This document shows positions 1 to 64,000 of a stretch of DNA of 64,000 nucleotides, piece by piece (position 1 is the stretch's first letter; each line of letters begins with the position of its first letter). Location of the stretch: positions 81,530,001 to 81,594,000 of the forward strand of contig NC_092354.1 in the NCBI RefSeq assembly GCF_963676685.1. Direction: 5' to 3'. The stretch is from Mytilus edulis (taxonomy: Eukaryota). The notes under the pieces are model-generated. The model was not told the origin of the DNA and did not search any database. It worked only from the letters and a program-made list of their open reading frames with translations. Both the position numbers and the translations under genes were made by a program.

Positions 1-771
1 AAGTTTACATCCTACGAGTTATAGCTCAGCAACTATTGATATCTAGGATATTCTATTACAAGCTAAACGAAAGTAAGTAACTATTGTAAAGCATTATATG
101 GTCCTATGAAGTAGTGTCTTCGTGTGTCTTTATATAATTGAAAAAAGGAGGACTTTATTTTCTATCTCATATGCGTTTCTTTATATAATTGAAAAAAGGA
201 GGACTTTATTTTCTATCTCATATGCGTTTTATTCAATCGTCCGCTTATATTTTGACGGTCATTGTCGAATAAGTCATACATATAACAAAAGCAACTACAC
301 GTGCCATCCATCAAATCTTTCCAGATAAGCTTATGATTTAGTGATACTAAATATAATAATAAAGTTTCATCAAAATCTGATACCATGTGTCGTAGGCCTA
401 TTCAGAATTTCTTTGGTGATTAAAAAGTATTCCCCCTACGAATGAACACAACTGTGGCCACTTCCATATGAGACGGAAACCGTTTAAAATGAACTCATTT
501 GCTACAATTGTGAACATTTCAGTAAGTTAGCATGACTTACTGATGCAAGCATCCGATACATTTGCATTGTACTGTAAAAAAACACCCCATATGTGTGTAA
601 CAGATGTATTCTACTTTTAAATAAATAGTTACAAATGTAAGTTTTCATTTCCAAAATTTGATATAACTGCTATATTTTGGGGCATAACTGGACGTACTCT
701 TTTTTTCTTTTGTCTTGAATTCAATGCGCAATATGTCATGATAGTGCTCGTTGATGGTAAGAAATTCATTT

Positions 772-1125
772 AAAGAGGGACGAAAGATACCAAAGGGACA
801 GTCAAACTCATAAATCTAAAACAAACTGACAACGCCATGGCTAAAAATGAAAAAGACAAACAGAAACACAATAGTACACATGACACAACATAGAAAACTC
901 AAGAATAAACAACACGAACCCCACCAAAAAAACTAGGGGTGATCTCAGGTGCTCTGGAAGGGTAAGCAGATCCTGCTCCACATGTGGCACCCGTCGTGGT
1001 GTTGCTTATGTGATTACAAATCCGGTAAAATAGTCTAATTCGGTAGGTCACATTCATGAAAGGGGATTGTAGTTACGACGTAAGGATCATATCCGATATC
1101 ATTTGTGAAACATATCCGATATCAT
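772..1125 (-). mobile_element. 3' fragment of the same Penelope-like family as 8852-9516
   Basis: High reverse-complement identity to ~9190-9516; a more decayed copy lies at ~60082-60275. Confidence 0.8.
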
Positions 1126-3908
1126 TAAGGGACAGGCGAGTTCTTGGAATGATTTGTTGTAAATGTGTATTAAACTAGTTTGGAATTTAAATATTTATGA
1201 GACGCTTCAGTGTGTAATAGATCAATCAATTTCAAGGAAATTATGTGGCGAATATTATTCCAGCAATCCATCAATCTGATAGATTTTTCACCTGTGGCAA
1301 GGGGTGAAGATTTCAAAATATGCAAAATCGGAACAATATCCTGAGACAGATAATTTTTGAAATTGTATACGTATTTCAATCAATATAGAATACCCATAAC
1401 TTTGCATATTTACTTTACAATATCGAAACACAGGTATTGAGTCAAATTTTAACCGGGAGTTGTGACATTGTTATAATTCCAATAAGGATAAAATGTTAAC
1501 AGTATGTCAAATTGATTAGGCTTTAAAAAAATATAAATTAGGGTAAGCTAACGCATGCACATGATGTGTATTGTGTCTTACACTGTTAGAGGTTTAAAAT
1601 GTTTAGCAACATATTATAGCAATGTGTTCACACACTTACTATGAGCTTTGGCAATCTAGAAGTTCATTTTTTCTATCCGACAAATGTTTAGTATATTGAT
1701 TATTCATAACATAACCTGCCTTATAAAAGGACGAATCTTATGTTCAAACTAATTATTGGACATTATAGACTCAAACTTCAGAGTATCACATTATATTCTT
1801 TCGAAATTAACTATATTCTTAGCAGTTTAAAATAGATTGTCGATTACTAAATTTTACCCCTTCCGAATAGCTCATGATTTTCATACATCCGCTTGACCTG
1901 AAATGAAAAAAAATAAAATAAAATAAGAAGTGAAATCAGTTTTAAGATAGAATAGATGAATAACGTGTCTGATTATAAATGAAAAACGTAATGCATGAAT
2001 ATGGACACATTTAACATCACTTGTTGGCATTTCATTGCTTCTTTAACTTGTGAACAACAAAAGTCAGTTCTTTAAATCTGTGGCCAGTTTCTGACAATCA
2101 ACTTTGATACATACAGAATGTCGTATCCGGACGTTTGATAGAGAAAAAAAAGATATTCATAGCAAATAGAAAAATTACTAACAAAACATAACCAAAGTTA
2201 AACCAATTTGATTGATTAAACTAATTCAAGCAAAACTTAATGAATTCAATAAAAAAATGCAATTATTAATGACTAATACAATCAATTTATTTGTGCAACT
2301 GATTGTTGCATTGGTACTTCTAGATACACTGATTATTCTGCTACACTGAACATTGCAGTTACTTTAACACGGAACAGAATACATGTTACGCGTATATTCG
2401 CGGTTGAAGATATTACTCAGTGTACTAATACTTTGATGAATCCTACTTTGTAAAGAATCAATCTGATTCTAACAAATAATTCTCTGAAACTGACATAATG
2501 AAGATGCTTGATTTCTTGCTTGGCAAGATATTTCTTCCGTCCCTTTTTTTATATTGTTACACTTTTTATATTAACATAATGTGTGTTATATAGAACAACA
2601 TATGTAAAGGCGGATAATCAGATTTAATGAAAAAACATACTAAAAACAACAAAACAACAAAAAAAATTAAAAAAATGCAAGAACCAATAATTTTTATGGA
2701 TAACAATTTTTAAGGTAACTCAGGTTCTTCAGATGAATGAGCAGTTATTTTGTATGATTAAACTTTTAAAACATGGCAGAACGAAATCAGAAGATAACCC
2801 AGGTGCTTTGGATCAGTAATCAATACTCTTCTGCGTATAAAAGATAGCTTTTTTTTTAGCAACTGATGTATTAAACTGAACCAATACCCTCGGGCTGATA
2901 TTGGTATCTCGAGGTAATATCGCATATGATATGGATGTTGGCATGTATTATTCCTTATTTACTTCAAAAATAATAACATAATAACAATAATATCATGTAT
3001 CAAAGACAAACTATTTATAAATACACACATCAGATTATACGTAACTACGTTATAAACAGTCTAGAAATCATAACTTTGCGCGTTAGTAGAGAATACGTAT
3101 CTACAGGATGCAGAGTGTAAATATAGCAATCCATAGCAAAATAAGTTTAAATGCATTACATTTGTTTTTCATACATTTGATGTGTTTCAGATTTCGATTT
3201 TGCTTTTGGTAAAGGGACTACCATGTGTAATTTTCATTGGAGCTCGGCATTTTTGTTTCTTGATTTTTGATATTCAAAGATCGTTTAACAATATTAAATT
3301 AATTACTTGTAAAATAAGTGGATCACAGAATAGGTTGTTTTTATTTTTATTTGAACTTAACACATTACAAAAAAGGGTGTGCTATATCGTTAGTATTCAA
3401 GCTACAATAAAACATTCCGATCAAATCTTTGCATAGCATTTAGTGACGATTGAGTTCTTCTAAATTAAAACAGCAGATAATACTAGCAGATTTGGTTCTA
3501 AAAGGCGTTGTTCAATTATTTGATATATATTTACACAAAATAATACCACTTTAAGTTTATGTCTTTGAGTACACAACAACGTCCAACTCGCATTAAGTCA
3601 GCAATTTGCAAGATGTCAGATTCATTAAAACCCGTTCACATGTTTTACAATTTGTATGTTTTTATTATTGGCTCACCATAGGCATCCTCTAATCAAACGT
3701 ATTTATCCTTTAATATCTTATATCAATAACTACAATAATGTGCACTAGTAACACATGATTCCCAAACCCACAAATGCTAATTGTCAATCATTTTATTTTA
3801 TTGAATTTATAAATGTTTTTGAATGACTGAATTTTGTACTGTATTTCACCTTTTCATAGCTTATAGCCGCTTCACAATCCATTCTATTCCAATTTTAGAG
3901 ATCGATGA

Positions 3909-4197
3909 TTTATATGCCACACCTTCGATAGTAGAGGGGTATTACGATTTCTGGTCTGTGCGTCCGTCCTTTCGTCCGTTCGTCCGTTCGTTCGTCCGTC
4001 CGACCGTCTGTCCCGCTTCAGGTTCAAATGTTTGTTCAAGGTAGTTTTTGATGAAGTCCAATCAACTTGAAACTTAGTACGCATGTTCCCTATGGCATGA
4101 TCTTTCTAATTTTAATGCCAAATAAGATTTTTTACCCAATGTCACGATCCATTGAACATGGAAAATGATATAGCGAGTGGGACATCCGTGTACTTGT
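3909..4197 (+). mobile_element. HINE, same family as 18184-18498
   Basis: Collinear similarity, including the microsatellite. Confidence 0.72.
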
Positions 4198-5539
4198 TGA
4201 TTATACATTTTTAACAATGTTTTAAAACCCTCAAAGAATTTTTCCGTTATAATCTTCCACTAATCTTTTCTCTATTTCGTGCATTTTTGTCATGGGTTTG
4301 TAGAGTTCGAATATAGTAGGAAAGGAAACAGGGAACAGAAAAGACATCAATTATAATCTCCATTGAAAAAAAGCGTGTATATCATAAATGCCAGCGTAAT
4401 GTGTAAACCTAACGAATATTGTTATCTAGTTTATATAATAGACTTTTATATCAAATACTGAGCTGGTCATTAGTGTTTGTGTGTTAAATAAGAGTCAGTC
4501 TTAAATTTGTGATACGCCATTTTTTCGCTAGATGCAAATGTTGAATACAACCCAATGCAATATACACAGGACGGTTCAAGAGTGTTTTAGAAAAACAAGT
4601 ATTAACAAGAATTCCAAACTTCAGGACAAATTCAAAACCTCGAAGGTCTTAAAAACGTTGACCAAACCAAATATATGAACAAATAGAAAACAACCCTTGT
4701 ATTACTAACTTACAGACAGTTCCAAAGAACAACCAAAATTGACATACTTGTGTAACCCTATATCAAACACATACAGCAACACTGAATGAATAATCAAATC
4801 ACACATATAAATTTCGTAGTTAATCAAATCGTAATGCTATACTAGTATACAATTTCTCGATAGAGTACACATTGATAAAGACATTCATTCAAGTGTAAAA
4901 CATGTGCATTTTCGACGGAATAAACAAAACCCCACATATCTGAGCGGTAATTAACCAACTATATGTTGAATTTTCTGTCTAAAATCCAAGGCAAACACAA
5001 TGAATTACGATGAAACATAAATATGTATATGGATGGTGTATGTACAAAATTTGAAAAGAAGCATTTTTCAAATGTTTGCGACGCATTGGTGTAAACGTGA
5101 ACAATCTGAAGAATCCCTATTCTTTTTTTTTAAATAAATTAAATTGATGTCAATTGTGAATATTTGAACATCACATTCTTAAAATGATTAAGAAAGAAAT
5201 AAAAATAAATGATATTACGCCTAATCCTAGAAAAAGTAACCAACTGCAGGTTTGTCTTTGCACCGTTCGACAAGGCAACCAACACTGTGGTAGTTGTCTG
5301 CCTCACATACTATACAGAAGCTATTAAGAAAGAAATTTGAAATCAAATTGTTCTTCATTCGAGTCAATGGACTCCACAGAGAGTCATTTAGAAAACAATT
5401 GTATAGTAACATCATCACAGCTTAAGACCTTTTCCGAGCATCTGAAGGTCGACGATGTATTGGTTAGGTACTCAAATAACTACAAAATAAAACCTTAACA
5501 TACAGTAAAATAAATGTAATCTTAGTCTCTATAAATAAC

Positions 5540-7275
5540 ATAAACAGTACCAATGTTTCTGTACTAGCTGCGCATTTCGACAATCAAAGTATCTTGAGTG
5601 ATGCTCGATGTTAAAATATTCTAAATTCGAAGCGTATTTAAGCTAAAAGAAAAGTCAAAATTGAGCAAGGAATTAGAGCTTTGCACGAAAGAGATACATT
5701 CCTTATTTTTAAATAATTTTCAAATTTTTGTGACAGCAAATCTTCATAAAATCCGTATTTCCATGCCAATACCAAAGTAATGGATGCGTAGCTGGTGATA
5801 CCTTTCGATATTAGCAGCCCACCAGCAGAGGCTTTGGCCTAGTAAACGGTACCATTTTTTTCTGTACAAGATGCGCATTTCGACGATCCATGCCTCTTCA
5901 GTGATGCTGGGGGCCAAAAGATTTAAAAATCTAAGGCTTATTTAAAACATGAAGAGCTATATACCAAATACGAATAAAGAGAATAGCCAAAGTGAAGCAA
6001 GGAATCAGAGCTTCACATAATTAAGTTAGGCACATTCCGTTATTTTAAATTATTTCTAAAGGACCCCTTTTTGGACCCAAAATATGGCAGTTTTACAAAA
6101 CTAAAAATGTAAACTTTTAGTTATTTATTGGATAGTAAAATGGTTCTGCTACATAAATATGGGCTGTTTTTGACAATACAATGCGCATATATTGGGAACT
6201 AGCACCATTTAGTCATGCTAAGTTACTGAAATCTTAACAATTCCAGCATTTTACTTAAATTTTAGACGGTTTCCGTGTAAAACGAAAGTGGCCGCATTCG
6301 TGTTCATCCAAAATATTGAAATGTAAGTTGTATTTGATGATAATACATAACTTACATAAAGGTTGAGCATGGACACGGATGCGGCCACTTTCGTTTTTCA
6401 TATTTGAGCTTGAATCGGATCGTTTTAAATGACGAAATGAGTTAAAATCTTTCACATGCGTTAATTGAATCATATGAAATAGACACTTAAGTGTTTAACA
6501 AGTGGTCAAAATCTTTCGTCAGATGAAACTGAAATTTAAGGCCAAAATCGGTCCTTACCGGAGCTACTCCTTTTTGTAACAGCAATCTTAAATAACATGA
6601 AATTATTATTTTCATTCCAGTACCAAATAATGGCCACGTGGCTGGTGATACCCTCGGGGCCTACCAGTCCACCAGTAGAGACATCGATCCAGTGGAAGGT
6701 ATAACATAAACGGTGTCAATTTTTATGAACAATAGGCGTTCTTTTACAATCAATGTATCTTCAATGATGTTTGATGCCACACTAGTTGAAATTCCAAAAC
6801 GTATTAAGGATATGACTAGCTATGCAACTATAATGATTAAAAGAAAAGCCAAAGCTGGTCAAAGGGTCAAAGTCTTGCATGAGGGAGATACATGTACATT
6901 CCTTAGCTTTGAATAATTTCAAAACAGCAAATTTTAATAACAAAAAAAAAACCCCAACGTATTTGCATAAACCAGTACCAATGTAATGGCTATTGGGCTG
7001 ATGGTACACTCGGGGACTATAAGTCCGCCAGCAGTATATTAAGTGATGCTTGAGGCCAAAATATTTCACAATCCACAGCTTATTTAGGATATGAAGGGCT
7101 TTAAACCAGAAATACCAAAAAGAATAGCCAAAGCTGGCCAAGGAGTCAGACTTTTGAGTGAGAGTGATCCATTCCTCAATTTTAAATAATTTCTAAAGAT
7201 TTGTAACAGCAAATGTTATGAACATGAAATCCGAATCTCCATGCTAGCACCAAAGTAATGGATACTGGGCTGGAG
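5540..7275 (-). repeat. Old, degenerate tandem array of the family A retrozyme, interrupted by a MITE fragment (~6058-6570)
   Basis: Recurring reverse-complement matches to the 350-bp unit. Best hammerhead at 5864-5908 (CTGAAGA GGCA..CGTC GAAA TGCGCA TC). Confidence 0.75.
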
Positions 7276-7544
7276 ATAACTTAGGAAACTATCAGTGTTC
7301 TACAATAAATGTATATTGTTAGGTAAAAATATGACATGCAAGTAAACCACTATTTTATACAAATCATATATAACAATGTACGATAGGATAGATGCATTTA
7401 TTGTGGTCATCGGTAATAACGTAGCCAGCTCGATTTCTATATGAATGGGGAACTAATACAGGTGAAATAAATAGTTTTATACTTTAGGCTGTCTCTATTG
7501 TGATCCTGCAACACGTGTATGAAAATGAGTAAGGATGGCATCGG

Positions 7545-8312
7545 GATGTAAATCTGTATACCCGCATATTAAATCAGCCATATTTTTTATGTCAGGATTC
7601 AATTTATGATACAATGGATAGCAATATTGCAATACAATCTCAACATTTTTTGTTCGCATAAGTTAAAAATGCCAGCATGTCCTCCTTTTATTCAAAATAT
7701 TGATACGTAACACAATTTTAGTATTTTTGATACCTTATGCTGACTTGTACAACAAAATTAGTTGACCACTTCAACCAAAACTGACATGTATGCACTTTAA
7801 TTTGTAAATGTATATACCCGCATAGCAAACCAGCCATGTTTTGTTCATGTCAGGATTCAATGAATAATACAAATGACAGCAATATTGCTATACAATAACA
7901 ACACATTTTTGTTCGCATAAATTTAGGGTACCAGCATGTCCTCCTTTTATTTTAAATAGTGAAATGTAACAAAATTTCAGTAGATTTGATACCTCATGCT
8001 GACTTGTACAACACAATTATTTGACAGCAGCGACAAAAACTGACCATATGTACACTTTAATTTGTAAATCTATATACCCGCATAGTAAATTAGCCATATT
8101 TTGTTATGTCAGGATTCAATGAACAATACAAGGGACAGCGATATTGTACTACAATAACAACACTGTTTTGTTCGCAAAAATTTAGGGTACCAGCATGTCC
8201 TCCTTTCATTCAAAATATTGATAAGAAAAAAAATTTCAGTAGTTTTGATACCTCATACTGACTTGTACAACACAACTATTTGACCTTATCATCCAAGTTC
8301 CAACACTGACAT
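7545..8312 (+). repeat. Three tandem ~255-bp units
   Basis: TATACCCGCATA and CCAGCATGTCCTCCTTT recur at ~255-260-bp spacing. Confidence 0.85.
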
Positions 8313-8851
8313 GTCTGAATTCATTTGTACTTTTAAATTAAAAAAAAAGTATATGAGGTTCTCTTCTGGGAATATTATACTGATTATCTATTATAATGTC
8401 GGTTGATTGACTTTTTTGTAGTTAAACGTCAAGTGGAAACTATTTCATTCAAGTGCACAACGAGTATAGTTTTATGGATAATTCTATATCAATTCATCGA
8501 TAAAGACAAATTTGACGAATGTGACGAGATTGTTGATAGTTAAAATATAGTATAAATGAATAAAGTAACACGATAATCTGCCATAAGCAGATCTGTTCTT
8601 AGGTCTTTTCAATATCAGACATTCAACAGGTCTGGTAAGAACCAGACCTGTCCATGGTCTGGTCAGGAGCAGACCTGTCAACAGGTCTGGTCTGGGGTAG
8701 ACTTGTCCCCAGAACTTGTCAAAAGCTGACTTGTCCACAGGTCTGGTCAGGGGCAGACCTGTCGATAGGTCTACAACAGTCCTAAAAAAGCAGACCGTAG
8801 GTCTGGTCCACCAACGACGACGTTTACTTGCTTGTCTGCTTAAAACATTTC

Positions 8852-9516
8852 AAAGTCGGCTTCATATCTTGACTTACATCTAGAAATTGACAATGAGGGT
8901 CGGTTGAAGACAAAACTTTACGACAAAAGAGATGATTTCAGCTTTCCAATTGTGAACTTTCCATTTCTAATTAGCAACATTCCAGCAGCACCGGCATACG
9001 GGGTATATATCTCCCAATTGATACGATATTCCCGTGCTTGCATTTCCTATCATGATTTTCTTGATAGAGGGTTACTGCTCACAAGGAAGCTATTAAACCA
9101 AGAGTTTTAAATGGTGAAGTTGAAATCATCCCTTCGTAAATTTTACGGACGCCATCACGCGGTGGTTGACCGTTATGGAATAACCGTTTCACAAATGATA
9201 TCGGATATGTTCCTTACGTCGTAACCACAATCCCCTTCCCTTTCAAGAATTTGACCTACCGAATAAGACTATTTACCGGATTTGTAATCACATAAGCAAC
9301 ACGACGGGTGCCGCATGTGGAACAGGATCTGCTTACCCTTCCGGAGCACCTGAGATCACCCCTAGTTTTTGGTTTTGTTGTTTATTCTTTAGTTTTCTAT
9401 GTTGTGTCATGTGTACTATTGTTTTTCTGTTTGTCTTTTTCATTTTTAGCCATGGCGTTGTCAGTTTGTTTTAGATTTACGAGTTTGACTGTCCCTTTGG
9501 TATCTTTCGTCCCTTT
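8852..9516 (+). mobile_element. 5'-truncated Penelope-like retroelement (RT C-terminus plus 3' tail)
   Basis: SASYLDLHLEIDNEGRLKTKLYDKRDDFSFPIVNFPF...PAYGVYISQLIRY. Confidence 0.8.
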
Positions 9517-9789
9517 TTCAAATTGACTTAGAAAGCATTCAACAAGTCTGCTCCAAGTTAATTTTTGTCAAGGGTAGGACCGCACCTATCTGTACATCAA
9601 TATCAGAAATGCAACTCATTGGTGCTTAAACTTTAAGCAAAATAAACGGTAATTTTAATACAAATATTAACCACTGTCCCGTAAATCATTTCGATGATTC
9701 CATTATAATTCAGTAGGAATCAAAATGGAATCGCCCTAGAATTGAAAATGTTAAAATTTAGGCTAGCACTGATTTTTCAAGAGTCAATG

Positions 9790-10442
9790 CAATGAAATTG
9801 AGAATCGAAATGAGGAATGTGTCAAAGGGACAACAACCAAAGCAAATAGAAGAAAACCTACCAAGGACACCGATGGGTCTTTAACACAGCGAGAAAACCA
9901 CGGACGAGGAGTCAGACTTCACCTGGTTCCCTTAACACAAATGTGTACTAGTTCATGATGATCAGTGGAAATGAACAACATACTTGACTTCGAATCATAT
10001 AAATAAAATAAAACTTTAAAAAAACATGAAAAATTATCAAAGTTTAGGAGCTCCTGATTTGGGGCTGGCGTAAAACTGTGGCAGAACTAAAAATGTTTTG
10101 TGCGATTTCAACCATCCCCTAGACTCTGTAGAATACCAAAAATTCACCAAATAGCGGAAAAACTATCAAGGACACCGATGGGTCTTTAACACAGCGAGAA
10201 AATTACGGACCAGGAGTCAGACTTCACCTGGTTCCTTTAACACAAATGTGTACTAGTTCAGTGGAAATGAACAACATACTTAATTTTGAATCATATAAAT
10301 GAACTAAAACTTAAAAAAACATAAACAATTATCAAAGTTTAGGAGCTCCTGATTTGGGACAGGCGTAAAACTGAGGCAGAACTAAACACGTTTTGTGAGA
10401 TTTCAACCATCCCCTAGACTTTGTAGAATACCAAAAATTCAC
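9790..10442 (-). repeat. Tandem ~310-bp duplication of a retroelement 3'-tail fragment
   Basis: GGACACCGATGGGTCTTTAACACAGCGAGAA at ~9864 and ~10170. Confidence 0.75.
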
Positions 10443-10930
10443 TGTTTGCAAAAGTATGTTTTATTCTTAAATGATAAGGATGTTGTTGTCCCAGGTGGAT
10501 ACACCTGGCCGTATTGGTCACTACTTTTTGAAATTTTTTGTCCTCAGTACTATTCAGCTTTGTACTTGTTTTGGCTTTCACACTTTTTTTAACTGGGCGT
10601 CGCTGGTTAGTTATGTGTTGACGTGGAGCCCGTCTGGCGTATAATTTTTGTAACCAGGTACCTGTTGTTGGCTATTGATCGTTTGTTTCTCTGTCCTATA
10701 TTTTCTCCCATTTCTTTGTCTGGTAGTCCTGCCATATGATATTGTCATTGTAATGGTACAGTTAAAATTGCCATTAAAGTGGGAGGTTTAGCATGCCACA
10801 AAACAATATTCTTATATCACTGTTATAATAAAGTTCGTTCATGTGTGTGTTACATTTTAATGTTGAGTTTCTGTTGTGTCGTAGTTCTCTTATATTTGAT
10901 GCGTTTCCTTCAGTTTTAATTTGTTACTCG

Positions 10931-10968
<38 letters not shown>

Positions 10969-12109
10969 GAATTTCGAACATCGGTATACTGCTGTTGTCT
11001 TTATCTACAAAGCGAAATAAGTCACATTTGAAGATACAGTATTACTCCTGCAAAATGTTTGATCTGTTTAAATTTATATTAAATCACCTTTCAATGTTAC
11101 AGTACCACATTCCAACACAAATTTAAAATAAACATGCTCAGCTGTAAAAGGCATCACAAGGAAAAGCGAACATTATTTAAGGAGCAGTGAACAGAACCAA
11201 GTCTACAACACTTAAGTATGTGTTAGTTTTGAAACGAAAAGTAATTATTATATTATCTAAATACAATCTCCTTGTTTTTTTTAAATTTCACAACAGAATG
11301 AAACCCCTCTCCATTTGGCCAACACCAAAGACGTTCCAGACATTTCAATATAGAATGGAGTCGATGTCAACATCAGAGATAACAAAGTGAGTATAGTTCA
11401 CGTAGTATATAATGATCGGTCAAAAATAATGATAGCAACATTGGACAGGGAATATCATATCGAAACCTTGTCGATTGCTATTATGGGGTATAGTCTTCAA
11501 CAGAAAATAACCATAAACGTTTCCTATTAAACACAGACTGGAAGATTACAAATAAAATTTAAAACATAAATGAAGCAAACATAAAACATAAATATGTTAT
11601 TGCAACCAGTGTTATGTTAACAAGTATTTCCCTTAATGCTTTGGTAATGCCATGAATTGTTTTTCATCTATCACCTTTAACTTTCTAAAAGAAATATATC
11701 TTTTACCTTCCATCTCTTTCTGTGCCACCAATACTAAAATAATTTTTTTATCATTTTATGAGGTATTTCAGATCAACTTCCAAGGCAAAAAACAATATGG
11801 CATTCCTTATCTTTCCGATACAATTAATATTCAAATAAAGTACATATATTTTACTGAATCAAAGCTCAAACTGAACTATAAATAAATGGATTTAGCTAAA
11901 CAATGTACGATCTTTTAGACAAGAATTGTTTATTTTTTTAATGTTTTAGTTCTATCAAGGACATAACGATAGGACTTGCACATGAGTATTTATATCAAAA
12001 ATAAAAACACTTCAAAAAATATCTCAAACCACATAAACATGCAATTTAAATGGTCATTAAATTCAGTTTCATAAGATAATTTTCCTAATAAGGTTTACAC
12101 AAACAGAAA

Positions 12110-12890
12110 TGGAGGCCCTTCAATTTATACAAACACAATTTTGTAGTTATTGTACTCCAATATTACTGTCATTTGTAGTATACAGAGTCCTGGCATAAAA
12201 ACAAATATGTCTGATTGACTATGTGCATGGCTATATAGATTTGCAAAAAAAGGTGCAAATATGGTCAATTTTGATTGATGCGGTCAAATAATTGTGTTGT
12301 ACAAGTCAGAACTTTGTAGTTATTGTATTTCAATATTACTGTTATTTGTGTTATACATTGAATCCTGACATACGGAATATGGCTGATTTACTATGCGGCT
12401 ATATAGATTCACAAAGTAAAGTGCAAATAGGGGCAGTTTTTGTTGAAGCGGCCAAATATGTTTGTTGTACAGGTCAGGTCAGCCTGAAGTATCAAAACTA
12501 CTGAAATTGTGTTACGTTTCAATAAATTGAATAAAAGGAGGACATGCTGGCACTCTCAATGTATTGGCACACAATTTTGTAGTTTTTTTATTCCAATATT
12601 GCTGTTAATTATATTATACATTGAACCCTGACATACGGAATGTGGCTGATTTACTATGCAGCTATAGATATAGATTTACAAAGTAAAGTGCAGTTTTGGT
12701 TTATGAGGTCAAATCATTTGATTGTAAAAGTCAAAAAAAAGTTTTCAAAACTACTAAAATTGTGTTACGAGACAATATTTTGAAAAAAGGACATGCTGGC
12801 ACTCTGAATGTATGCGGACAAAATTGTGTTTGTATTATAAAGTCTATCCTGGCATCAGCATTTGCTGATATATATAGATTTACATAATAA
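12110..12890 (-). repeat. Inverted, more diverged array of the 7545-8312 unit
   Basis: AAAAGGAGGACATGCTGGCA and ATGGCTGATTTACTATGC recur. Confidence 0.75.
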
Positions 12891-15248
12891 AGTGGAAATA
12901 TGGTTGAATTTGATAGGTATTGGAATATATATTCCATGCCCGTTAACATTGTTACCAACATTGTTTTTTTAATCTATATACAGGCAGATCACGGAGAAAT
13001 TTGTATAACATGCAACATTATATGCGTAATTTATTCACAAATACATAAATGTATATGTATTTGATCGTGTTTGTATCACGTAAGTATAAATTGTACATTA
13101 TTTTTCGATGTTTATATTAAGAAACAAAGATATTCATATATATTTTTTTTTTAAATCCGTGTAAAGCGTTCATGGTTACAAATTAACTTAGTGTTAAGCA
13201 GACATGTCAAAAGTTAACTTGTTTCGATCGGAAATGTCAAATCAAAGTTAAGTTATGTTAACTTATGTCAAAACTGGTCTCAAAGTTAACCTCAAGTATG
13301 TTAACTGATGGCAGGACTGGTTCGAAGTTAACTTTAATCACTTGCGGACCTGTTTCCAAAATAAACTTTTTGGCAGGCATAGGATCAAGTCCACTTTTCA
13401 ACATGATTTTGGTCCTAGGGCTAGTCATGACAGTCCTTAATCCTGTCACAGATTATTTCTGACCAGTCTTAATGACTGGTTATCAAGTTAAATTGCTGTA
13501 CATGTTAAATCTTTGTTCTGTATTGTCTTAAATTTATTTTACTTATAAAATAAGATCTAAGGTAATGTTGTTTACAAATAAATGTCTTTTATCAAATTAT
13601 AGTGTAATAAGTCAGTGAAAAGGACGTCCCTATCAGAGATCGCTCTAATATAACCTTAATATAATGTTTAAGAAAAAAAATGTCGTTTGCTGACTGACTG
13701 GCTTTCAAAATTTTCAGAATTGTATTACAACTACAACAACAGGGTACAGAAAAGTACAAAGCTTTCAAAACCATATCAGATGTCTTGAAACGCCTATTTT
13801 GCACAACCAATTGATGCACAGGAAACTATAAACAAAATTAGAATTTAAAAACAACGAAATAACATTTTATTAAAAGTCACGAATAACATTTTTTTTATAT
13901 AAATGGTATTCATCTTGTCTTATTAACTTTAAGTATATTGCACATTATATAACATACATATCTAGATGTTAAATTATTTAGACGCCCCCCATGCGGTTTT
14001 GAATACATGATATTTATCTTGTCTTTTACTATACCACACATTATATGATATATGTATCTTAATGATTTGTTAATTAGACGCCCAACCCCGTTCCAAAATA
14101 AGATATCGACAACAAAAAAAATGCAAAAAAACAAAATTACTATCAATAAGCTGAAATTGCACTAATTAAGATATTTATTGACTACTATGATTAATGAATC
14201 GTATCATTAGTGATACATCACTATATCATGACGTCAATTAAAGCTATAAGGTCAACCTCATCCTGATAATGGTTGCATTATAAAAAAGTTTTGTAACTAA
14301 GAATTGGATAAAAAAGACTCACTACAAGGACTTTAAATAAAAAAACAAAAATGCAAAATTGAACTGTGGTGTTGGGATCAATTTTTCTCAATAATTTGTA
14401 CAAGATATAGAAAAATATAGAAAAATTATAGAACTCCTTACCTTTGTATGTTTCAAATCCACTTAAAACATATCAGAAGTCGCCATTGATACCCCTCAAC
14501 TAGTTTGCTATCTGAGTCACATCATAGGGAAGCAGTTATGCGTGAATGATCTTCAAAGAGAAATACATTTAAATGGTCTTCAAGTTTTATTAGTTTTTGT
14601 TCATTATAATTGTATGGGTAATAAATACAATACTTGATTGACAAGGCTCAATAAGGATATATGAATTGTGTGTTTATATTCTTGTTTATTTTAAAGTATT
14701 GTATGTCTCTATGTATATCAATTAGTATTAATGTTTTCCTTATGAATGATTTTGATGTTTATGTTTTATTAAAAAGTAATTGTTCCATCTGATGTTATGG
14801 GTCCACGCATAGTATTGACGACTGAATAAATTAAAAAGTCAATTGTTTAAAAACCCCGGTTGTCTTCTTTAGCGTTGTAAACTGCCTTTTTACAAATGAT
14901 GTCCGGGTGGTTGAATTTCAAAGTGTGGAAATAAATACACAATAAGAACAATGAGAAAATAATGTTTATAAACAATTAAATACAAAAGTTTGATCAATCG
15001 ATACTAACTAATATAAATATCGTTTAAATACCAACACTGAAAAAAATCGTAAATATCATTTCTTATCAATTCTAAACAATGCTTAATATGCAAAACAGAA
15101 AGATTTAAATGATAAAATACTAAAATATCTTTTTTCGCGATTAAAACAGATAATTTATGAAAACTTATATATAGCAACACATTGACTAAATTACAACCAA
15201 GATCAACTACTTGGTTTTAACGCTGATGCCTAAACTAAGTGTGGATTA

Positions 15249-15625
15249 TACGGAGCCCCGCTAGGGACATGCAAAGAAAAAAAAATATATTGTGCGCACA
15301 AAATAATATATTGTGCGCACAACTTAAATATATTGTGCGCACAACTTAGATATATTGTGCGCACAACTTAAATATATTGTGCGCACAAAATAATATCGTG
15401 TGCGCACAAAATAATATCTTGTGCGCACAACTTAAATATATTGTGCGCTCAATTTAAATATATTGTGCGCACAAAATAATATCGTGTGCGCACAAAATAA
15501 TATCTTGTGCACACAACATAATATATTGTGCGCTCAATTTAAATATATTGTGCGCACAACATAATATACTGTGCGCACAATATAATGTAATGTGCGCACG
15601 ACATAATATAATGTGCGCACAAAAT
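15249..15625 (+). repeat. Left TIR built from ~16 copies of a 21-22-bp unit containing the palindrome TGTGCGCACA
   Basis: About 40 bp of unique terminus, then tandem units; mirrors 36447-36843. Confidence 0.92.
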
Positions 15626-16782
15626 AAGTAGGAACAGATAACTGCATGTTGCTCCACACGTTTGAAGAATAAAGCTCAAGCTGACATTACCATGTGTTCA
15701 AGAAGACTAATTTGAAAGAGGTTTACAAAATGGTTTATGTATGTAAGGTAAGCTTCTTTTTTTATTCAAAACAATAAAAGGTATTCTATATAGTGGTTTT
15801 CGGAAATGGGAAAGGGTGGTGGTACTTTCTTTTTTGAAATGGCTATCTTATCGGGGCCTCTTATAGCTGACTATATGCGGTATGGGCTTTGCTCACTGTT
15901 GAAGGCCGTAAGGTGACCTATAGTTGTTAATGTCTGTGTCACAAATTTTTTTTGGTTAAATTATCGGTAATTTCTGTATTTTATAAGTATCCTAAAAAAT
16001 TATGCATTTTTTATTCAGAAATAACTCATATTTATCAAATGTTCATGAATAGAGGAAAATACGTCATTTTTTGCTGCATGTTTATTGAAATTAAAAAAAA
16101 ATCTCTATTTACAGTTTTATAAAATTGGGTCACATCATTTCCCTGCAAAATGAAACAAATTGCTGTTTTGAAAAATAGGGGTCCATGAACTCGTTTTCAA
16201 ATTAAATCAATTTGAATGATAAAAATCAGTCGAAAAATGCATCTTTTCCCGATAAGTCACAGTTTGACGTCGCGAAAATAACATTTTACGTTAGCAACGT
16301 CATTACCTTAAGACCCATGCTTATATAAGCACTAACTCATCATCACTCATAATTCATAAATATACTATCTACCCTTAATATTTTATATATGAATTGACAT
16401 TCTCAATAGCATCTTTATATATGATATGAAATTCATTCCCCAAATCAATATACAGTTATCAAACGTAAATGCATTTTTATATAGGATGTCATTAAAAAGG
16501 AGGGTCATTTTTATATAAAATCTCGCAAAATTATGACCCATATTTTTGGCACATCCCCGTATACCCAATAATAGGAAGTTGACCCCCCCCCCCCCGTGAT
16601 AAAAACACCCATTTCTTAATACATTTATTAACCAACTGAACAAAAGTGTATGTGTTTTTCTGTAATTGCCCTGTTTTTTCTGTTATGGCCCTGTATTAAT
16701 TAATGCCCAGTTTGTCTGTACTAAGCAGCCCAAATAGGGTTTTTAATAAACTGGCAGTAATTTTTGGCAATAATGTACTTAT

Positions 16783-17487
16783 AAAAAAGAAGATGTGGTA
16801 TGATTGCCAATGAGACAACTATCCACAAAAGACCAAAATGACACAAACATTAACAACTATAGGTCACCGTACGACCTTCAACAATGAGCAAAGCCCATAC
16901 TGCATAGTCAGCCGCGTATAAAAGGCCCCGATAAGACAATGTAAAACAATTGAAACGAGAAAACTAACGGCCTCATTTAAGAAAAAAATGAACGAAAAAC
17001 AAATATGTAACACATAAACAAACGACAACCACTGAATTACAGCAGGGGCGGATCCAGCCATTTTAAAAAGGGGAGTTCCTAACCCAGGACAAAGGGGGGG
17101 GGGTCCAATTACATGTCCCCATTCAAATGCATTGATCGTCCACAAAAAGGGGGGGTTCCAACCTGACTTGGGACAGGCACATACATAAATAATGTGGCGG
17201 GGTTAAACATGTTAGCGGGATCCCAACCCTCCCCCTAACCTGGATCAGTGGTATAACAGTACAACATAAGAACGAACTATAAAAATCAGTTGAAAAAGGC
17301 TGAACTCATCAGATAGACACAAAATACAAGTGGACGTGGCCGGGTATTTATACATCCCGACACAAAAAGACATTATGAACAGATCTGAGAGTATTCGCAG
17401 TTATCTGACAGCTAGTTCAAAGCCACTAACAACTTATAAAAAATCATGCCTCTAAGACTAAACATTGAATCCGTACACATCCAACAT
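16783..17487 (-). repeat. Dispersed retro-type 3'-tail repeat with a nested truncated CAGGGGCGGATCCAG MITE (17043-17160)
   Basis: The tail GAGTTGTCTCATTGGCAATCATACCACATCTTCTT recurs at ~28440-28690, 52780-53280, 55620-55850 and 59660-59860. Confidence 0.65.
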
Positions 17488-17514
17488 AGGCTACTCTTAG
17501 TTGGTTAATAAAAT

Positions 17515-17518
<4 letters not shown>

Positions 17519-17563
<45 letters not shown>
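17519..17563. repeat. (TA)n microsatellite
   Basis: Seen directly. Confidence 0.95.
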
Positions 17564-17566
<3 letters not shown>

Positions 17567-18183
17567 TACAGATCAATCTCTGTTTCTTTCAGTATAAATA
17601 ATATGGATACACAATTTTAATGTATTATATATATATAGAAAGATGGGTATATTTCACAGTGGTATATTTTAAATGGAGAAATGGCACATTCACACCCGGG
17701 GACATCTTACAAAAAAATATTGAAGTTACCACCGTGACGATAATCGTTCCTTTCCCCACCCATCTTTGGAACGCAATATAATCTGATCCCAAAGTCAAAG
17801 ATCGTACAACCGAACGAAGAAGGTGATTTATGTCACATCATGTGTATGTCTATAAACTAGGAGGCAGACTGAATTTGACCAATAGTTGAATTATTCTCCA
17901 TATTTTTGTACAAATTGGTATAATCTCAAAAACACCTTGGCTACCAAAATTTGATCTAAACTGAGCAGAAAATGTATGCATGGTCCGGCTTCACCCCTCA
18001 TTACTTAAACGCTTCAATTTGACCATCATCCAAGTATGGGTATGCTTACTTAGCAAAACATTGTATATAAATAAGTAGCATATATGACACCACTTACTGT
18101 ATCTGGTTAAAAAAGTAAAACAGTATAAAATTGATATTGAATCATTAAATGTGGCCTTTATTAATAATTAGTCTTTTATGATT

Positions 18184-18498
18184 TTTATGCCCCACCTACG
18201 ATAGTAGAGGGGCATTATGTTTTCTGGTCTGTGCGTCCGTTCGTCTGTCCGTCCGTTCGTTCGTCTGTTCGTTCGTCCGTTCGTCCGTCTGTCCCGCTTC
18301 AGGTTAAAGTTTTTGGTCGAGGTAGTTTTTGATGAAGTTGAAGTCCAATCGACTTCAAACTTGGTACACATGTTCCCTATGATATGATCTTTCTAATTTT
18401 AATGCCAAATTAGAGATTTTACCCCAAATTCACGGTCCACTGAACATAGAAAATGATAGTGCGAGTGGGGCATTCGTGTACTGAGGACACATTCTTGT
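18184..18498 (+). mobile_element. Helentron-associated non-autonomous element (HINE/DINE-1-like)
   Basis: T-rich start, subterminal IR ATGCCCCAC/GTGGGGCAT, (GTCC/GTTC)n microsatellite, 3' hairpin GTGTACTGAGGACAC. Confidence 0.75.
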
Positions 18499-18559
18499 TA
18501 ATTTTAGTTCATGTATACATGTATGTTGATGTTTATAGTATGATGTCGTTTATCACTAA

Positions 18560-18784
18560 GGGACGACATCAAAAGTTCAATGAAGGATAAAAAACTTAAT
18601 TCAAATAGTTTTTTTCGCTGACCCCCCTACCCCCCTATTAACTTAATTTGAGAAAAAATGATTGACCCATATGGATATGTAAAAATCAATATCGGATAAC
18701 CAAATCTTGCAGCAGTTCAACCCCCCACCCCCAAACTATTTGAATTAAGTTTTTAATCTTACATTGATCTTTTGATTTCGTCCC
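18560..18784. mobile_element. PIF/Harbinger-type MITE
   Basis: TIRs GGGACGACATCAAAAGTTCAATG / CATTGATCTTTTGATTTCGTCCC, with TAA on both sides. Confidence 0.75.
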
Positions 18785-19184
18785 TAAATGTGTACATGTT
18801 TTTGTTTAGGGGCCAGCCAAAGCATTGCCTTGCTGTGATGATGATCTGTTGGTGGCCTTCACCTGTTTTCTGCTCTCTGTTCGCATCAGGTTGCTGTCTC
18901 TTTGACAAATTTCCTTTTTTCATTCTCAATTTTATTTTACACATGTCATAAACTAAAATTAACATTATTCAGTAAATAAACATCTATGTATATTGTCAAA
19001 TTTAAAGCTATCCAGCATGTTCAGGAGTTGATGCAATAGACAGAACCTATTGTGTATCAAAAATTAGTAGCAAAACAGTATTGTAGCCCTCACAGTTTAA
19101 AAAAAAACATTTTTATTGCAAAATGAATGTATTTTGATAAGAATTAATTATTGATTGTATCTTTGATAGAAATTATAAAAAAAA

Positions 19185-22100
19185 ATGGTCTCCCTGATAG
19201 AATTTTTAAAAGAAAGAAACATTCCTGTAGACAAGGTAGAGGAAGATAAGGTAAGCATGAATTTGAATATATTACAATTTATAAGAAAAAGACTATGAAT
19301 ATGCATCTGAATGCCATGTTTTTAAAACCACCATCCATCAATCAAATGTCATGGTCAAAGTCGTACTAACAAAGGATAGACTGAAATTAGAAATAAAATG
19401 TTTTCAAACAGCTTTTTTTTTTAAAAGGCAACATATATTATTAAAATCTGCATACATAAAAAAAATTATACTTATGTCAAGCTGTTCTCCTCAAATCTAT
19501 GTTTAACCATATTTTTAGCTCACCTGGCCCAAAGGGCCAAGTGAGCTTTTTCCCATCACTTTGCGTCCGTCGTTGTCTGTCGTCGTCCGTCGTCTTTAAC
19601 TTTTACAAAAATCTTCTCCTCTGAAACTACTGGGCCAATTTAAATCAAACTTGGCCACAATCATCATTAGGGTATCTAGTTAAAAAATGTGTCAGGTGAC
19701 CCGGCCGACTGACAAGATGGCCACCATGGCTAGAAATAGAACATCGGGGGAAAATGCAGTTTTTAGCTTATAACTCAAAAACCAAAGCACTTTAATAGAG
19801 CAAATCTGTCAAGGGGTTAAATCGTTTGTCAAGTAAATACATATCCACTTAGTAATTTTCAGATGAATTGGACAACTGGTTGTTGGGTTGCTGCCCCCAA
19901 TTGGTAATTTTAAAGAAATTTTGCATTTTTTTGTTATTACCTTGAATACTATATAGTATAGATAGAGATAAACTGTAAACAGCAACAATGCTCAGCAAAG
20001 TAAGATCTACAAATAAGTCAACATGACCAAAATGGTCAGTTGACCCCTTAAGGAGTTACTGCCCTTTATAGTCAATTTTTAACAATTTTCATTAATTTGG
20101 TAAATTTTTACAAAATATTTTCCTCTGTAACTAATGGGACAAGTTTATTATAGATAGAGAAAATAGTAAGTAGCAAGAATGTTCAGTAAAGTAAAGATCT
20201 ACAAAAACATCACCATCACCAAAACACAATTTTGTCATGAATCCATCTGTGCCCTTTGTTGAATATGCACATAGACCAAGGTGAGCGACAAAGGCTCTTA
20301 AGAGCCTCTAGTTAATATTGTTGTTAATAGAAAGTGTAAATTGCAAGGTGAGCAATTTTAGGCTCTGTTGTATATTGACATACATCTGTTGTACAAACAA
20401 AATGATACAAGCTCTTATATCAACATTTGTCTCTTTGATATTTTCAGATTGATTGTCAAGTGATATTATTATTGTCTGATGATGAACTGACAAAGTACAT
20501 CCCTATCTATGGGGACAGGATAGCTGTGAAAGATTTTTGTAAGAACCAGGGTGGTACAGGTTCAAAGTCCAAAAAAAAGAAGACACTATTACAAAAGATA
20601 AGAAAAAGACTCCATCCATCATCAAAAAGAAACTTGTTTAAAACAAAAAAAAGATATAGATGAAAGCTCAAGTGATAGTGATGACAATCCTTCTACTTCC
20701 AAGAATATTGGAAATGATCATGCAGCAAAAAGTGAAAGGCGTATAGAACTTGGTTGGCTGATGAAAGAAGGGGATAGTATGAAACAAGTTCGCTGGCCAA
20801 CTGGAGGGGGGACGAGACATCTTATTGTTGATAAAGATACTCTAGTGAGTGCCATAAAAGAAACAGCTTTAAAACTTTACTTTCCAGAAGGAATATCACC
20901 CAGGGGTAAGATTGGAAATTTTGTGGTTGACATCATGGACTTTAAACGCCAGTCAGCTAATTTAGATTTGTCTGTAGAGAATATTTATGACCGAAGCAAA
21001 ATGAGGCTGTTAAGGTTTTATTTACTAACTGTACCTAAAGAAAGGGATAACACTGAACAAGAAAAGAATTCAACAACAAGGACCAAAGAAAATGAAGACC
21101 AAAAAAGTAGTTTCACAGCTGTTGAGGTTAGAAAACCATGAAAATAACAGTTCTCATAGTTCTTATAATGAGCATACCAGTTTGAACATGTGCAGTGATG
21201 ATGAAATTCAGTTTGGACCTGTATTGGCTGATATTGATGATATTTATGACTCAACAATTCCTTTGAATGATATCCACACTCAATCTGACAGTCAGCCAGA
21301 GAATAGTTATATAGCCAATGATCCTGGAATAATCACTAATAGTCTTGGAATAATCGCCGATGGTCCTGGATTAATAAATAATGAACAATTATTTCTTGAT
21401 CCATTCCATTCTGTGAAAATTAGGGTTCATAGAGGAAATTTAATGATAGAAATGATGAAAATATTTTCAGATCCAACAATAATGTATGCTACATTTTCTG
21501 ATGTCAGTATGATATTGCCAACTGGAAAAGCGGAAGAAGGGGTAGGGGAAGGAATTTTTAGAGATTGCCTTACTGAATTTTGGAATGAGTTTATGGACAA
21601 TTGTTGCATTGGAAATTCACAGAAAGTCCCTACAATAAGACACGATTTTCAAGAGGAGCAGTGGCTGTCCATTGGCAGAATTATATTTAAAGGATGGCAG
21701 ATAGCCAATTACTTGCCCATTGGACTTTCCATAATTGTTATGGAAAATGCAATGTATGGAAAGTTTAAGTCAGATTTAATGGAAAATTTTCTTTGTTTTA
21801 TCACTGAGGAAGACAAAACATTATTTTCCACTGCTTTAAAAGATTACGAGTCAGTTGATAATGATGAACTTATAGAAGCTTTAGAGAACCATAGCTGCAG
21901 GTCTGCAGTCACAAAAGAAAGCATTACACGTATTTTGCTAGAAATCGCACACAAGGAAATGGTTCAGGAGTGCAACTTTATAACTGATGCTTGGGCCAAG
22001 ATATTATCTCAACTCGGACAGTCTCTTTCTTATGAGAATTTGACAGAAATATACAGTAAAATGGAACCCAGCAATCGCAAAGTTACCAAAATGCTGCATT

Positions 22101-22405
22101 TTTCAGATAATTTGTCTAATTTGGAACGTGAAGTTATGAACCACCTTCAGCGGTATGTTAGAGAACTTGATAAAGTATTGTTGAAAAAATTTCTTAGATT
22201 TTGCACTGGATCTGATTTAATTTTGGATGGAAAGGATACAATCACTGTTGAATTTGTAGTTCTTGATGGTTTTGGGTGTCGACCAATAGCCCATACATGT
22301 GGTCGTGTTCTCAGAATACCAAGAAATTATGAAAATTTTACTATTTTCCGTAGCGAATTCAACAACATTTTAAATACTTCTGTATGGGTAATGGACATTG
22401 TATAA
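19185..22405 (+). CDS. HECT-domain E3 ubiquitin ligase (G2E3-like HECT) with a SAM-like N-terminus; two apparent frameshifts
   Basis: Exon 19185-19250 (MVSLIEFLKERNIPVDKVEEDK, then GTAAGC) splices in phase 0 to 20448 (TTTTCAG then IDCQVILLLSDDELTKYIPIYGDRIAV). Frames join via +1 shifts near 20645 (A8 run) and ~21090-21140. The C-terminus has HECT motifs GEGIFRDCLTEFW, FLRFCTGS and RPIAHTC (Cys codon 22298-22300). A possible non-coding first exon ends at 15747 (AAG/GTAAG). Confidence 0.82.
19512..20313 (+). mobile_element. HINE in the intron of the HECT gene
   Basis: TTTTTAGCTCACCT start, AGGTGAGC subterminal IR, terminal hairpin AGGCTCTTAAGAGCCT, (CGT)n tract. Confidence 0.78.
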
Positions 22406-23377
22406 TTGCATTGATTTACATCAAACCAGGTAAAATCAGCAGCAGGATTTTATCATTGATTGCCTTTGTATCAATATCATGTTCAGTATTTCCTGGGTTT
22501 TTTTCACATGACAATAAAAGAAACTAGCCTAAGAACCTACAAATTAGGCATGATAAAGCTTATGATGAATGGAAATAAGATATTGGTTTTGTTCATTTAA
22601 GTCCTTTTTTGTGAAATACACAACTTATTAGATATTAAGATTTAACATTTTTATTGAGATTTCAATTGTTTTTTATTAGTCATGTAAGTAGCTGAAATGC
22701 AACTGATTTTTTTAGTTCATACAGTTTTAATTTTGTTATAAAACTGTTTGTTGCTGAAGTGCAACTTCATTATTAGCTATACATAGTACCCTTAAATAAG
22801 GAAGTTGGATTAACTTGACTTTTGTATACTTTTTTTATATTTTATTTGAGAGATTTTTCACAATTTTTGATTTGTGTAGACCTTGTTCTCCTAAAATAAT
22901 TTGGACGTTGACCAGCAGTCATTTCTTCATGTGGTGAATTTAACAGCATGTTAAGCACTTGTGTATGTGTATGTTTTTATAAACATTGTATGATTATTGC
23001 ATTAATTAACATAATCACAAGTGGAAAAATCATTGAGTGGTCATGTTCAGTATTTTCAGTTTGTTTCATACTCAAACATACACTTTGTTGTTATTTCATG
23101 AATGTAAAATAAACAAACTAGAGCTTACAAGCAAGGTATGACAAAGAAGAGTATTTTTTTGGTGAAATACAGCTTAAGAGAAAGAAAAGATTTTACTGAT
23201 TAAAGAGTTTTGCATTGTTAATTTTTAATGAATGGTTGCTGAAATGCAACTTTTGTGATTGTTAATTTCAACATATTTGAATACTTTATTAAATTTGAAA
23301 TAAATAATTTCAGTAAGATATATGTATGGTTTTTTTTTAATAACTAGACAACAAACATGAAAGTGTGTTTTAGATTC

Positions 23378-23380
<3 letters not shown>

Positions 23381-23413
<33 letters not shown>

Positions 23414-23444
23414 TGTTGTCTTGTCTTGTCTTGTCTTGTCTTGT
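23381..23444. repeat. Compound (TA)n plus (CTTGT)n microsatellite
   Basis: Seen directly. Confidence 0.9.
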
Positions 23445-24210
23445 GAAATAAACATATTCAATGTGTACTATTTATATGGTGACACTTTTGATTTTCTCTG
23501 GCCATTTTCTGAATGTGAATACCCTGGTTGCAGAACCCTTGATTGCACTTGTATTTATACTTCTGTTACAGAAGCTTGTGTCTCCGGTAAATGTTGCCTT
23601 TTGCTTGACGCTGTTTGGGATCTAAGGTTACAAGTTCACTGAAAATAGGCAACAGGAGCTTAACTTACCTTATCCTAAACATGAAAGGACTTCGGTTACA
23701 ATAGTCAGGCCTTACTCAAATACAACAGAAATATTATAAAGCGGGAACATGGGTCGTAAGGGTAAACAAAAGTAAAAATTGAGAAAGGAAATGGTGAATG
23801 TGTCAAAGCGACAACAACCCGACCATAGAGCAGACAACAGCCGAAGCCCACCAATGAGTCTTCAATGTAGCGAGAATTCACGCACCTGTAGGTGTCATTC
23901 AGATGGCCCCTAAAAAATATGTATACTAGTACAGTGATAATGGACGTCATACTAAACTCCGAATTATACACAAGAAACTAAAATTAAAAATCATACAAGA
24001 CTAACAAAGGCCAGAGGCTCCTGACTTGGGACAGGCGCAAAATTGCGGCGGGGTTAAACATGTTTATTAGATCTCAACCCTCCCCTATACATCTAGCCAA
24101 TGTAGAAAAGTACATGGTTTGGTCAAACGGTGAAGACGAACCCTATGACGTTAAGCACGATATTGCGTCTCAAATGGTAACGTCAATTTCTTACGTTTTA
24201 CGGCGATTAA

Positions 24211-24796
24211 GGTGGTATGGGTGTCTTCGCCATCTTGGATTGTAAAAAACAGAGAATCTAAGGTCCGTATTTTCTATTAAGTTAGCAAAATTTGATGCGG
24301 GAATGCAGATATTTAATGTGAATTTTCATTTATAAGAACCAATTTATAAGAACATAACTTATAAATATTAATATTGTTACAAGTGTTGATTATTTTTTGT
24401 TGTTTTTAAATATTTTCAAATTGGCATTTTAAGGGGAGATAACTCCAAACAGTGCATTTTCTGAAGGACTATACATGGAATTTTCCTATTTTGTCTTTTA
24501 GCCGGAAAAAACGTACGGTGACCCTATCTTTTCTTTTGATATTCTCAAAGCATTGTCTGAAAGCTATCTTTTTCTAAAGTATATAACAATTCTATCATTT
24601 TGTTTAGTTTCTATTCACAAAATTGTGTTTTTTCCTAATCCATACAAAATCTGTCATTTTGTCACAACCTGTAGCTTGAGAAAATGCACGGTGACCTATC
24701 ATTTTTATAATATTTTTGAACATGTATCAATAGATACTTCATTTTGGCAAAGTTTGAACAAATTCTATCATTTTTATTTTAGACTCCCATACCACC
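24211..24796. mobile_element. Kolobok-type MITE
   Basis: TIRs GGTGGTATGGGTGTCT / AGACTCCCATACCACC, with TTAA on both sides. Confidence 0.8.
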
Positions 24797-26794
24797 TTAA
24801 TAATTATTTGGGATAAGTTTTTTTTATTTTGCTTGTAATTTTTGTTTTGCATATCAATATGGATACTTCTTAATGATTAGTTGTACTGAATATGCATGAA
24901 ATATTTCCCACTGAAAGTAACGTAAGCAACAAACAACAAAATATATCGTATTTGGGTAATGCATAAATCTATATGAAATGAGAAGATATATATACGGTAT
25001 GATGAGTGCCAATGAGACAACTCTCTACCAGAGACCAATTGACATAAAACTTAATAAAATGCAATGTTTCCCCATTTAGATCCGAAAAGGATATATATTT
25101 TGCTTTACTATAAAAAGTTTGTCGGGAATTACAAGTTTAACGGGTCTTGCTTATAAAATTCAATTTACTAATAACGGTACAATTAGATTAAAAAATTAAA
25201 CGATTGTCAGAAATAAAAGGTTATTTATAATTCATCTCATATACATGATTTACAAGCTTTGTATGATGTGGAGAGGTGTATATAGCCAATGGCCCGCTTT
25301 AGGCCCAATTTCATTTTTACTTTCAAGTTCTATACATATAAATCTTATTGCAGAGAAATTTTAAAAAAATCGAATTTTTACGCTTCCCAAATTTGAAAAT
25401 TTGAAAAAGAGGATTTTTTTATCCTCTCATGATACTAACTTTTTCACAACTTAAGAACCTCATCTAAACTAACAACCCCAGTCATCGAATTTTTTTTTAA
25501 TACTTTGTGGTCCTATTGATAGTATCTGACCATCAAGAAAATTCTGTCTCAGGAAATATACAGACGGCGATCCACCATAAATAGCGTACCCCAAATAGAC
25601 AATTAACGTTGAAAACGTATGAAAATCGTCCAGTGGACAAACTTGCAAGACATTTCATTTCTTTGAAAACGAAGTCGTTTTGACTACGCAAATTATTAAA
25701 AACTATGTAGCTGTTTTGCAAAGTTAAAGCACAATTACGAAAAAGCACTATGTAGCATGCAACTAATCTAATTTTTCAATGAATAGCGTCGCAAATGCCA
25801 ATTTATGTGTAAAAAGCGGCAAAATCCGACATTGGACATCTTGCAAGACATTTGCCAGAAGCCGTTGCATTTTTATATGAAGGGTGAGTGCTGCAAAACT
25901 TCGATTCTGATATGGTCTGTGTATGCACATTTGTTAGCATAATTTTCACAAACGAAATATCATATAATCTTATATTTTAAAACCTATAAATTTTGATAAC
26001 TTAACATTTTCCAAAATCTGACCATAATGACCACTATTTGTTTTTACCAAAAAAAAGCGTTGATCGTTACAGGAACGCATATTCAGTAATATTGTAATAC
26101 TTTATATATAAAGCATATCATTCATTTGAATTTTCGTGGATATAACACTATTTTGAAGAACACTAACACCCCTGCTAAAGTTATTATGCGTATAGTCTGT
26201 TACGTCTGACACGCACATTTTTGACGTTTTGTCAATATGTTGTCCTTATTTTAGAACATAGTAAAGTATGATAAAACAATTTGCACTTTTTTCCGAAATA
26301 GTATTTACCTGTCTAGTCTATGGATATAAGTTTTATATATCTTAACTGTTATGATTTTATAGAAAAGCTGTTTATTAGTGTGGACTTGTTGGATACACAG
26401 TATTGACGCAATAACGTGCGTTACGTCTATTTTATCATAATGACACTCCAGACAAATACAAGCAATAGTATGATAAAATAAAAGTAAAATTTAAGTTCTT
26501 TTACACGCATTTGCTAACAACAAGCGACGAACTTGACTACGTAGAAAATATTGTTCACTGAGTAGTCTGGACATACACCTATGTACGAATTAAAGTGACT
26601 ACTTGGAAACTATTTATGTTAATTTCTCTCTTTTTATAAGAAAAGGGATGACTATATTTGGTGTATGCATATCTAGCAAGATCCTTGTGTTAGACTGTTA
26701 TGTTTTCGTGATAATAGGCCCTCTATATTTGGTTGTATGGAATGATTTTACCCAAGGTTTCCAACTGGCAGGCATCTGACCTTGTTCTCATTAT

Positions 26795-27589
26795 CCCTTA
26801 TGAAAAGAGAAACATTGCTGCAAGAAGACCTGAAAGTTGTTCACCAGTGTTCGCCACTAGCAGCGACCTTCCGGCAAATATATGTAAAAGTTGCCGCAAT
26901 GTTGCCGCAAACTATTAACTTTCTTAAATTTGAAGGAACTTTGTAAACAAACTTTAAAGCAATCCTTCGCCGCATACTGAGCATGCTCCATGTACTAAAG
27001 TCAGACTTGCTGCTTCTTTGAATTTGAAATAGGAGGGAAGTTTTAATGTTGGTGTTTTCATGTAAAAAGTAAACGGATGTTATATATGATTGATTAGTTC
27101 CTGGAACAGGCCATTCATCATTGATCATCTCTTTGTAAGTTAATTTAGACAGTTTTTGCATAATAATAATTTTGGTCATAATAATTAATTAAATGTTGAT
27201 CCTTATGTGCATCATTTTGAATAAGAAGTGCAGTTTTGAAAAAGAATCAACAGAAAGGTGGTCATAAGGCATCATTATCATTTGTTTTGTCAGAAGTTCA
27301 CCGCAAACCGCTTGTTAAAGTTTGCCGGAGATTCACCACAAAAATTCCCAGAAGTTCGCCACAAACTTTATCAGGCTATAGATCAAAGTTTGCCGGAGGT
27401 TCACCACAAATAGTCGCCAGAAATTCATCACAAACTATGTAAGGCTATAAAACTTAGCGGCAGTTCTGCTGCAACCTTCGTTTGCATGGTAAAAAGTCGT
27501 GGTGAAGTTACGGCAAACTATTTGCAACAACCGTACCGCAGTGTTTGCGGCACCAACAGTTTGCCAGAAGGCTGATTTTTCGGTAAGGG
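26795..27589. mobile_element. CMC/EnSpm-type non-autonomous element
   Basis: CCCTTA...TAAGGG ends, AT 2-bp TSD, many subterminal TTGCCG/CGGCAA repeats. Confidence 0.65.
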
Positions 27590-29172
27590 ATCCTGGTTCA
27601 GTGGTCCTGCAAAGTTAACTTTTTGTGATTTATATGTAAAATATCTTATAAATAAAATTGAGAAAGGAAATGTGTCAAAGCGACAGCAACCCGACCATAG
27701 AGCAGACATCATAAGGTATAAAAATATAGCCACTCTTGTTTTTTCACTATATCTGTGTATGCTTATTGATAATATCTTAGACTAGGGAAAATGATTTCCA
27801 TTTTTTGCAATTGAATTTAAACTAGTTTTCAGTACTTTATTGGGTTTATTTATTACAAGTTCTGTGCCTTTTTTTCATTTCATAAATAAATCCGTTTTCA
27901 ACAAGTTATTCTTGTTTCGTGCTGATTCAGTTTTGTCACAGTTGTGTGGATGATTGCTCGTTCATAAACATGTTTAAACTGTGACATTTTATGTTTGCCT
28001 GCTTAAAGTCAGGATTCCGCAATTAAAGGCTTGCATCGATAAACGTCTGTCAAAATTGGTTTCGTTGATTTTTTCTTTTTATGGGATATGATGGATATGC
28101 AGTTAATTTGTCTCATTGATCGCGATCAATCGCACCAAAACTATTTGAATAAATGATGAACCAAAAGGGACCATATTTGGGGAAAAACGATTCATAATTG
28201 TATATTTTGATTCAAAATATACTACTGAGGTATACATTTTCATTGACTGTTCCTAAATTGCTTTGTTACAGTTTCAAAATGTATACTGACAACTTTTGTA
28301 CAAATTTATCGTAGATCGATAAAAAAAAATAGATACTTGTGACCTATTGTAATATCTGTCATATTAACCAGAATGAAACTTAAACATGACCTGAAACATT
28401 TCACACAATTCTTACAAAGTTTTCATCATAATTAGAATGCTGTTCAGGATCCTGTTGAGTGTCGTTTGTTGATGTGATCATAAGTGATCCTAGTTTTCTT
28501 TATAGATTAGACAGTTGATTTTCCTGTTTAAGTTGTCTTACACTAGTCATTTTGAGAACCTTTAAAGTTTGCTATTCGATGTGAGCCAACGCTTCGTGAT
28601 GAAGACCGTATCTAAACCTATAATTTTTAACTTTTAATAAATTGTGACATGGATGGAGAGTTGTCTGATTGGCACTCATATTTCATCTTCTGAATTATAT
28701 ATGTACTCAGTTTTACCTTGTTGTGAGCATTTTTGGTAAACTCCTTCGACTGATCACACAGTCACATTTCACTACTGATGAACAGTAAGTTTTGGGTCAA
28801 ACTCGTACTTTTACATGATCAAACATAAAAGTAATCTTTTGATATGTGAACTAAGTATTAATTCGATTTGGCTAACTTTATATATGTTACACTTTGCCGA
28901 TGACATCTTCAGAGAAACCACAGAATTTATTTCAGTTGAAGACTTTATAACCTGCGGGCTCATGGTTTCTTTTTCAAGAATCAACGCTTATCCATTGTAT
29001 CTATATCACATAAACTACTATGACTAAAAACATTTATTCTAAAAAGAGACGGACGGACCCAATACTTTTGAATATAATAACCATCTTAAATATATCGTCG
29101 ACGTGGCATAACAAAATTAATGTCGTAAATTGAGCAGCATGTCAGTCTTGTGTCAATCAACATTAACGAAAC

Positions 29173-29280
29173 TAGTCCGAGATTACTCTGACGTACAACG
29201 GCTGTTTTGCCAGACAAGATGGGGCCGTGGGACGGTCGTTTGGCAAAAAAACCGTTGGACGTCAGAGTAATCTCGGACTA
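29173..29280. mobile_element. 108-bp hairpin MITE with a 9-bp TSD
   Basis: TAGTCCGAGATTACTCTGACGT / ACGTCAGAGTAATCTCGGACTA; TAACGAAAC at 29164-29172 and 29281-29289. Confidence 0.88.
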
Positions 29281-30318
29281 TAACGAAACCAGACATAAAG
29301 TAAAATGCATAAACACAAATATAATTTTAAAATTGTACATGTAACCAGAGAAAAAATAATCATAATATCGAAGTCTACATAAGTTTGATAGTGATATCAC
29401 TGTAATAATGCTAAGTCCGTTTCAAATCGTTCCAGTAAACACCGATACAAAGTGGCAGCTTCAAAAGCATCTGTTGGTAAACTATGTCCTAATTCTTCCA
29501 TGTATAAGTTTGCGAGATCGTAAATGTCTTCATCGCATGGTAGACTACAATACGTAGATTGCTCTAAACAAATTTCAACTTCATCGATGTCAGGGCTAGT
29601 AACATAATCACTTGTTCCGTACACTTCAGGAACCGAGTAGAGTACATACGGTCGTCCATACACACCATGTTGTTTATTATTTTTTCTGATTTTATGGGCG
29701 TTCCAAATACTTACAACCTCTAAAAGTTCTTTCTGGAATTGAAAATAAATAATTAGTTTCAGGTTTCAGTCGATGAATTTTCGTGTATAAAACACTTTAT
29801 ATGCAAAGACATGAGATGGTACGAATATTTTCGAAGGTGACATTATGTATGATATTTAAGCATATATTTTAAGGCTGATGTTGACATTGTAAAATTTGGA
29901 TAACATTTTTATTGCACAAAATATGTTCGTATTATAGTCTTTAGTTCACAATTATTATCTAAGTGAAAAGTATTTTATGATAGCTTTATAAAGCAGTTAA
30001 GTTGTTGTCTGCTTAACGTAAATAAACAGAAGTATATACATTTCTTTACAGTGTTTTTTTTTCAAATAAAAACAATTAATTTCCTCACTATAAATGAATT
30101 TCATGTCGGGAGTACTAATCTGCCTTGTAATGACATTTGATTTGTTTTTCAGAGAGGTTTTATTCTTATGTATAATAACAGTTAAACAAACAAATATTGA
30201 AGTTTAAAACAAATGGCTAGCCTTAAAAAGGTATAAATGAACAGATAAACGGACTTAAGTTGAAGCATTAAAATTGGACATGAGGGCGGATAGAAGTTTA
30301 ACATTGTTTAAAGGGCGT

Positions 30319-30491
30319 TATCTTAAAGTGGTATAATCAGACTTTTTAGGCACAAATAAGAAATACTAGCTGGTTTTACTTGTATTGATTCTAAACTCCA
30401 TTTGCACATAAATCTCAACGTCATAAGTAGCATGACGTTACTATACATACATAGCGGTACCGCGAACGTCTAATGAACACAGTCCTGAACA
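30319..30491 (-). repeat. 3' LTR (TG...TA)
   Basis: Direct repeat of 35213-35385. Confidence 0.95.
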
Positions 30492-30606
30492 TCCTGGGGG
30501 GCCGCGAATGATAATTTAAGCAATAAATAAAGAAAAAACTTTAAAATGAAATAACTATTGTCTCTCAAATGAAATAAAACTTTAACTTTTAACACTTAAA
30601 CAGTCT

Positions 30607-33092
30607 CTATGCTTTACGGAACGGTTGAATCCAACTTTTGATTTTCTCCTTGGCATCAGTTTTTGCTTTTCTGGTTGAAGTAATAGTGTTGTCACTTGAA
30701 TCACACGGACTATCTGTTGATAAGAGTTCAAGTGGATATAGCTTACTTATTGGTCTAGACGTCGTGCCATTTTTAGTGCGTAAAATAGCAGACCTACAAA
30801 GTCCATCTCTCCCATAAACTAACTTAACGATAATCGCTATATTCCACACTGTCCTTGGGGTATCATCATGAATCTGTACAATGTCGCCCACTTTAATGAT
30901 TTGAGTGTTAATTCCGGTGTTTCTATGTTGTTCCCTAAGTGAAGTGAGGTATTCTCGTCGCCATCTGTTCCAAAAGTCGTGAATAATGCGTTTTTGAACA
31001 CTAGATTGTCTATTTGCTGTGTAATGTGTTAAGTTTTGTACGTTCTCCTCACTGCTGAAATTAATTGTTCCTGAATACGGTAAAGTTTTAACCCGTCTTC
31101 CATAGAGAAGATGAGACGGTGTAAGCGGTTCATCATCGGTAAGGTCCGTTGATACGTGGGTTAACGGACGATCATTTAATATAGCCTCTATCTCGATCAC
31201 AATTGTCTCTAGCACTCTAAAAGTAACTAGTGCTCGTCCTAACACTTTCTTTATGCAATTTTTGGTCAAGCCGATCAATCGTTCCCACCAACCACCATAC
31301 CATGGTGCACGCTTCGGAATAAATTTCCACTGAGTTCCATATATGTTGAGTTGTTCCTGAATAGTAGTAGATTTTGTAAGCATTTCAATTTCCTTCGCTG
31401 CTGCGGTATATGTTGTACAATTGTCAGACATCATGATTTTTGGTAACGATTTGCGGCTGGTGAATCTCCTAAACGCTAGAATGAATGTTTGTTCTGTAAG
31501 GTCTTCAACGATTTCCAAATGCACAGCTCTAGTGTTAGCGCAGGTGAATAGACAAATATATGCTTTACTAATACTGTTGCTTTTTGTTCTCACATTCAAT
31601 GCTCCTGTGAAGTCGACACCAGTTACTGTAAACGGCGGTGAATCATTAAGTCTGTCGGACGGCAGAGGTGGTGGGTCGGGTGTATGATATGGTCTTCCGG
31701 TAATTTTACGGCAAGTAACGCAATTACGGAGTATTGATTTCACACATTGTCGAATCGACGGAATCCAGTAAGACTGGCGAATAAATGTCACTGTACTTTC
31801 TAATCCAGAGTGAAAATTCTTTGCGTGTGCATCCATCACAATTAATTTACAAAGTCTGTCTTTGTTCGGTATTAGTACTGGAAATTTAGCTGATTCATCA
31901 ATAGGTGCATTGTTTATTCTCCCGCCACAACGGATAATGTTCATTTTGTCCATGTACAATCTAAGTTGCTTCACTAGCACATTTTTCTCTGATTTGTTAT
32001 TTAAACACTCAATAACATCCGGGTATTTACGCAGTTGCGAATCTCGGATCCATGCAGTCGAAGCAGTCTGAATTTCATTGACACTAAGATTTCCTGTTAG
32101 TTTGTCATTATTTCTACAGTTGTTTATGAATCGGTACATGTATGCAGTTATACGCAAAAGTTTTTGGTATGAGCTGTAGCGTTGTATATCCATAATTTTA
32201 CTTATTCCTTCATAAGATCTGATTTTCTGTTGCGGTTCACTAGTTGATTGTCCTTGCTCAATGGTAGTGCTAAGAATGTGTGATTCTTTATTCTTCCACT
32301 GTGGCCAGTTTGATTTGTCAGTGAGCCATTCGGGTCCTTTCATCCAAAGATCCAATTCTAGGAATTTGGTTGCAGTTACTCCTCTCGATAGCATATCTGC
32401 CGGATTTGAATCTGTCGGACAGTACTTCCATGTGTATTCTTGCGTAATTTCGTTAATTTCCTTCACTCGATTACTAACGAAAACGGGTAATTGTTTCTCA
32501 GTAGTAAGCCAACTTAAAGTTATCTGACTGTCACTCCATAATGTGACGCTTGTAACATCCAAGTGCGATTTCAAATGCTTGACCAGTCTTGCGCCTATCA
32601 AAGCTGCACTGAGTTCTAACTTCGGAATTGTTAACTGTTTGAGTGGTGTCACTCGATTCTTTGACATGATAAGTACGGTTTCTTTTCCACTGACTAAATA
32701 TGCGCATGCTCCATAGGCTTTCAAGCTTGCATCCGTAAACACATGTAATTCTACATTGTCTGATTTTTCTTTGAAATACGGTCTATTAATTTCCAAATGT
32801 GAACATTCATTAATATCTTTTAGAACACACTTCCATTCTGTTGTAATTTCAGATGTAAGAGGTTCATCCCAATTTAATCCTTTCTCCCACAAAGTCTGCA
32901 TAAGCATCTTACTACGCACAGTAACTGGACCAATAAGTCCGAGTGGATCATAGATTTTAGACGATTGTCTTAAAATCTCTCGTTTTGTCATACGTGTATC
33001 TTCAATATCGGTGTATTCCGGTTTGGCGAAAGTAACTGTGTCGTTACAAGTGTTCCATCTCAATCCAAGCACTTTTATGAGTTCATCTTTGT
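30607..33092 (-). CDS. BEL/Pao pol C-terminal part: Pao RNase H region, zinc-binding domain, DDE integrase and C-terminal DUF5641-type domain
   Basis: VLGLRWN, LHVFTDAS, LTIPKLEL, LWSDSQI, NPADMLSRG, VTGVDFTG, MSDNCTTY, WWERLIG. Confidence 0.92.
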
Positions 33093-35195
33093 CTAATACG
33101 CTGTGTCAATTTTCTCGGTGGCCAGTGACTCTATTTTCCAAAATTTCTCCAAGTCGTACTCATCGGTTTTTGTTGCGATCATCACGTTCATCATTGAAGC
33201 TCTCTTGTATCCATCTGTGTCAGAGTTGTGTGAATGTAGCGTTCCAGACAACAGGTATCCGATTTTTGATTGAACAGCTGTCGGTCCTTCGCCTCGGATA
33301 ATATCATTCTGAACAATTGACCAGAAGTAATCAGCTCCAATTAGAATAGAAATTTCAAAGTTTTCATCTGCTGTTACTGGGTGAGCTAATTTGATTCCTG
33401 ACAAATATGTAAGTTTTGCTGCTTGGCGTACATAGGTTCTCATCGGTACTGCGATCTCTGGAACGATCAAGACTCGAATCGGAAGTTTACCCTCTGTAGT
33501 TATGAGATATACCAATCCTGTACTCAAATGGCGAATTTTAGTACTATTTGCATTGTCTCCAAATCCGGATAGGTTAACGCTTTCAGTTCCAGTAGGTTTG
33601 AGTTTCAATTTTTCGGCTAATTCCTCTGTGATAAATGAGCGCTGTGCGCCTTCGTCAAACAATATTTTTGTATCAAGTATTTCATGTTCTGCACTTACTG
33701 GGTTAATTGCTGTCTTCAAAAGTACACGATCTGTCGATTGTGAGTGTAAAACAGTGTCTGGTTCCTCCGCGTTGTGTTGAATTGTGCCTACGGTTATATC
33801 CCCTGTTGGTTTGTTGTCTTCATTTGTTTTAACATTGTCTTTGCAAATGCTGGTGTGATGACGTTTGTGACACTTGTTGCAAGTTTTTGTAGATTTACAT
33901 GCGGACAAGCTATGGTGTCATAGACAGTTAAAGCATAAACGATCTTTTTTCACGATTGACATCCGGCCATTGTAATCAGATACTTTAGTGCAATTAACAG
34001 ACGAGTGTGGCTCCTTACAGTACGCACAGAGTGGCTTGGGTTTAGTGTTAGTTGCGTTTGTATTCTTGTTACCTCTATTTCGATTACTATAATTTGTATT
34101 TGTCAGAAAGGCGGCGGTAGCTGTAGGGTGTTCTAACTGTTCTGAAGTTTTGCCTGCATCCATAATATAAAGTTCATCGAAAATTCCACGGCGTAATTCA
34201 TTCAGTTGTAAATCTGTAGATCTATATTGTCTGGCAAGATTTCTGCGGATTTCACCGGGTAGTTTGTTCATAATAATGGGCACTAAAAACGCTCCATATG
34301 TGTCTTCACTTTGACCTAATGACTCCAATCCTCTAATGTGTATCTCAATTTCATCGTAGTAGTTTTTCATGCTAGATATCGTGTATTTAGGGGCTGGTAT
34401 ATCAACTAGTGCTTGCATATACTTCTGTCTTATTACATGCGATTGTCCATATCTTTCTTGCAGTAAAGAAATAGCTTTCTCATAATTTGCATGTGTAAGC
34501 GCAAACCCTGTGACGGTTTTCAATGCCTCATCATGGAGTAGTGACTTCAAATAATTAAATTTCTGAACGTTTCCAAGAGTAGTGTTTTCGTGAACGGATG
34601 TCTCGTATGAATCCCAAAATGACTGCCACTGCATAATATTACCATCAAAGGTAGGAAGATTCAATTTGGGCAACTTGTTGTACTCATTTAATCTAGTGTT
34701 ACTACGTGAAAACTGAGTTTCCGGTACACGGAAGTTTGAATTACATGTATTCTGTTTATTGTATATCTCGGGTTGAGCATAACTTGGTTGATCATGAGCG
34801 GGTTGAGCATGAGCGGGCTGAGCAGAGGCGGGTTGAGCAGAGGCGGAATGTGAAGGGTCGCTATAACTGACAAAATCTTTTGCATTTGTACTGAGTGTGG
34901 ATGTATTGACAAGAATGAGCTTTTGTATTTGCGTTATTTTTCCATCTAATGTGTAAGCATACTCATCTGAATCGACGATCTCGGCTTCTACTTCTCCTTC
35001 ATCAAGATTTTCTAGAATGTCCTCATTAAGTTTTTGTAGTGTCTCTTGTTTCTTCAACAGATTGTTCACAATTTTAGTTAACTCTTCAGTGTTCACGGGC
35101 TCATCTCCGTCGTCTCGGATGTCCTCAAATTTCTTCAAAAGTCGGGAAATAACGCTTCTGTGTCCTGCACGTATAGAACGTAGTTTGGAACTCAT
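33093..35195 (-). pseudogene. BEL/Pao gag (DUF1759-type, CCHC knuckles) plus aspartic protease, with an in-frame stop at 33918-33920
   Basis: LPKLNLPTFDG...WQSFWDSY; CAYCKEPHSSVNC; CFNCL*HHSLSAC continuing in the same frame; protease motif LFDEGAQRSF. Confidence 0.9.
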
Positions 35196-35211
35196 CCTGG
35201 TCACGGCACCA
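35194..35211 (-). promoter_or_regulatory. Primer binding site complementary to the tRNA-His 3' end
   Basis: TGGTGCCGTGACCAGGAT directly after the 5' LTR. Confidence 0.85.
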
Positions 35212-35212
35212 A

Positions 35213-35385
35213 TATCTTAAAGTGGTATAATCAGACTTTTTAGGCACAAATAAGAAATACTAGCTGGTTTTACTTGTATTGATTCTAAACTCCATTTGCA
35301 CATAAATCTCAACGTCATAAGTAGCATGACGTTACTATACATACATAGCGGTAACGCGAACGTCTAATGAACACAGTCCTGAACA
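35213..35385 (-). repeat. 5' LTR (TG...TA)
   Basis: Direct repeat of 30319-30491. Confidence 0.95.
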
Positions 35386-36446
35386 GGCGTTTATTTGGTC
35401 TATGCCCATGCATTGATGGGTACATAAGTCACTATTATGACTTCTTTTTATTTATCCACAATTACATTAACTGTGGACGTAAACAATTTTCCTTTGTTTT
35501 GCTTGGTCTATATAATTATATTAGCGTTAAAATAGGGAAATAGGAAGGATAATCTTGTTCGAAAATAAGTACCTGAATCAGTCTCAGGAAACAGAACCTT
35601 ATCAAGTTTTTATGAAGATGATCTCCTGAAAATAATCCATCCTCTTTTATATCTTTAAAAAATGTCATCCAAAACTGTGAGTTTTCTTTTCTATAAATTC
35701 CCCACCATGCATGATTCAATTCGTTGATTATGTTGGCTTGTGCCGTAAAGAAACGCACTGTTATTTCGAGCATACGTATCATTATCATTGCGTCGTAAAA
35801 AAGACTGCATTTCAGCGACCTTACTATTTTCGGTACCAAGATCTCCTCCCTTCCGAAGAATAGCTTTGACAAAATACCCAGAAATAACCCGAGGGTCACT
35901 ACTAGTCTGTCCTGCCTCCAGCCATATTATCAGTCTAGAAAAGCCATCTATGCATCCATTTATGCATATTCCAAAAGGTTTAAGTTTATCATAGGAATCC
36001 AAATGCCATATAAAGTTTGGCCCTTTCGAACAATATTCTCTCCTATGTAATCGACCTTTTCGTCGCATTTCAACTCCTTCAGGGTTTATAATTTGCATTA
36101 TAATTCGCACATACTCTTTTTGTATAGTTAAACCTGCTTGTCTACACTTCATAAACATCCAGCGATAACCATGAAGCCTTCCAGATCCTTTAATGTTGTC
36201 TTTGATAAAAGCAACGACATCTTCAAGTGGCGTGTAGTGTTTTCGGCGAAATAAACGTAGCTTCTTCAATATTCGTTTCAGGTGTCGATAAGAAATAATG
36301 TAGTGATGATGTTTTGCTAAAAGTGCCAGTATTTCCATATAATCGAGTCCCATTTCGAAATAAACCCTTATGTATTTCTCCATTCTTTCACTTTTAAGAG
36401 AAGATATTAGTCGCCGTACCATCAGCGCTGAATGAATTTGAATAAC

Positions 36447-36843
36447 ATTTTGTGCGCACATTATATTATGTCGTGCGCACATTATATTATATTGTGCGCA
36501 CAGTATATTATGTTGTGCGCACAATATATTTAAATTGAGCGCACAATATATTATGTTGTGTGCACAAGATATTATTTTGTGCGCACACGATATTATTTTG
36601 TGCGCACAATATATTTAAGTTGTGCGCACAATATATTATGTTGTGCGCACAATATATTTAAATTGAGCGCACAATATATTTAAGTTGTGCGCACAAGATA
36701 TTATTTTGTGCGCACACGATATTATTTTGTGCGCACAATATATTTAAGTTGTGCGCACAATATATTTAAGTTGTGCGCACAATATATTATTTTGTGCGCA
36801 CAATATATTTTTTTTCTTTGCATGTCCCTAGCGGGGCTCCGTA
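36447..36843 (-). repeat. Right TIR, ~17 copies of the same unit
   Basis: Reverse complement of the left TIR, including the variant units (GCGCTC, GTGCACAC). Confidence 0.92.
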
Positions 36844-39674
36844 GGATTAGGTTTGCGGGTTTTGTTAACCATGATTTGTATTTTCTTTATGAAACGAGTA
36901 ATGCAAATTCAATTTCAGTAAACTCCCGTATAATAATTAACAAGAAATGTATCTCTACTCAGTTGTAAGTTGAATTTTACATTTCATTTTGTCTTTGTTT
37001 TTTATTAAACATTTTTTTTTAATCACTTGAAATTCTCTTGTGACTGTATTAAAATTATCATAAATCTATTGGTTCATTGAAGTGCATATATTTTGTTATA
37101 GAACAGAATCTGAACCTCTACCCCTGTTGTCGACGATGGAATACAAAAGGAAAGGACGGTTATTATTGAAAGTAAATAGAGATTATACGCTACTCAAACC
37201 CTACAGATAACGTTCACTATACAGCCTCAGTAATACATATGTGCTTATGGTAATTAAACATGTTAAATAAGTAACGCGCAGCCATTGATGCATACTAGAG
37301 ATTCACAGGTTAAACAAAGATATGTATTCTTATGGTCATTGTTAAACGCGTGTGTAACATTATCTGTATCTGTCAGATAAAACAACAAATTGATTAGCCA
37401 ACATTGATATACCATGTACATCAAATGATATAGTTATTGTTTTATCTTAAACTAGAATACAATACACAAAAGACATGCTCAAATGATTGCCTACGTTTTA
37501 GGTAGAGTTGCAAATCCTAATGCAAACGTATAAAATATGTTTAAAAAATACGTTAAAAAAGCGTAGATCTGAACAACGAACAAGTGCTATACATAAACAC
37601 ATCCATTTCTTGGTTTAACATGATTGCAATACATTGGAAAGTTTTAATAAAACAATACCTTGTTAGTACAGATACTATGCAAGTGTACCATTGGGAACTA
37701 AAAGCTTAAACTTATCATGTACACTAATTGAAATGAAGATCTACTGAAGCTATTAATTGACATGTTATGAATATTTAACAAAGCCAATTATCCATAACCA
37801 ACTGCTGTTATTAAAATAAGTATAATTTTTTCTAAAATTTGTTTTAAACTAAATCTCGTTATCAGAAAGTTAGTGTCATATATGTCCCCCCCCCCAAAAA
37901 AAAAAAACAAAAACAAAAACAAACAAAGAAGAATTAAATGATACCGATACCAGGACACCATGACAACAAACCAGACGAAACGACTAACAACAGTCTACAA
38001 AACACGTCCCAAATAATAAGCACAACACGTTCTTTTATATTATATTGAATGCGACTTTTTCACAATTTGTATTACTTTCATTATCATTATCACTTAGCTA
38101 AAGAGTATTAAATCAAAATAGAAAAAAACAAATATTTCGGATTGCATAAGTTTGACCATTCTGATGTCAATGGTGACCTATTCTCGTTTTTGTTTTTTAA
38201 TCTTTCGATTCAAACACATTCCAGATTGATTTTGTTTTAAACAGTTAGTCTTATATCAAACACAATATTGAATTATATTCCAATTTGATAAGGTAACTGA
38301 CAAATAATTGTATGTATATGTCCTTAATGAATTTCAGTTTCATTGGTTATGTAGGATGATCTATTGTCTTATATTCTGGTATTCAGATATTTGCCTGGTA
38401 GAATGTGAATTTATACAACACATAATTGTAGGAACACCTCGATCCTGTTCCACCATCTTTGTCTCATAGATAGAATTTACATTTTTATGTACTTATTTTC
38501 CCAATGAATATGATTTTCAAGCTTGCAAAGTTTGAATCAACACTGCGCTATGCATTCAACACACGAATAGTGTAGTCAATCTTATAGTTCGAAATTTAAA
38601 CTGCAATACATTCAACTTCAATTGTGAACACTTTTAAATCTGCCTCATAACTAGATTACCCTTAGCTGTCTTTAGCAAAACTTTAAGGACTGAAAACAGT
38701 TTACCCTTCGGTTGTGCTTTCAATATGTGTCAGTATAAAATCTAAGAGGACATTTTAAATACTGATGATGTACTGTACATACATGTACGTCGGTTAAGGA
38801 AATAAAAATATGAAGTTCAAGTTATGAATATAAAGTAATTATTAGTCACTTTTCGGAGAATTCATTCTAGTTAAAAATGAAGATACAAAGCTATAAATAG
38901 GTTAAGATAAAAAAAAAATCGGTACAGCAATTTATCATGTCGATCGTTATACAGGAAATTAACAAGAAAATATGAGATGACAAAATGGTAACGATTTTTT
39001 TTTTATTTGTTTCTATTCCATGTAAATCATTATTCAAATTTCGAATATAAATAAAAAGCATAATTAAGTAAAAATGTCTGAATCGATGGATCACCCTGAA
39101 CACTGTCTAATTATGAGAAATTAAAGGTTGACAGGTAGGTGAAGCTTACATAAATGAATAGATAAATGAAAAATGTACAAATTGATACCCGATTTATATA
39201 ATTCCGAGGCCGATAGTTGGCACCAGAAGCGACGGACAAATATTCACTTTTTGATATGGGACAAGCTCTGATGTCCAACGGCCCCAGCTTGTCTAACAAA
39301 ACAGCCGTTGGCCGTCACAGTAATCTCGATATATTACAGATAGTGTGGAGAACATCATCAAAACGTAGTCAAAACAGTCAATCACTCTTCATTTGTATAA
39401 CATTTCATCCGTAAATGTTGTATTTACATATCAACTATTTGAGTTGATTACTTCTAGTGAATATGAAGATAAAATAATTAATTCAATGCACATAATCCAA
39501 AGTCAAACCAGACATGTAATGTTATAATCTTTATTTTTGTAATTTTAGATGATGAATTAAAAGGCAAATTGGTAATTGGCAATAACAGTTTTTTTGGCAC
39601 AACTTTTTGGACTTTTGGATCCTCAACGCTCTTCAACTTTTTACTTGTTATGCTTTATAGATATTTTGATATGA

Positions 39675-39718
39675 GCGTCACTGATGAGTCTTATGTAGAC
39701 GAAACGCGCGTCTGGCGT
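39675..39718 (+). ncRNA. Type I hammerhead ribozyme (family B, intact) in a repeat fragment at ~39592-39762
   Basis: GCGTCA CTGATGA GTCT TATGT AGAC GAAA CGCGCG TC TGGCGT. Confidence 0.92.
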
Positions 39719-41721
39719 ACTAAATTATAATCCTGGTACCTTTGATAACTATTTACACCACTGATTCTTGTTATGTTGTAATACATTGATTTTCGATAAA
39801 CCATAGTCATAGTACATAATTAAACACTACTATGAAACCCTACTAGGCATCATATTTCACCATATATTTATCGAAGTAAGTGTGCTATCATAATTCGTAT
39901 CGTAATGTGTAGGATGTTGTTTGACTGTGAGTGCTTTGATATTGATCTTAATATTGTCTGCATTTGTGCTACACATGGCGAACTTGGAACCTCTATATTT
40001 GTTGTTTCTTCGAAACTTGACAATGGATTATCTTACGGCGGTAGGAAATATGTATATTTGCGAAACTATAAGGTTAGCTTTCAGTAATGTTTCCGGTGAA
40101 GGTTATATACGGGTAACTTCAAAAATTATAAGTTAAACACTACGTTTGGTTATATGAAGACTATTACATATATACCAACAAAACAAAGCTTTGCATACAA
40201 ACTTTTGGTACTTAAGATTAAATGATAAAATGTAACTACCTGTTTCTGGTTAACTATCCCTTTAATTACGTCTCTTCATCATCAGCCATTTTAAGTCAGA
40301 AACTACAATCGTCACCAGGAAACACTTATACTTAACAAACGGAAATTTAATACTCACTGTTTTATTTAATGGAGAAATGGGAAAATTATTATGAGCTTTC
40401 CGTTTCTTCATCAGTCTGTGTCCGTCTTTTTTTAAATTATAATTTTTTTAGATTATTTTCTATTTTTAGGTTTTCTGTTGTTTTATTTCGATTACTTATT
40501 TGTAAAATTTTTTCTCTTTTGTTTTCTTTATAAACAAAATTAATGCCTTTCATCAACGTCAGCAATACCATATACAAAAGGACCCGAAATTACTAATGTG
40601 AAACCATCTTAATGAGAAAAACAAAGGATTAAATTGTGTACAACAAAATTTACGACAAACATAACAATATTTTAAAAAGTTGTTTGTTATACTTCTTGTT
40701 CTATGATTCAATGCAACGGGAGAACACGTAATCACTTTATCATCATAAAAGTGTGCATAATTTGAAGCCTGGTTACAATCAATCTTATGTCGATCCGAAA
40801 TTTGAGCAGATCTATATGGATATTATTCCTATGCGTTTCTTCACTACATTTAGGCGCACCGAGATATAATTAATGAGCGAAATCTATCAATGAGGTCGCA
40901 ATAATTGTAGTGATAACGAATTTCTAATCAGTACATACTCTGTGTTTATTCTGTGGTAAGTTACCAATTCGTTGTTGACATGAATGACATTTTATAAATT
41001 TACAGTTTGCAAAAGTATGAAATACCCTAATTACTCAGGATGTTCTTATCCCAGGCAGTAAACCTTAGCTGTTTGTGGCACATTTTTGAGAATTTTGGGT
41101 CATCAATGCTCTTCATCTTGGTACCTTTAATTACTATTAGCAAGTCGTTACAGTATGGTCAAACTGATTTAAAACCCGTCAAAATTTCATTCAGTTAATT
41201 GAACAACCAACCTGTTATCTTGATTATATGTTTCGTTGAATGATGAAGACCTCATTAGATAAACATTTGAAATTTATTTGATCCTTCTTCAAATGCTTAT
41301 GATATTCACCTTTTGGATTATAGCTCTTCATCTTTTATATAAGCTTTGGACTTCAAATATTTTGGCCACGAGCATCACCGAAGAGACATGTTTTGTCGAA
41401 ATGCGCATCTGGTGCAACAAAATTGGCACCGTTGATTTTATTACTACCACTGGGTCGATGCCTCTGCTGGTGGACTATTAGTCCTCGAGGGTATTACCAG
41501 CCCAGTAGCCAGTACTTCGGTACTGGCATGAAAATACGGATTTTTTGTGTTATTAAAATTTGCTGTTACATAGTATTAAAAATTATTATAAATAAAGGAA
41601 TGTATCTCCCTCATGCAAAGCTCTGATTCTTTTCACGAACTTGGCTTTACTTTTTGGACCTTTTGGATTATAGCTCTTCATCTTTTATATAAGCTTTGGA
41701 CTTCAAATATTTTGGCCACGA

Positions 41722-41765
41722 GCATCACTGAAGAGACATGTTTTGTCGAAATGCGCATCTGGTGC
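41722..41765 (+). ncRNA. Type I hammerhead ribozyme (family A, intact core)
   Basis: Stem I GCAUCA/UGGUGC, core CUGAAGA, stem II GACA/UGUC, GAAA, palindromic stem III UGCGCA, AUC cleavage triplet. Confidence 0.9.
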
Positions 41766-41942
41766 AACAAAATTGGTACCGTTGATTTTATTACTACCAC
41801 TGGGTCGATGCCCCTGCTGATGGCCTATTAGTCCCCGAGGGTATTACCAGCCCAGTAGCCAGTATGATTATGATATTCACCTTTTGGATTATAGCTCTTC
41901 ATCTTTTATAAAAGCTTTGGACTTCAAATATTTTGGCCACGA

Positions 41943-41986
41943 TCATCACTGAAGAGACATGTTTTGTCGAAATGCGCATCTGGTGC
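41943..41986 (+). ncRNA. Type I hammerhead ribozyme (family A, intact core, shortened stem I)
   Basis: As above, with G to T at the outer end of stem I. Confidence 0.85.
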
Positions 41987-42641
41987 AACACAAATGGTAC
42001 CGTTGATTTTATTACTACCACTGGGTCGATGCCTCTGCTGGTGGACTATTAGTCCCCGAGGGTATTACCAGCCCAGTAGCCAGTACTTCGGTACTGGCAT
42101 GAAAATACGGATTTTTTGTGTTATTAAAATTTGCTGTTACAAAGTATTAAAAATTATTATAAATAAAGGAATGTATCTCCCTCATGCAAAGCTCTGATTC
42201 TTTTCACGAATTTGGCTATACTTTTGGACCTTTTGGATTATAGCTCTTCATCTTTTATATAAGCTTTGGACTTCAAATATTTTGGCCACGAGCATCACTG
42301 AAGAGACATGTTTTGTCGATATGCGCATCTGGTGCAACAAAAATTGGTACCGTTGATTTTATTACTACCACTGGGTCGATGCCTCTGCTGGTGGACTATT
42401 AGTCCCCGAGGGTATTACCAGCCCAGTAGCCAGTACTTCGGTACTGGCATGAAAATACGGATTTTTGTGTTATTAAAATTTGCTGTTACAAAGTATTAAA
42501 AATTATTATAAATAAAGGAATGTATCTCCCTCTTGCAAAGCTCTGATTCTTTTCACGAATTTGGCTATACTTTTTGGACCTTTTGGATTATAGCTTTTCA
42601 TCTTTTATATAAGCTTTGGACTTCAAATATCTTGGCCACGA

Positions 42642-42685
42642 GCATCACTGAAGAGACATGTTTTGTTGAAATGCGCATCTGGTGC
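42642..42685 (+). ncRNA. Type I hammerhead ribozyme (family A, G-U at the base of stem II)
   Basis: CTGAAGA GACA..TGTT GAAA TGCGCA TC. Confidence 0.75.
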
Positions 42686-44377
42686 AACAAAATTGGTACT
42701 GTTGATTTTATTTTAATTTTTCAAAACAATAAAGATGTTCCACCCTCGTTATAGATTTACCAAACTGCATAATAATCTTATACTCGAAAGTAGCTTATGA
42801 GTTTTTGAAGAAAAAACGCACGTCTGAAGAAACCATTTTTGAACCTGGTATCTTACGATGAATTTACCCTAGATTTTGATATTTCATTTTTTACATCGAC
42901 AAACTACGCAACAATTCAACCTTAACAGGAACTGATCTGAACCCACAACTTAATATTGAGTCAAAACGCCTGTGCCGACGTGTTAGTTGTGCATTTTCCA
43001 ACATATTAGGTGTTTAAGAGATTGCAGCTCCTCCTTAGATTTTATTGAACGTCACCAGTGTCTGAACAGAAAGTTGACGAACCAGGAGTATGTTAAGGAA
43101 CTTCTCGACATTTTTCTAAAGCGAAATTTTTGGAAGGTACCAAGACCTTGTTATTAAATATTGCGTGTCAATGCAATTTCACAAAAAATACACGATGGTA
43201 TCGAAGCCTAGTGTATGCGTTCTGACGTTGTTTATCATCTTAATTCGTGTCTTCACTGTCTTTTTTGGGGGGATATCTATTTGACGTGGCTCTGTACTTG
43301 TACGTCCCGACATTGTTTTGATTGCACTGTATTTCATACATGCTATTGTATTATTATTCTATTAATGTTTTGGTATTCTGATCTGTCATATTTGCTAATG
43401 CTTTGCCTATATTGACTTTTGGGTTTCTTTTATACATCAACGGGACTCTTTTATACAATTGTAAGAAAGACAAGCGGCAAGAAGAGAAGGTAAACTTTTA
43501 ATTTAAATTCTCTAAAGGATATCCCTATATAACTAAAGACTATCATATGTTAATACTTTGAATGACAACATTATATTATATCTGTACCTGTGTGACATTT
43601 ACATTATGACGGCAAACGATTCTACGTTAGACTCAATGTTTGTCCCAATACTTAAAGTCTTTCAGTCGTTTATTGGTAAATTTGGCATACGAAGAAAAAA
43701 ATCAATTTATACCGTTTGTGCTCCTTTGTTTAATATTTGTTTGATGATGTTTTGATTAAGATGCTTGGGGTGCTTGTGCGTCCTGTCATTATTGCTTGTG
43801 ATGTTCTCGTAGTCTTGTCTTACGTGTTTGCTTGTTTTGTTTTGTCTGTATGCCCTTGGTGTTACTTTGATGTATGTGGAGTGACTATGTACTCATCCAT
43901 CCCGTTATTGTGTTATTGTAAACAGTGTGTGTTGCTTGCCTTCAACTTTGTTTCTTTGTTACATATATAACGTGACTCTGTACTTATACATCCCATCATT
44001 TGGTATTTGTAGTATGGACATTTATTTTTGCTTCTCCTTAACTTTTGCTAAAATGCTTGGTTTATATGCAATTGTGTGCTTCTTTCTTACATTTTTGCTT
44101 GATGTGTAGTGATTAAAATTATAACACAATGCCCACTGCTTCATATTTTTACCTTTTATTGCCTGGTTGTTTAGTTCACGCATTGTTGCGATTACAATGA
44201 ATTTTGATGCAACTGTCATACAAAAAGAATTTCAACTAGCTAGAAAACCAGGTTCAATCCGCCATGTTTTTTCATAAGAAAACGCCTGTGCCAAGTGTAT
44301 ATTGACAGTTGGTTTTTTTCTTTTTATTTGTGCTTGACCTTTTGATTTTGTCTTTTCCTATCTTTTCATATCGTTAA

Positions 44378-45461
44378 TTATCCATTTGTAGATGGTGACG
44401 TTCCCTTGTCACCATCTTACGGTGTTTATATATCTCAACTTGTACGATTCGCTCTTGTATGTAACAATGTTTTAGATTTTAACGAGAGAAATGTGTGTAT
44501 TACTGAAACTATTACACTAGGGTTTTCGATGTCACAAACTGGTCAAAACATTTACTAAATTTTATCATCGGTATAAGGACATCATTCGTAAATATAGCTC
44601 AATATGCAGACTTCTTATACGTTCAAGTATTTCACATCCAATTTTTTTATGGAAATATTCTTTATAAAGCACAAAGGTGTCAGTATTCACCTCAGAAACT
44701 AACAAAACATTTGAATAGACTTATTAAGAAGTGATATAGTTACGATACTGTTGTCAGGTCATTAAAAATTGCATATTTTGGCGTTAATATTGATTCACTT
44801 ACAGGGTCTTTGCATCGGAACTAAACACATTTATTCAAAAAACAGTTGTTGGCATGACACGGGTTATGTTCTTCTCATATATGTTATGATGGTATGATAA
44901 TAAACTCCTAACTGGAAGGATTGTACCTGATGTACATATGATGAAATCATAATCTTTCAGTCAGTTTAATTGAAGTCTGGAGCTGGCATGTCAGTTAACT
45001 GCTAGTAGTCTGTTGTTATTCATGTATTATTGTCATTTTGTTTATTTTCATTGGTTACATCTTCTGACATCAGACTCGGACTTCTCTTGAATTGAATTTT
45101 AATGTATGTATTGTTCTTCCTTTACTTTTCTACTTTGGCTGGAGGTATAGGGGGAGGGATGAGATCTCACAAACATGTTAAACCCCGCCGCATTTTGCGC
45201 CTGTCCCAAGTCAGGAGCCTCTGGCCTTTGTTAGTCTTGTATTATTTTAATTTTAGTTTCTTGAATACAATTTGGAAATTAGTATGGCGTTCATTATCAC
45301 TGAACTAGTATATATTTGTTTTGGGGCCAGCTGAAGGACATCTCCGGATGCGAGAATTTCTCGCTACATTAAAGACCTGTTGGTGACCTTCTGCTGTTTT
45401 TTTTTCTATGGTCGGGTTGTTGTCTCCTTGACACATTCCCCATTTCCATTCTCAATTTTAT
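44378..45461 (+). mobile_element. 5'-truncated Penelope-like element, second family
   Basis: PFVDGDVPLSPSYGVYISQLVRF; the 3' part matches 60615-61522 and ~23775-24110. Confidence 0.78.
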
Positions 45462-47442
45462 TTTGAATAGTGACATTCCATTTGAATTTGCCTTGGAGTT
45501 TATTTTCTCTATGATCTTACTTCCTAAAACTTTCGAGTATCAACGTACTGGCTGTAACACCGAAAATATTAGGCAATACATTGTGTGACGTCATAATTAC
45601 CGATAAACACATTACAAGGTAGTGTCGCTTTTGATACTGACTATATCATGATGAATATCTTAACTCGAGCTGACGGGCTGGATCAAAGGATTAACTTCAA
45701 AACTTATAGTAGGTAATGAATGTTTGACGTCATGAATTTTGAAGATTTATTGCACTAGTGCTATATTAGATTTTATTGCACGCTACCTTTTGCTTACTTT
45801 ATGTGGGAAATATTATATTGCTATGCAATAAAATATGTTTCCCTCCAAAATATACAAGGAGACACTGTAAAATAAGCATCGTAACTTCCGTAGTATTCTT
45901 TAATCTCGTAGATGTAGTTGAAATTCCGCGAAATATAATAACATATGTTGGCAAATAGTCGGAAACTATTGACTGGTAAACAAAAAACCTTGTAATTTGA
46001 CAATTAGTGAAAATATGGTGTACCTTTTCTTTATTAGAAACAGATAACTTAGGTATGATCATGTTTACTATTACTCAAAGGGAGTAGACAGCATAATGGA
46101 TCTTCATTTGATTGTAGTATTAACAGTTCATTAATCCGTCCATATGTCTTGTCGCTTGTCTGTCACATGACATGCTGGTCGTATTTTATCAGATGCTAAA
46201 TTGTATACTGCTAATAATATGAACTACACATCATGTTGTTTCAATAGATGGGTATTGATATATACACATATATACAGGACTGAGTAAGCCAGGGACATAT
46301 TCAAACATTTACCTGAAAATTCTATGTATATATATAAAAATAAATACAAGATGTATTGAACTTCCATATCCTTTTTATCTGCATATACTAGCTAGTTGGT
46401 TTTATTTAATTGTACTGATTATGAATCATAGTAAAAAGCAAGCATCAAGATGCAATTCATTTATTTACAACATAACAGAAAAAAGATCATTGACATGTTA
46501 TTTATCCACCTACAAAAAAAAGAAACAAACTTATCAATGAATTTATTAATCAATTCATTAGCTAATCTCCACTTTAATTACAAAGTAAACCATTTGATTC
46601 AAACAAACCATTATAGTTCGTATATGTTTAACAATTAAAAATAATAAGAATGCAAATAATGAATTATTGTTATTTATTCCAACAAATCATCAGGCACTAA
46701 TAAGTCAATTTGTTTAGCAGATTTAATCTAAGAACTTCACCGAGTTTTAACTCCTATTTTAATACCAAGCATATTGATACTCAGTTAGTCTACCTTAATT
46801 ACATTGAATAATGTTGTAATACGTATCTATGTAATCATACAATAGTTCCTCAGTAACAATATTTTACTAATTTGTCATCGCAAAACGTGCAAAATATTGA
46901 ATGCAAGATCAGCTTTTACATAACACACTTAATAGTAATAGAGAGCTAATAACTAGACTGCTATTCTAATAATCAAAGTATTGATATGTAATTAGTTACC
47001 TCAATAACTATTAATGATGTTATTATACGTACATAGATGAGTATATGTAATAATACCAGGGTTCCGCAATAACAATTCTTTAATAATGAGTTTGGTATCG
47101 CAAAAATTAAATGGTAGTATTGTCGTTTCGGTTATTTATATTATGTACCTATTAATAATGGATATTTAATAAATCTATCACTCATTTCAACACTATCATT
47201 GTGTTCAAACTGTGTAAACTTCTACTTCAATGTATTGTGGGAGGAATATTTTGATGAATGTTTTATGAATAATTTGTAATCTGTTAACACGCATACCTCG
47301 TTTTGTTCTTTTGTAAATTTGTATGATTAACAACCGCAAAATGAAATCATTTGTAACCTTTGATGTTATCAAATCTCTTCAGGAAATACATACGTGTATT
47401 TAAATAAAATCATCATAGATAACAGGACTAAATTTTGTATAT

Positions 47443-47487
47443 ACGCCAAACGCGCGTTTCGTCTACAAAAGACTAATCAGTGACTCT
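47443..47487 (-). ncRNA. Family B hammerhead with a G8-to-U core mutation, within a retrozyme fragment at ~47405-47680
   Basis: Minus strand GAGTCA CTGATTA GTCT TTTGT AGAC GAAA CGCGCG TT TGGCGT. Confidence 0.7.
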
Positions 47488-47850
47488 CCAATCTAAAAAT
47501 TTTAAAAGGCCGAATAAAGTACGAAGTTGAAGAGCATTGAGGACCAAAATTCCAAAAAGTTTTGCCAAATACAGCTAATGTAATATATGCCTGAGGTAGA
47601 AAAGCCTTAGTATTTCAAAAATTCAAAATTTTGTGAACAGTAAATTTATAAATATAACCATATCAATGATAATTCATGGTATGTCGATTCGCAATTGAAG
47701 CACCACATTATGGATGTAATTTCTATGCGTGTCTTCCCTACATTCAGACACATACATATAGAAATAATTGCCAAAACAAAAAAAAAACGTACCAGGGAAT
47801 AATTGTAATGGTAACAATGTCTAAACAAAATGGATGTTACCTTGTCGTGT

Positions 47851-50307
47851 TTAGTAAGCCTTTGGTTTACGCATGCCTCCAATAAGTCCACCGGAAGGTC
47901 GTCTGTTGATACCATATCCACGGTAACCGCCATAACCGGAAGCATTAGTAGACCACCATGGCAGCCATTTACAACATGTTCTGTTCCACCAAGAATAGAA
48001 GGGCAGACGACATTGACTGCTGATTTGTATTTCTCCCTGACGACAGGACCAGCTACGACAGGTACACCACCATCTTCCTGTATAACAATAAGGTACTGGA
48101 AGTCTCAGAATTTAAGCATTCTTGGTAATACTTGCAAATGTGTAAAGCAAAATTAGCGATCAATTATACTATCAATAGACCTTTAGATTCTAAAACGGTG
48201 AATTAACTTTTCGATTTGAGGTTTTAAGTATAAATAAAGGATTTCCAGTTTTCATTAAAAAAAAAAAATAGTATATTTCGACACAGCATATAGTTCGGTT
48301 TTTTTCTTTGAATAATCGTTTGTATGGCCATTAAACATCAATATACAATGATATTGTTCATGACAGAAACATAATTCTATGATAGGATGATATTTTTTTA
48401 TTATATAAAGCGCAAATAATTGCAAAAAGATTGACAAAGATCATATATCAAATATGCAAGATTTGATTTGTAAAATTGTGAGTAAATCAAGTCATCATGT
48501 TAAACAGAATCGAATTATGAACGCAAAACTAGTTATTGACTTGGACAATAACACTCAACAGTGACGAAAAACGCTAGTTTCAACAAATAATTGCCACTCG
48601 AATCAAGGTGTTTAAGACATTCATAAAACAATGAAATTTATTTTATGATAACAACTATTATTCGTATATCGATTATTTGTATTTGTTTCAAATAATGTTC
48701 TCTTTACTTATAAGATATAAGAACTCGCCAACACTTGTACTGTTTTTTTTAGATGTTCCAATATTAATGCCTTCAACATAAATAAAGAGACCCCAACTGT
48801 CAAAAAGCTAACTGTTTCAACATAAAATGTATCGTTTATTTTAGTTTTGAAATGTTGTCAAAAAAAAGAGATAATTCAGACAATATCTAATAAAGAAATA
48901 TATACTGATTCAGATCTCCTGAGTTATATATCGATATAAACGTACATATATATGTATGAAGTGTTAATGATTGTGAACCAAGTCCTCTATATCATATCTT
49001 ATATATAAATATGAAACCATGGCTCCAGTTAGGAAACACATACACAAAAACGACAATGTGTGGATAACAATAACTAGTAGTTTAATGAATTTGAGGTAAC
49101 ATAATTTTTTTAATTTTCCATTTTTTTTAATAACAAAATCAAATAAACAAGGAAAGCGGTACATACCTGCTCCAAATCCACCACCATTATTACCTCCGTA
49201 CCCATATGGCCCACCCGGTCCAGATCCTGGTCCTGCACCACCAGGACCACTACCTATACTGCCTCCTAAACCATATGGCCAACCAGTACCAGAACCCGGT
49301 CCTGCACCTCCGGGACCACTACCTATACTGCCTCCCAAACCATATGGCCAACCAGTACCAGAACCCGGTCCTGCACCACCGGGACCACTACCTATACTGC
49401 CTCCTAAACCATATGGCCAACCAGTACCAGAACCCGGTCCTGCACCACCGGGACCACTACCTATACTGCCTCCTAAACCATATGGCCAACCAGTACCAGA
49501 ACCCGGTCCTGCGCCTCCGGGACCACTACCTATACTGCCTCCTAAACCATATGGCCAACCAGTACCAGAACCCGGTCCTGCACCACCGGGACCACTACCT
49601 ATACTGCCTCCTAAACCATATGGCCAACCAGTACCAGAACCCGGTCCTGCACCACCGGGACCACTACCTATACTGCCTTCTAAACCATATGGCCAACCAG
49701 TACCAGAACCCGGTCCTGCACCACCGGGACCACTACCTATACTGCCTCCTAAACCATATGGCCAATCAGTTCCAGAACCCGGTCCTGCACCTCCGGGACC
49801 ACTACCTATACTGCTCCCTAAACCATATGGCCAACCAGTTCCAGAACCCGGTCCTGCACCACCGGGACCACTACCTATACTGCCTCCTAAACCATATGGC
49901 CAACCAGTACCAGAACCCGGTCCTGCACCACCGGGACCACTGCCTATACTGCTTCCTAAACCATATGGCCAATCAGTACCAGAACCCGGTCCTGCACCTC
50001 CGGGACCACTACCTATACTGCCTCCTAAACCATATGGCCAACCAGTACCAGAACCCGATCCTGCACCTCCGGGACCACTACCTATACTGCCTCCTAAACC
50101 ATATGGCCAACCAATTCCTGTACCTGGTCCTGCACCACCAGGACCACTACCTATACTGCTTCCTAAATTATAGGGCCAACCGATTACATTTCCCTGACCT
50201 TGTATACTGCTACTAAGGGGAACACTACTGACCTTATTGAGTGCCAAAGTTTGCTGAAAAGACAAAAGTACCGTCAAAATGGTAAATAAGCTTCTTGGTG
50301 TAGCCAT
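47851..50307 (-). CDS. Secreted Gly-rich repeat protein A (~455 aa) with a C-terminal six-Cys module; exons 50307-49167 and 48077-47851
   Basis: TATA box upstream. Signal peptide MATPRSLFTILTVLLSFQQTLA. 14 x 23-aa repeats GWPYGLGGSIGSGPGGAGPGSGT. Phase-1 intron (GCAG/GTATGT...ATACAG/GA). Exon 2 reads GRWWCTCRSWSCRQGEIQISSQCRLPFYSWWNRTCCKWLPWWSTNASGYGGYRGYGINRRPSGGLIGGMRKPKAY*. The structure is conserved in paralogue B. Confidence 0.92.
49215..50182 (-). repeat. Coding minisatellite, 14 x 69 bp
   Basis: Near-identical units encoding the 23-aa repeat. Confidence 0.95.
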
Positions 50308-50360
50308 TTGTACTGTTACTGGGAGAATGTCCTGTGAGAACCTATACCACATCTTTCTGT

Positions 50361-50367
50361 ATTTATA
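50361..50367 (-). promoter_or_regulatory. TATA box of gene A
   Basis: TATAAAT about 55 nt upstream of the ATG, conserved in paralogue B. Confidence 0.7.
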
Positions 50368-50979
50368 CAAACCTATCACCAGCTGAGAACAGTAAGAAAA
50401 ACTAATATAGAAAGTGATTGAAATCACACAATGCACTCAATCGTCTTTTTTTCGATAATTTTATGTTACTTTTCTTTTATTCGTTTATTTGAACATTAAT
50501 AAAGGTTAAAGGTTAAAGATTGAAACAAATAATCAAATGTAACACATGCTATATGTCAATTGATCGTAAACAAGCTTATCACCACAAAACACGTTTCTAA
50601 AAACCAATTCAACATTACTTTTGTAATAAAATATGCACTTTTATTTAGGTGTTTCTTAATATACAGTAGAGCAAACCCGTTTTAAACACAACTTTAGATT
50701 GATGAACGTCTGACTCATTTATTGACCACATCATTATACAGAAAACATCGTGACAGACTTTAATTTACTGTAAATTTAGAAATAATTGCATGCATTTTTT
50801 ATCGCGATATTTTGAGATGAAACACAATAATGCAAAATCAATTAAATCCCTTTTAGTCAAACCCGAATGCTTAAAAATTATCAAATATAAAAATGTCTCT
50901 CCCAAATCAGAAGCCTGTAATTCAATGGTTTTCGTTTGTTGTGGTGTTTTTTTTGTTCATGTTTTGTAAATAAATATTA

Positions 50980-52330
50980 ATTATTTTTGGAGTGTTAAAA
51001 ATTCTTAAGAGGTTTTAGATAAAATACATGCTTTTAATGGTCCTTATAATTCTGTTGACAGTTATGATTTTTCTACCTGGTACACTACACTTCCACACAA
51101 TTGTATAAAGAAAAAGTTTTTGTATTTGGTAAAATTGTCCTCCGCGAATCTCATTGTTATTTTATTTGCTGTTACTCGTTTAATTTATTTATATATTGCT
51201 ATGCATTTCAGTTCATGACCACACTCAGTGAAGACCCATCATTATTATATTTGGTAGTTACATTCAAAAATACTTACCGTTTTCTGGATGATATTTTTCG
51301 TTGAATAATCCAGAGTTCTCTAAATATACTTCTGAAATTATCCCCAAAAACTTACTTTCACTAAATCTACAATAAACAGTAGCAGTTGTCCTTCCTAGAT
51401 TTAGACATTTCAATTTCAAACGGGAAACCACATACTAAAGTTTACATCAAAAGAGACGATTTTTCATTTCCTATTGTTAATTATTCTTTTTTAGACGGCG
51501 ATGTGCCTTTGGTTAAACCGTACGGTGTTTATATATCCAAACTCGTTCGGTATGCCCGTGTGTGTTCTGATGTAATAGAATTTGAAGAACGTTATCAATG
51601 CATCACTGGGAAATTATTGTGTCAGGAATTTCGATACCATAAATTACTTAAAACTCTACTAAATGCTTTCATAGATACAAAGATTTGATTAATAAATTTG
51701 GCTGTGAAAACTTTATAAAAATGGTTTTTCATATCCTAAATTTTACCGGTATATTGTACTTAAAGCGAAAAAAATCACCATGTGATCCATTTAAACTCAT
51801 CGAACCTTTAAGTAAACTTAAAAAATAAGGGTTATCGTCCCAATATTGTAATTATATCTCTGAATATAGTTTACATTGGCACTAATATCGATTTAGTCAT
51901 TAGCAAATCAAAACATAACTAAACTGTGTCTTCTTTTGAGGGGGGATCTAAAGAGACACAAACATGTTAATTGTTATCTCTATAAAAGTCGGTCCTCACT
52001 ATCCTACTACCTGTCGATACATTTAATTTTGACATTACACAAGTAATGTCCTCTCTGACTGTTCATGGCGTTAAGTACTAAATCCCTAGGATGTGTTTTA
52101 GTTGATTTCAGTCTCTGATGCATGATTTTCTTTTAATTGTGTTTGGATTTTAACTAGCTGTCAGTAACTGAGAGTACTCTCAAATCGTTGTTCCTTGTTA
52201 ATTCGACCTGTTGTTACTGTTTATAATGCTTTTTTGTTAGTTTATATTAATATGGATGTCTATTTATCAGCTTTGATTTTTTGGAATATCTTCTTATTTT
52301 CACTTTTTCGTACTACGTTTGTATAAACTT
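50980..52330 (+). mobile_element. Decayed Penelope-like RT fragment inserted in the left duplication arm
   Basis: YDFSTWYTTLPH, TYRFLDDIF, SFLDLDISISNG...KRDDFSFPIVN across several frames; boundaries approximate. Confidence 0.75.
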
Positions 52331-53784
52331 TAAGATTATTCTCCTTAAATCTGTACAGGGAAGTTTGCGATAGCTCTAATTGTATAGTTGTATTGTTGAT
52401 AATCACCCCAATTTATGTCAAGTGTTAAATTATGTATTCATATGACCGATCTTTCTTGGTATTCCTAATTATTGGAAGAATTTTATACACATAAGTAGTA
52501 TACATAAAACGAACGACACAGTTTTTTTTTCAATTACCTGTATATATTATTAAAAGCGTTTTTTTTTTCAATAGTGATTTTTTTCGAAGAGTTTAATATT
52601 TCGAAGTGGTGTCTTGGCAAGGGTTGTTTGGACTTGTTTGTTTGCTGTGTCGTTCATAGTGTGTTAATTTAAATCTTTTGATTGAGTGAAGCCTTCCAAT
52701 TTTTATTGTGTTTTTTTCTATGTACATTGTAGTGATGTTATGCTATTGATTCAGAAAAAGGGAGAAGGTTTCGTTGCATTTAAACGTTTAATCCCGCTGC
52801 AAATGTATGCACCTGTCATAAGTCAGGAATCTGATGGACAATAGTTGTCGTTTGTTTATGTAATTTATACGTATTTCACGTTTCTCATTTTTTTATAGAT
52901 TAGACTGTTGCTTTTCCCGATTGAATAGTTTTACACTAGTAATTTGGGGGTCCTTTAAAACTTGTTGTTCGGTGTGAGACAAGGCTCCGTGTTCAATATC
53001 TTACATTAACCTATAATGGTTTACTGTTATCAATTGTTATTTGGATGGCGAGTTGTCTTATTGGCACTCACACCGCATCTTCCTATATCTATAAGGCCGT
53101 TAGTTTTCTTGTTTGAATTGTTTTACATTGTCATTTCGGGGCCATTTAAAGCAGAGAATGTAATATGAGTTTTGCTCATTGTTGAATGCCGTACAATGAC
53201 CTATAGTTGTTAATTTCAGTGTTATTTTTGGTCCCTTATGGAGAGTTGTCTAGTTTGCAATAATACCACACCTTCTTTGTTTTTCTAAGTTTAACGATAC
53301 GTACCAAATCGAATTGTCGCGTTAATAAGCATATCGCAATATATTTTGCCAATTTCTTTTATTTGGTATAAGCACTCTTCATTGAAAATCACATAGCAAA
53401 ATTTGTATATTTGTCAAAGTTTAATGACATTAGTTGGTTATTTTGTTTACCTTTTTTGTCGTGACTAGATGTCTAATATGTCCTTAAGTCTAGTTTCCGG
53501 ATATTTTGTTTTCTTCAATCAATTCTAAGCACCACAATTTTTTGAACGGTACGAAATGTCGACACCATTTTATTTGTTTGTTTTCGTTGCTTTATTAAAT
53601 TACAAGAACATATATTCATCATCCTTTTCCAATGTCGTTGCTGAATTGATGCAGTTGTTGCAAATATCCATGTAAATCATGGAAGATGTACGCTGTTTTA
53701 CCTGTTCTAATTTATTATTTTGATGTTCTTATGAATTAATTATAGTGAACTTGCATTTAATTCTATTGTATACCTATATATATA

Positions 53785-54748
53785 TATACGAGTCTAAATT
53801 GAAAACTACGTTCAAACCTATGATTGTGATGGATATAAACCGCAATTTTTATACGTGTGCTTGTAAAACAAATTTCGTTGTAGAAGGCTATAAATACAGC
53901 ACAAACAACATTTTCCAAAAGACCAAAAAAATGAAAAAGTATATTTAAACAAAACGCATTTGACTAACAGGTCGAACAACTGATGTTCTTTAACCCTGCT
54001 GACTGCCATTGGCGATTGCCAAATAAAATTGATCACAAGATGTAACAAAATGGATCTTAATATCAATTTAATACTAAACAGAAAACAATTAACAAGTGGC
54101 CACGATGTTAAGCCACAAACATAAGGTGTCAATATTTTTTTTGAACACCAGATCCGGATTTCGACAATAATTGTCTCTGCAGTGATGTTAGGGATGGAAA
54201 CGGTATTTGGAAGGCCATATAAAAAGTACCCTCATTTTTAGATAGACTCTTGAATTTTAAGAGTCAATATAGGATGAACGGATCATATAAACCGGAGGGA
54301 AAATATGATACAAGCCCAAACGAAAAAATATAAACGAGTCTAAATTTAAAACTACGTTCAAACCTATGATTGCGTTGGATAAAAACCGCAATTTTCATAC
54401 GTGTGCATGTAAAACAAATTTCGTTGTAGAAGGGTCTAAATACAGCACAAACAACATTTTCCAAATAAAATTGATCACAAGATGTAACAAAATGGATCTT
54501 AATATAAATTTAATACTAAACAGAAAACAATTAACGTGTGGCCACGATGTTAAGCCACAAACATAAGGTGTCAATATTTTTTTTTGTACACCAGATCCGG
54601 ATTGCGACAATAAATGTCTCTTCAGTGATGTTAGGGATCGAAACGGTATTTGGAAGGCCATATAAAAAGTACCCTCATTTTTCGAAAAAAGTACTCTCAT
54701 GTTTAGATAGACTCTTGAATTTTAAGAGTCAATATAGGATGAACGGAT
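53785..54748 (-). mobile_element. Tandem dimer of a third retrozyme-like family (C), hammerheads at 54145-54188 and 54588-54631
   Basis: Two direct copies. Minus-strand consensus ACATCA CTGAAGA GACA n5 TGTC GAAA TCCGGA TC TGGTGT; each copy has one different core substitution (CTGCAGA; GCAA). Confidence 0.8.
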
Positions 54749-54749
54749 A

Positions 54750-54916
54750 TATACAACTCGTCTTAACATCAACCCAACAATGTTAGATCTTTAAATTTGC
54801 TTTCGCAAATTTTTTGTCCTTCCCTCGCCGGGATTCGAACTCATGCTACTGAAATATCGTGACACCAAATCGTCTGCACTCTTGCCGTCCCGCTAGACCA
54901 CACTACCACCTGGGCT
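54750..54916 (-). mobile_element. tRNA-derived SINE
   Basis: A-box TGGTAGTGTGG and B-box GAGTTCGAATCC, followed by a non-tRNA tail. Confidence 0.7.
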
Positions 54917-56059
54917 TTAAATGTTGTATATCGTGTACTATTATTTGTCTGATTGTCTTTTTTCTTTTTAGCAATGCTGTTGTCGGTTTATTTTCGATAT
55001 ATTAGTTTAAATGTCCAGCACAATAGTGAAGATGTGGTATCGGATTGAAAATAAGTTTTCTACACGTAAGGGCAACATTTCAATTTAAATTTGAGCATCC
55101 GTGGAAGAATTGTTTTAAGGTTGTGATAATGAAATCCTTGACTTTATAATTTATCAGTAGTATATAGACGCACTCCTTTAAGGCCAGAAATTCACATCAT
55201 TGACGGAATCACAAACTCATATGGGATATGAATGCAGCAAAATAATTTGCTATTAGATTTTAAATACGACCATTTGAATAGATACAATGTTGGAATTCAA
55301 TACTGATAAGATTGTGTGGAATTGTAGTCTTTCTGGTTTTGTTTTTTGTCGTTTTTCATTGATTGACATGGCATTGGTTTTTTAACGATTGAATGCCCCT
55401 TTGGCCTCTTCCGACTGTCTTTTAACAAGTTGTTTTCATTCCGGAAAACATTTCACATTTCACGTTATTGATACACTTCATTATTCTTTGCCTTCTCACG
55501 CTTTTTATGTTTTTTAACTGTCTTATTTCTGATAGTGGAAATTCAGAAATTATTGCGATATTTTATTAACGCGAAAATTCGATTTGGTACGTATCGTAAA
55601 ACTTAGAGTATATACAAAAAACGAATGTGTGGTATGATTGCAAACGAGATAACTCTCCACAAAAGGATAAAATAACACAGAATGTATAGCTATAGGCCTT
55701 CAACAATAAGCTATAAAAGGTCCCGAAATCACAATGTAAAAGATATTAAACGAGAAAACTAACGGCTTTATGAATGTACAAAACACGAACGAAAAACACA
55801 CAAACAAACGACAACCATTGAATTACAGGCTCCTGACTTTGGAGAGGCATTTTTATATTTGATATGCTTTTATGCACTAGGTTTTGACTAAAATGGTTTT
55901 AATTGATTTTGCATTATTTTGTATCATCTCAAATATCGCAATGATAAATTCACGCAGTTATTTCTAAATAACAGTGTTGCTTTCCCGTGTTTAAAAGTCT
56001 GTCACGATGTTTTATCTTCAACTTTGTACTTGTTTGGCTTTATAACTATTTTGATCTGA

Positions 56060-56103
56060 GCGTCACTGATGAGTCTTATGTAGACGAAACGCGCGTCTGG
56101 CGT
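56060..56103 (+). ncRNA. Type I hammerhead ribozyme (family B, intact) in a ~115-bp insertion upstream of gene B
   Basis: Identical to the 39675-39718 motif. Confidence 0.92.
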
Positions 56104-56581
56104 ATTAAAATTATAATCCTGATAACTATTATGAATCATGCTGAGGTCAATAAATGAGTCAGACGTTCATCAATCTAAATTTGTGTCCAAACGGTTTTGC
56201 TCTACTGTATATATAGAAACACCTAAATAAAAGTGCATATTGTATGACAAAAGAAATGTTAAAATTGTCTTTAAAAACTGTCTTGTGGTGATAAGCTTGT
56301 TTACGATCAATTGACAGAGAGCATGTGTTATATTTGATTATTTGTTTTACATGTTTCAACCTTTATTTGTCAATGATCAGACCATCAATTGACAGGTAGC
56401 ATATGTTATATTTGACTATTGGTTTTAATCTTTAACCTTCAACCTTTATGTATGTTCAAATAAAAGAATAAAAAAAAACTTACATGAAATTAACGAAAAA
56501 AAGACGATTGAGTGCATGTTGTGATTTCAATCACTTTTTTCTGTTGGTTTTTCTTACTCTCCTCAGCTGGTGATAGGTTTG

Positions 56582-56588
56582 TATAAAT
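56582..56588 (+). promoter_or_regulatory. TATA box of gene B
   Basis: TATAAAT about 50 nt upstream of the ATG, preceded by CAGCTG as in gene A. Confidence 0.7.
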
Positions 56589-56636
56589 ACAGATAGATGA
56601 GAGATAGGTTATCACAGGATCCTAGAAACAGTACCA

Positions 56637-58616
56637 ATGGCTTCACCAATGAGTGTATTTACCATTTTTACAGTACTTGTGTGTATTCAGCAAGCTTTCG
56701 CACTCAATAAGGTCAGTAGTGTTCCCTATGGCAGCAGCATACCATATCAGGGAAATGGAATTGGTTGGCGATATGGTTTTGGAAACAATATAGGTGGTGG
56801 CTCAAGCAGTTCAGGACCTGGAGCTGGAAATCTTTGGCCAAATAATTTAGGAGGCAATATAGGTAGTGGTCCTGGAACTGGAACTCGTTGGCCAATTTAT
56901 TTAGGAGGTAATACAGGTAGTGGTCCAGGAGCTGGACCTGGTTGGCCAAACTATTTAGGAGGCAATATAGGTAGTGGTCCGGGAGCAGGAATTGATTGGC
57001 CAAATTATTCAGGAGGCAATATAGGTAGTGGTCCAGGAGCTGAACCCGTGTGGTCAAATTATTTAGGAGGCAATATAGGTAGTGGTCAAGGAGCTGGACC
57101 TGTTTGGCCAAATTATTTAGGAGGCAATATAGGTAGTGGTTCAGGAGCTGGACCTGTTTGGCCAAATTATTTAGGAGGCAATATAGGTAGTGGTCCAGGA
57201 ACAGGAATTGGTTCGCCAAATTATTTAGGAGGCAATATAGGTAGTGGTCCAGAAGATGGAACTAGTTGGCCAAATGGTTTAGGAGGCAATATAGGTATTA
57301 GTCCAGATGGTTCATGGCCGGGAGCTGGTCTTGGTATGCCATATGGTTTGGGAAGCGGAGGTGGTGGTGACCCTATCATTGCAGGACCAGCATCTGGACT
57401 TGGTGGACCATATAGGTACGGAGGTAATAATAATGGTGGATTCGGCAGACCAGGGGGATTTGGAGCAGGTATGTACCGCACTACTTTTTTATTTGATTCT
57501 TAAATAGAAAAAAAGATTGGAAAAATCCGATAAATTATGTATCTTCAAACTTCATTAAACTAAATGAATTATAACAAGTTTTAAAGAGAAGACAAAAATA
57601 TCCTTTGTTATCCACACATTGTCATTTTTCTTATGTGTTTCTAAAAGGGAGCCATGGTTTCATTATACATACCAAATATATAATATAGAAAAATCGGTTC
57701 ACAATCCTTCACACTTCAAACAAATATATATGTTCGTTTAGATAGATGTATAAATAAGGAGATCTTAATCAGTATATATTTCTTTTGTTCTTTTCTTTTT
57801 AACAAATACAAATAACCGATATACGAATATTATTGTTGCATGAAAGTCTAAAACTCCTTGATTCAAGTGGCAATAATTTGTTGAAACTAGCGTTTTGCGT
57901 CACTGATATGTTTTATTGTCCATGCCACTAACTAGTTTTGCGTTAATATTTCAATACTTATTTTAAATGATGACTAGACTTACTAACAATTTTACAAATC
58001 AAATCTTGCTTTTTTTTTTTATATGTATCAATCTTTACCAATTGTTTCCGATTTATATTTAAAAAAAATGTCATCCTTACATATAGTTATGTTTCTTTCA
58101 TAAAAAAAACACATTTTTGAATATTAATGTTCATAGGCCAAACACATTTTTTAATCGAGGAAACGATTACCCCGCTATATTCGGTGTAGAAATATACTAT
58201 TGTTTTTTTTATGAAAACTTGAATTACTTTATTTATACTTAAAATCTCAAATCTGAAAAATAATTCATCCTTTTAAAATGTACAGGTCTATTGATAATAG
58301 TATTGATCGTTTATTTTGAGATAAGAATTTTAAATTTTTACCCAGAATTCATTACATTATAACACTTAAAGTGCCTTATTGTTATACAGGAAGATGGTGG
58401 TGTACCTGTCGTAGCTGGTCCTGTCGTCAGGGAGAAATACAAATCAGCAGTCAATGTCGTCTGCCCTTCTATTCTTGGTGGAACAGAACATGTTGTAAAT
58501 GGCTGCCATGGTGGGCTTCTTATGCTTCCGGTAATGGCGGTTACCGTGGATATGGTATCAGCAGACGACCTTACGGTGGACTAATTGGAGGCAGGCGTAA
58601 ACCAAAGGCTTACTAA
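56637..58616 (+). CDS. Secreted Gly-rich repeat protein B (~352 aa), paralogue of A; exons 56637-57468 and 58390-58616
   Basis: Signal peptide MASPMSVFTIFTVLVCIQQAFA. About 9 x 18-aa repeats WPNYLGGNIGSGPGAGPV. Same phase-1 intron and same Cys module as A; ends RRKPKAY*. Confidence 0.92.
56830..57310 (+). repeat. Coding minisatellite, ~9 x 54 bp
   Basis: Recurring TTAGGAGGCAATATAGGTAGTGGT at 54-bp spacing. Confidence 0.9.
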
Positions 58617-59146
58617 ATATGACTAGGTACAATCCAATATGTATTGATTAGAAATTTATAACTACAATTATTCCCTAACAACCTACAATTTATTTCGGTG
58701 ATTATTTCTAACTCTGTGTTTCTAATTTAGGGAAGAAACGCATGGAAATTACATCCATAAAATGGTGTTCAAATTGCAAATCAACATAACATTAACTGTA
58801 ACCAAGATTCAAATTAGGCACACTTTTTTAATTAACAAAGGATTAAGATTTCTCTCGTACCATTATATCAAATGACAAGAAAAAAAAAACAACCTATAAC
58901 ATGTCCTTTACATTAGGGGTTCAATTAAAGGCTTAAAGACACCTAACGAATTGAAAATAACTGTCAAATTTCGGACTTGGTATTGTTCAAAGAACTTAAT
59001 GGATATAATCTGGCTTGGTAGCTTGGTAAACATTTTACTTCTTTGACAGCAGCATTACAGTCTATACTATTGACAGCAATGTGTGAAAAAGTAGAAGACA
59101 TACATTTTATCAAATGTTTGGCCTTTTTAAACTTTTTTGGATTCGA

Positions 59147-59190
59147 GCGTCACTGATGAGTCTTTTGTAGAAGAAACGCGCGTCTGGCGT
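59147..59190 (+). ncRNA. Family B hammerhead with a broken core-proximal stem II pair
   Basis: CTGATGA GTCT TTTGT AGAA GAAA CGCGCG TC TGGCGT. Confidence 0.75.
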
Positions 59191-60614
59191 ATATACTAAA
59201 TTTAGTCCTGGTATCTATGATGAGATTATTTACCACCACTGGGTCGATGCAACTGCTGGTGGAGATTTATTTCCCCGAGGGTATCATAAACCCAGTAGTC
59301 AGCACTTTTTGTGATATCATGAATTGTCATTTATATGGTTATATTTTTTCATTTACTGTTTACGAATTTTTTAAATACTAAGACTTCATGTGAATTTCAC
59401 GTGAGATTGATGTTAAATTCAGGTGAGCAAATATGCCTGTGTATCTATGATGAGTTTTCTTTCTTTATCAAAGGTTATATCTAACTACACGTATGCATTT
59501 CCAAAAGAGATTTGATAACAACAAAGAGGATACATTTGACGGTTGTTAAACATAGTTTTATAAACTAAAAAAAATAAAAAAAATTTAAACTGATTACAAA
59601 TTAGTTGTAAAACATACATCAAAACATTCCTCCCGCAATCGATATTAGTTGTTTTTTGTTAATATATTTTGTACATAATAAGTTCGTTAGTTTTTCCGTT
59701 AAATGGTTTTACATATTTTATTTCGGGCTCTTTTACAGTTGACTATGCGTAGTTGGCATTTTGCATTGTTGAAGGCCGTACGGTGACATGTAGCTTTAAT
59801 ATTGCTGTGTCATTCTGTCTTTTGCAGAGAATCGTCTCATTGACAATCATACCACATCGGTTTTAATTAAAATTAACACACTGATATTGATTAAATAAGT
59901 GTTGCGTTCATTGTATATTCATTAAGTATGTCATGTATATTTGAAAAATAGTTACTTTGAACAGTTTTACTATTTATCGACGTGTGTTTGGTAAAGGACT
60001 GAGTAATATAGTGAATCTCGCAACTTTATTTTATCAGGTTTCCATTTAATATTCTTTTTTTTTGGATGACACATTATTTATAGAGGGGCGAAAGATACCA
60101 AAGTAATAGTCAAACTCCTAAATTGACAATAAACTGACAACACCATGGCTAAATGAAAAAAAAGACTAACAGACAAATAATAGTACACAAAAAAAACAAC
60201 ATTGAAAACTAATGACTGATAACACGAAACCCACTAAACACTGGAGGTGATCTCATACGTTCCAAAAAGGGTAAAGGACACTAAAATCATTATGTTGATT
60301 GTTTGGCATTATTGAAAATGGTTAGACACACACGAACTGTGGTTCACATTTTCAACTTGGTAATGTAAGGGAAGATTAGTGGATGCGTTGTGTTAAATTA
60401 ATTATTTCATTGATAACTTTTCTTTGTCTTTTTTTGTAGGTAGATATATGACATGTCAACGATCTTCTTATTTTATCTTGTAAATAAATGAATCGCATCT
60501 TGATGCTAGCTTTTTATATGATACATTATCAGTACAGTAAAACAAAACCAACTAACTAGTATGCAGATGAATTTAAAAGGATATGGAAGTACAATGCAAG
60601 TTTACGTGAATTGA

Positions 60615-61522
60615 TAAAATTGAGAATGGAAATGGGGAATGAGTCAAAGAGACAACAACCCGACCAAATAAAAAAACAACAGCAGAAGGTCACCAACAGG
60701 TCTTCAATGTAGCGAGAAATTCCCGCACCCGGAGGCGTCCTTCAGCTGGCCCCTAAACAAATATATACTAGTTCAGTGATAATGAACGCCATACTAATTT
60801 CCAAATTGTACACAAGAAACTAAAATTAAAATAATACAAGACTAACAAAGGCCAGAGGCTCCTGACTTGGGACAGGCGCAAAAATGCGGCGGGGTTAATC
60901 ATGTTTGTGAGATCTCAACCCTCCCCCTATACCTCTAACCAATGTAGAAAAGTAAACGCATAACAATACGCACATTAAAATTCAGTTCAAGAGAAGTCCG
61001 AGTCTGATGTCAGAAGATGTAACCAAAGAAAATAAACAAAATGACAATAATCATGATAATACAAAAATAACAACAGACTACTAGCAGTTAACTGACATGC
61101 CAGCTCCAGACTTCAATTAAACTGACTGAAAGATTATGATTTCATCATATGAACATCAGGCACAATCCTTCCCGTTAGGGGTTTAGTATCATACCATCAT
61201 AACATATACGAGAAGAACATAACACGTGTCATGCCAACAACTGCTTTTAGAATAAATGTGTTTAGTTTTGACGCAAAGACCTTATCAGTGACTCAATATT
61301 AACGCCAAAATATGCAATCTTTAATGACATGACAACAGTATCGTAATTATATCTCTTCTTAATAAGTCTATTCAAAGGTTTTGTAAGTTTCTGAGGTGAA
61401 TACTGACACCTTTGTGCTTTATAAAGAATATTTCCATAAAAAAATGGATGTGAAATACCTGAACGTATAAGAAGTTTGCATGTTGAGCTATATTTACGAA
61501 TGGTGTCTTTATACCGATGATA
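60615..61522 (-). mobile_element. Copy of the second Penelope-like family inserted in the right duplication arm
   Basis: Reverse complement of ~44565-45461; its flanks are contiguous in the left arm (~46270-46360). Confidence 0.8.
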
Positions 61523-64000
61523 TTTTGTATATATATAGAAATGTCAGGTTTGTAATTTAATATGTGGCTGGCTTACCCTCGGTTTTTGTTTGTTATCTCG
61601 ATTTTGTTTTTTGTCCATGGATTTATGAGTTTTGAACAGCGGTATACTACTGTTGCCTTTATTTACTAAATCCTGTATATATTATACAGAATGTACACAT
61701 CCATGTATCACCATCACTGCTTGTGACCCGATATATAAATTTGTTGAAGAGTTGTCACTGGTTCAGACGTACTTATACATAATTTAATACCCATCTATTA
61801 CAACATGATGTGCATTTCATATTATCAGCTATAAAAATTTAAATCTTGAGAAAAAACGACTAATGTGACAGATAATTAACAGTACTGATGAACGGATTGG
61901 CAATCTGTTGATAATACAAACAAATGAAGACCTATTTTGCTTTCCCCTCATTTTTACCAAATGTAAACAATATTATACGAGGCGCGTTTTTGGCGTTTTA
62001 AATTTTAAATATCAAATGTCCGTTTCTGTGTGTGTTACATTTCAGTGTTGTGTCGTTGTTCTCTTCTTATATTTAATGCGTTTCCCTCGGTTTTAGTTTG
62101 TTACCCCGATTTTGTTTTTTGTCCAGGTATTTATGAGTTTTGAACAGCGGTATACTACTGTTGCCTTTATATACCACAGTTATCTTAAATTTTAGTTTCA
62201 CTATTTGTCAAATAGAAGCGTCGAACTATTTGACCAGTCAATAGGTTCTAACTATATATTTGACCGAAAAAGTAAAATCCCAAAAATACTGAACTCCGAG
62301 CACAATTCAATAGGAAAGTCCCTAATCACATGGCAACATTAAATGAAAAAAAGCCATTAAACGAATGGACAACAAATTTCATTATCCTGACTTGGTACAG
62401 GCATTTTCAAAAGTAGAAAATGGTGGATTGAAAACTATCTGCTTGCTTTGTTTAAACATTGAAGGATCATATCACTGTAATCTGGCGACATATAGATAAT
62501 TAGAAAAAACCATAAATTCGTCATTCCAAAACTATACTGTTTACTGTTACATCATGTACATTATTTATTGTGGTAAATGTTTATATGCGTTAAAAAAACT
62601 CACAAAGCTTTTTAAAAGAAGTTTTTGAATTGTGACTTGACAATCGGTTTGTTGTGGTAACTGTAAATCAAATGAAAGATTGGATCGCGGAATATAAAAA
62701 CTGTACTTAGCAGAACAAAATATTACATCTGTTTACTAGAAAAATGTAAAATCACAAAAGTACTGAACTAAAGGAAAATCAATTGAGAAAGTTCATAATC
62801 ACATGGCGAAATCAAATAACAAAACGCATCAAAAACGAATGGAAAAGAACTGTCATATTCCTGACTTTGTACAGGCATTTTCAAATGTAGATACTAGTTG
62901 ATTACTAGTATATGATCCTTTTTTCAATTATGTCCTTGTTTTGATTTACCTTACAGCTGTTTATAAATGTTATTTAATTGTTCAATTGAATTTCAAAATC
63001 AATTGTTCCATTACTCCACATTATGATACTAGTAAAATATGGCATTTAAAAATCATACATTTAGCACTTGACATAATCTTGCCCTTCTGGGATAGTTGGG
63101 AATCAAATACTCGCCAAAATGTATATGTCGGTCTTTCAGAACAATACAGTTGTCTGACTTAATATACACCGTTAGGTGTGTAATATTGTCCCCTACAAAT
63201 TTATGTTAAGGTGGTACCTAAAACTACAGGGAGACAACTCTGTAAAATCAGCTAAACGTTTTATATTACGTTGTGTTGTAAAGGAAATGTCAATGATCAA
63301 AATCGTTTAACGCATCATGTAAATGTAACGGAATTTGATGAGACTGTTATTTAAATGAGAGGGTTAGCGCTATAGAACCAGGTTTAATCCACCATTTTCT
63401 ACATTTGAAAATGCCTGTACCAAGTCAGGAATATGACAGTTCTTGTCCATTCGTTTTTGATGCGTTTTGTTTTTTGATTTTGCCATGTGATTATGGAGTT
63501 TCCAAATTGATTTTCCTCTGAGTTCAGTATTTTTGTGATTTTACTTTTTACCTACCATTATTATCTTGACGGATGGTAGTAGTGATGTGGTATTTACATA
63601 TTATTCAAGAATAACTGAAAACAGTGTGTGTTTCTATTTCTGCCTCGGGAATAGTTAACTTAAGCTGTATTTGGCAAAAACTGTAGGAATTTCTGGTCCT
63701 CAATGCTCTTCAACTTCGTACTGTTTTTGGCATTTTCTGCATTTTTTATTCGGGCTTCACTGATTAGACTTTTGAAGACGAATCGCGCGTATGGCGTAAA
63801 TATAACGTGTCGATACTGGTATATATGATGAGTTTGTTCATATTTTCGTTTTATGGACAATTTGTTATTCTTCGGTATTAATGATCTGTTTTATGGAACG
63901 AGATATAGGTAATCTCATTATAGATACCAAGATTAAAATTTGTATCTACTTTTTTTTGTAAACTCATCGATTTCAATATAACAAATTTGTATGCAATTGC

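What the first reader, a model, noticed from the sequence alone, without database searches (positions are those of the whole stretch)
15243..36849. 21.6-kb DNA transposon carrying its own HECT E3 ubiquitin ligase gene
Seen: long TIRs and a perfect GGATTA TSD bracket exactly two genes of the element's own, each starting near one TIR and pointing inward. One is a spliced integrase-core DDE transposase (minus strand). The other is a spliced protein ending in a HECT domain that retains the catalytic AHTC Cys (plus strand). Established: HECT domains transfer ubiquitin via this Cys; IS3EU elements have TAY...RTA ends and 6-bp TSDs (from memory). Inference: the ligase is a constitutive second gene of the element rather than a host gene, and it might ubiquitinate a host restriction/silencing factor or regulate the transposase. 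This could explain the many dispersed 'G2E3-like' annotations in aquatic animal genomes.
Basis: partly seen in the sequence, partly recalled or inferred. Interest (0 to 1): 0.88.

Follow-up and report, generated by a model that had tools for sequence, protein, structure and literature searches.

The report
Mussel DNA transposon carrying HECT ligase
This is a dead copy of an IS3EU-type cut-and-paste transposon of the mussel Mytilus galloprovincialis, and its lineage carries a conserved HECT-type ubiquitin-ligase gene next to its transposase gene, a pairing also seen in other families and other organisms and not found in the literature searched.

Summary
Window 15249-36843 is one TIR-bounded element (TACGG...CCGTA ends, perfect 6-bp TSD GGATTA). 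It belongs to an IS3EU/GingerRoot-type family with 156 termini in this genome.

The canonical element is about 13.8 kb. This copy is 21.6 kb because it holds three nested insertions, including an RT-less BEL/Pao LTR element inside the transposase intron. Both of its own genes are frameshifted here.

Nine of ten transposase-bearing copies of the family also carry the HECT-like gene, convergent with the transposase. At least four more diverged families in the genome show the same pairing, as do 15 metagenome contigs from other organisms.

The protein (673 aa) has a helical SAM-like N-terminus, a ubiquitin-like domain and a bilobal HECT fold. Its catalytic Cys is invariant in 40 homologues.

So the ligase is an ancestral gene of the element, not a host gene. 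Deletion derivatives lacking the HECT domain have still multiplied, so it is not needed in cis. Its target is unknown. The G2E3 link is not supported.

An unverified scan note (s1-834678) reports a similar element elsewhere in this genome. No paper describing the pairing was found.

The parts
15243..15248 (.). Left target-site duplication GGATTA
   Evidence: Identical hexamer at 36844-36849. Other copies have other 6-bp TSDs.
15249..15627 (+). Left terminus (TACGGAGCCCC..., about 35 nt unique, then an A-run) followed by about 16 subterminal 21-bp repeats with the palindromic core TTGTGCGCACAA. These repeats are presumed transposase-binding sites.
   Evidence: The terminus occurs 156 times in the genome against 0 for the control.
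18188..18494 (.). About 308 bp of extra sequence not aligned in the C13 reference copy (not checked in the other copies)
   Evidence: break in collinearity between the window copy and the C13 copy.
19185..19250 (+). HECT-like gene, exon 1 (22 codons, start of the SAM-like domain), with a GT donor
   Evidence: Matches residues 1-22 of the M. galloprovincialis protein P0001.
20448..22405 (+). HECT-like gene, exon 2: rest of the SAM-like domain, ubiquitin-like domain, disordered linker and HECT domain. Catalytic Cys codon at 22298-22300. Broken here by +1 bp at about 20645 and about 21109.
   Evidence: HECT fold. Invariant Cys.
24147..26426 (.). Nested repeats absent from the other copies. Includes a 1.63-kb dispersed repeat (24797-26428) with at least 40 genomic copies.
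29400..29732 (-). Transposase exon 2 (C-terminal about 106-110 codons plus stop)
   Evidence: 100% identical to P0005 over 110 residues.
30302..35385 (-). Nested BEL/Pao LTR retrotransposon inside the transposase intron. LTRs at 30319-30491 and 35213-35385 are 99% identical. It has gag (DUF1759), protease (DUF1758), and Peptidase_A17 plus integrase zinc-binding domain (Integrase_H2C2) plus DUF5641. There is no room for a reverse-transcriptase domain.
35573..36383 (-). Transposase exon 1 (N-terminal region plus DDE integrase core, rva_4). Broken here by +4 bp at about 35706, just after the catalytic E, and -18 bp at about 35844, next to the second catalytic D.
36447..36843 (-). Right subterminal 21-bp repeats and right terminus (...GGGGCTCCGTA)
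36844..36849 (.). Right target-site duplication GGATTA

Best explanation
The interval is a defective autonomous copy of an IS3EU/GingerRoot-type cut-and-paste DNA transposon of Mytilus galloprovincialis.

Shown:
- The intact element is about 13.8 kb and has two convergent, single-intron genes.
- One gene is a transposase of about 381 aa with an integrase-like DDE core (D129, D183, E225).
- The other is a 673-aa accessory protein: a helical SAM-like N-terminus, a ubiquitin-like beta-grasp domain, a disordered linker, and a complete bilobal HECT domain. Its Cys lies 34 residues from the C-terminus.
- The accessory gene is inherited with the transposase across deeply diverged families and in other organisms.

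Inferred:
- The transposase binds the subterminal 21-bp palindrome-containing repeats, cuts at the TA...TA ends and integrates with a 6-bp staggered cut.
- The accessory protein is an active HECT E3 that forms a ubiquitin thioester on Cys639. My estimate is about 0.6.
- It modifies a partner recruited through its SAM and ubiquitin-like N-terminus. That partner is either the transposase or transpososome (about 0.3) or a host chromatin, repair or silencing factor (about 0.4), in either case favouring transposition.
- It acts in trans, because derivatives lacking the HECT domain have still multiplied.

The window copy itself is dead. Both genes are frameshifted and three younger repeats are nested in it.
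For: Element:
- TIRs and TSD.
- 156 termini against 0 for the control.
- Six full copies collinear at 95-99.7%, each with its own 6-bp TSD. 9 of 12 pairs have perfect TSDs.
- The ends and TSD length match published IS3EU features.

Genes:
- The database proteins P0001 and P0005 map as two exons each, with GT..AG introns.
- The DDE residues are invariant in 14 homologues from fish, echinoderms, beetles and molluscs.

Linkage:
- 9 of 10 transposase copies of this family carry the HECT-like gene.
- Families B to E pair both genes.
- Only these two genes are conserved between families by tblastx.
- 15 metagenome loci have HECT-like ORFs, all convergent with the transposase.
- Pairwise identities of the two proteins correlate: r 0.85, Mantel p 2e-4, and r 0.73 with p 0.003 after dropping two families.
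- HECT-positive loci are spread over the whole transposase tree.

HECT domain:
- Pfam HECT scores 27.4 bits against a cut-off of 23.9.
- AlphaFold pLDDT exceeds 90 over residues 338-668.
- The top 50 Foldseek PDB hits are all HECT domains over about 370-390 columns. Best E is 1.2e-11 (UBR5, 8p83_A); the HUWE1 conjugate 6xz1_A has E 1.3e-11 and TM 0.60.
- The HTC motif aligns to the catalytic motif of Tom1 and HUWE1.
- Cys639 is invariant in 40 homologues and in all 8 element-borne genes compared.
- Open frames of 649-733 codons persist in a 32% GC genome.

Ubiquitin-like domain: VIA Z 8-9.5 to RAWUL, UBL, SUMO and Atg12 folds.
Against: - No expression, activity or substrate data exist.
- The sequence match to HECT is marginal in Pfam and covers only profile positions 111-292 of 306.
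- The tree topologies of the two proteins share only one of five splits, so strict co-phylogeny is not shown.
- About half of the metagenome transposase loci with at least 5 kb downstream show no HECT-like ORF.
- Within family D, three copies keep only residues 1-207 and one copy has none. A further subfamily carries a HECT-like gene with shared stops and an internal gap. The HECT domain is therefore dispensable in cis.
- The complex prediction of the transposase with the N-terminal half gave only weak support: score 0.36, best control 0.00, at least 28% of contacts shared between runs, partner pLDDT 63. At 0.60 or under, the mark was reached by 5 of 78 solved complexes and by all 4 mismatches that passed.
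Confidence: 0.85

Rival explanations
1. One-off capture. A host HECT gene, or a fragment of one, was picked up by this one family (Pack-type transduplication) and is carried passively, with no role for the element.
For: DNA transposons do capture host genes. Fungal IS3EU elements acquired TET/JBP genes passively (PMC12730594). Some more distant HECT-like loci in the genome (23-30% identity, for example C14:51205005 and C11:79330390) have no transposase hit nearby.
Against: The same full-length three-domain gene, in the same convergent position, occurs in at least five families whose transposases are only 39-56% identical, and in contigs from other organisms. The divergences of the two genes correlate. 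ORFs stay open and the catalytic Cys is invariant.
Confidence: 0.03
2. The accessory protein is a conserved element gene but not a working ligase. It would be a HECT-fold scaffold or ubiquitin- or E2-binding decoy, for example sequestering an E2 or binding ubiquitinated chromatin, with the SAM and ubiquitin-like domains doing the real work.
For: Sequence similarity to canonical HECT domains is weak: 27 bits, 14-16% identity in structural alignments. Three family D copies that retain only the SAM plus ubiquitin-like part (residues 1-207, open frames of 203-223 aa) have multiplied. From my own memory, not checked here: the HECT domain of the cellular protein G2E3 was reported as not active as a classical HECT.
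Against: Cys639 and the flanking H-T-C and L-x-L-P-x-x-Y context are invariant or nearly so across 40 homologues, and the Cys sits at the canonical distance from the C-terminus. Both lobes are modelled at pLDDT above 90. Such conservation of a catalytic residue is unusual for a pseudo-enzyme.
Confidence: 0.25
3. The HECT-like gene and the transposase belong to two different nested elements, or the TIR pair brackets a composite, so the gene is a passenger of another mobile element inserted into an IS3EU element.
For: This copy demonstrably holds three nested insertions, and the region between the genes contains shared dispersed repeats.
Against: The shortest intact copy (13.8 kb) is collinear with five others, and the HECT-like gene region has no TIRs, LTRs or TSD of its own. 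In compact metagenome loci the two genes lie tail to tail, with only about 0.6-1.8 kb between the transposase match and the HECT-like ORF (L069, L083, L086).
Confidence: 0.02

Closest known systems
[quoted passage not shown] 2019, PMC6839031; Kojima 2023, PMC10045372)
   Same: TA..TA (TAYGG..CCRTA) termini, 6-bp TSDs, an integrase/IS3-like DDE transposase without an HHCC zinc finger, and occurrence in fish, cnidarians, beetles and other animals.
   Different: The papers read here describe no second gene in animal elements. None of the four papers searched for the term (PMC10045372, PMC11934779, PMC12730594, PMC6839031) mentions HECT or ubiquitin. Here a SAM, ubiquitin-like and HECT gene is a conserved partner. 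Elements are large (14-25 kb) with long subterminal repeat arrays.
Fungal IS3EU elements carrying an alpha-kinase gene and a TET/JBP dioxygenase gene (Kojima 2025, PMC12730594)
   Same: Same superfamily and the same layout: an accessory enzyme gene in the opposite orientation to the transposase. That paper interprets it as helping the element against host control.
   Different: The enzymes differ (kinase and dioxygenase against a HECT ligase), as do the hosts (rust fungi and truffles against animals). The TET/JBP genes were exchanged passively among superfamilies, whereas the HECT-like gene here appears to co-diverge with its transposase.
Cellular HECT E3 ligases (HUWE1, UBR5, NEDD4, E6AP, Tom1)
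   Same: Bilobal HECT fold, a catalytic Cys in an H-T-C context about 35 residues from the C-terminus, and a following L-x-L-P-x-x-Y motif.
   Different: Only 14-16% identity. A short protein with a unique N-terminus of SAM-like and ubiquitin-like domains. Encoded inside a transposon and multi-copy.
Transposons and viruses encoding ubiquitin-system enzymes (Ulp1/OTU protease domains in Ginger1, MULE and CACTA elements; RING E3s of herpes- and poxviruses). From my own knowledge, not checked here.
   Same: A mobile element brings its own enzyme of the ubiquitin or SUMO system, presumably to manipulate host or self proteins.
   Different: Those are proteases or RING-type ligases. A HECT-type ligase as a conserved transposon gene was not found in the literature searched.

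Membership tests
IS3EU/GingerRoot DNA transposons | Termini TA..TA, typically TAYGG..CCRTA | tested here: met
   Ends are TACGG...CCGTA. Family B also starts TACGGA. Definition taken from PMC10045372 and PMC12730594.
IS3EU/GingerRoot DNA transposons | 6-bp target-site duplication | tested here: met
   GGATTA here. Six of six full copies and 9 of 12 pairs have perfect, different 6-bp TSDs.
IS3EU/GingerRoot DNA transposons | DDE transposase of the integrase/IS3 type without an N-terminal HHCC zinc finger | tested here: met
   Pfam rva_4 integrase core, E 4.5e-27, with no zinc-finger family found. D129, D183 and E225 are invariant. Weak PDB hit to a retroviral integrase.
IS3EU/GingerRoot DNA transposons | Transposase groups phylogenetically with the Repbase IS3EU and GingerRoot reference transposases | not testable with these tools
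HECT E3 ubiquitin ligases | Bilobal HECT fold (N-lobe plus C-lobe) | tested here: met
   AlphaFold pLDDT above 90 over residues 338-668. The top 50 Foldseek PDB hits are all HECT domains, about 370-390 aligned columns, probability 1.00.
HECT E3 ubiquitin ligases | Catalytic Cys about 35 residues from the C-terminus in a conserved motif | tested here: met
   Cys639 of 673 is invariant in 40 homologues and in 8 element-borne genes. It aligns to the HTC motif of Tom1.
HECT E3 ubiquitin ligases | Score above the curated Pfam HECT threshold | tested here: met
   27.4 bits against a cut-off of 23.9. This is marginal and covers only profile positions 111-292 of 306.
HECT E3 ubiquitin ligases | E2-dependent ubiquitin thioester formation and ligase activity | not testable with these tools
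   Needs biochemistry.
   Pfam finds no zinc-finger domain. The N-terminus is a helical SAM-like domain plus a ubiquitin-like beta-grasp domain.
   All named homologues listed are 'uncharacterized protein', 'hypothetical protein' or 'HECT domain-containing protein'. The Atlas neighbours are likewise. More distant members were not inspected.
BEL/Pao LTR retrotransposons (nested insertion only) | LTRs flanking gag (DUF1759), protease (DUF1758), RT, Peptidase_A17, integrase and DUF5641 | tested here: inconclusive
   All of these are present except a reverse-transcriptase domain, for which there is no room between the protease and Peptidase_A17. It is probably an internally deleted member.

The most novel reading that the evidence does not exclude
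A deep, cross-phylum clade of animal IS3EU/GingerRoot transposons (molluscs, teleosts, amphibians, hemichordates, beetles) has carried its own active HECT ubiquitin ligase since before these families diverged. It uses the ligase in trans to license transposition, by ubiquitinating either its own transposase or a host chromatin, repair or silencing factor. This would be the first HECT E3 shown to be a transposon gene. It would also reassign thousands of orphan 'HECT domain-containing' genes in aquatic animal genomes to mobile elements.
Probability: 0.4. Interest if true: 0.85.

Novelty: new variant of a known kind. Interest (0 to 1): 0.72.

Why it matters
Transposons that bring their own host-manipulating enzymes are rare and informative. 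A conserved HECT ligase would give a direct handle on how a DNA transposon deals with the ubiquitin system of its animal host.

It also has a practical side for annotation. The HECT-like family has 2,634 representative clusters at E up to 0.001. They occur in teleosts, gar, frogs, a hemichordate, molluscs and beetles, nearly all labelled 'uncharacterized'. If most are transposon genes, counts of E3 ligases and claims of 'gene family expansion' in these genomes need correcting.

Naturally intact, 98-99% identical copies in M. galloprovincialis suggest recent activity. They offer material for a transposition assay with and without the ligase.

Tried and rejected
Tools that did not run:
The right ends and TSDs of those families were therefore not read. 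Their extent was inferred from a DNA search.
Transposase and HECT adjacency in named fish, beetle and echinoderm genomes was not tested.

Searches that led nowhere:
- The first literature search with min_terms 1 was uninformative.
- The G2E3 plus transposon search found nothing relevant.
- The Kojima 2019 review is not held.
- A simple TIR finder on the 16-17 kb pieces of families B to E found only a nested MITE-like repeat, not the true ends.

Results that fell short:
- Tree congruence: only the C-D split is shared between the HECT-like and transposase trees, so I rely on distance correlation, not topology.
- Complex prediction (transposase plus SAM and ubiquitin-like half): weak support only. 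Score 0.36, best control 0.00, at least 28% of contacts shared between runs, partner pLDDT 63. At 0.60 or under, the mark was reached by 5 of 78 solved complexes and by all 4 mismatches that passed. I do not treat this as evidence of binding.

Rejected readings: segmental duplication (each copy has its own TSD and flanks), and a HECT-less clade explaining the negative metagenome loci (they interleave with near-identical positive ones).

Exons were searched separately by reference, and the full-length proteins used were database entries P0001 and P0005.

Full report
OBSERVATION

GGATTA lies at 15243-15248. The element runs from 15249 (TACGGAGCCCC...) to 36843 (...GGGGCTCCGTA). GGATTA lies again at 36844-36849. 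The two ends form inverted repeats over about 380 bp at 94-98% complementarity. They are made of about sixteen 21-bp units with the palindromic core TTGTGCGCACAA.

This is not chance. The 28-nt terminus, with up to 3 mismatches, occurs 84 times forward and 72 times reverse in the 1.37-Gb genome, and the reversed control occurs 0 times. The window is C11:81530001-81594000 of that assembly. Protein matches of 97-99% identify the species as Mytilus galloprovincialis.

ANATOMY OF THE FAMILY

I fetched five other long TIR pairs.
- All are collinear with the window copy at 95-99.7%.
- Each has its own perfect 6-bp TSD: AAATTC, AAAAGC, CCATTG, CAAAAC, TATTTC.
- Among 12 pairs readable from the loci, nine have perfect 6-bp TSDs. 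These include a 180-bp miniature copy and a 36-kb copy.

The shortest intact copy is 13.8 kb (C13:42067340-42081119). Compared with it, the window copy has three extra blocks.
- 18188-18494.
- 24147-26426. This includes a 1.63-kb dispersed repeat with at least 40 copies.
- 30302-35385. This is a BEL/Pao LTR retrotransposon with 99%-identical LTRs. It has gag, protease, Peptidase_A17, an integrase zinc-binding domain (Integrase_H2C2) and DUF5641, but no room for a reverse-transcriptase domain.

So about 7.7 kb of the 21.6 kb is younger nested DNA.

THE TWO GENES

Two database proteins returned by the searches served as models: P0005 (381 aa) and P0001 (673 aa, LOC143065375). With them, each gene maps as two exons with canonical GT..AG introns.

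Transposase, minus strand:
- Exon 1 is about 35573-36383 and exon 2 about 29400-29732.
- The BEL/Pao element sits in its intron.
- It matches Pfam rva_4 (integrase core) at E 4.5e-27.
- D129, D183 and E225 are invariant in 14 homologues from molluscs, fish, echinoderms, a crinoid and beetles, which are 40-56% identical.

HECT-like gene, plus strand:
- Exon 1 is 19185-19250 and exon 2 is 20448-22405.

In the window copy both genes are broken relative to the intact C13 copy.
- HECT exon 2: +1 bp at about 20645 and +1 bp at about 21109.
- Transposase exon 1: +4 bp at about 35706 and -18 bp at about 35844.

A tblastx comparison of five families shows that only these two genes are conserved between families. 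Everything else shared is dispersed repeat.

Exons were searched by reference, and full-length searches used P0001 and P0005.

IS THE LIGASE GENE THE ELEMENT'S OWN?

Searching the whole genome with the two window ORFs gave ten loci with the family's transposase at 97-100% identity. Nine of them also hold the HECT-like gene at 95-100%, convergent with the transposase.
- Seven of the nine lie between TIR hits listed: C11, C13, C1, C4, C5, C2 and C14.
- The other two, on C10 and on the unplaced contig C1827, have one listed terminus each.
- The tenth locus (C2:33304130) has only a left terminus.

The many copies of about 3 kb lack both genes. They share only 220-440 bp of termini with the autonomous element and have a different common interior. 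They are a non-autonomous partner family.

The same pairing recurs in diverged families of this genome. Their transposases are 43-52% identical to the window's and their HECT-like ORFs are 27-42% identical. The ORFs are open over 649-733 codons. The two genes lie 6-11 kb apart and are always convergent.
- Family B starts TACGGAAGCC..., followed by an A-run and palindromic subterminal repeats. It spans about 25 kb and has 571 termini genome-wide.
- Family D has nine transposase copies. Five have the full 699-aa HECT-like ORF, although one of these carries an internal stop. Three have only residues 1-207. One has none.
- A further subfamily carries a HECT-like gene with shared stops and an internal gap.

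Derivatives without the HECT domain have therefore multiplied. The domain is not needed in cis.

BEYOND THIS GENOME

A scan of metagenome contigs with a transposase alignment returned 80 loci.
- By tblastn and by a profile HMM, 15 of them have HECT-like ORFs, and every one is on the strand opposite the transposase.
- L069, L083 and L086 have essentially full genes lying tail to tail with the transposase.
- Among loci with at least 5 kb downstream, 9 of 18 are positive. With at least 7 kb downstream, 7 of 13 are positive.
- On a transposase tree, positive loci are spread over the whole tree. Negative loci interleave with near-identical positive ones. This fits ancestral presence with copy-level loss or incomplete contigs, not a HECT-less clade.

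Pairwise identities of the two proteins across eight elements correlate. r is 0.85 with Mantel p 2e-4. After dropping families D and E, r is 0.73 with p 0.003. Tree topologies share only one of five splits, so co-divergence is suggested but strict co-phylogeny is not shown.

Named homologues of both proteins occur in the same species: Fundulus, Misgurnus, Oryzias, Merluccius, Haliotis, Tegillarca, Photinus, Phaedon and Mytilus edulis.

IS IT A HECT LIGASE?

- Pfam HECT is only just above threshold: 27.4 bits against 23.9, covering profile positions 111-292 of 306.
- A 40-sequence alignment gave an AlphaFold model with mean pLDDT 80 and three confident domains: residues 1-58, 111-221 and 338-668.
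- The top 50 Foldseek PDB matches are all HECT domains (UBR5, HUWE1, NEDD4, Tom1, E6AP, WWP2 and others). They cover about 370-390 columns, so both lobes. Best E is 1.2e-11 (UBR5, 8p83_A), and the TM score to the HUWE1~ubiquitin conjugate is 0.60.
- A profile search of PDB sequences aligns the R-P-x-A-H-T-C...L-x-L-P-x-x-Y segment with the catalytic segment of Tom1 and HUWE1.
- Cys639, 34 residues from the C-terminus, is invariant in the 40 homologues and in all eight element-borne genes.
- The middle domain is a ubiquitin-like beta-grasp. Nearly all of the 50 listed VIA hits are RAWUL, UBL, SUMO, Atg12 or ISG15 folds, at Z 7.4-9.5.
- The helical N-terminal domain looks SAM-like, but I did not test that by fold search.
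- No PHD or RING domain is found, and no listed homologue is named G2E3-like.

MECHANISM

Shown:
- A cut-and-paste element with IS3EU hallmarks.
- Two conserved convergent genes.
- A HECT fold with its catalytic Cys conserved.
- Trans-complementable architecture: non-autonomous and HECT-deleted derivatives exist.

Inferred:
- The transposase recognises the subterminal repeat arrays.
- The accessory protein is an active E3. My estimate is about 0.6. Against it stands about 0.25 for a non-catalytic HECT-fold scaffold.
- Its SAM and ubiquitin-like N-terminus recruits the target.

Which target is unknown. A complex prediction of the transposase with the N-terminal half passed only weakly: 0.36 against 0.00 for the controls, at least 28% of contacts shared between runs, partner pLDDT 63. 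At that level the tool reports that passes are more often wrong than right. I keep a host factor (chromatin, repair or silencing) slightly ahead of the transposase as the target.

COMPARISON AND NOVELTY

The termini (TA..TA, TAYGG..CCRTA), the 6-bp TSD and the HHCC-less integrase-like DDE transposase match the published definition of IS3EU/GingerRoot (PMC10045372, PMC12730594, PMC6839031). Grouping with the Repbase reference transposases could not be tested.

Fungal IS3EU elements are known to carry an alpha-kinase gene opposite the transposase, plus TET/JBP genes (PMC12730594). This is the closest precedent for the layout.

None of the four IS3EU/GingerRoot papers searched for the terms mentions HECT or ubiquitin. 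Full-text searches for HECT with transposase or transposon terms found nothing relevant. [quoted passage not shown] Repbase entries themselves could not be consulted, so prior annotation there cannot be excluded.

I classify this as a new variant of a known kind.

The scan holds an unverified note of a similar 27.6-kb element elsewhere in this genome (s1-834678) and a note on the protein's N-terminus (s1-830542). My genome-wide results agree with both.

VERDICT

The main interpretation is supported. The function and target of the ligase remain open.

Noticed in passing
window 30302-35385: A young BEL/Pao LTR retrotransposon with 99%-identical LTRs sits in the transposase intron. It has gag, protease, Peptidase_A17, an integrase zinc-binding domain (Integrase_H2C2) and DUF5641, but no space for a reverse-transcriptase domain. 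It looks like an internally deleted, non-autonomous copy.
   Followed up: partly
window 24797-26428: A 1.63-kb dispersed repeat with at least 40 genomic copies at 88-98% identity is nested in the element. Next to it is a unit of about 600 bp bounded by 21-nt inverted repeats (24206-24226 and 24781-24801).
   Followed up: partly
G000 C4:10097713/10111626, C7:42308686/42322274, C10:17511037/17525551, C14:19454081/19468006, C3:67061142/67074573, C5:27484439/27498497: Six loci each hold two copies of a more distant rva_4 transposase ORF (35-36% identical, open frames of up to 436 aa). The two copies face each other 13.4-14.5 kb apart. This looks like a family whose transposase gene lies inside very long terminal inverted repeats.
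   Followed up: no
G000 C5:57040483-57046685, C11:72781857-72788054, C12:77403050-77409190: Three family D copies keep an intact transposase exon but only the first 207 residues (SAM-like plus ubiquitin-like part) of the accessory protein, as an open frame of 203-223 aa. This is a HECT-deleted subfamily that has multiplied.
   Followed up: partly
L001-L030 (for example C3:78747562-78750723, C1:37499486-37502626): A non-autonomous family of about 3 kb shares only the 220-440-bp termini of the autonomous element. Its members have a common unrelated interior, 88-95% identical among copies. Miniature copies of 180-224 bp also exist (C4:39646163, C5:49459615).
   Followed up: partly
L041 1-399 = C13:33459000-33459398, and C13:33493918-33494316: The left flank of a family B element recurs 100% identical 35 kb downstream on the same strand. 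This suggests a recent duplication of about 35 kb that contains the whole element.
   Followed up: no
L041 1400-1588: A repeat of about 190 bp is present at very high copy number (dozens of hits at 90-93%) and is nested in several IS3EU-type elements.
   Followed up: no
protein P0004 (Mytilus edulis, 1123 aa): A gene model annotated as an OTU domain-containing protein shares 99% identity with 15% of the HECT-like ORF query (the C13 copy, L031). It is probably a chimeric annotation that merges a fragment of this element with a neighbouring gene.
   Followed up: no

Follow-up and report, generated by a model that had tools for sequence, protein, structure and literature searches.

Canonical type I hammerheads in three non-coding mussel retrozyme families, with a self-complementary loop III

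The hammerhead motifs in the window, a 64,000-nucleotide stretch of Mytilus edulis DNA (GCF_963676685.1, NC_092354.1, positions 81,530,001 to 81,594,000), are those of non-LTR retrozymes, a kind of element already described in mussels. The explanation that we consider probable is that they are type I hammerheads of the canonical kind, carried by mostly damaged genomic copies from three families (A, B and C) of non-coding tandem retroelements, and that their self-complementary loop III persists through a double hammerhead formed in cis by neighbouring copies in one multimeric transcript. Since the palindrome and the dimer model are already in print and families A and B fit known mussel retrozymes, the core of this finding is ordinary.

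Hammerhead copies in the window

Ten 44-nt hammerheads lie within positions 39675-56103: three of type B starting at 39675 (+), 47486 (-) and 56060 (+), five of type A starting at 41372, 41722, 41943, 42292 and 42642 (all +), and two of type C starting at 54631 and 54188 (both -). The core is broken in five of the ten, including both C copies, by U4C (41372), A14U (42292), G8U (47486), A13C (54631) and A6C (54188). The features of the window are as follows.

5561..5907, minus strand: old pair of A-like hammerheads, spacing 303 nt
39593..39763, plus strand: family B1 retrozyme, solo and truncated; its hammerhead, 39675-39718, is intact and predicted to be cut after 39712
41305..42712, plus strand: family A tandem array; hammerhead spacing 350, 221, 349 and 350 nt; its terminus is the A fixed end, unit position ~34
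41372..41415, plus strand: A hammerhead, broken core, CCGAAGA (U4C)
41722..41765, plus strand: A hammerhead, intact; helix III is AUGCGCAU
41943..41986, plus strand: A hammerhead lacking the outermost pair of stem I, with an intact core; preceded by a shortened 221-nt unit
42292..42335, plus strand: A hammerhead, broken core, GAUA (A14U)
42642..42685, plus strand: A hammerhead in which the basal pair of stem II is G-U, not G-C
47401..47678, minus strand: family B2 fragment; its hammerhead, 47443-47486, has C17U and a core broken by G8U
51300..53090 (end approximate), plus strand: damaged 3' portion of a Penelope-like element of Naiad type, with RT thumb and 3' UTR
53782..54753, minus strand: family C insertion of slightly less than two units, from unit position ~408 to the fixed end at ~370, flanked on both sides by TA runs
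54145..54188, minus strand: C hammerhead; helix III is AUCCGGAU; broken core, CUGCAGA (A6C)
54588..54631, minus strand: C hammerhead; helix III is AUCCGGAU; broken core, GCAA (A13C)
56015..56120, plus strand: solo B1 fragment; hammerhead 56060-56103 intact
59125..59386, plus strand: B2 copy beyond the range of the sequence-only reading; hammerhead 59147-59190, stem II broken
63637..63838, plus strand: decayed B2 copy, beyond 39675-56103

The two hammerheads of the C insertion are 443 nt apart, compared with 545-570 nt in intact arrays; the intact C form is known from other loci, with 680 exact genome matches. Intact relatives of the Naiad-type Penelope-like element (PLE) have an N-terminal GIY-YIG domain and a C-terminal RT.

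The motifs are real, every stem listed by the sequence-only reading being present where it had been placed. Rfam at its gathering threshold detected none of the window hammerheads. What that reading described as an 8-nt palindromic stem III is indeed self-complementary, but is actually a 2-bp stem, self-complementary by definition, with a 4-nt loop; extra information is confined to loop III, which is GCGC in families A and B and CCGG in family C. Its statement that every change preserves pairing applies between family types and not between copies, given the five broken cores and the stem II G-U pair at 42642. The term "minimal" has to be abandoned, because these type I hammerheads are of the canonical class, with a 6-bp helix I, a 4-bp helix II and a 2-bp helix III with a tetraloop, and helix III is neither absent nor made only of conserved nucleotides, as in the PLE-type minimal class. 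In the available part of PMC4209133 (Cervera and de la Pena 2014), metazoan type I hammerheads have a helix I of 6 bp, a helix II of 4 bp and a helix III of 1-2 bp with a palindromic loop of 2-4 nt, and tandem copies form a dimeric active fold; this canonical class is the design seen here.

Genome-wide abundance and families

Exact genome matches to the general hammerhead motif numbered 31,616, against 8 for the reversed control, and the 100 of these that were listed comprised 77 of type B, 20 of A and 3 of C. Every unit of the A, B, C and D arrays (D being a subfamily of C) carries one hammerhead. The units, of 349-354 nt in A, 355-368 nt in B, 545-571 nt in C and 534-545 nt in D, are short, AT-rich and non-coding (longest ATG ORF 34-72 aa in six units), and their copies are many and dispersed, with fixed 3' ends and variable 5' ends. 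A search for further families, directed at hammerheads with a shorter stem II or loop II, gave 493 matches; all of the 100 listed derive by deletion from A, B or C.

Loop III looks selected for self-complementarity

The palindrome of loop III looks selected. Among C-type loops, CCGG occurs 680 times and CUAG 220 times, against about 1.5 CUAG doubles expected under independent decay; the CUAG copies are an amplified subfamily (D) of C, and the intermediates with one change, CUGG and CCAG, counted only alongside C-type loop II, stay rare (33 and 31). A search for other central loop III pairs gave 455 matches, and in the 100 of them listed CUAG alone recurred. Filtering on stems I and II removed 75 of 90 metagenome loci, and all ten retained hammerheads from sources other than mussels have a self-complementary loop (8 strictly, 2 with G-U), against backgrounds of 7% (strict) and 15% (with G-U), and the seven distinct loops from unrelated sources are all self-complementary. 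Pairing was complete in the hammerhead alignment (140/140 cells), which is informative for helix III only, because pairing in stems I and II was the basis on which rows had been selected. The loop III argument depends on one clear event, the change from C to D, and CpG is hypermutable. Decay of the genomic copies is neutral, and the hammerheads comprise just four types.

Dimer folding and partner choice in silico

Nearest-neighbour models of isolated 44-mers predicted an active double hammerhead for homodimers and for none of the six heterodimers. The active double hammerhead was the minimum-energy fold of the A, B and C homodimers and tied for D, the extended helix III duplex forming 8/8 pairs in AA, BB, CC and DD, and the active monomer fold was the minimum in none of the four 44-mers. 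Forster (1988) and Lunse (2017) are among the references cited for the double-hammerhead model. Active heterodimer folds fell short of the homodimer mean by 6-24 kcal/mol, and the trans A15.1-U16.1 pair never exceeded a probability of 0.02 in the six heterodimers. For A/B, stem I contributed more to the computed penalty (8.8 kcal/mol) than helix III (6.2 kcal/mol), and the 8-mer duplex alone gave -8.9 kcal/mol, against -10.5 and -13.3 kcal/mol. As only homodimers give the active fold in these models, dimers would be family-biased in practice.

In the genome, tandem neighbours belonged to the same family in all 66 distinct pairs, a sample that is not random because the loci came from family-specific searches. 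Patterns for A/B chimeras at the cut site matched 1 and 59 times, and 13 inspected loci of these 60 showed no junction; the loose-end tables covered 24 of 1,143 rows, so that rare chimeric reads could have gone unnoticed. According to PMC7761336, most invertebrate type I hammerheads cleave themselves efficiently as monomers, and a cloned mussel genomic repeat is reported in the available part of its source to cleave at about 0.1/min. Such published monomer activity weakens the need for any dimer.

Insertion ends, candidate helpers and RNA

The hammerhead cores of A and C are identical at 29 of 30 positions, and the bodies align no better than shuffles (score 46, shuffle mean 41, maximum 62), so that the two families have in common only a ~110-nt hammerhead module. 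Termini lay in (TA)4 in 31 of 39 C/D copies, 0 of 6 A copies and 0 of 22 B copies. The C/D end site reads T-rich-TAGAC-N(2-5)-TATA; this TAGAC-TATA motif, short and noticed after the fact, is common to C and two TA-targeting PLE families with RT and GIY-YIG; two further PLE families that target TA lack it at their ends. The terminus of A and B lies directly before a Naiad-like hairpin, whose similarity to the Naiad start is weak (z 2.1-3.2). A second start point, ~38 nt past the fixed end, was present in 4 of 47 C copies.

The C hairpin has about 1,355 dispersed genome matches; the 30 loci fetched in search of an autonomous element carrying it were all C/D copies. C elements are present at 3 of 30 GIY-YIG loci, and the fetched bodies of Naiad and C-terminal-EN PLEs contained no C homology apart from separate adjacent C insertions. 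Family C, larger and TA-targeting, was not found described and is likely copied by a helper other than that of A and B. Literature searches found no paper on a 546-nt mussel family or on family-specific hammerhead dimerisation; supplementary Figures S4 and S5 of PMC7229834 and Lunse 2017 may bear on both.

Head-to-tail RNA reads numbered 206 and 317 on the sense side and 22 and 36 on the other (runs X21 and X22). Those of C and B1 were sense-biased in three of four runs and unbiased in X24, a pattern that fits circles or linear multimers. C RNA is sense-strand and head-to-tail, and its depth does not drop at the fixed end. RNA reads showed no pile-up of ends at the cut site, and circle folds were 52-63% paired with no extra stability relative to 25 shuffles (z -1.5 to +0.1). 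An autonomously replicating viroid-like RNA was rejected in view of the single-strand hammerhead in each unit, the sense-biased reads and the thousands of DNA copies.

Alternative explanations

The hammerheads might act solely as monomers, the palindromic loop being a relic of ancestry or mutation that serves no function today. Published monomer cleavage with a two-base-pair helix III (PMC7761336; the cloned mussel repeat), the derivation of TA from CG by just two CpG deaminations, and the occurrence of just three loop types among the matches listed in the genome searches are in keeping with this; we nevertheless judge it improbable, because the double change was amplified and the single changes were not, because unrelated sources yielded seven self-complementary loops, and because the dimer, and never the monomer, reaches its active fold at minimum energy (a tie for D). 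The sequence-only reading proposed that the different palindromes act as a self-recognition code among co-resident circular RNAs; they would then have diverged under selection, with dimers forming in trans only within a family. Its proposal of family-specific dimerisation survives in silico, in that only homodimers fold actively, and fails in that the palindrome is not family-specific. An evolved code agrees with the heterodimer penalties and the negligible trans pair, with the lack of an A/B junction at the inspected loci, with the co-occurrence of A, B and C reads in the same libraries, and with a loop III that differs between A and C despite the nearly identical remaining core. The evidence against it leads us to regard such a code as unlikely: GCGC is common to A, B1, B2 and a PLE hammerhead, B1 and B2 (about 80% identical) have the same 8-mer, the A/B 8-mer duplex by itself reaches -8.9 kcal/mol and stem I weighs more than helix III, same-family partners are tethered in cis, and monomers cleave in print. 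Moreover, cleavage in trans would open the circle, an outcome that the element has to avoid (PMC7229834, in its available part), self-complementary motifs that have diverged should mismatch even in the absence of selection, there is no sign of selection for difference, and the scars on the copies are those of retrotransposition, not of replication from RNA to RNA.

Family C could also be no circle-forming retrozyme at all but a satellite-like remnant of a PLE pseudo-LTR amplified as DNA. A pseudo-LTR origin with local tandem amplification is invoked for vertebrate retrozymes in the available text of bioRxiv 10.64898/2026.07.22.740005, and C has its target and end motif in common with PLEs; the dispersal of the C-hairpin matches, the fixed 3' and variable 5' ends, the sense-strand RNA of steady depth across the fixed end, and PLE bodies without C homology save for separate adjacent insertions make this remnant origin very unlikely.

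Discussion

The cis double hammerhead that we prefer would fit into a known cycle, in which, according to the accessible literature, read-through transcripts self-cleave, the cleaved RNA is circularised by a host ligase, and the circles are thought to be copied back by PLE enzymes. Two adjacent copies in a multimeric transcript would fold as a double hammerhead in cis, and the family bias of dimers would be a by-product, since a change that keeps the motif self-complementary mismatches its old partners. Functional separation of the families would lie instead in the helper signal, with A and B ending before a Naiad-like hairpin and avoiding TA repeats; for C and subfamily D, which insert in (TA)n, the copying enzyme is likely a Neptune-like PLE, in which GIY-YIG is C-terminal. 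The ~110-nt module likely passed from an A-like element to C, or the reverse. Loop III would then have changed twice, one change separating GCGC from CCGG and the other CCGG from CUAG.

Known mussel retrozymes are the nearest comparison. The available part of PMC7229834 (Cervera and de la Pena 2020) gives ~5000 motifs, two hammerhead families and units of ~350-390 bp for Mytilus galloprovincialis; type I hammerheads, AT-rich tandem repeats and abundant sense RNA are alike, and families A and B fit by size alone. Differences are the 31,616 matches and the third, unrelated body (C), which has a subfamily with CUAG; that part of the paper does not mention fixed ends, targeting of TA or helper signals, and that of PMC4209133 does not discuss homo- versus heterodimer specificity. 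C may have been lumped with A in PMC7229834, going by its available part, because their hammerheads are near-identical. The C unit exceeds the 150-450 bp given there but falls inside the 51-972 bp of bioRxiv 10.64898/2026.07.22.740005 (Li, Clavereau, Pollet), the available text of which treats vertebrate non-LTR retrozymes as non-autonomous PLE derivatives, proposes PLE helpers and describes many families per genome, with no molluscs in its sample; that text reports nothing like A and C, where a single hammerhead module sits on two bodies whose insertion ends differ. Naiad and Neptune PLEs (Craig et al. 2021, PMC8557442, in its available part) likewise show 5' truncation, partial tandems, a 30-40 bp extension and a (TA)n preference, although they encode protein and the mussel repeats do not; (TA)n is there a preference of Naiad, whereas here TA-targeting C resembles C-terminal-EN elements and Naiad-like A and B avoid TA runs.

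A bolder and rather doubtful possibility is that the module moved between RNA parasites of two Penelope-like helpers (Naiad-dependent A and Neptune-like-dependent C) and that two later recodings of loop III (GCGC, CCGG, CUAG) each left it palindromic and unable to pair with the old form. If true, these would be natural orthogonal double hammerheads that stop co-expressed circles from cutting or splicing into one another. With C and D, nature supplies a compensatory experiment on the double-hammerhead model, and does so in an invertebrate whose hammerheads are believed to act as monomers. Families A and C, with nearly the same ribozyme, unrelated bodies, and different ends and targets, offer a clean template pair for establishing which Penelope-like enzyme copies retrozymes, and by what signal.

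Hammerheads and neighbouring features of the window

The stems listed in the sequence-only reading were present as stated, both in a hammerhead core scan and in the sequence itself. The interval 39675-56103 holds ten 44-nt hammerheads and another four lie elsewhere in the window (≤3 mismatches). Their elements follow in the order 6-bp stem I, CUGANGA, 4-bp stem II capped by a 5-nt loop, GAA, eight self-complementary nucleotides, C17 and stem I again. The general pattern had 31,616 exact matches genome-wide against 8 for the reversed control, and the first 100 matches listed divided into B (77), A (20) and C (3); Rfam at gathering thresholds did not detect the window hammerheads. All core bases and stem II are kept in four of the ten hammerheads of 39675-56103, one has G-U as the basal pair of stem II, and the core is broken in five, both C copies among them. 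The window holds no full-length unit with an intact hammerhead on each side. A copy with a broken core might nevertheless be cleaved by its neighbour's core within a double hammerhead.

Other features of the window (PLE, Penelope-like element; RT, reverse transcriptase)
47649-50436 (minus) and 56601-58600 (plus): inverted pair of paralogous genes for a probably secreted Gly/Pro/Trp-rich repeat protein (repeats 69 bp x14 and 54 bp x9; short, Cys/Trp-rich last exon)
~8800-9200, 44390-45460 and 51300-53090 (all plus): three broken RT-thumb fragments of Naiad-type PLEs, with the YGVYIS motif, from different families; intact relatives are 4.4-kb tandems
30610-35216 (minus): long open frames of 832, 274 and 432 aa, presumably a BEL/Pao-type LTR retrotransposon
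15283-15627 and 36447-36810: two arrays whose 21-bp repeat unit is based on the palindrome TTGTGCGCACAA
7547-8285, 9843-10442 and 12140-12477: tandem repeats of 259, 295 and 168 bp, with no hammerhead in the core scan

The spacer of the inverted gene pair holds a Naiad fragment and most of the hammerheads.

C and D as a probable further retrozyme family

Units of A (349-354 nt) and B (355-368 nt) are related, A and B1 being 71% identical over 326 nt (comparison score 187) and B1 and B2 about 80%; their sizes are compatible with the two mussel hammerhead families with 350-390 bp repeats in the accessible text of PMC7229834, a match by size. Units of C measure 545-571 nt, and A and C have in common only ~110 nt around the hammerhead (core 29/30 identical), their bodies aligning with a score of 46 (shuffles: mean 41, maximum 62). 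The C hammerhead had 680 exact genome matches and the C internal hairpin 1,355 (≤3 mismatches). Subfamily D, which is 87-92% identical to C and carries AUCUAGAU (220 matches), emerged when further central pairs of loop III were sought. C/D is probably a further retrozyme family, of which the literature searched on retrozymes and hammerhead dimers gave no description; its unit size falls inside the 51-972 bp range stated for retrozymes in the portion available of a 2026 preprint.

The loop III palindrome

The informative part of the palindrome is the four loop bases only. Matches numbered 680 for CCGG (C), 220 for CUAG (D), 33 for CUGG and 31 for CCAG, while independent decay predicts ~1.5 double changes; the double change was therefore amplified and the single changes were not, on the evidence of one event, at a CpG, the counts of singles being confined to motifs with the C-type loop II. 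A loop-free pattern retrieved 90 metagenome loci, 15 of which passed a stem I/II filter, five of these being mussel-type; the ten others carry AGCU, GAUC, ACGU or GGCU, self-complementary in 10/10 and strictly so in eight (background in the window, 7% strict and 15% with G-U). Across ten distinct types, five and six two-sided changes were counted at the two loop III "pairs". Metagenome contigs L059, L075, L077, L103, L108 and L126 (44-55% GC) hold solitary hammerheads that share this geometry but differ in their palindromic loop. These loops agree with the canonical metazoan type I motifs described in the text available from PMC4209133 (helix III of 1-2 bp, palindromic loop of 2-4 nt, allowing a dimeric fold in tandem repeats). 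Going by that description, the palindromic loop is a general, already published feature, and the motifs are canonical type I hammerheads rather than minimal ones.

Insertion ends and candidate helpers

Copies have variable 5' ends and 3' ends fixed at unit position ~34 (A), 42 (B1), 49 (B2) and 370 (C). Counting only ends without continuation into the next unit, (TA)4 was present at 31/39 C/D ends (30/35 in a smaller locus set), 0/6 A and 0/22 B ends. A and B end just short of a GC-rich hairpin, which has weak similarity (z 2.1-3.2; C, z -0.2) to the beginning of a Naiad element retrieved by means of a window RT fragment. C ends at TTTAGACTCGTTTATAT, and two PLE families that combine an RT with C-terminal GIY-YIG (911 and 959 aa), labelled Neptune-like from domain order, upstream CxxC and target rather than from a tree, end in (TA)n at TTTAGACTGATATA, TATAGACTTTTATAT, CTTAGACACTTATATA and TTTAGACACTATATA. 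The end motif common to C and these families was absent from two other TA-targeting families; C elements were present in 3/30 GIY-YIG loci (3.3 kb each). Four of 47 C copies, the window copy among them, start ~38 nt past the fixed end, resembling the extension by 30-40 bp that is described for PLEs in the passages available of PMC8557442.

A tRNA-headed short element (window 54754-54915, minus; L013, L023, L134, L174, L196) ends in TTTAGACGAGTTG followed by (TA)n, often adjoins C copies and has the TAGAC end motif in common with C; it may use the same helper. The 3' UTRs of two PLE families (L257, L258 and L263; L262) each show two alternative 3' ends separated by ~85-100 nt. TAGAC..TATA is present at both ends, and these UTRs also contain motifs that resemble hammerheads but have altered cores.

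Head-to-tail RNA reads

Four raw-read RNA runs under a single species label, each sampled at 6-18% of its reads, were mapped to individual units, a first mate on the minus strand being called sense, as in most stranded libraries. Reads were mostly 90-99% alike and so originate in other individuals or a congener. Reads joining C end to start numbered 206, 317, 83 and 17 in sense and 22, 36, 40 and 18 in the opposite orientation; B1 head-to-tail reads numbered 642, 726, 1285 and 83 against 71, 95, 89 and 67. Such reads fit circles or long multimers. Across the C fixed end, sense depth went from 529 to 448 and antisense from 107 to 29 in run X22, and both dropped about four- to fivefold in run X24; some of the coverage over the C hammerhead is due to A reads. 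No read-end pile-up was seen at the cut site in the mapped reads.

Family bias of dimers is likely a by-product

The proposal that the palindromes act as a family-specific self-recognition code is favoured by the computed energies of the active double hammerhead, lower in homodimers (AA -27.3, BB -29.5, CC -24.3, DD -20.8 kcal/mol) than in heterodimers (AB -13.4, AC -12.8, BC -3.3, CD -16.2 kcal/mol), and by unconstrained cofolding, in which AA, BB and CC folded into the active dimer, DD tied, and none of six heterodimers adopted it. Consistently, no A/B junction was found at the 13 loci inspected of 60 candidates. However, GCGC is common to A and B, whose 8-mers by themselves form a mixed duplex at -8.9 kcal/mol (against -10.5 and -13.3), and stem I accounts for 8.8 and helix III for 6.2 kcal/mol of the A/B penalty; B1 and B2 have an identical motif, and a TA-targeting PLE carries a hammerhead with A-GCGC-U. 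Moreover, among loci picked through family searches, all 66 distinct pairs of tandem neighbours ≤700 nt apart were same-family (34 CC, 13 BB, 11 AA, 8 DD), so that a tethered partner is available. Most invertebrate type I hammerheads self-cleave efficiently as monomers (PMC7761336), and for one genomic repeat cloned from a mussel, carrying one or more hammerheads, the cleavage rate was ~0.1 per minute (PMC7229834). The code is unproven and partly contradicted.

What stands of the earlier reading is a known dimer-enabling palindrome and a family bias predicted in silico. Since any palindrome-preserving change mismatches old and new forms, such a bias needs no selection for difference, and the family preference of these dimers is likely an incidental by-product.

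Follow-up and report, generated by a model that had tools for sequence, protein, structure and literature searches.

In the 64-kb stretch of Mytilus edulis DNA analysed here (the window), a motif search reveals five type I hammerhead motifs, spaced by 350, 221, 349 and 350 nt, with C[U/C]GAAGA cores at 41378, 41728, 41949, 42298 and 42648 (Table 1, where the first coordinate of each hammerhead is the start of stem I). The initial annotation had described a tandem ~350-bp retrozyme array with five hammerheads, and both the positions and the spacing were reproduced. Metazoan non-LTR retrozymes carry a type I hammerhead in tandem units of ~170–400 nt, with a GC content below 45–50%, no coding capacity and no LTR. 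The array consists of tandem units only (GC 37–42%), no LTR architecture is apparent, and no stop-to-stop frame of at least 110 aa overlaps it.

Table 1. Features of the retrozyme array (positions within the window)
Feature	Position	Strand	Remarks
Native upstream target DNA (13-mer)	41297..41309	.	matches DNA run X8 contig
571-bp tandem duplication	41297..41867	+	flank plus array (568 nt) with 3 nt inserted
5'-truncated unit	41310..41442	+	final 133 nt of a unit; contains hammerhead 1
Hammerhead 1	41372..41415	+	U4C core variant; predicted site after 41409; possibly still active
Full 350-nt unit, true register	41443..41792	+	Naiad-type hairpin, hairpin with UUCG loop, AT-rich stretch, hammerhead, tail of 33 nt
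Naiad-type 5' hairpin, copy 1	41443..41510	+	one G-C pair now G-U
UUCG-loop hairpin, 8 bp	41508..41527	+	predicted fold; repeats at 42079-42098 and 42429-42448
Hammerhead 2	41722..41765	+	sole copy with core and stems unchanged; predicted site after 41759
Predicted 221-nt product, sites 2 to 3	41760..41980	+	single-locus
72-nt unit fragment	41793..41864	+	Naiad-type hairpin damaged, UUCG hairpin lost
Duplication junction	41865..41880	+	3 inserted bases, then second 13-mer copy; contains tandem 6-mer, TATGAT x2
5'-truncated unit	41881..42013	+	contains hammerhead 3
Hammerhead 3	41943..41986	+	core intact, stem I reduced to 5 bp; predicted site after 41980
Full unit	42014..42363	+	Naiad-type hairpin 42014-42081 intact; hammerhead 4 at end
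Hammerhead 4	42292..42335	+	A14U; likely inactive in cis
Last full unit	42364..42712	+	hairpin 42364-42431 intact; stops at the family's fixed 3' end (42712)
Hammerhead 5	42642..42685	+	core intact, G10.1-U11.1 wobble closes stem II; predicted site after 42679

The five ribozymes differ in their state of preservation. Copy 1 reads CCGAAGA, copy 4 carries GATA and stem II of copy 5 is closed by a G-U pair, all as first annotated, and the AUC of copy 2 ends at the coordinate given there. Copies 2 and 3 had both been annotated with intact cores, which holds, but the annotation omits the damage to stem I of copy 3, where a G>U change abolishes the outer pair and two further private changes lie just downstream. 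Changes at A14 lower hammerhead activity more than 100-fold, while U4C is a natural variant that is tolerated (PMC4075628). Hence copy 1 may still cleave and should not be presumed dead, in which case copies 1 and 2 could free a normal 350-nt monomer. A strict type I descriptor finds five sites in the window, namely copies 2, 3 and 5 plus two sites of a second family (39681, 56066), and none in 30 mononucleotide shuffles. The Rfam hammerhead search that the annotation had proposed leaves the array motifs undetected, with no match at the gathering score in the whole window or at E ≤ 10 in positions 41000–43000; three weak matches to bacterial sRNAs in these scans (E 1–4.5) were dismissed as chance. 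When wider context is folded, the minimum-energy prediction is the active hammerhead for none of the five copies: the probability of stem I pairing is at most 0.06 there, and the hammerhead fold costs 1–10 kcal/mol. Since folding energies favour the active structure in no copy, they rank activity only insofar as copy 3 is costliest, as seen in the two shorter contexts.

The array fits the non-LTR retrozymes described from Mytilus (PMC7229834), a kind that the annotation had also named. Like those of Mytilus galloprovincialis, it belongs to a set of ~350-bp, low-GC tandem repeats with a type I hammerhead, thousands of copies and two related ribozyme families per genome, and neither LTR nor protein (Cervera and de la Pena 2020, PMC7229834). 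The present copy differs from the elements described there in its decay and its local duplication. Compared by description, it fits the M. galloprovincialis 350-bp family in size, copy number, the two ribozyme families and a match to Naiad_Mgal in the genome (see below).

How did the irregular 221-nt spacing arise? The sequence TTATGATATTCAC is present at both 41297 and 41868, as initially reported. A contig from DNA run X8 aligns to 41098–41309 with no change listed within this 13-mer; the final 65 letters of the contig show no alignment with the array. The insertion site is thus likely empty in X8, whose flank differs from that of the window at 6 of 212 nt; runs X2, X4 and X5 have no coverage exactly at the 5' junction and are uninformative on this point. 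Six RNA runs contained only 5% of the words searched for. The 5' junction shows 2 nt of microhomology, since the final two bases of the 13-mer (AC) also fit the family sequence. We rejected the idea that the 13-mer is a piece of a subfamily or helper element: the flank–element junction occurs twice in the genome, both times at this locus, and the 13-mer is found in the element-free flank. The empty site could not be rebuilt from repeats, as the 3' flank is single-copy and the 16 genome matches to the 5' flank (72–77%) all end before reaching the junction. The locus showed no target-site duplication; the empty-site sequence there covers the 5' side only.

The annotation had offered a 571-bp local duplication or a two-step insertion, and the internal variants argue for the former. 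Seven variants are common to all units of the array, across the junction, and one of these is missing from all 110 other units covering its position. Rare variants on both sides of the junction have frequencies of 0/110, 1/118, 2/133, 2/117 and 2/125 in other units. Among the 22 private changes in the array, none is common to the duplicated pairs (units 1/3 and 2/4), compared with ~8.8 predicted for a recent duplication; on this basis the duplication falls in the first third of the age of the array (95%). The array is thus likely to stem from a single template and a single insertion, to which a local duplication of 571 bp was added early on.

An alternative reading is two independent insertions at the same site, or a mobile short variant of 221 nt. 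The upstream part does stop at unit position 205 after the repeated flank, and 221 nt lies within the 170–400-nt retrozyme range. However, rare variants are common to both sides, the family's 3' end does not lie at position 205, and the junction of the short unit is found only once in the genome at up to two mismatches, on which ground a mobile 221-nt variant was rejected. Moreover, the predicted fold of a 221-nt circle is no more stable than those of shuffled sequences (z +0.7, versus −1.4 to −2.1 for three ~350-nt circles). This reading is largely refuted, and we consider it extremely improbable. Release of a 221-nt monomer, as annotated, could occur, but it is a single-locus accident that requires copy 3 with its weakened stem I. 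The native-flank 13-mer and the one-off junction mark the 221-nt unit as debris. Odd spacings are seen elsewhere in 4 of 33 adjacent ribozyme pairs in a genome sample.

An assembly artefact fusing two alleles would be another source of the extra 571 bp. Units 1 and 3 differ by 3.1%, which is close to the divergence of the flank alleles. Against this, divergence is about the same between any two of the five units, as the age of the array would explain, the junction carries a precise, templated-looking 3-nt insertion, and other arrays in the assembly are clean; we regard an artefact as very unlikely. A more serious contender, albeit still a rather unlikely one, is that the extra DNA arose during first-strand synthesis, the RT jumping from the circle to the upstream target, copying 13 nt, jumping back and stopping at the same point as before. 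The early date of the duplication is in keeping with this, as are the short upstream-target duplications at R1 and R2 5' junctions (PMC2718515). Such a jump requires two stops at one nucleotide, whereas 5' ends are uniform along the unit in this family (see below), though in two other arrays the end lies no more than 1 nt from that stop point. Duplication of an element plus flank at the DNA level is also known at another locus, L160, where the copies span 568 bp and are 99.3% identical.

A 23-nt ribozyme word has 4,977 exact matches in the M. edulis genome, compared to none for its reversed control. Family units are 95–97% identical and found on 14 contigs, and one of four intact hammerhead variants occurs in 78 + 19 + 16 + 9 of 135 other units. 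The locus itself is ordinary: one old, partly decayed copy among thousands. We compared 38 other arrays, which are the best matches of the family search and hence biased towards young copies. All 38 end at unit position 133–138, i.e. 33–38 nt past the cleavage site, and this fixed 3' end directly precedes the Naiad-type hairpin. Their 5' ends, by contrast, are uniform along the unit (KS p = 0.95), with none of the 38 within 3 nt of the cleavage site. Target-site duplications of metazoan non-LTR retrozymes, where present, exceed 4 bp. Flanking duplications of at least 6 nt accompany 8 of the 38 arrays versus 3.9% of 1,482 mismatched controls, and 20 of the 38 showed no target-site duplication.

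The hairpin points to a candidate enzyme. That of unit 3 matches Naiad family C with 85.5% identity over 69 nt (E 3.6e-18, 6 of 8 loci), aligning with the 69 nt that open a Naiad element without a hammerhead, and Naiad family B with 83.7% identity over 49 nt (6 of 7 loci); the remainder of the retrozyme unit has no match. The hairpin motif occurs at 22 of 30 Naiad family A loci but at 0 of 44 other GIY-YIG loci, by a strict pattern that misses all seven Naiad B loci, six of which BLAST recovers. Copies of Naiad families C (8/8) and A (5/5) stop at the word which, in tandems, stands immediately before the hairpin. Seven of the 23 hairpin pairs are altered in both partners, a count reached in none of 500 shuffles; the alignment comprises seven related sequences, two of which supplied the structure. 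In the supplement of Craig et al. (2021, PMC8557442), 10 named Naiad consensus sequences start with the hairpin core, and Naiad family A matches the beginning of Naiad_Mgal. From bivalves to hemichordates, Naiads appear to begin with this ~65-nt hairpin in conserved form. The words 'hairpin' and 'stem-loop' are absent from the paper's main text.

The array thus shares with Naiad Penelope-like elements a hairpin at the first bases, a 3' end just before the hairpin in tandems, 5' truncation and partial tandems resembling pseudo-LTRs; Naiads differ in encoding GIY-YIG and RT over 3.4–4.4 kb (PMC8557442). A Naiad-type ORF (N-terminal GIY-YIG plus RT) is absent from the array and present elsewhere in the genome, and canonical hammerheads gave no hits among 20 Naiad loci. 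With the 5' hairpin in common and the end point identical, the retrozyme resembles a Naiad-dependent non-autonomous element. Chlamys MRC1-type elements are likewise non-coding, PLE-dependent and arranged head-to-tail, but they have their helper's 3' end, whereas the mussel retrozyme has the 5' hairpin and a hammerhead (PMC8557442). We conclude that the hairpin likely identifies the enzyme that writes mussel retrozymes into the genome, and that a Naiad enzyme likely copies the retrozyme circles.

Alternatively, the hairpin could reflect Naiad ancestry or act as a promoter or stability element, the copier being a hammerhead-bearing Penelope, Neptune or LINE. A shared hairpin could be a relic of Naiad descent that is no longer in use; the genome has many elements in which GIY-YIG is C-terminal and long frames are intact; a different hammerhead lies near such elements at loci L089 and L108; and Xenopus retrozymes resemble PLE pseudo-LTRs (10.64898/2026.07.22.740005). 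Yet none of those 44 GIY-YIG loci bears the motif, retrozyme and Naiad insertions stop at the identical point relative to the hairpin, and its pairing is maintained across retrozyme subfamilies. We therefore judge another helper unlikely. RT plus GIY-YIG elements with the opposite domain order also occur in the genome. The hammerhead element at L089 has an end point obscured by TA repeats. A search for a helper among Pfam GIY-YIG loci found none, the unit matches there being stray retrozyme fragments.

Our account of the locus, which we hold to be probable, is an aged 350-bp hammerhead insertion made by a Naiad RT going round one RNA circle and then extended by the 571-bp local duplication. 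A source array would have been transcribed, cut by its own hammerheads and ligated into a circle, steps demonstrated for Mytilus retrozymes (PMC7229834). The Naiad protein would bind the hairpin that normally opens its own RNA, nick the DNA and begin copying at the base immediately preceding the hairpin. That predicted start lies 33 nt past the cleavage site, so a linear monomer would yield just 33 nt of cDNA; the observed arrays of 1.4–21.6 units would need a circle or an uncut multimer as template.

An uncut or partly cut multimeric transcript, with no circle, is a possibility to which we give a clearly smaller share of belief. Cleavage by the mussel hammerhead proceeds slowly, at a kobs of about 0.1/min (PMC7229834), competing folds are predicted to mask the ribozyme, Naiads form tandems without a ribozyme, and a young homogeneous source array could imitate arrays with identical units. 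On the other hand, arrays reach the upper end of that size range, units are internally identical in 9 of 38 arrays that nevertheless differ from the family majority, and circles predominate in mussel retrozyme RNA (PMC7229834).

With a circle as template, the first product at the locus would have been ~2.4 units (41881–42712). During or soon after integration, a DNA polymerase may have slipped from the UUCG hairpin, whose 5' arm contains the duplication breakpoint, to the upstream flank through a TA microhomology, producing the duplication that is observed; the private mutations built up afterwards. Transcription of the locus would now yield 350-, 221- and 699-nt pieces. In the 221-nt piece, the hairpin is damaged by two changes that break pairs, at positions where the 7 aligned hairpins are all alike; the piece has not spread in the genome.

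More generally, we lean, by a modest degree, towards viewing mussel retrozymes as miniature Naiads with a captured hammerhead, in which the ribozyme circularises the RNA and the ~65-nt hairpin serves as RT-loading signal, recruiting the enzyme. On the same reading, and with similarly guarded preference, copying starts on the base before the hairpin, which is available there only in circular or tandem RNA. Naiads themselves may travel via RNA that is circular or in tandem, and their pseudo-LTRs would then be accounted for.

A 2020 review, in the text available, described animal retrozymes as lacking a conserved motif that indicates a helper retroelement (PMC7761336). Li, Clavereau and Pollet (2026, 10.64898/2026.07.22.740005) have since proposed that retrozymes use PLE machinery, with a PLE-like terminal sequence. 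Their evidence comes from Xenopus pseudo-LTRs, molluscs being absent and Naiad appearing only in coral, and neither a hairpin signal nor a priming site is described in the text available; the M. galloprovincialis account, to the same extent, includes neither the fixed 3' end nor the Naiad hairpin (PMC7229834). The interest and novelty lie in this family anatomy, hairpin plus fixed end, rather than in the locus. The common hairpin and end point name a candidate enzyme, signal and start base, making the helper question directly testable. Penelope-like RTs are the closest relatives of telomerase, and the same features open a way into how these enzymes select and prime their RNA.

The five type I hammerheads that the initial annotation had placed in the array are borne out in the sequence, at spacings of 350, 221, 349 and 350 nt, as are the defects it had noted (U4C in copy 1, A14U in copy 4, and a wobble closing stem II in copy 5). 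On inspection, all five have a 6-bp stem I and a 4-bp stem II; their stem III is short, its two strands together with the loop forming the palindrome UGCGCA. Copy 3 has lost the outer pair of stem I. A strict descriptor passes copies 2, 3 and 5, its only other matches in the window being two second-family motifs, and gave 0 matches in 30 shuffles. The Rfam scan that had been proposed returned no hammerhead match. When folded in sequence context, the predicted best structure differs from the active hammerhead fold. In a dimer, one hammerhead core can cut the site of its neighbour. The accessible text of PMC4075628 reports that changes at A14 lower activity >100-fold and that C at position 4 is a natural variant, which points to copy 4 as the sole copy likely to be dead in cis.

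To place the locus in its family, we searched the 1.37-Gb genome. Forty of 2,112 first-look candidates were scored and yielded 172 matches, the best full-length ones being 95–97% identical, and a ribozyme word of 23 nt is matched exactly at 4,977 places. Mytilus retrozymes are described in PMC7229834 as ~350–390 bp long, their hammerheads numbering about 5,000 and falling into two families; our family fits these in size and copy number. This fit, together with the Naiad_Mgal match described below, points to a Mytilus mussel as the host. The locus is a decayed copy of an already known kind of retrozyme. Other elements of the window, and a third hammerhead type from other loci (L numbers), are tabulated.

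Hammerheads and other elements in the window and in other loci of the genome
Feature	Position (strand)	Remarks
Predicted cleavage sites, copies 1–5	41409, 41759, 41980, 42329, 42679 (+)	after AUC
Second-family hammerhead copies	39593-39763, 56015-56127 (+)	solo, 5'-truncated; intact CUGAUGA cores at 39681, 56066; end few tens of bases past cleavage site
Older retrozyme-related fragments	40959-41124 (+); 5534-6059, 6573-7291 (-); 10435-10676; 47412-47678 (-); 54134-54187, 54581-54630 (-); 59105-59374; 63648-63798	70–84% identity; Naiad-type hairpin kept at 6632-6699 (-), 59232-59300
Paralogous frames	48964-50436, 56601-57503 (-)	signal-peptide-like start; repeats rich in Gly, Pro, Trp and Tyr, with units of 69 bp and 54 bp; resemble secreted structural proteins
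Bel/Pao-type LTR retrotransposon	30607-35216 (-)	split over several frames; 832-aa frame matches Pao peptidase, integrase zinc-binding, DUF5641
Integrase-core (rva_4) frame	35691-36810 (-)	adjoins 21-bp tandem array
Tandem array	15283-15627	similar to 21-bp array beside rva_4 frame
HECT-domain frame	21029-22405 (+)	uninterrupted, 458 aa, E 1.3e-5; possibly carried by mobile element
Third, unrelated type I hammerhead	L089:2419 (+), L089:2110 (-), L108:1393 (-)	near C-terminal GIY-YIG elements

Compared with other loci, the window's units have seven variants in common, five of them rare (0/110, 1/118, 2/133, 2/117 and 2/125 other units). These rare variants are present to either side of the internal junction, so the whole array was copied from one template. 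Private changes number 22 over 1,387 nt, none common to units 1 and 3 or to units 2 and 4, where about 8.8 would be expected if the duplication were recent; judged by these counts, the duplication arose before one third of the array's age had passed (95%). Internal divergence is 3.1%, versus at most 2.1% in a comparison set biased toward best matches. The flank–element junction occurs twice genome-wide, both times at this locus, and the internal junction once, with ≤2 mismatches allowed. In X8, one of four DNA runs, a 277-nt contig matches 41098–41309, including the 13-mer of native target DNA that precedes the array. Its depth is about that of two haplotypes, the 65 letters at its end have no alignment with the array, and it is likely the empty insertion site.

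The duplication break falls inside a UUCG hairpin, in its 5' arm, and a 6-mer is repeated at the internal junction; polymerase slippage through TA microhomology would leave such a break and repeat. Elsewhere, 4 of 33 neighbouring pairs, counted by eye among the first 100 matches listed, have spacings outside 341–354 nt, and represent an internal deletion, a 568-bp local duplication, a diverged neighbour and a nested insertion. Odd units are common in the family. The 221-nt piece between copies 2 and 3, which had been read as a potential monomer, has a predicted fold no more stable than those of shuffled sequences (z +0.7). Unit 2 is without the UUCG hairpin; all three of its private changes lie inside its Naiad-type hairpin, and two break invariant pairs. 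The 221-nt unit is debris.

Array ends were compared across 38 other arrays, which, as best matches of the family search, are biased to young arrays at least one unit long; pieces of <88% identity were left out, and the length and target-site counts exclude a separate fragment in L031. In a unit register starting at 41310, with cleavage after position 100, 3' ends fall at position 133 (n = 17), 134 (12), 135 (4), 136 (3), 137 (1) and 138 (1). The 5' ends are uniform along the unit (KS P = 0.95, with two values taken by eye), and all 38 lie more than 3 nt from position 101. Lengths range from 1.4 to 21.6 units, and nine arrays have no internal differences. Flanking duplications of 6–10 nt were seen at 8/38 arrays versus 3.9% of 1,482 control pairings, and none was seen at the window's array. 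Target-primed reverse transcription characteristically leaves a constant 3' end and ragged 5' ends, and copying that begins 33 nt beyond the cleavage site would need a circle or uncut multimer as template. Two arrays, L015 and L024, have different 5' ends and nearly the same 3' flank, suggesting that one site in another repeat received more than one insertion. Another, L019, has about 21 units and a second-family sequence inserted mid-array.

A first survey of GIY-YIG loci found RT+GIY-YIG elements with no end in common with the retrozyme unit. L105 encodes a protein with N-terminal GIY-YIG, and a search with it recovered at least three families (A–C) of Naiad, a Penelope-like element (PLE), whose frames span about 1,000 aa (Pfam scores weak for B and C). 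No hammerhead was found in 20 Naiad loci. Short stretches that match Naiad 3' ends, as judged by eye, lie inside or beside retrozyme arrays (L162:1738–2399; 3' flanks of L018 and L023).

Unit positions 134–200, a hairpin, are 85.5% identical over 69 nt to the beginning of family C (E 3.6e-18 in a search of 20 loci; 6/8 C loci) and 83.7% identical over 49 nt to family B (6/7 loci); the remainder of the unit has no match in the 20 Naiad loci. In family A the motif is present in 4/5 loci of one set and 22/30 of another that overlaps it; among other GIY-YIG loci the count is 0/44. When seven hairpins were aligned (five retrozyme-type, two Naiad), 95.7% of cells pair. Both sides are changed in 7/23 pairs, more than in any of 500 shuffles or any slid control, although the sequences are related and the shuffle comparison is thus not a probability. 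Naiad copies end, in 8/8 cases for C and 5/5 for A, the two families covered, at the word found before the hairpin where copies are in tandem (B ends lie outside the fetched loci).

The hairpin core word occurs 11 times in the PMC8557442 supplement: 10 named Naiad consensus sequences carry it in their opening ~70 nt (CGi, Sglo, Tgra, Mcor, Mgal, Bpla, Skow, two Pfla and Cmel), and it stands at one further place; these are carriers only, not a share of all Naiads there. The first bases of Naiad_Mgal are those of family A, and this start corresponds to unit position 134. The true unit therefore opens with the Naiad head and has its end 33 nt after the ribozyme.

PLEs have been proposed as likely retrozyme helpers (PMC7229834, PMC7761336), and the accessible text of PMC7761336 states that no motif identifies the helper. 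A 2026 preprint (10.64898/2026.07.22.740005) links Xenopus retrozymes to PLE pseudo-LTRs; its available text has nothing on mussel or the hairpin. Our literature search, which covered few subscription papers, found no published statement of the Naiad–hairpin link. The Naiad-headed architecture of the retrozyme unit is a testable addition.

Follow-up and report, generated by a model that had tools for sequence, protein, structure and literature searches.

A head-to-head pair of Mytilus genes encoding glycine-rich repeat proteins with a predicted trans-defensin-like six-cysteine module

Two genes in a 64,000-nucleotide stretch of Mytilus edulis DNA (the window) raise the question of what is made when a long Gly-rich tandem repeat is joined to a small cysteine-rich module with the look of a mammalian alpha-defensin. 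The best explanation, held as a whole at a probability of about 0.55, is that the window contains two recently duplicated head-to-head genes belonging to a Mytilus multigene family, and that their products would be structural matrix proteins that are secreted, resemble shematrins and carry a trans-defensin-like knob locked by disulfides.

Genes A and B are inverted paralogues of two exons each, A on the minus strand (50307-47851) and B on the plus strand (56637-58616); both introns are GT..AG and in phase 1. Exon 1 of gene A (50307-49167, minus strand; ORF and translation) opens with the ATG at 50307, encodes a signal peptide followed by 14 copies of the 23-aa repeat GWPYGLGGSIGSGPGGAGPGSGT, and ends ...GGFGAG at the donor G|gtatgt; the tandem repeat (49202-50181, minus strand) has a period of 69, 14.2 copies and 94% matches. 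The intron of gene A (48078-49166, minus strand) was placed by sequence reading and with transcript contigs X1 and X2, in which a gene-A-type exon-1 end is spliced to the module exon. Exon 2 (48077-47851, minus strand; 227 nt, acceptor ttatacag|) was translated into the six-Cys module and a Gly/Tyr/Arg tail, ...GGMRKPKAY, with the stop codon at 47853-47851. Exon 1 of gene B (56637-57468, plus strand; ORF) runs from the ATG through a signal peptide, repeats and a Gly-rich linker to a phase-1 donor, G|gtatgt, and its tandem repeat (56820-57306, plus strand; period 54 nt) comprises nine copies of the 18-aa GWPNYLGGNIGSGPGAGP. After an intron of 921 nt (57469-58389, plus strand), exon 2 (58390-58616, plus strand; 227 nt; sequence and transcript contigs) encodes the module and a tail, ...GGRRKPKAY, closed by TAA. 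The N-termini, MATPRSLFTILTVLLSFQQTLA|LNK in gene A and MASPMSVFTIFTVLVCIQQAFA|LNK in gene B, appear signal-peptide-like by eye, and both proteins are probably secreted. Computed from the models, they are basic, of ~33-40 kDa and with 29-39% Gly. The order proposed in the initial annotation (a signal peptide and a Gly-rich repeat, followed by the Cys module and a basic tail that ends in Tyr) agreed with the translations and the repeat analysis, and the proposed Gly/Tyr/Arg tail was found in both terminal exons, which end RKPKAY plus stop.

Contigs of transcript runs from three studies covered exons 1 and 2 and left the intron and flanks at zero depth; coverage of gene B exon 1 extended over 56622-57442, with none upstream, and the gene B intron had zero contig depth at 57518-58300 in three transcript runs. 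RNA support for the 57468/58390 junction had been set beforehand as a test of the two spliced models, and both models stood: the contigs were limited to exons and joined ...GGAGCAG to GAAGATGG at the predicted site. A TATA-like box, tataaata, lies ~35-45 nt upstream of the contig 5' ends (56622-56627) of gene B (56582-56589, plus strand), and its counterpart in gene A (50360-50367, minus strand) lies in a promoter block conserved with gene B, within inverted-repeat arms I8 and I4. One RNA-seq sample of 12 million reads contained zero reads for the genes, so expression is not ubiquitous.

The head-to-head arrangement is an inverted duplication, with a left arm that carries gene A (44641-50567) and a right arm that carries gene B (56381-61445), defined by inverted repeats I1-I12 (78-93% complementary). 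A tract of 141 nt is identical between the genes (58374-58514, plus strand; 47953-48093, other strand) and consists of 16 intronic nt and 125 exonic nt that span the module, whereas 8 of the 102 exon-2 sites outside it differ. This identity probably reflects gene conversion from one inverted copy to the other, or else very strong constraint.

The 32-residue string CTCRSWSCRQGEIQISSQCRLPFYSWWNRTCC had been claimed at two sites, and translation recovered it at both: at 58401-58496 on the plus strand (Cys1-Cys6 core of gene B) and, identical, at 47971-48066 (core of gene A, CTCRSWSC...NRTCC). The latter copy, whose strand had gone unstated, is on the minus strand; the plus-strand frame is nonsense and the reverse complement yields the string. 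The module is ~35 residues long, cationic and Trp-rich, and opens the last exon after the phase-1 intron; it contains six cysteines, and the mature protein has no others. It is more than a chance pattern, because a scan of all six frames of the window found only the A and B modules, at least 26 intact paralogous exons carry the module too, and selection on it is purifying (pN/pS 0.15-0.31 within subfamilies).

These exons define a previously unstudied family of 30 or more Mytilus genes, of which the six-Cys module is the hallmark. At least 36 module matches were found in the genome itself, all but two of them on chromosome piece C11 (80.03-80.75 and 81.58-81.75 Mb). W, C-T-C, C, C, P and CC never vary among the intact module exons; the two-exon architecture is common to family members, and a phase-1 acceptor lies 2-7 codons 5' of Cys1 in every subfamily. 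All terminal exons encode exactly six Cys, with a module charge of +3 to +10 and an exon pI of 9.0-10.3. The only relatives detected, all labelled uncharacterised, are from M. edulis, M. galloprovincialis, M. trossulus and M. coruscus; an already characterised family with another function, named in advance as a refuting match, was not among them, and a literature search gave no proteome or paper that mentions the family.

How far the likeness to alpha-defensins (HNP1-4, HD5, HD6, cryptdins; PF00323) extends has to be weighed against the quite possible alternative, put at less than even odds, that it is coincidence or a prediction artefact, and that the module is a mussel-specific knot of independent origin whose actual fold or connectivity is different, or the same through convergence only, with C-x-C-R-x3-C-x2-G-E a matter of chance. 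The mussel module and alpha-defensins have in common the cysteine order C-x-C-x4-C...C...CC, an Arg directly after Cys2, a Gly-Glu 3-4 residues past Cys3 in most mussel paralogues, cationic charge and a position in the last exon. Of the alpha-defensin spacing claimed at first, the first half (C-x-C-R-x3-C-x2-G-E) was right, but the later loops are longer here (10 and 11 residues); across the family the Cys3-Cys4 and Cys4-Cys5 loops have 10 and 11-12 residues, compared with 9 and 9, that is, they are 1-3 residues longer. The claimed Arg and GE match likewise held for the window modules and most paralogues, but one subfamily has S and Q instead of R and E, and the bulge glycine of GxC is absent. 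The mussel module also differs in occurring in a bivalve, within Gly-rich proteins of 15-40 kDa, whereas alpha-defensins are released from a short anionic propeptide. Alpha-defensins are known from some mammals only (PMC7203481).

Sequence searches favour the artefact. Pfam Defensin_1 gave 14.6 bits against a cut-off of 21.4, over profile positions 1-13 of 29 only and in one of ~25 modules tested, so membership in Defensin_1, as judged by sequence, fails; the same HMM, run over this genome, hit none of the family loci, and the Pfam big-defensin HMM found nothing at them. A profile of 20 modules, searched against all PDB sequences, gave no match at E values up to 10, and no defensin.

Structure prediction speaks for the likeness. 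AlphaFold2 models of the gene B module and of a second family module (pLDDT 74.4 and 71.5) each show three antiparallel strands in a sheet that can be superposed on complete alpha-defensin chains; the second is from a paralogue that lacks the Arg/Glu pair, and the match is therefore independent of that motif. Among 48,161 representative chains searched with VIA-align, alpha-defensins took ranks 1-4 for both models, and HD6 aligned over 32/32 residues with Z 4.2 (rmsd 1.3 Å) and Z 4.1 (rmsd 1.7 Å); the top Foldseek matches were nearly all alpha-defensins for both models (TM up to 0.81). These matches are statistically weak, since a Z of ~4 is below the level that VIA-align calls safe and the Foldseek E values were 0.6-8, none reaching 0.001. 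Identity in the superpositions was 19-31%, or 6-10 residues, which fits an alignment of all six Cys. The trans-defensin fold proposed earlier, and the AlphaFold/Foldseek check suggested for it, thus came out with alpha-defensins at the top of both searches, but with weak scores, a pLDDT of 72-74 and as a prediction only; AlphaFold may be recalling alpha-defensin structures from the C-x-C...CC pattern.

Beta-defensins have a longer Cys1-Cys2 spacing than the single residue of the module, and reached Z 2.1-2.8 in the fold searches, ranking lower than alpha-defensins. Big defensins and beta-defensins resemble the module in occurring in Mytilus and other bivalves, in six Cys ending CC, and in the three strands and three disulfides that are predicted for it; they also have a phase-1 intron directly 5' of the exon for the Cys-rich domain (PMC7203481), a shared hallmark that counts against an artefact. 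The hydrophobic N-terminal domain of big defensins is absent from the mussel proteins. Most likely, the module would form a three-stranded, putatively three-disulfide trans-defensin-type knot like that of alpha-defensins; even if the likeness is convergence, the reading that it works like a trans-defensin knot still stands.

As to role, a structural one in the extracellular matrix of a secreted mussel material, which may be shell framework, periostracum or byssus, is most likely. Shematrins and KRMPs, framework proteins of the pearl-oyster prismatic layer, have a basic C-terminal signature (RKKKY/RRKKY) that ends in Tyr (PMC3896809). A structural role is suggested by the family tails (KPKAY, KKSY, KNAY, KGYY, KKGSSY), which resemble that signature; by sister subfamilies that are basic, of ~15-17 kDa and 48-50% Gly; by Tyr/Pro repeats of the YPPTYPGS type in some other subfamilies; by one locus where the module is followed by an open frame of >800 aa made of Gly/Asn repeats; and by the finding of no conserved dibasic processing site flanking the module across the family modules compared. 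Signal peptide, basic pI and Gly-rich repeats with aromatics are also shared with shematrins and KRMPs, whereas the mussel tails (KPKAY, KKSY or KGYY) are not R/K4-Y, and any similarity would be compositional; we know of no shematrin described with a six-Cys module. In such a protein, a bulk or elastic phase would come from the tandem Gly/Pro/Ser/Trp/Tyr repeats, which are probably disordered or elastomer-like; the folded knob would offer chitin, acidic proteins or other copies of itself a stable docking surface, aromatic and positively charged, and the Tyr-rich ends would be sites for oxidative cross-linking.

The main rival, by analogy with hyastatin, type II crustins or big defensins (N-terminal domain plus beta-defensin-like domain), is a role in host defence: the proteins would be glycine-rich multi-domain antimicrobials with an active, possibly chitin-binding cationic module and an accessory Gly-rich region. 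This is unlikely, yet has points in its favour. The modules are invariably cationic (+3 to +10) and Arg- and Trp-rich, they are predicted to fold like antimicrobial defensins, and mussel defence peptides typically come in large, fast-duplicating tandem clusters. In hyastatin, which binds chitin, a glycine domain of LGGG/IGGG type at the N-terminus is combined with a C-terminal six-Cys domain that is needed for activity; type II crustins carry a Gly-rich domain ahead of a six-Cys region (PMC2866484). Subfamilies II and III have GGLIGGG/GGIIGG repeats. That hyastatin and type II crustins, too, link a cationic six-Cys domain rich in Trp and Arg to glycine repeats of the LGGG/IGGG type speaks against the structural reading. 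The likeness is architectural, however: the Cys domains of hyastatin and type II crustins are penaeidin- or WAP-like rather than defensin-like, in haemocyte-derived proteins of ~10-12 kDa. The 33-40 kDa and 9-14 near-perfect repeats of the window proteins, and a relative with >800 aa of repeats, are far beyond known glycine-rich antimicrobials. Basic Tyr-terminated tails and YPxTYPGS repeats resemble cross-linkable material proteins, the module has no flanking processing sites and, a weaker point, the family is unnamed although mussel haemocyte peptide repertoires have been intensively mined. Cleavage into small hormone- or toxin-like peptides, with the repeats as spacer or pro-region, is very improbable: RR and RRK motifs do occur in the tails of genes A and B, but other subfamilies do not conserve them, the repeats lack flanking cleavage sites, and the conserved part is the module.

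Within the structural reading, one further comparison is with periostracin of M. edulis, to our knowledge never sequenced. It is basic, of ~20 kDa, with 55% Gly and 10% Tyr plus DOPA, according to Waite et al. (1979) as quoted in PMC3821031. Subfamilies II and IV resemble it in composition only (basic, ~15-17 kDa, 48-50% Gly, 5-7% Tyr), whereas the proteins of genes A and B are larger and less Gly-rich.

Two divergent genes are carried on the arms of a head-to-head inverted duplication (approximately 44641-50567 and 56381-61445; 78-93% complementary) and are separated by a unique spacer (50600-56380). Two exons were assigned to each gene by reading the sequence. In gene B (plus strand), exon 1 extends from the ATG at 56637 to 57468 (G|gtatgt) and exon 2, preceded by ttatacag|, from 58390 to 58616; in gene A (minus strand), exon 1 extends from the ATG at 50307 to 49167 and exon 2 from 48077 to 47851, a start further downstream not being adopted. 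Both introns are of the GT..AG type and in phase 1, exon 2 measures 227 nt in both genes, and a tataaata box is located 5' of each start. The window sequence is free of N. Translation confirmed that the 32-residue peptide quoted in the initial annotation is encoded at 58401-58496 on the plus strand and at 47971-48066, here on the minus strand.

Exon 1 of both genes encodes an N terminus that was judged by eye to be signal-peptide-like (h-region followed by AFA|L or TLA|L), and a tandem repeat with a 69-nt unit (GWPYGLGGSIGSGPGGAGPGSGT) in 14.2 copies in gene A and a 54-nt unit (GWPNYLGGNIGSGPGAGP) in 9 copies in gene B. From the composition summed exon by exon, mature proteins of ∼39.5 kDa (gene A; 39% Gly, net charge +9) and ∼33 kDa (gene B; 29% Gly, net charge +11) are predicted, with Pro at ∼10-11%, Ser at 10-13%, and Trp and Tyr at ∼5% each. 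Exactly six Cys residues are predicted in each mature protein, all of them in the module, a cationic Trp-containing domain at the start of exon 2.

Transcription was examined by using contigs from the sequencing runs X1, X2 and X4, which stem from three different studies of one organism and whose run type was guessed. The contigs cover 56622-57442 and 58387-58628 with zero depth over the intron and the flanks, and were taken to be transcript assemblies because of this exon-only coverage. In X1 and X2, position 57442 is joined to 58387 with TGGAG in between (...GGATTTGGAGCAG|GAAGATGG); 18 nt (FGRPGG) are missing from the end of exon 1, as in gene A, and the splice is exactly at the predicted site. 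The joint in X4 (57470/58392) is the predicted junction shifted by two bases, so that the proposed 57468/58390 junction has RNA support from all three runs. The 5' ends of the contigs (56622-56627) lie 35-45 nt downstream of the TATA box, and one X2 contig carries sequencing-adaptor sequence immediately before 56622. Raw RNA-seq run X24 (12.4 million reads sampled) yielded zero reads on the genes, which is no test of strand or level and indicates that expression is not ubiquitous.

Genes A and B are identical over 141 nt (58374-58514 and, inverted, 47953-48093), a tract that consists of 16 nt of intron and the module and ends just past the latter. Of the 102 exon 2 sites outside the tract, 8 differ between the genes, and the probability of a 141-base identical run at that divergence is ∼8e-6; the tract looks like gene conversion between the inverted copies, centred on the module, or extreme constraint.

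A search of the 1.37-Gb genome that contains the window with the exon 2 protein identified at least 36 places. All but two are on the chromosome piece of the window itself (81.53-81.59 Mb), in the intervals 80.03-80.75 Mb and 81.58-81.75 Mb, and at least 26 of the places contain intact terminal exons. Loci with a sufficiently long flank have a common architecture of a signal peptide and low-complexity exon, an intron of ∼0.7-1 kb and a module exon. Five subfamilies were distinguished by their repeats and tails: I, the two genes in the window (Gly/Pro/Trp tandem repeats; KPKAY); II (GGLIGGG and GGGI repeats; GGKKSY); III (G/L/I-rich; GKGYY); IV (GGSGY repeats; KKGSSY); and V (Tyr/Pro-rich, YPxTYPGS; PPKGA). 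The residues W, C-T-C, C, C, P and CC are invariant throughout the family, the Cys count is exactly six in all terminal exons, the pI of which is 9.0-10.3, and the module is cationic in every member (+3 to +10). Its pN/pS is 0.15-0.31 within four subfamilies, and a phase-1 acceptor is located 2-7 codons ahead of Cys1 in every subfamily.

Four relatives were found by an exhaustive HMMER search of 1.84 billion representative proteins and 15 by a profile search of proteins. The named relatives are from M. edulis, M. galloprovincialis, M. trossulus and M. coruscus only and are all annotated as "uncharacterized" or "hypothetical"; none was detected beyond Mytilus in these protein searches, the sensitivity of which is limited for short, divergent modules. 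The C-terminal part of one M. edulis relative (P0005) is identical to the terminal exon at locus L028. Region-restricted word searches returned only the queries themselves. No publications on the family were found by accession numbers or by module and tail peptide strings, and the literature on thread matrix protein, shematrin and periostracin provided background only. The family, which is large, transcribed and conserved in four Mytilus species, was rated as unstudied and only partly annotated.

Several members deserve separate mention. At L007 (own genome, G000:C11:80393574-80396786, minus strand) the module precedes an open reading frame in which Gly/Asn repeats (GNGNGGGNGYGNG...) extend over more than 800 aa; this composition recalls that of the Gly/Asn/Tyr-rich byssal thread matrix proteins. 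The subfamily V loci L025-L030 (G000:C11:81.59-81.75 Mb) begin 3 kb past the end of the window; the subfamily V proteins (P0005, P0008, P0010 and P0011; uncharacterised in the annotation of four Mytilus species) are secreted proteins of 150-165 aa with an Arg-rich module (+6 to +10; +10 in most) and tails with Tyr/Pro repeats (STYPPTYPGSMYPQMSYPTYP) that resemble the decapeptide of mussel foot protein 1. In another assembly of M. edulis, the gene model most similar to the genes in the window is P0001 (CAG2234233.1). It is without WW before Cys1, has Tyr for Cys3 and a frameshifted tail, and represents a faulty model or else a degenerating third copy or allele. Further family matches, L009, L023 and L024 among them, have in-frame stops (TAA/TGA) inside the module exon; the family clusters thus also contain pseudogenes.

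For the module, AlphaFold2 with a paralogue alignment gave a model (pLDDT 74.4) with strands at residues 2-7, 15-24 and 27-37 that form a three-stranded antiparallel β-sheet, and with six Cys residues, the terminal CC pair being in the last predicted strand; in trans-defensins, the disulfides of the final-strand CC point towards different structural elements. Three antiparallel strands and three disulfides are the defining features of trans-defensins (PMC7203481). Foldseek matches in the PDB were nearly all α-defensins (HNP4, Crp4, HD6, cryptdin-14, HNP1 and HD5), with a target-normalised TM score of up to 0.81 and an rmsd of 1.8 Å. VIA-align, which is independent of Foldseek, was run against 48,161 representative chains and placed α-defensins at ranks 1-4: HD6 (Z 4.2, 1.3 Å, 32/32 residues, 31% identity), HNP4 (Z 4.2), HNP1 (Z 3.8) and a macaque defensin (Z 3.4), above resistin (Z 3.1) and the β-defensins (Z 2.1-2.7). 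A second model was built for a subfamily III paralogue in which Ser and Gln replace Arg and Glu (pLDDT 71.5); HD6 was again first (Z 4.1, 1.7 Å, 32/32 residues, 19% identity, that is, six residues), and the top ranks were again held by α-defensins with both programs. The models are thus clearly α-defensin-like, and their likeness does not depend on the R/GE motif. An identity of 19-31% over 32 superposed residues fits an alignment of all six Cys residues of the models with those of α-defensins.

The fold proposed in the initial annotation was recovered in so far as α-defensins are the best match of both models, but the Foldseek E values are 0.6-8 and the Z scores lie under the safe level. Transfer from the model to the real molecule is not secured: the models are of moderate confidence, the domain is very small, both tools scored it below their safe levels, and AlphaFold may have reproduced defensin structures on the basis of the Cys pattern. 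That the defensin likeness is convergent or an artefact is a sizeable minority possibility, and one that concerns the fold and not the role. A predicted homodimer of the module scored 0.02 and carries no weight either way.

The module was not assigned to any family by sequence methods. No Pfam family was above cut-off for either exon of either gene, scanned exon by exon, or for eight full-length relatives. A sub-threshold match was the sole hint: the best score of PF00323 (Defensin_1) was 14.6 bits (E 0.049; gathering threshold 21.4 bits), obtained for one paralogue only and covering CTCRPGLCRKGEL against profile positions 1-13 of 29; the two modules in the window gave no Defensin_1 match at E up to 10. 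The Pfam α-defensin and big-defensin HMMs had no match at the family loci in the own-genome scan, a family profile of 20 modules had 0 matches among all PDB sequences at E up to 10, and look-alikes in the ESM Atlas belonged to unrelated clusters only (∼0.88, under the level that counts). With respect to the α-defensin spacing C-x-C-x4-C-x9-C-x9-CC, the Cys residues follow the same order and the first two spacings agree exactly, but the later loops are of 10 and 11 residues (10-12 in the family). The suggested Arg-Glu pair is present in most paralogues (R after Cys2, E four residues past Cys3), but is replaced by S and Q in subfamily III; subfamily V lacks the G that precedes E. The bulge Gly (GxC), noted as absent from the two genes, is missing from the whole family. 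α-Defensins are known from some mammals only and have the pairing C1-6, C2-4, C3-5 (PMC7203481). Instead of the short prepropeptide with an anionic pro-segment from which α-defensins are made, the module is internal to Gly-rich bivalve proteins of 15-40 kDa. By HMM score, precursor architecture and taxon, the family falls outside the α-defensins, and its framework is only partly alike; the module may nevertheless work like a trans-defensin knot.

In big defensins and β-defensins, the exon for the Cys domain is bordered on its 5' side by a phase-1 intron (PMC7203481). The family shares this hallmark. Descent of the module from a big-defensin-type exon would be compatible with it, weakly so, since many genes for secreted modular proteins have phase-1 introns.

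A structural extracellular role is favoured, with a probability of roughly 55%. It is suggested by the size and regularity of the repeats; by GPGxx/aromatic motifs, which recall elastomeric silk and byssal flanking domains; by basic, Tyr-terminated tails like the shematrin/KRMP signature; by the Tyr/Pro repeats in subfamily V; by the lack of processing sites flanking the module; and by apparently tissue-restricted expression. The module would be a stable knob, cationic and rich in Trp, that mediates docking or assembly, and the Tyr-rich ends would serve as cross-linking sites. Signal peptide, Gly-rich repeats and basic pI are shared with shematrin/KRMP proteins, the C-terminal signature of which is of the RKKKY/RRKKY/RRRKY type (PMC3896809); the family tails RRKPKAY, MRKPKAY, GGKKSY, GKGYY and KKGSSY are likewise basic with a terminal Tyr, yet depart from this motif, and the subfamily V tail ends in PPKGA rather than Tyr.

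The main rival reading is one of host defence, with a construction like that of hyastatin or the type II crustins, in which a Gly-rich domain precedes a six-Cys domain (PMC2866484); we consider this alternative unlikely. The domain order in the family is analogous. The Cys domain of hyastatin and type II crustins is of the penaeidin/WAP type, with haemocyte origin and antimicrobial activity of the proteins, and that of the family is predicted to be defensin-like. The structural and the host-defence readings are compatible and not mutually exclusive. Use of the module as a released peptide was rejected because conserved cleavage sites are absent around it, and non-coding repeat ORFs were rejected because of the transcript contigs and the conserved frame.

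The proteins predicted for subfamilies II and IV (L003-L006, L008 and L016-L022; G000:C11:80.16-80.75 Mb, L022 on chromosome piece C10) are of ∼15-17 kDa, basic, and contain 48-50% Gly and 5-7% Tyr. M. edulis periostracin is described as a basic protein of 20 kDa with 55% Gly and 10% Tyr plus DOPA that was never sequenced (PMC3821031). The likeness of the two subfamilies is one of composition only and is a lead only; it is of interest in that the periostracin sequence has been missing since 1979 and the two subfamilies match the composition reported.

In the broadest scenario, to which we give little credence, an α-defensin-type framework evolved independently in Mytilus, possibly from a phase-1 terminal exon of a big- or β-defensin-like gene, and is used as the invariant folded core of at least 30 secreted, cationic Gly/Tyr-rich material proteins; the defensin fold would have been recruited as an element for building or docking, or as a built-in antimicrobial of a mussel biomaterial, and the sister subfamilies may include periostracin. 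Provided that the predicted fold and pairing are correct, the family would offer an α-defensin-like framework outside mammals, fixed within structural-looking proteins and not a free peptide, and would bear on trans-defensin evolution (exon shuffling over a phase-1 intron, parallel α-type rearrangement) and on the ways in which mussels make or protect secreted materials. Should the predicted fold prove wrong, the finding would reduce to a new but otherwise ordinary family of secreted Gly-rich proteins specific to this lineage. The family sequences can now be used in proteome searches of periostracum, shell and byssus.

Two other elements were identified in the window. A BEL/Pao-type LTR retrotransposon (30607-36524, minus strand) was assigned by domain matches of its ORFs to Pao peptidase A17, integrase zinc-binding and core domains, DUF1759, DUF1758 and DUF5641, and a 437-aa ORF (21092-22405, plus strand) has a weak match to the HECT ubiquitin-ligase domain (E 1e-5).
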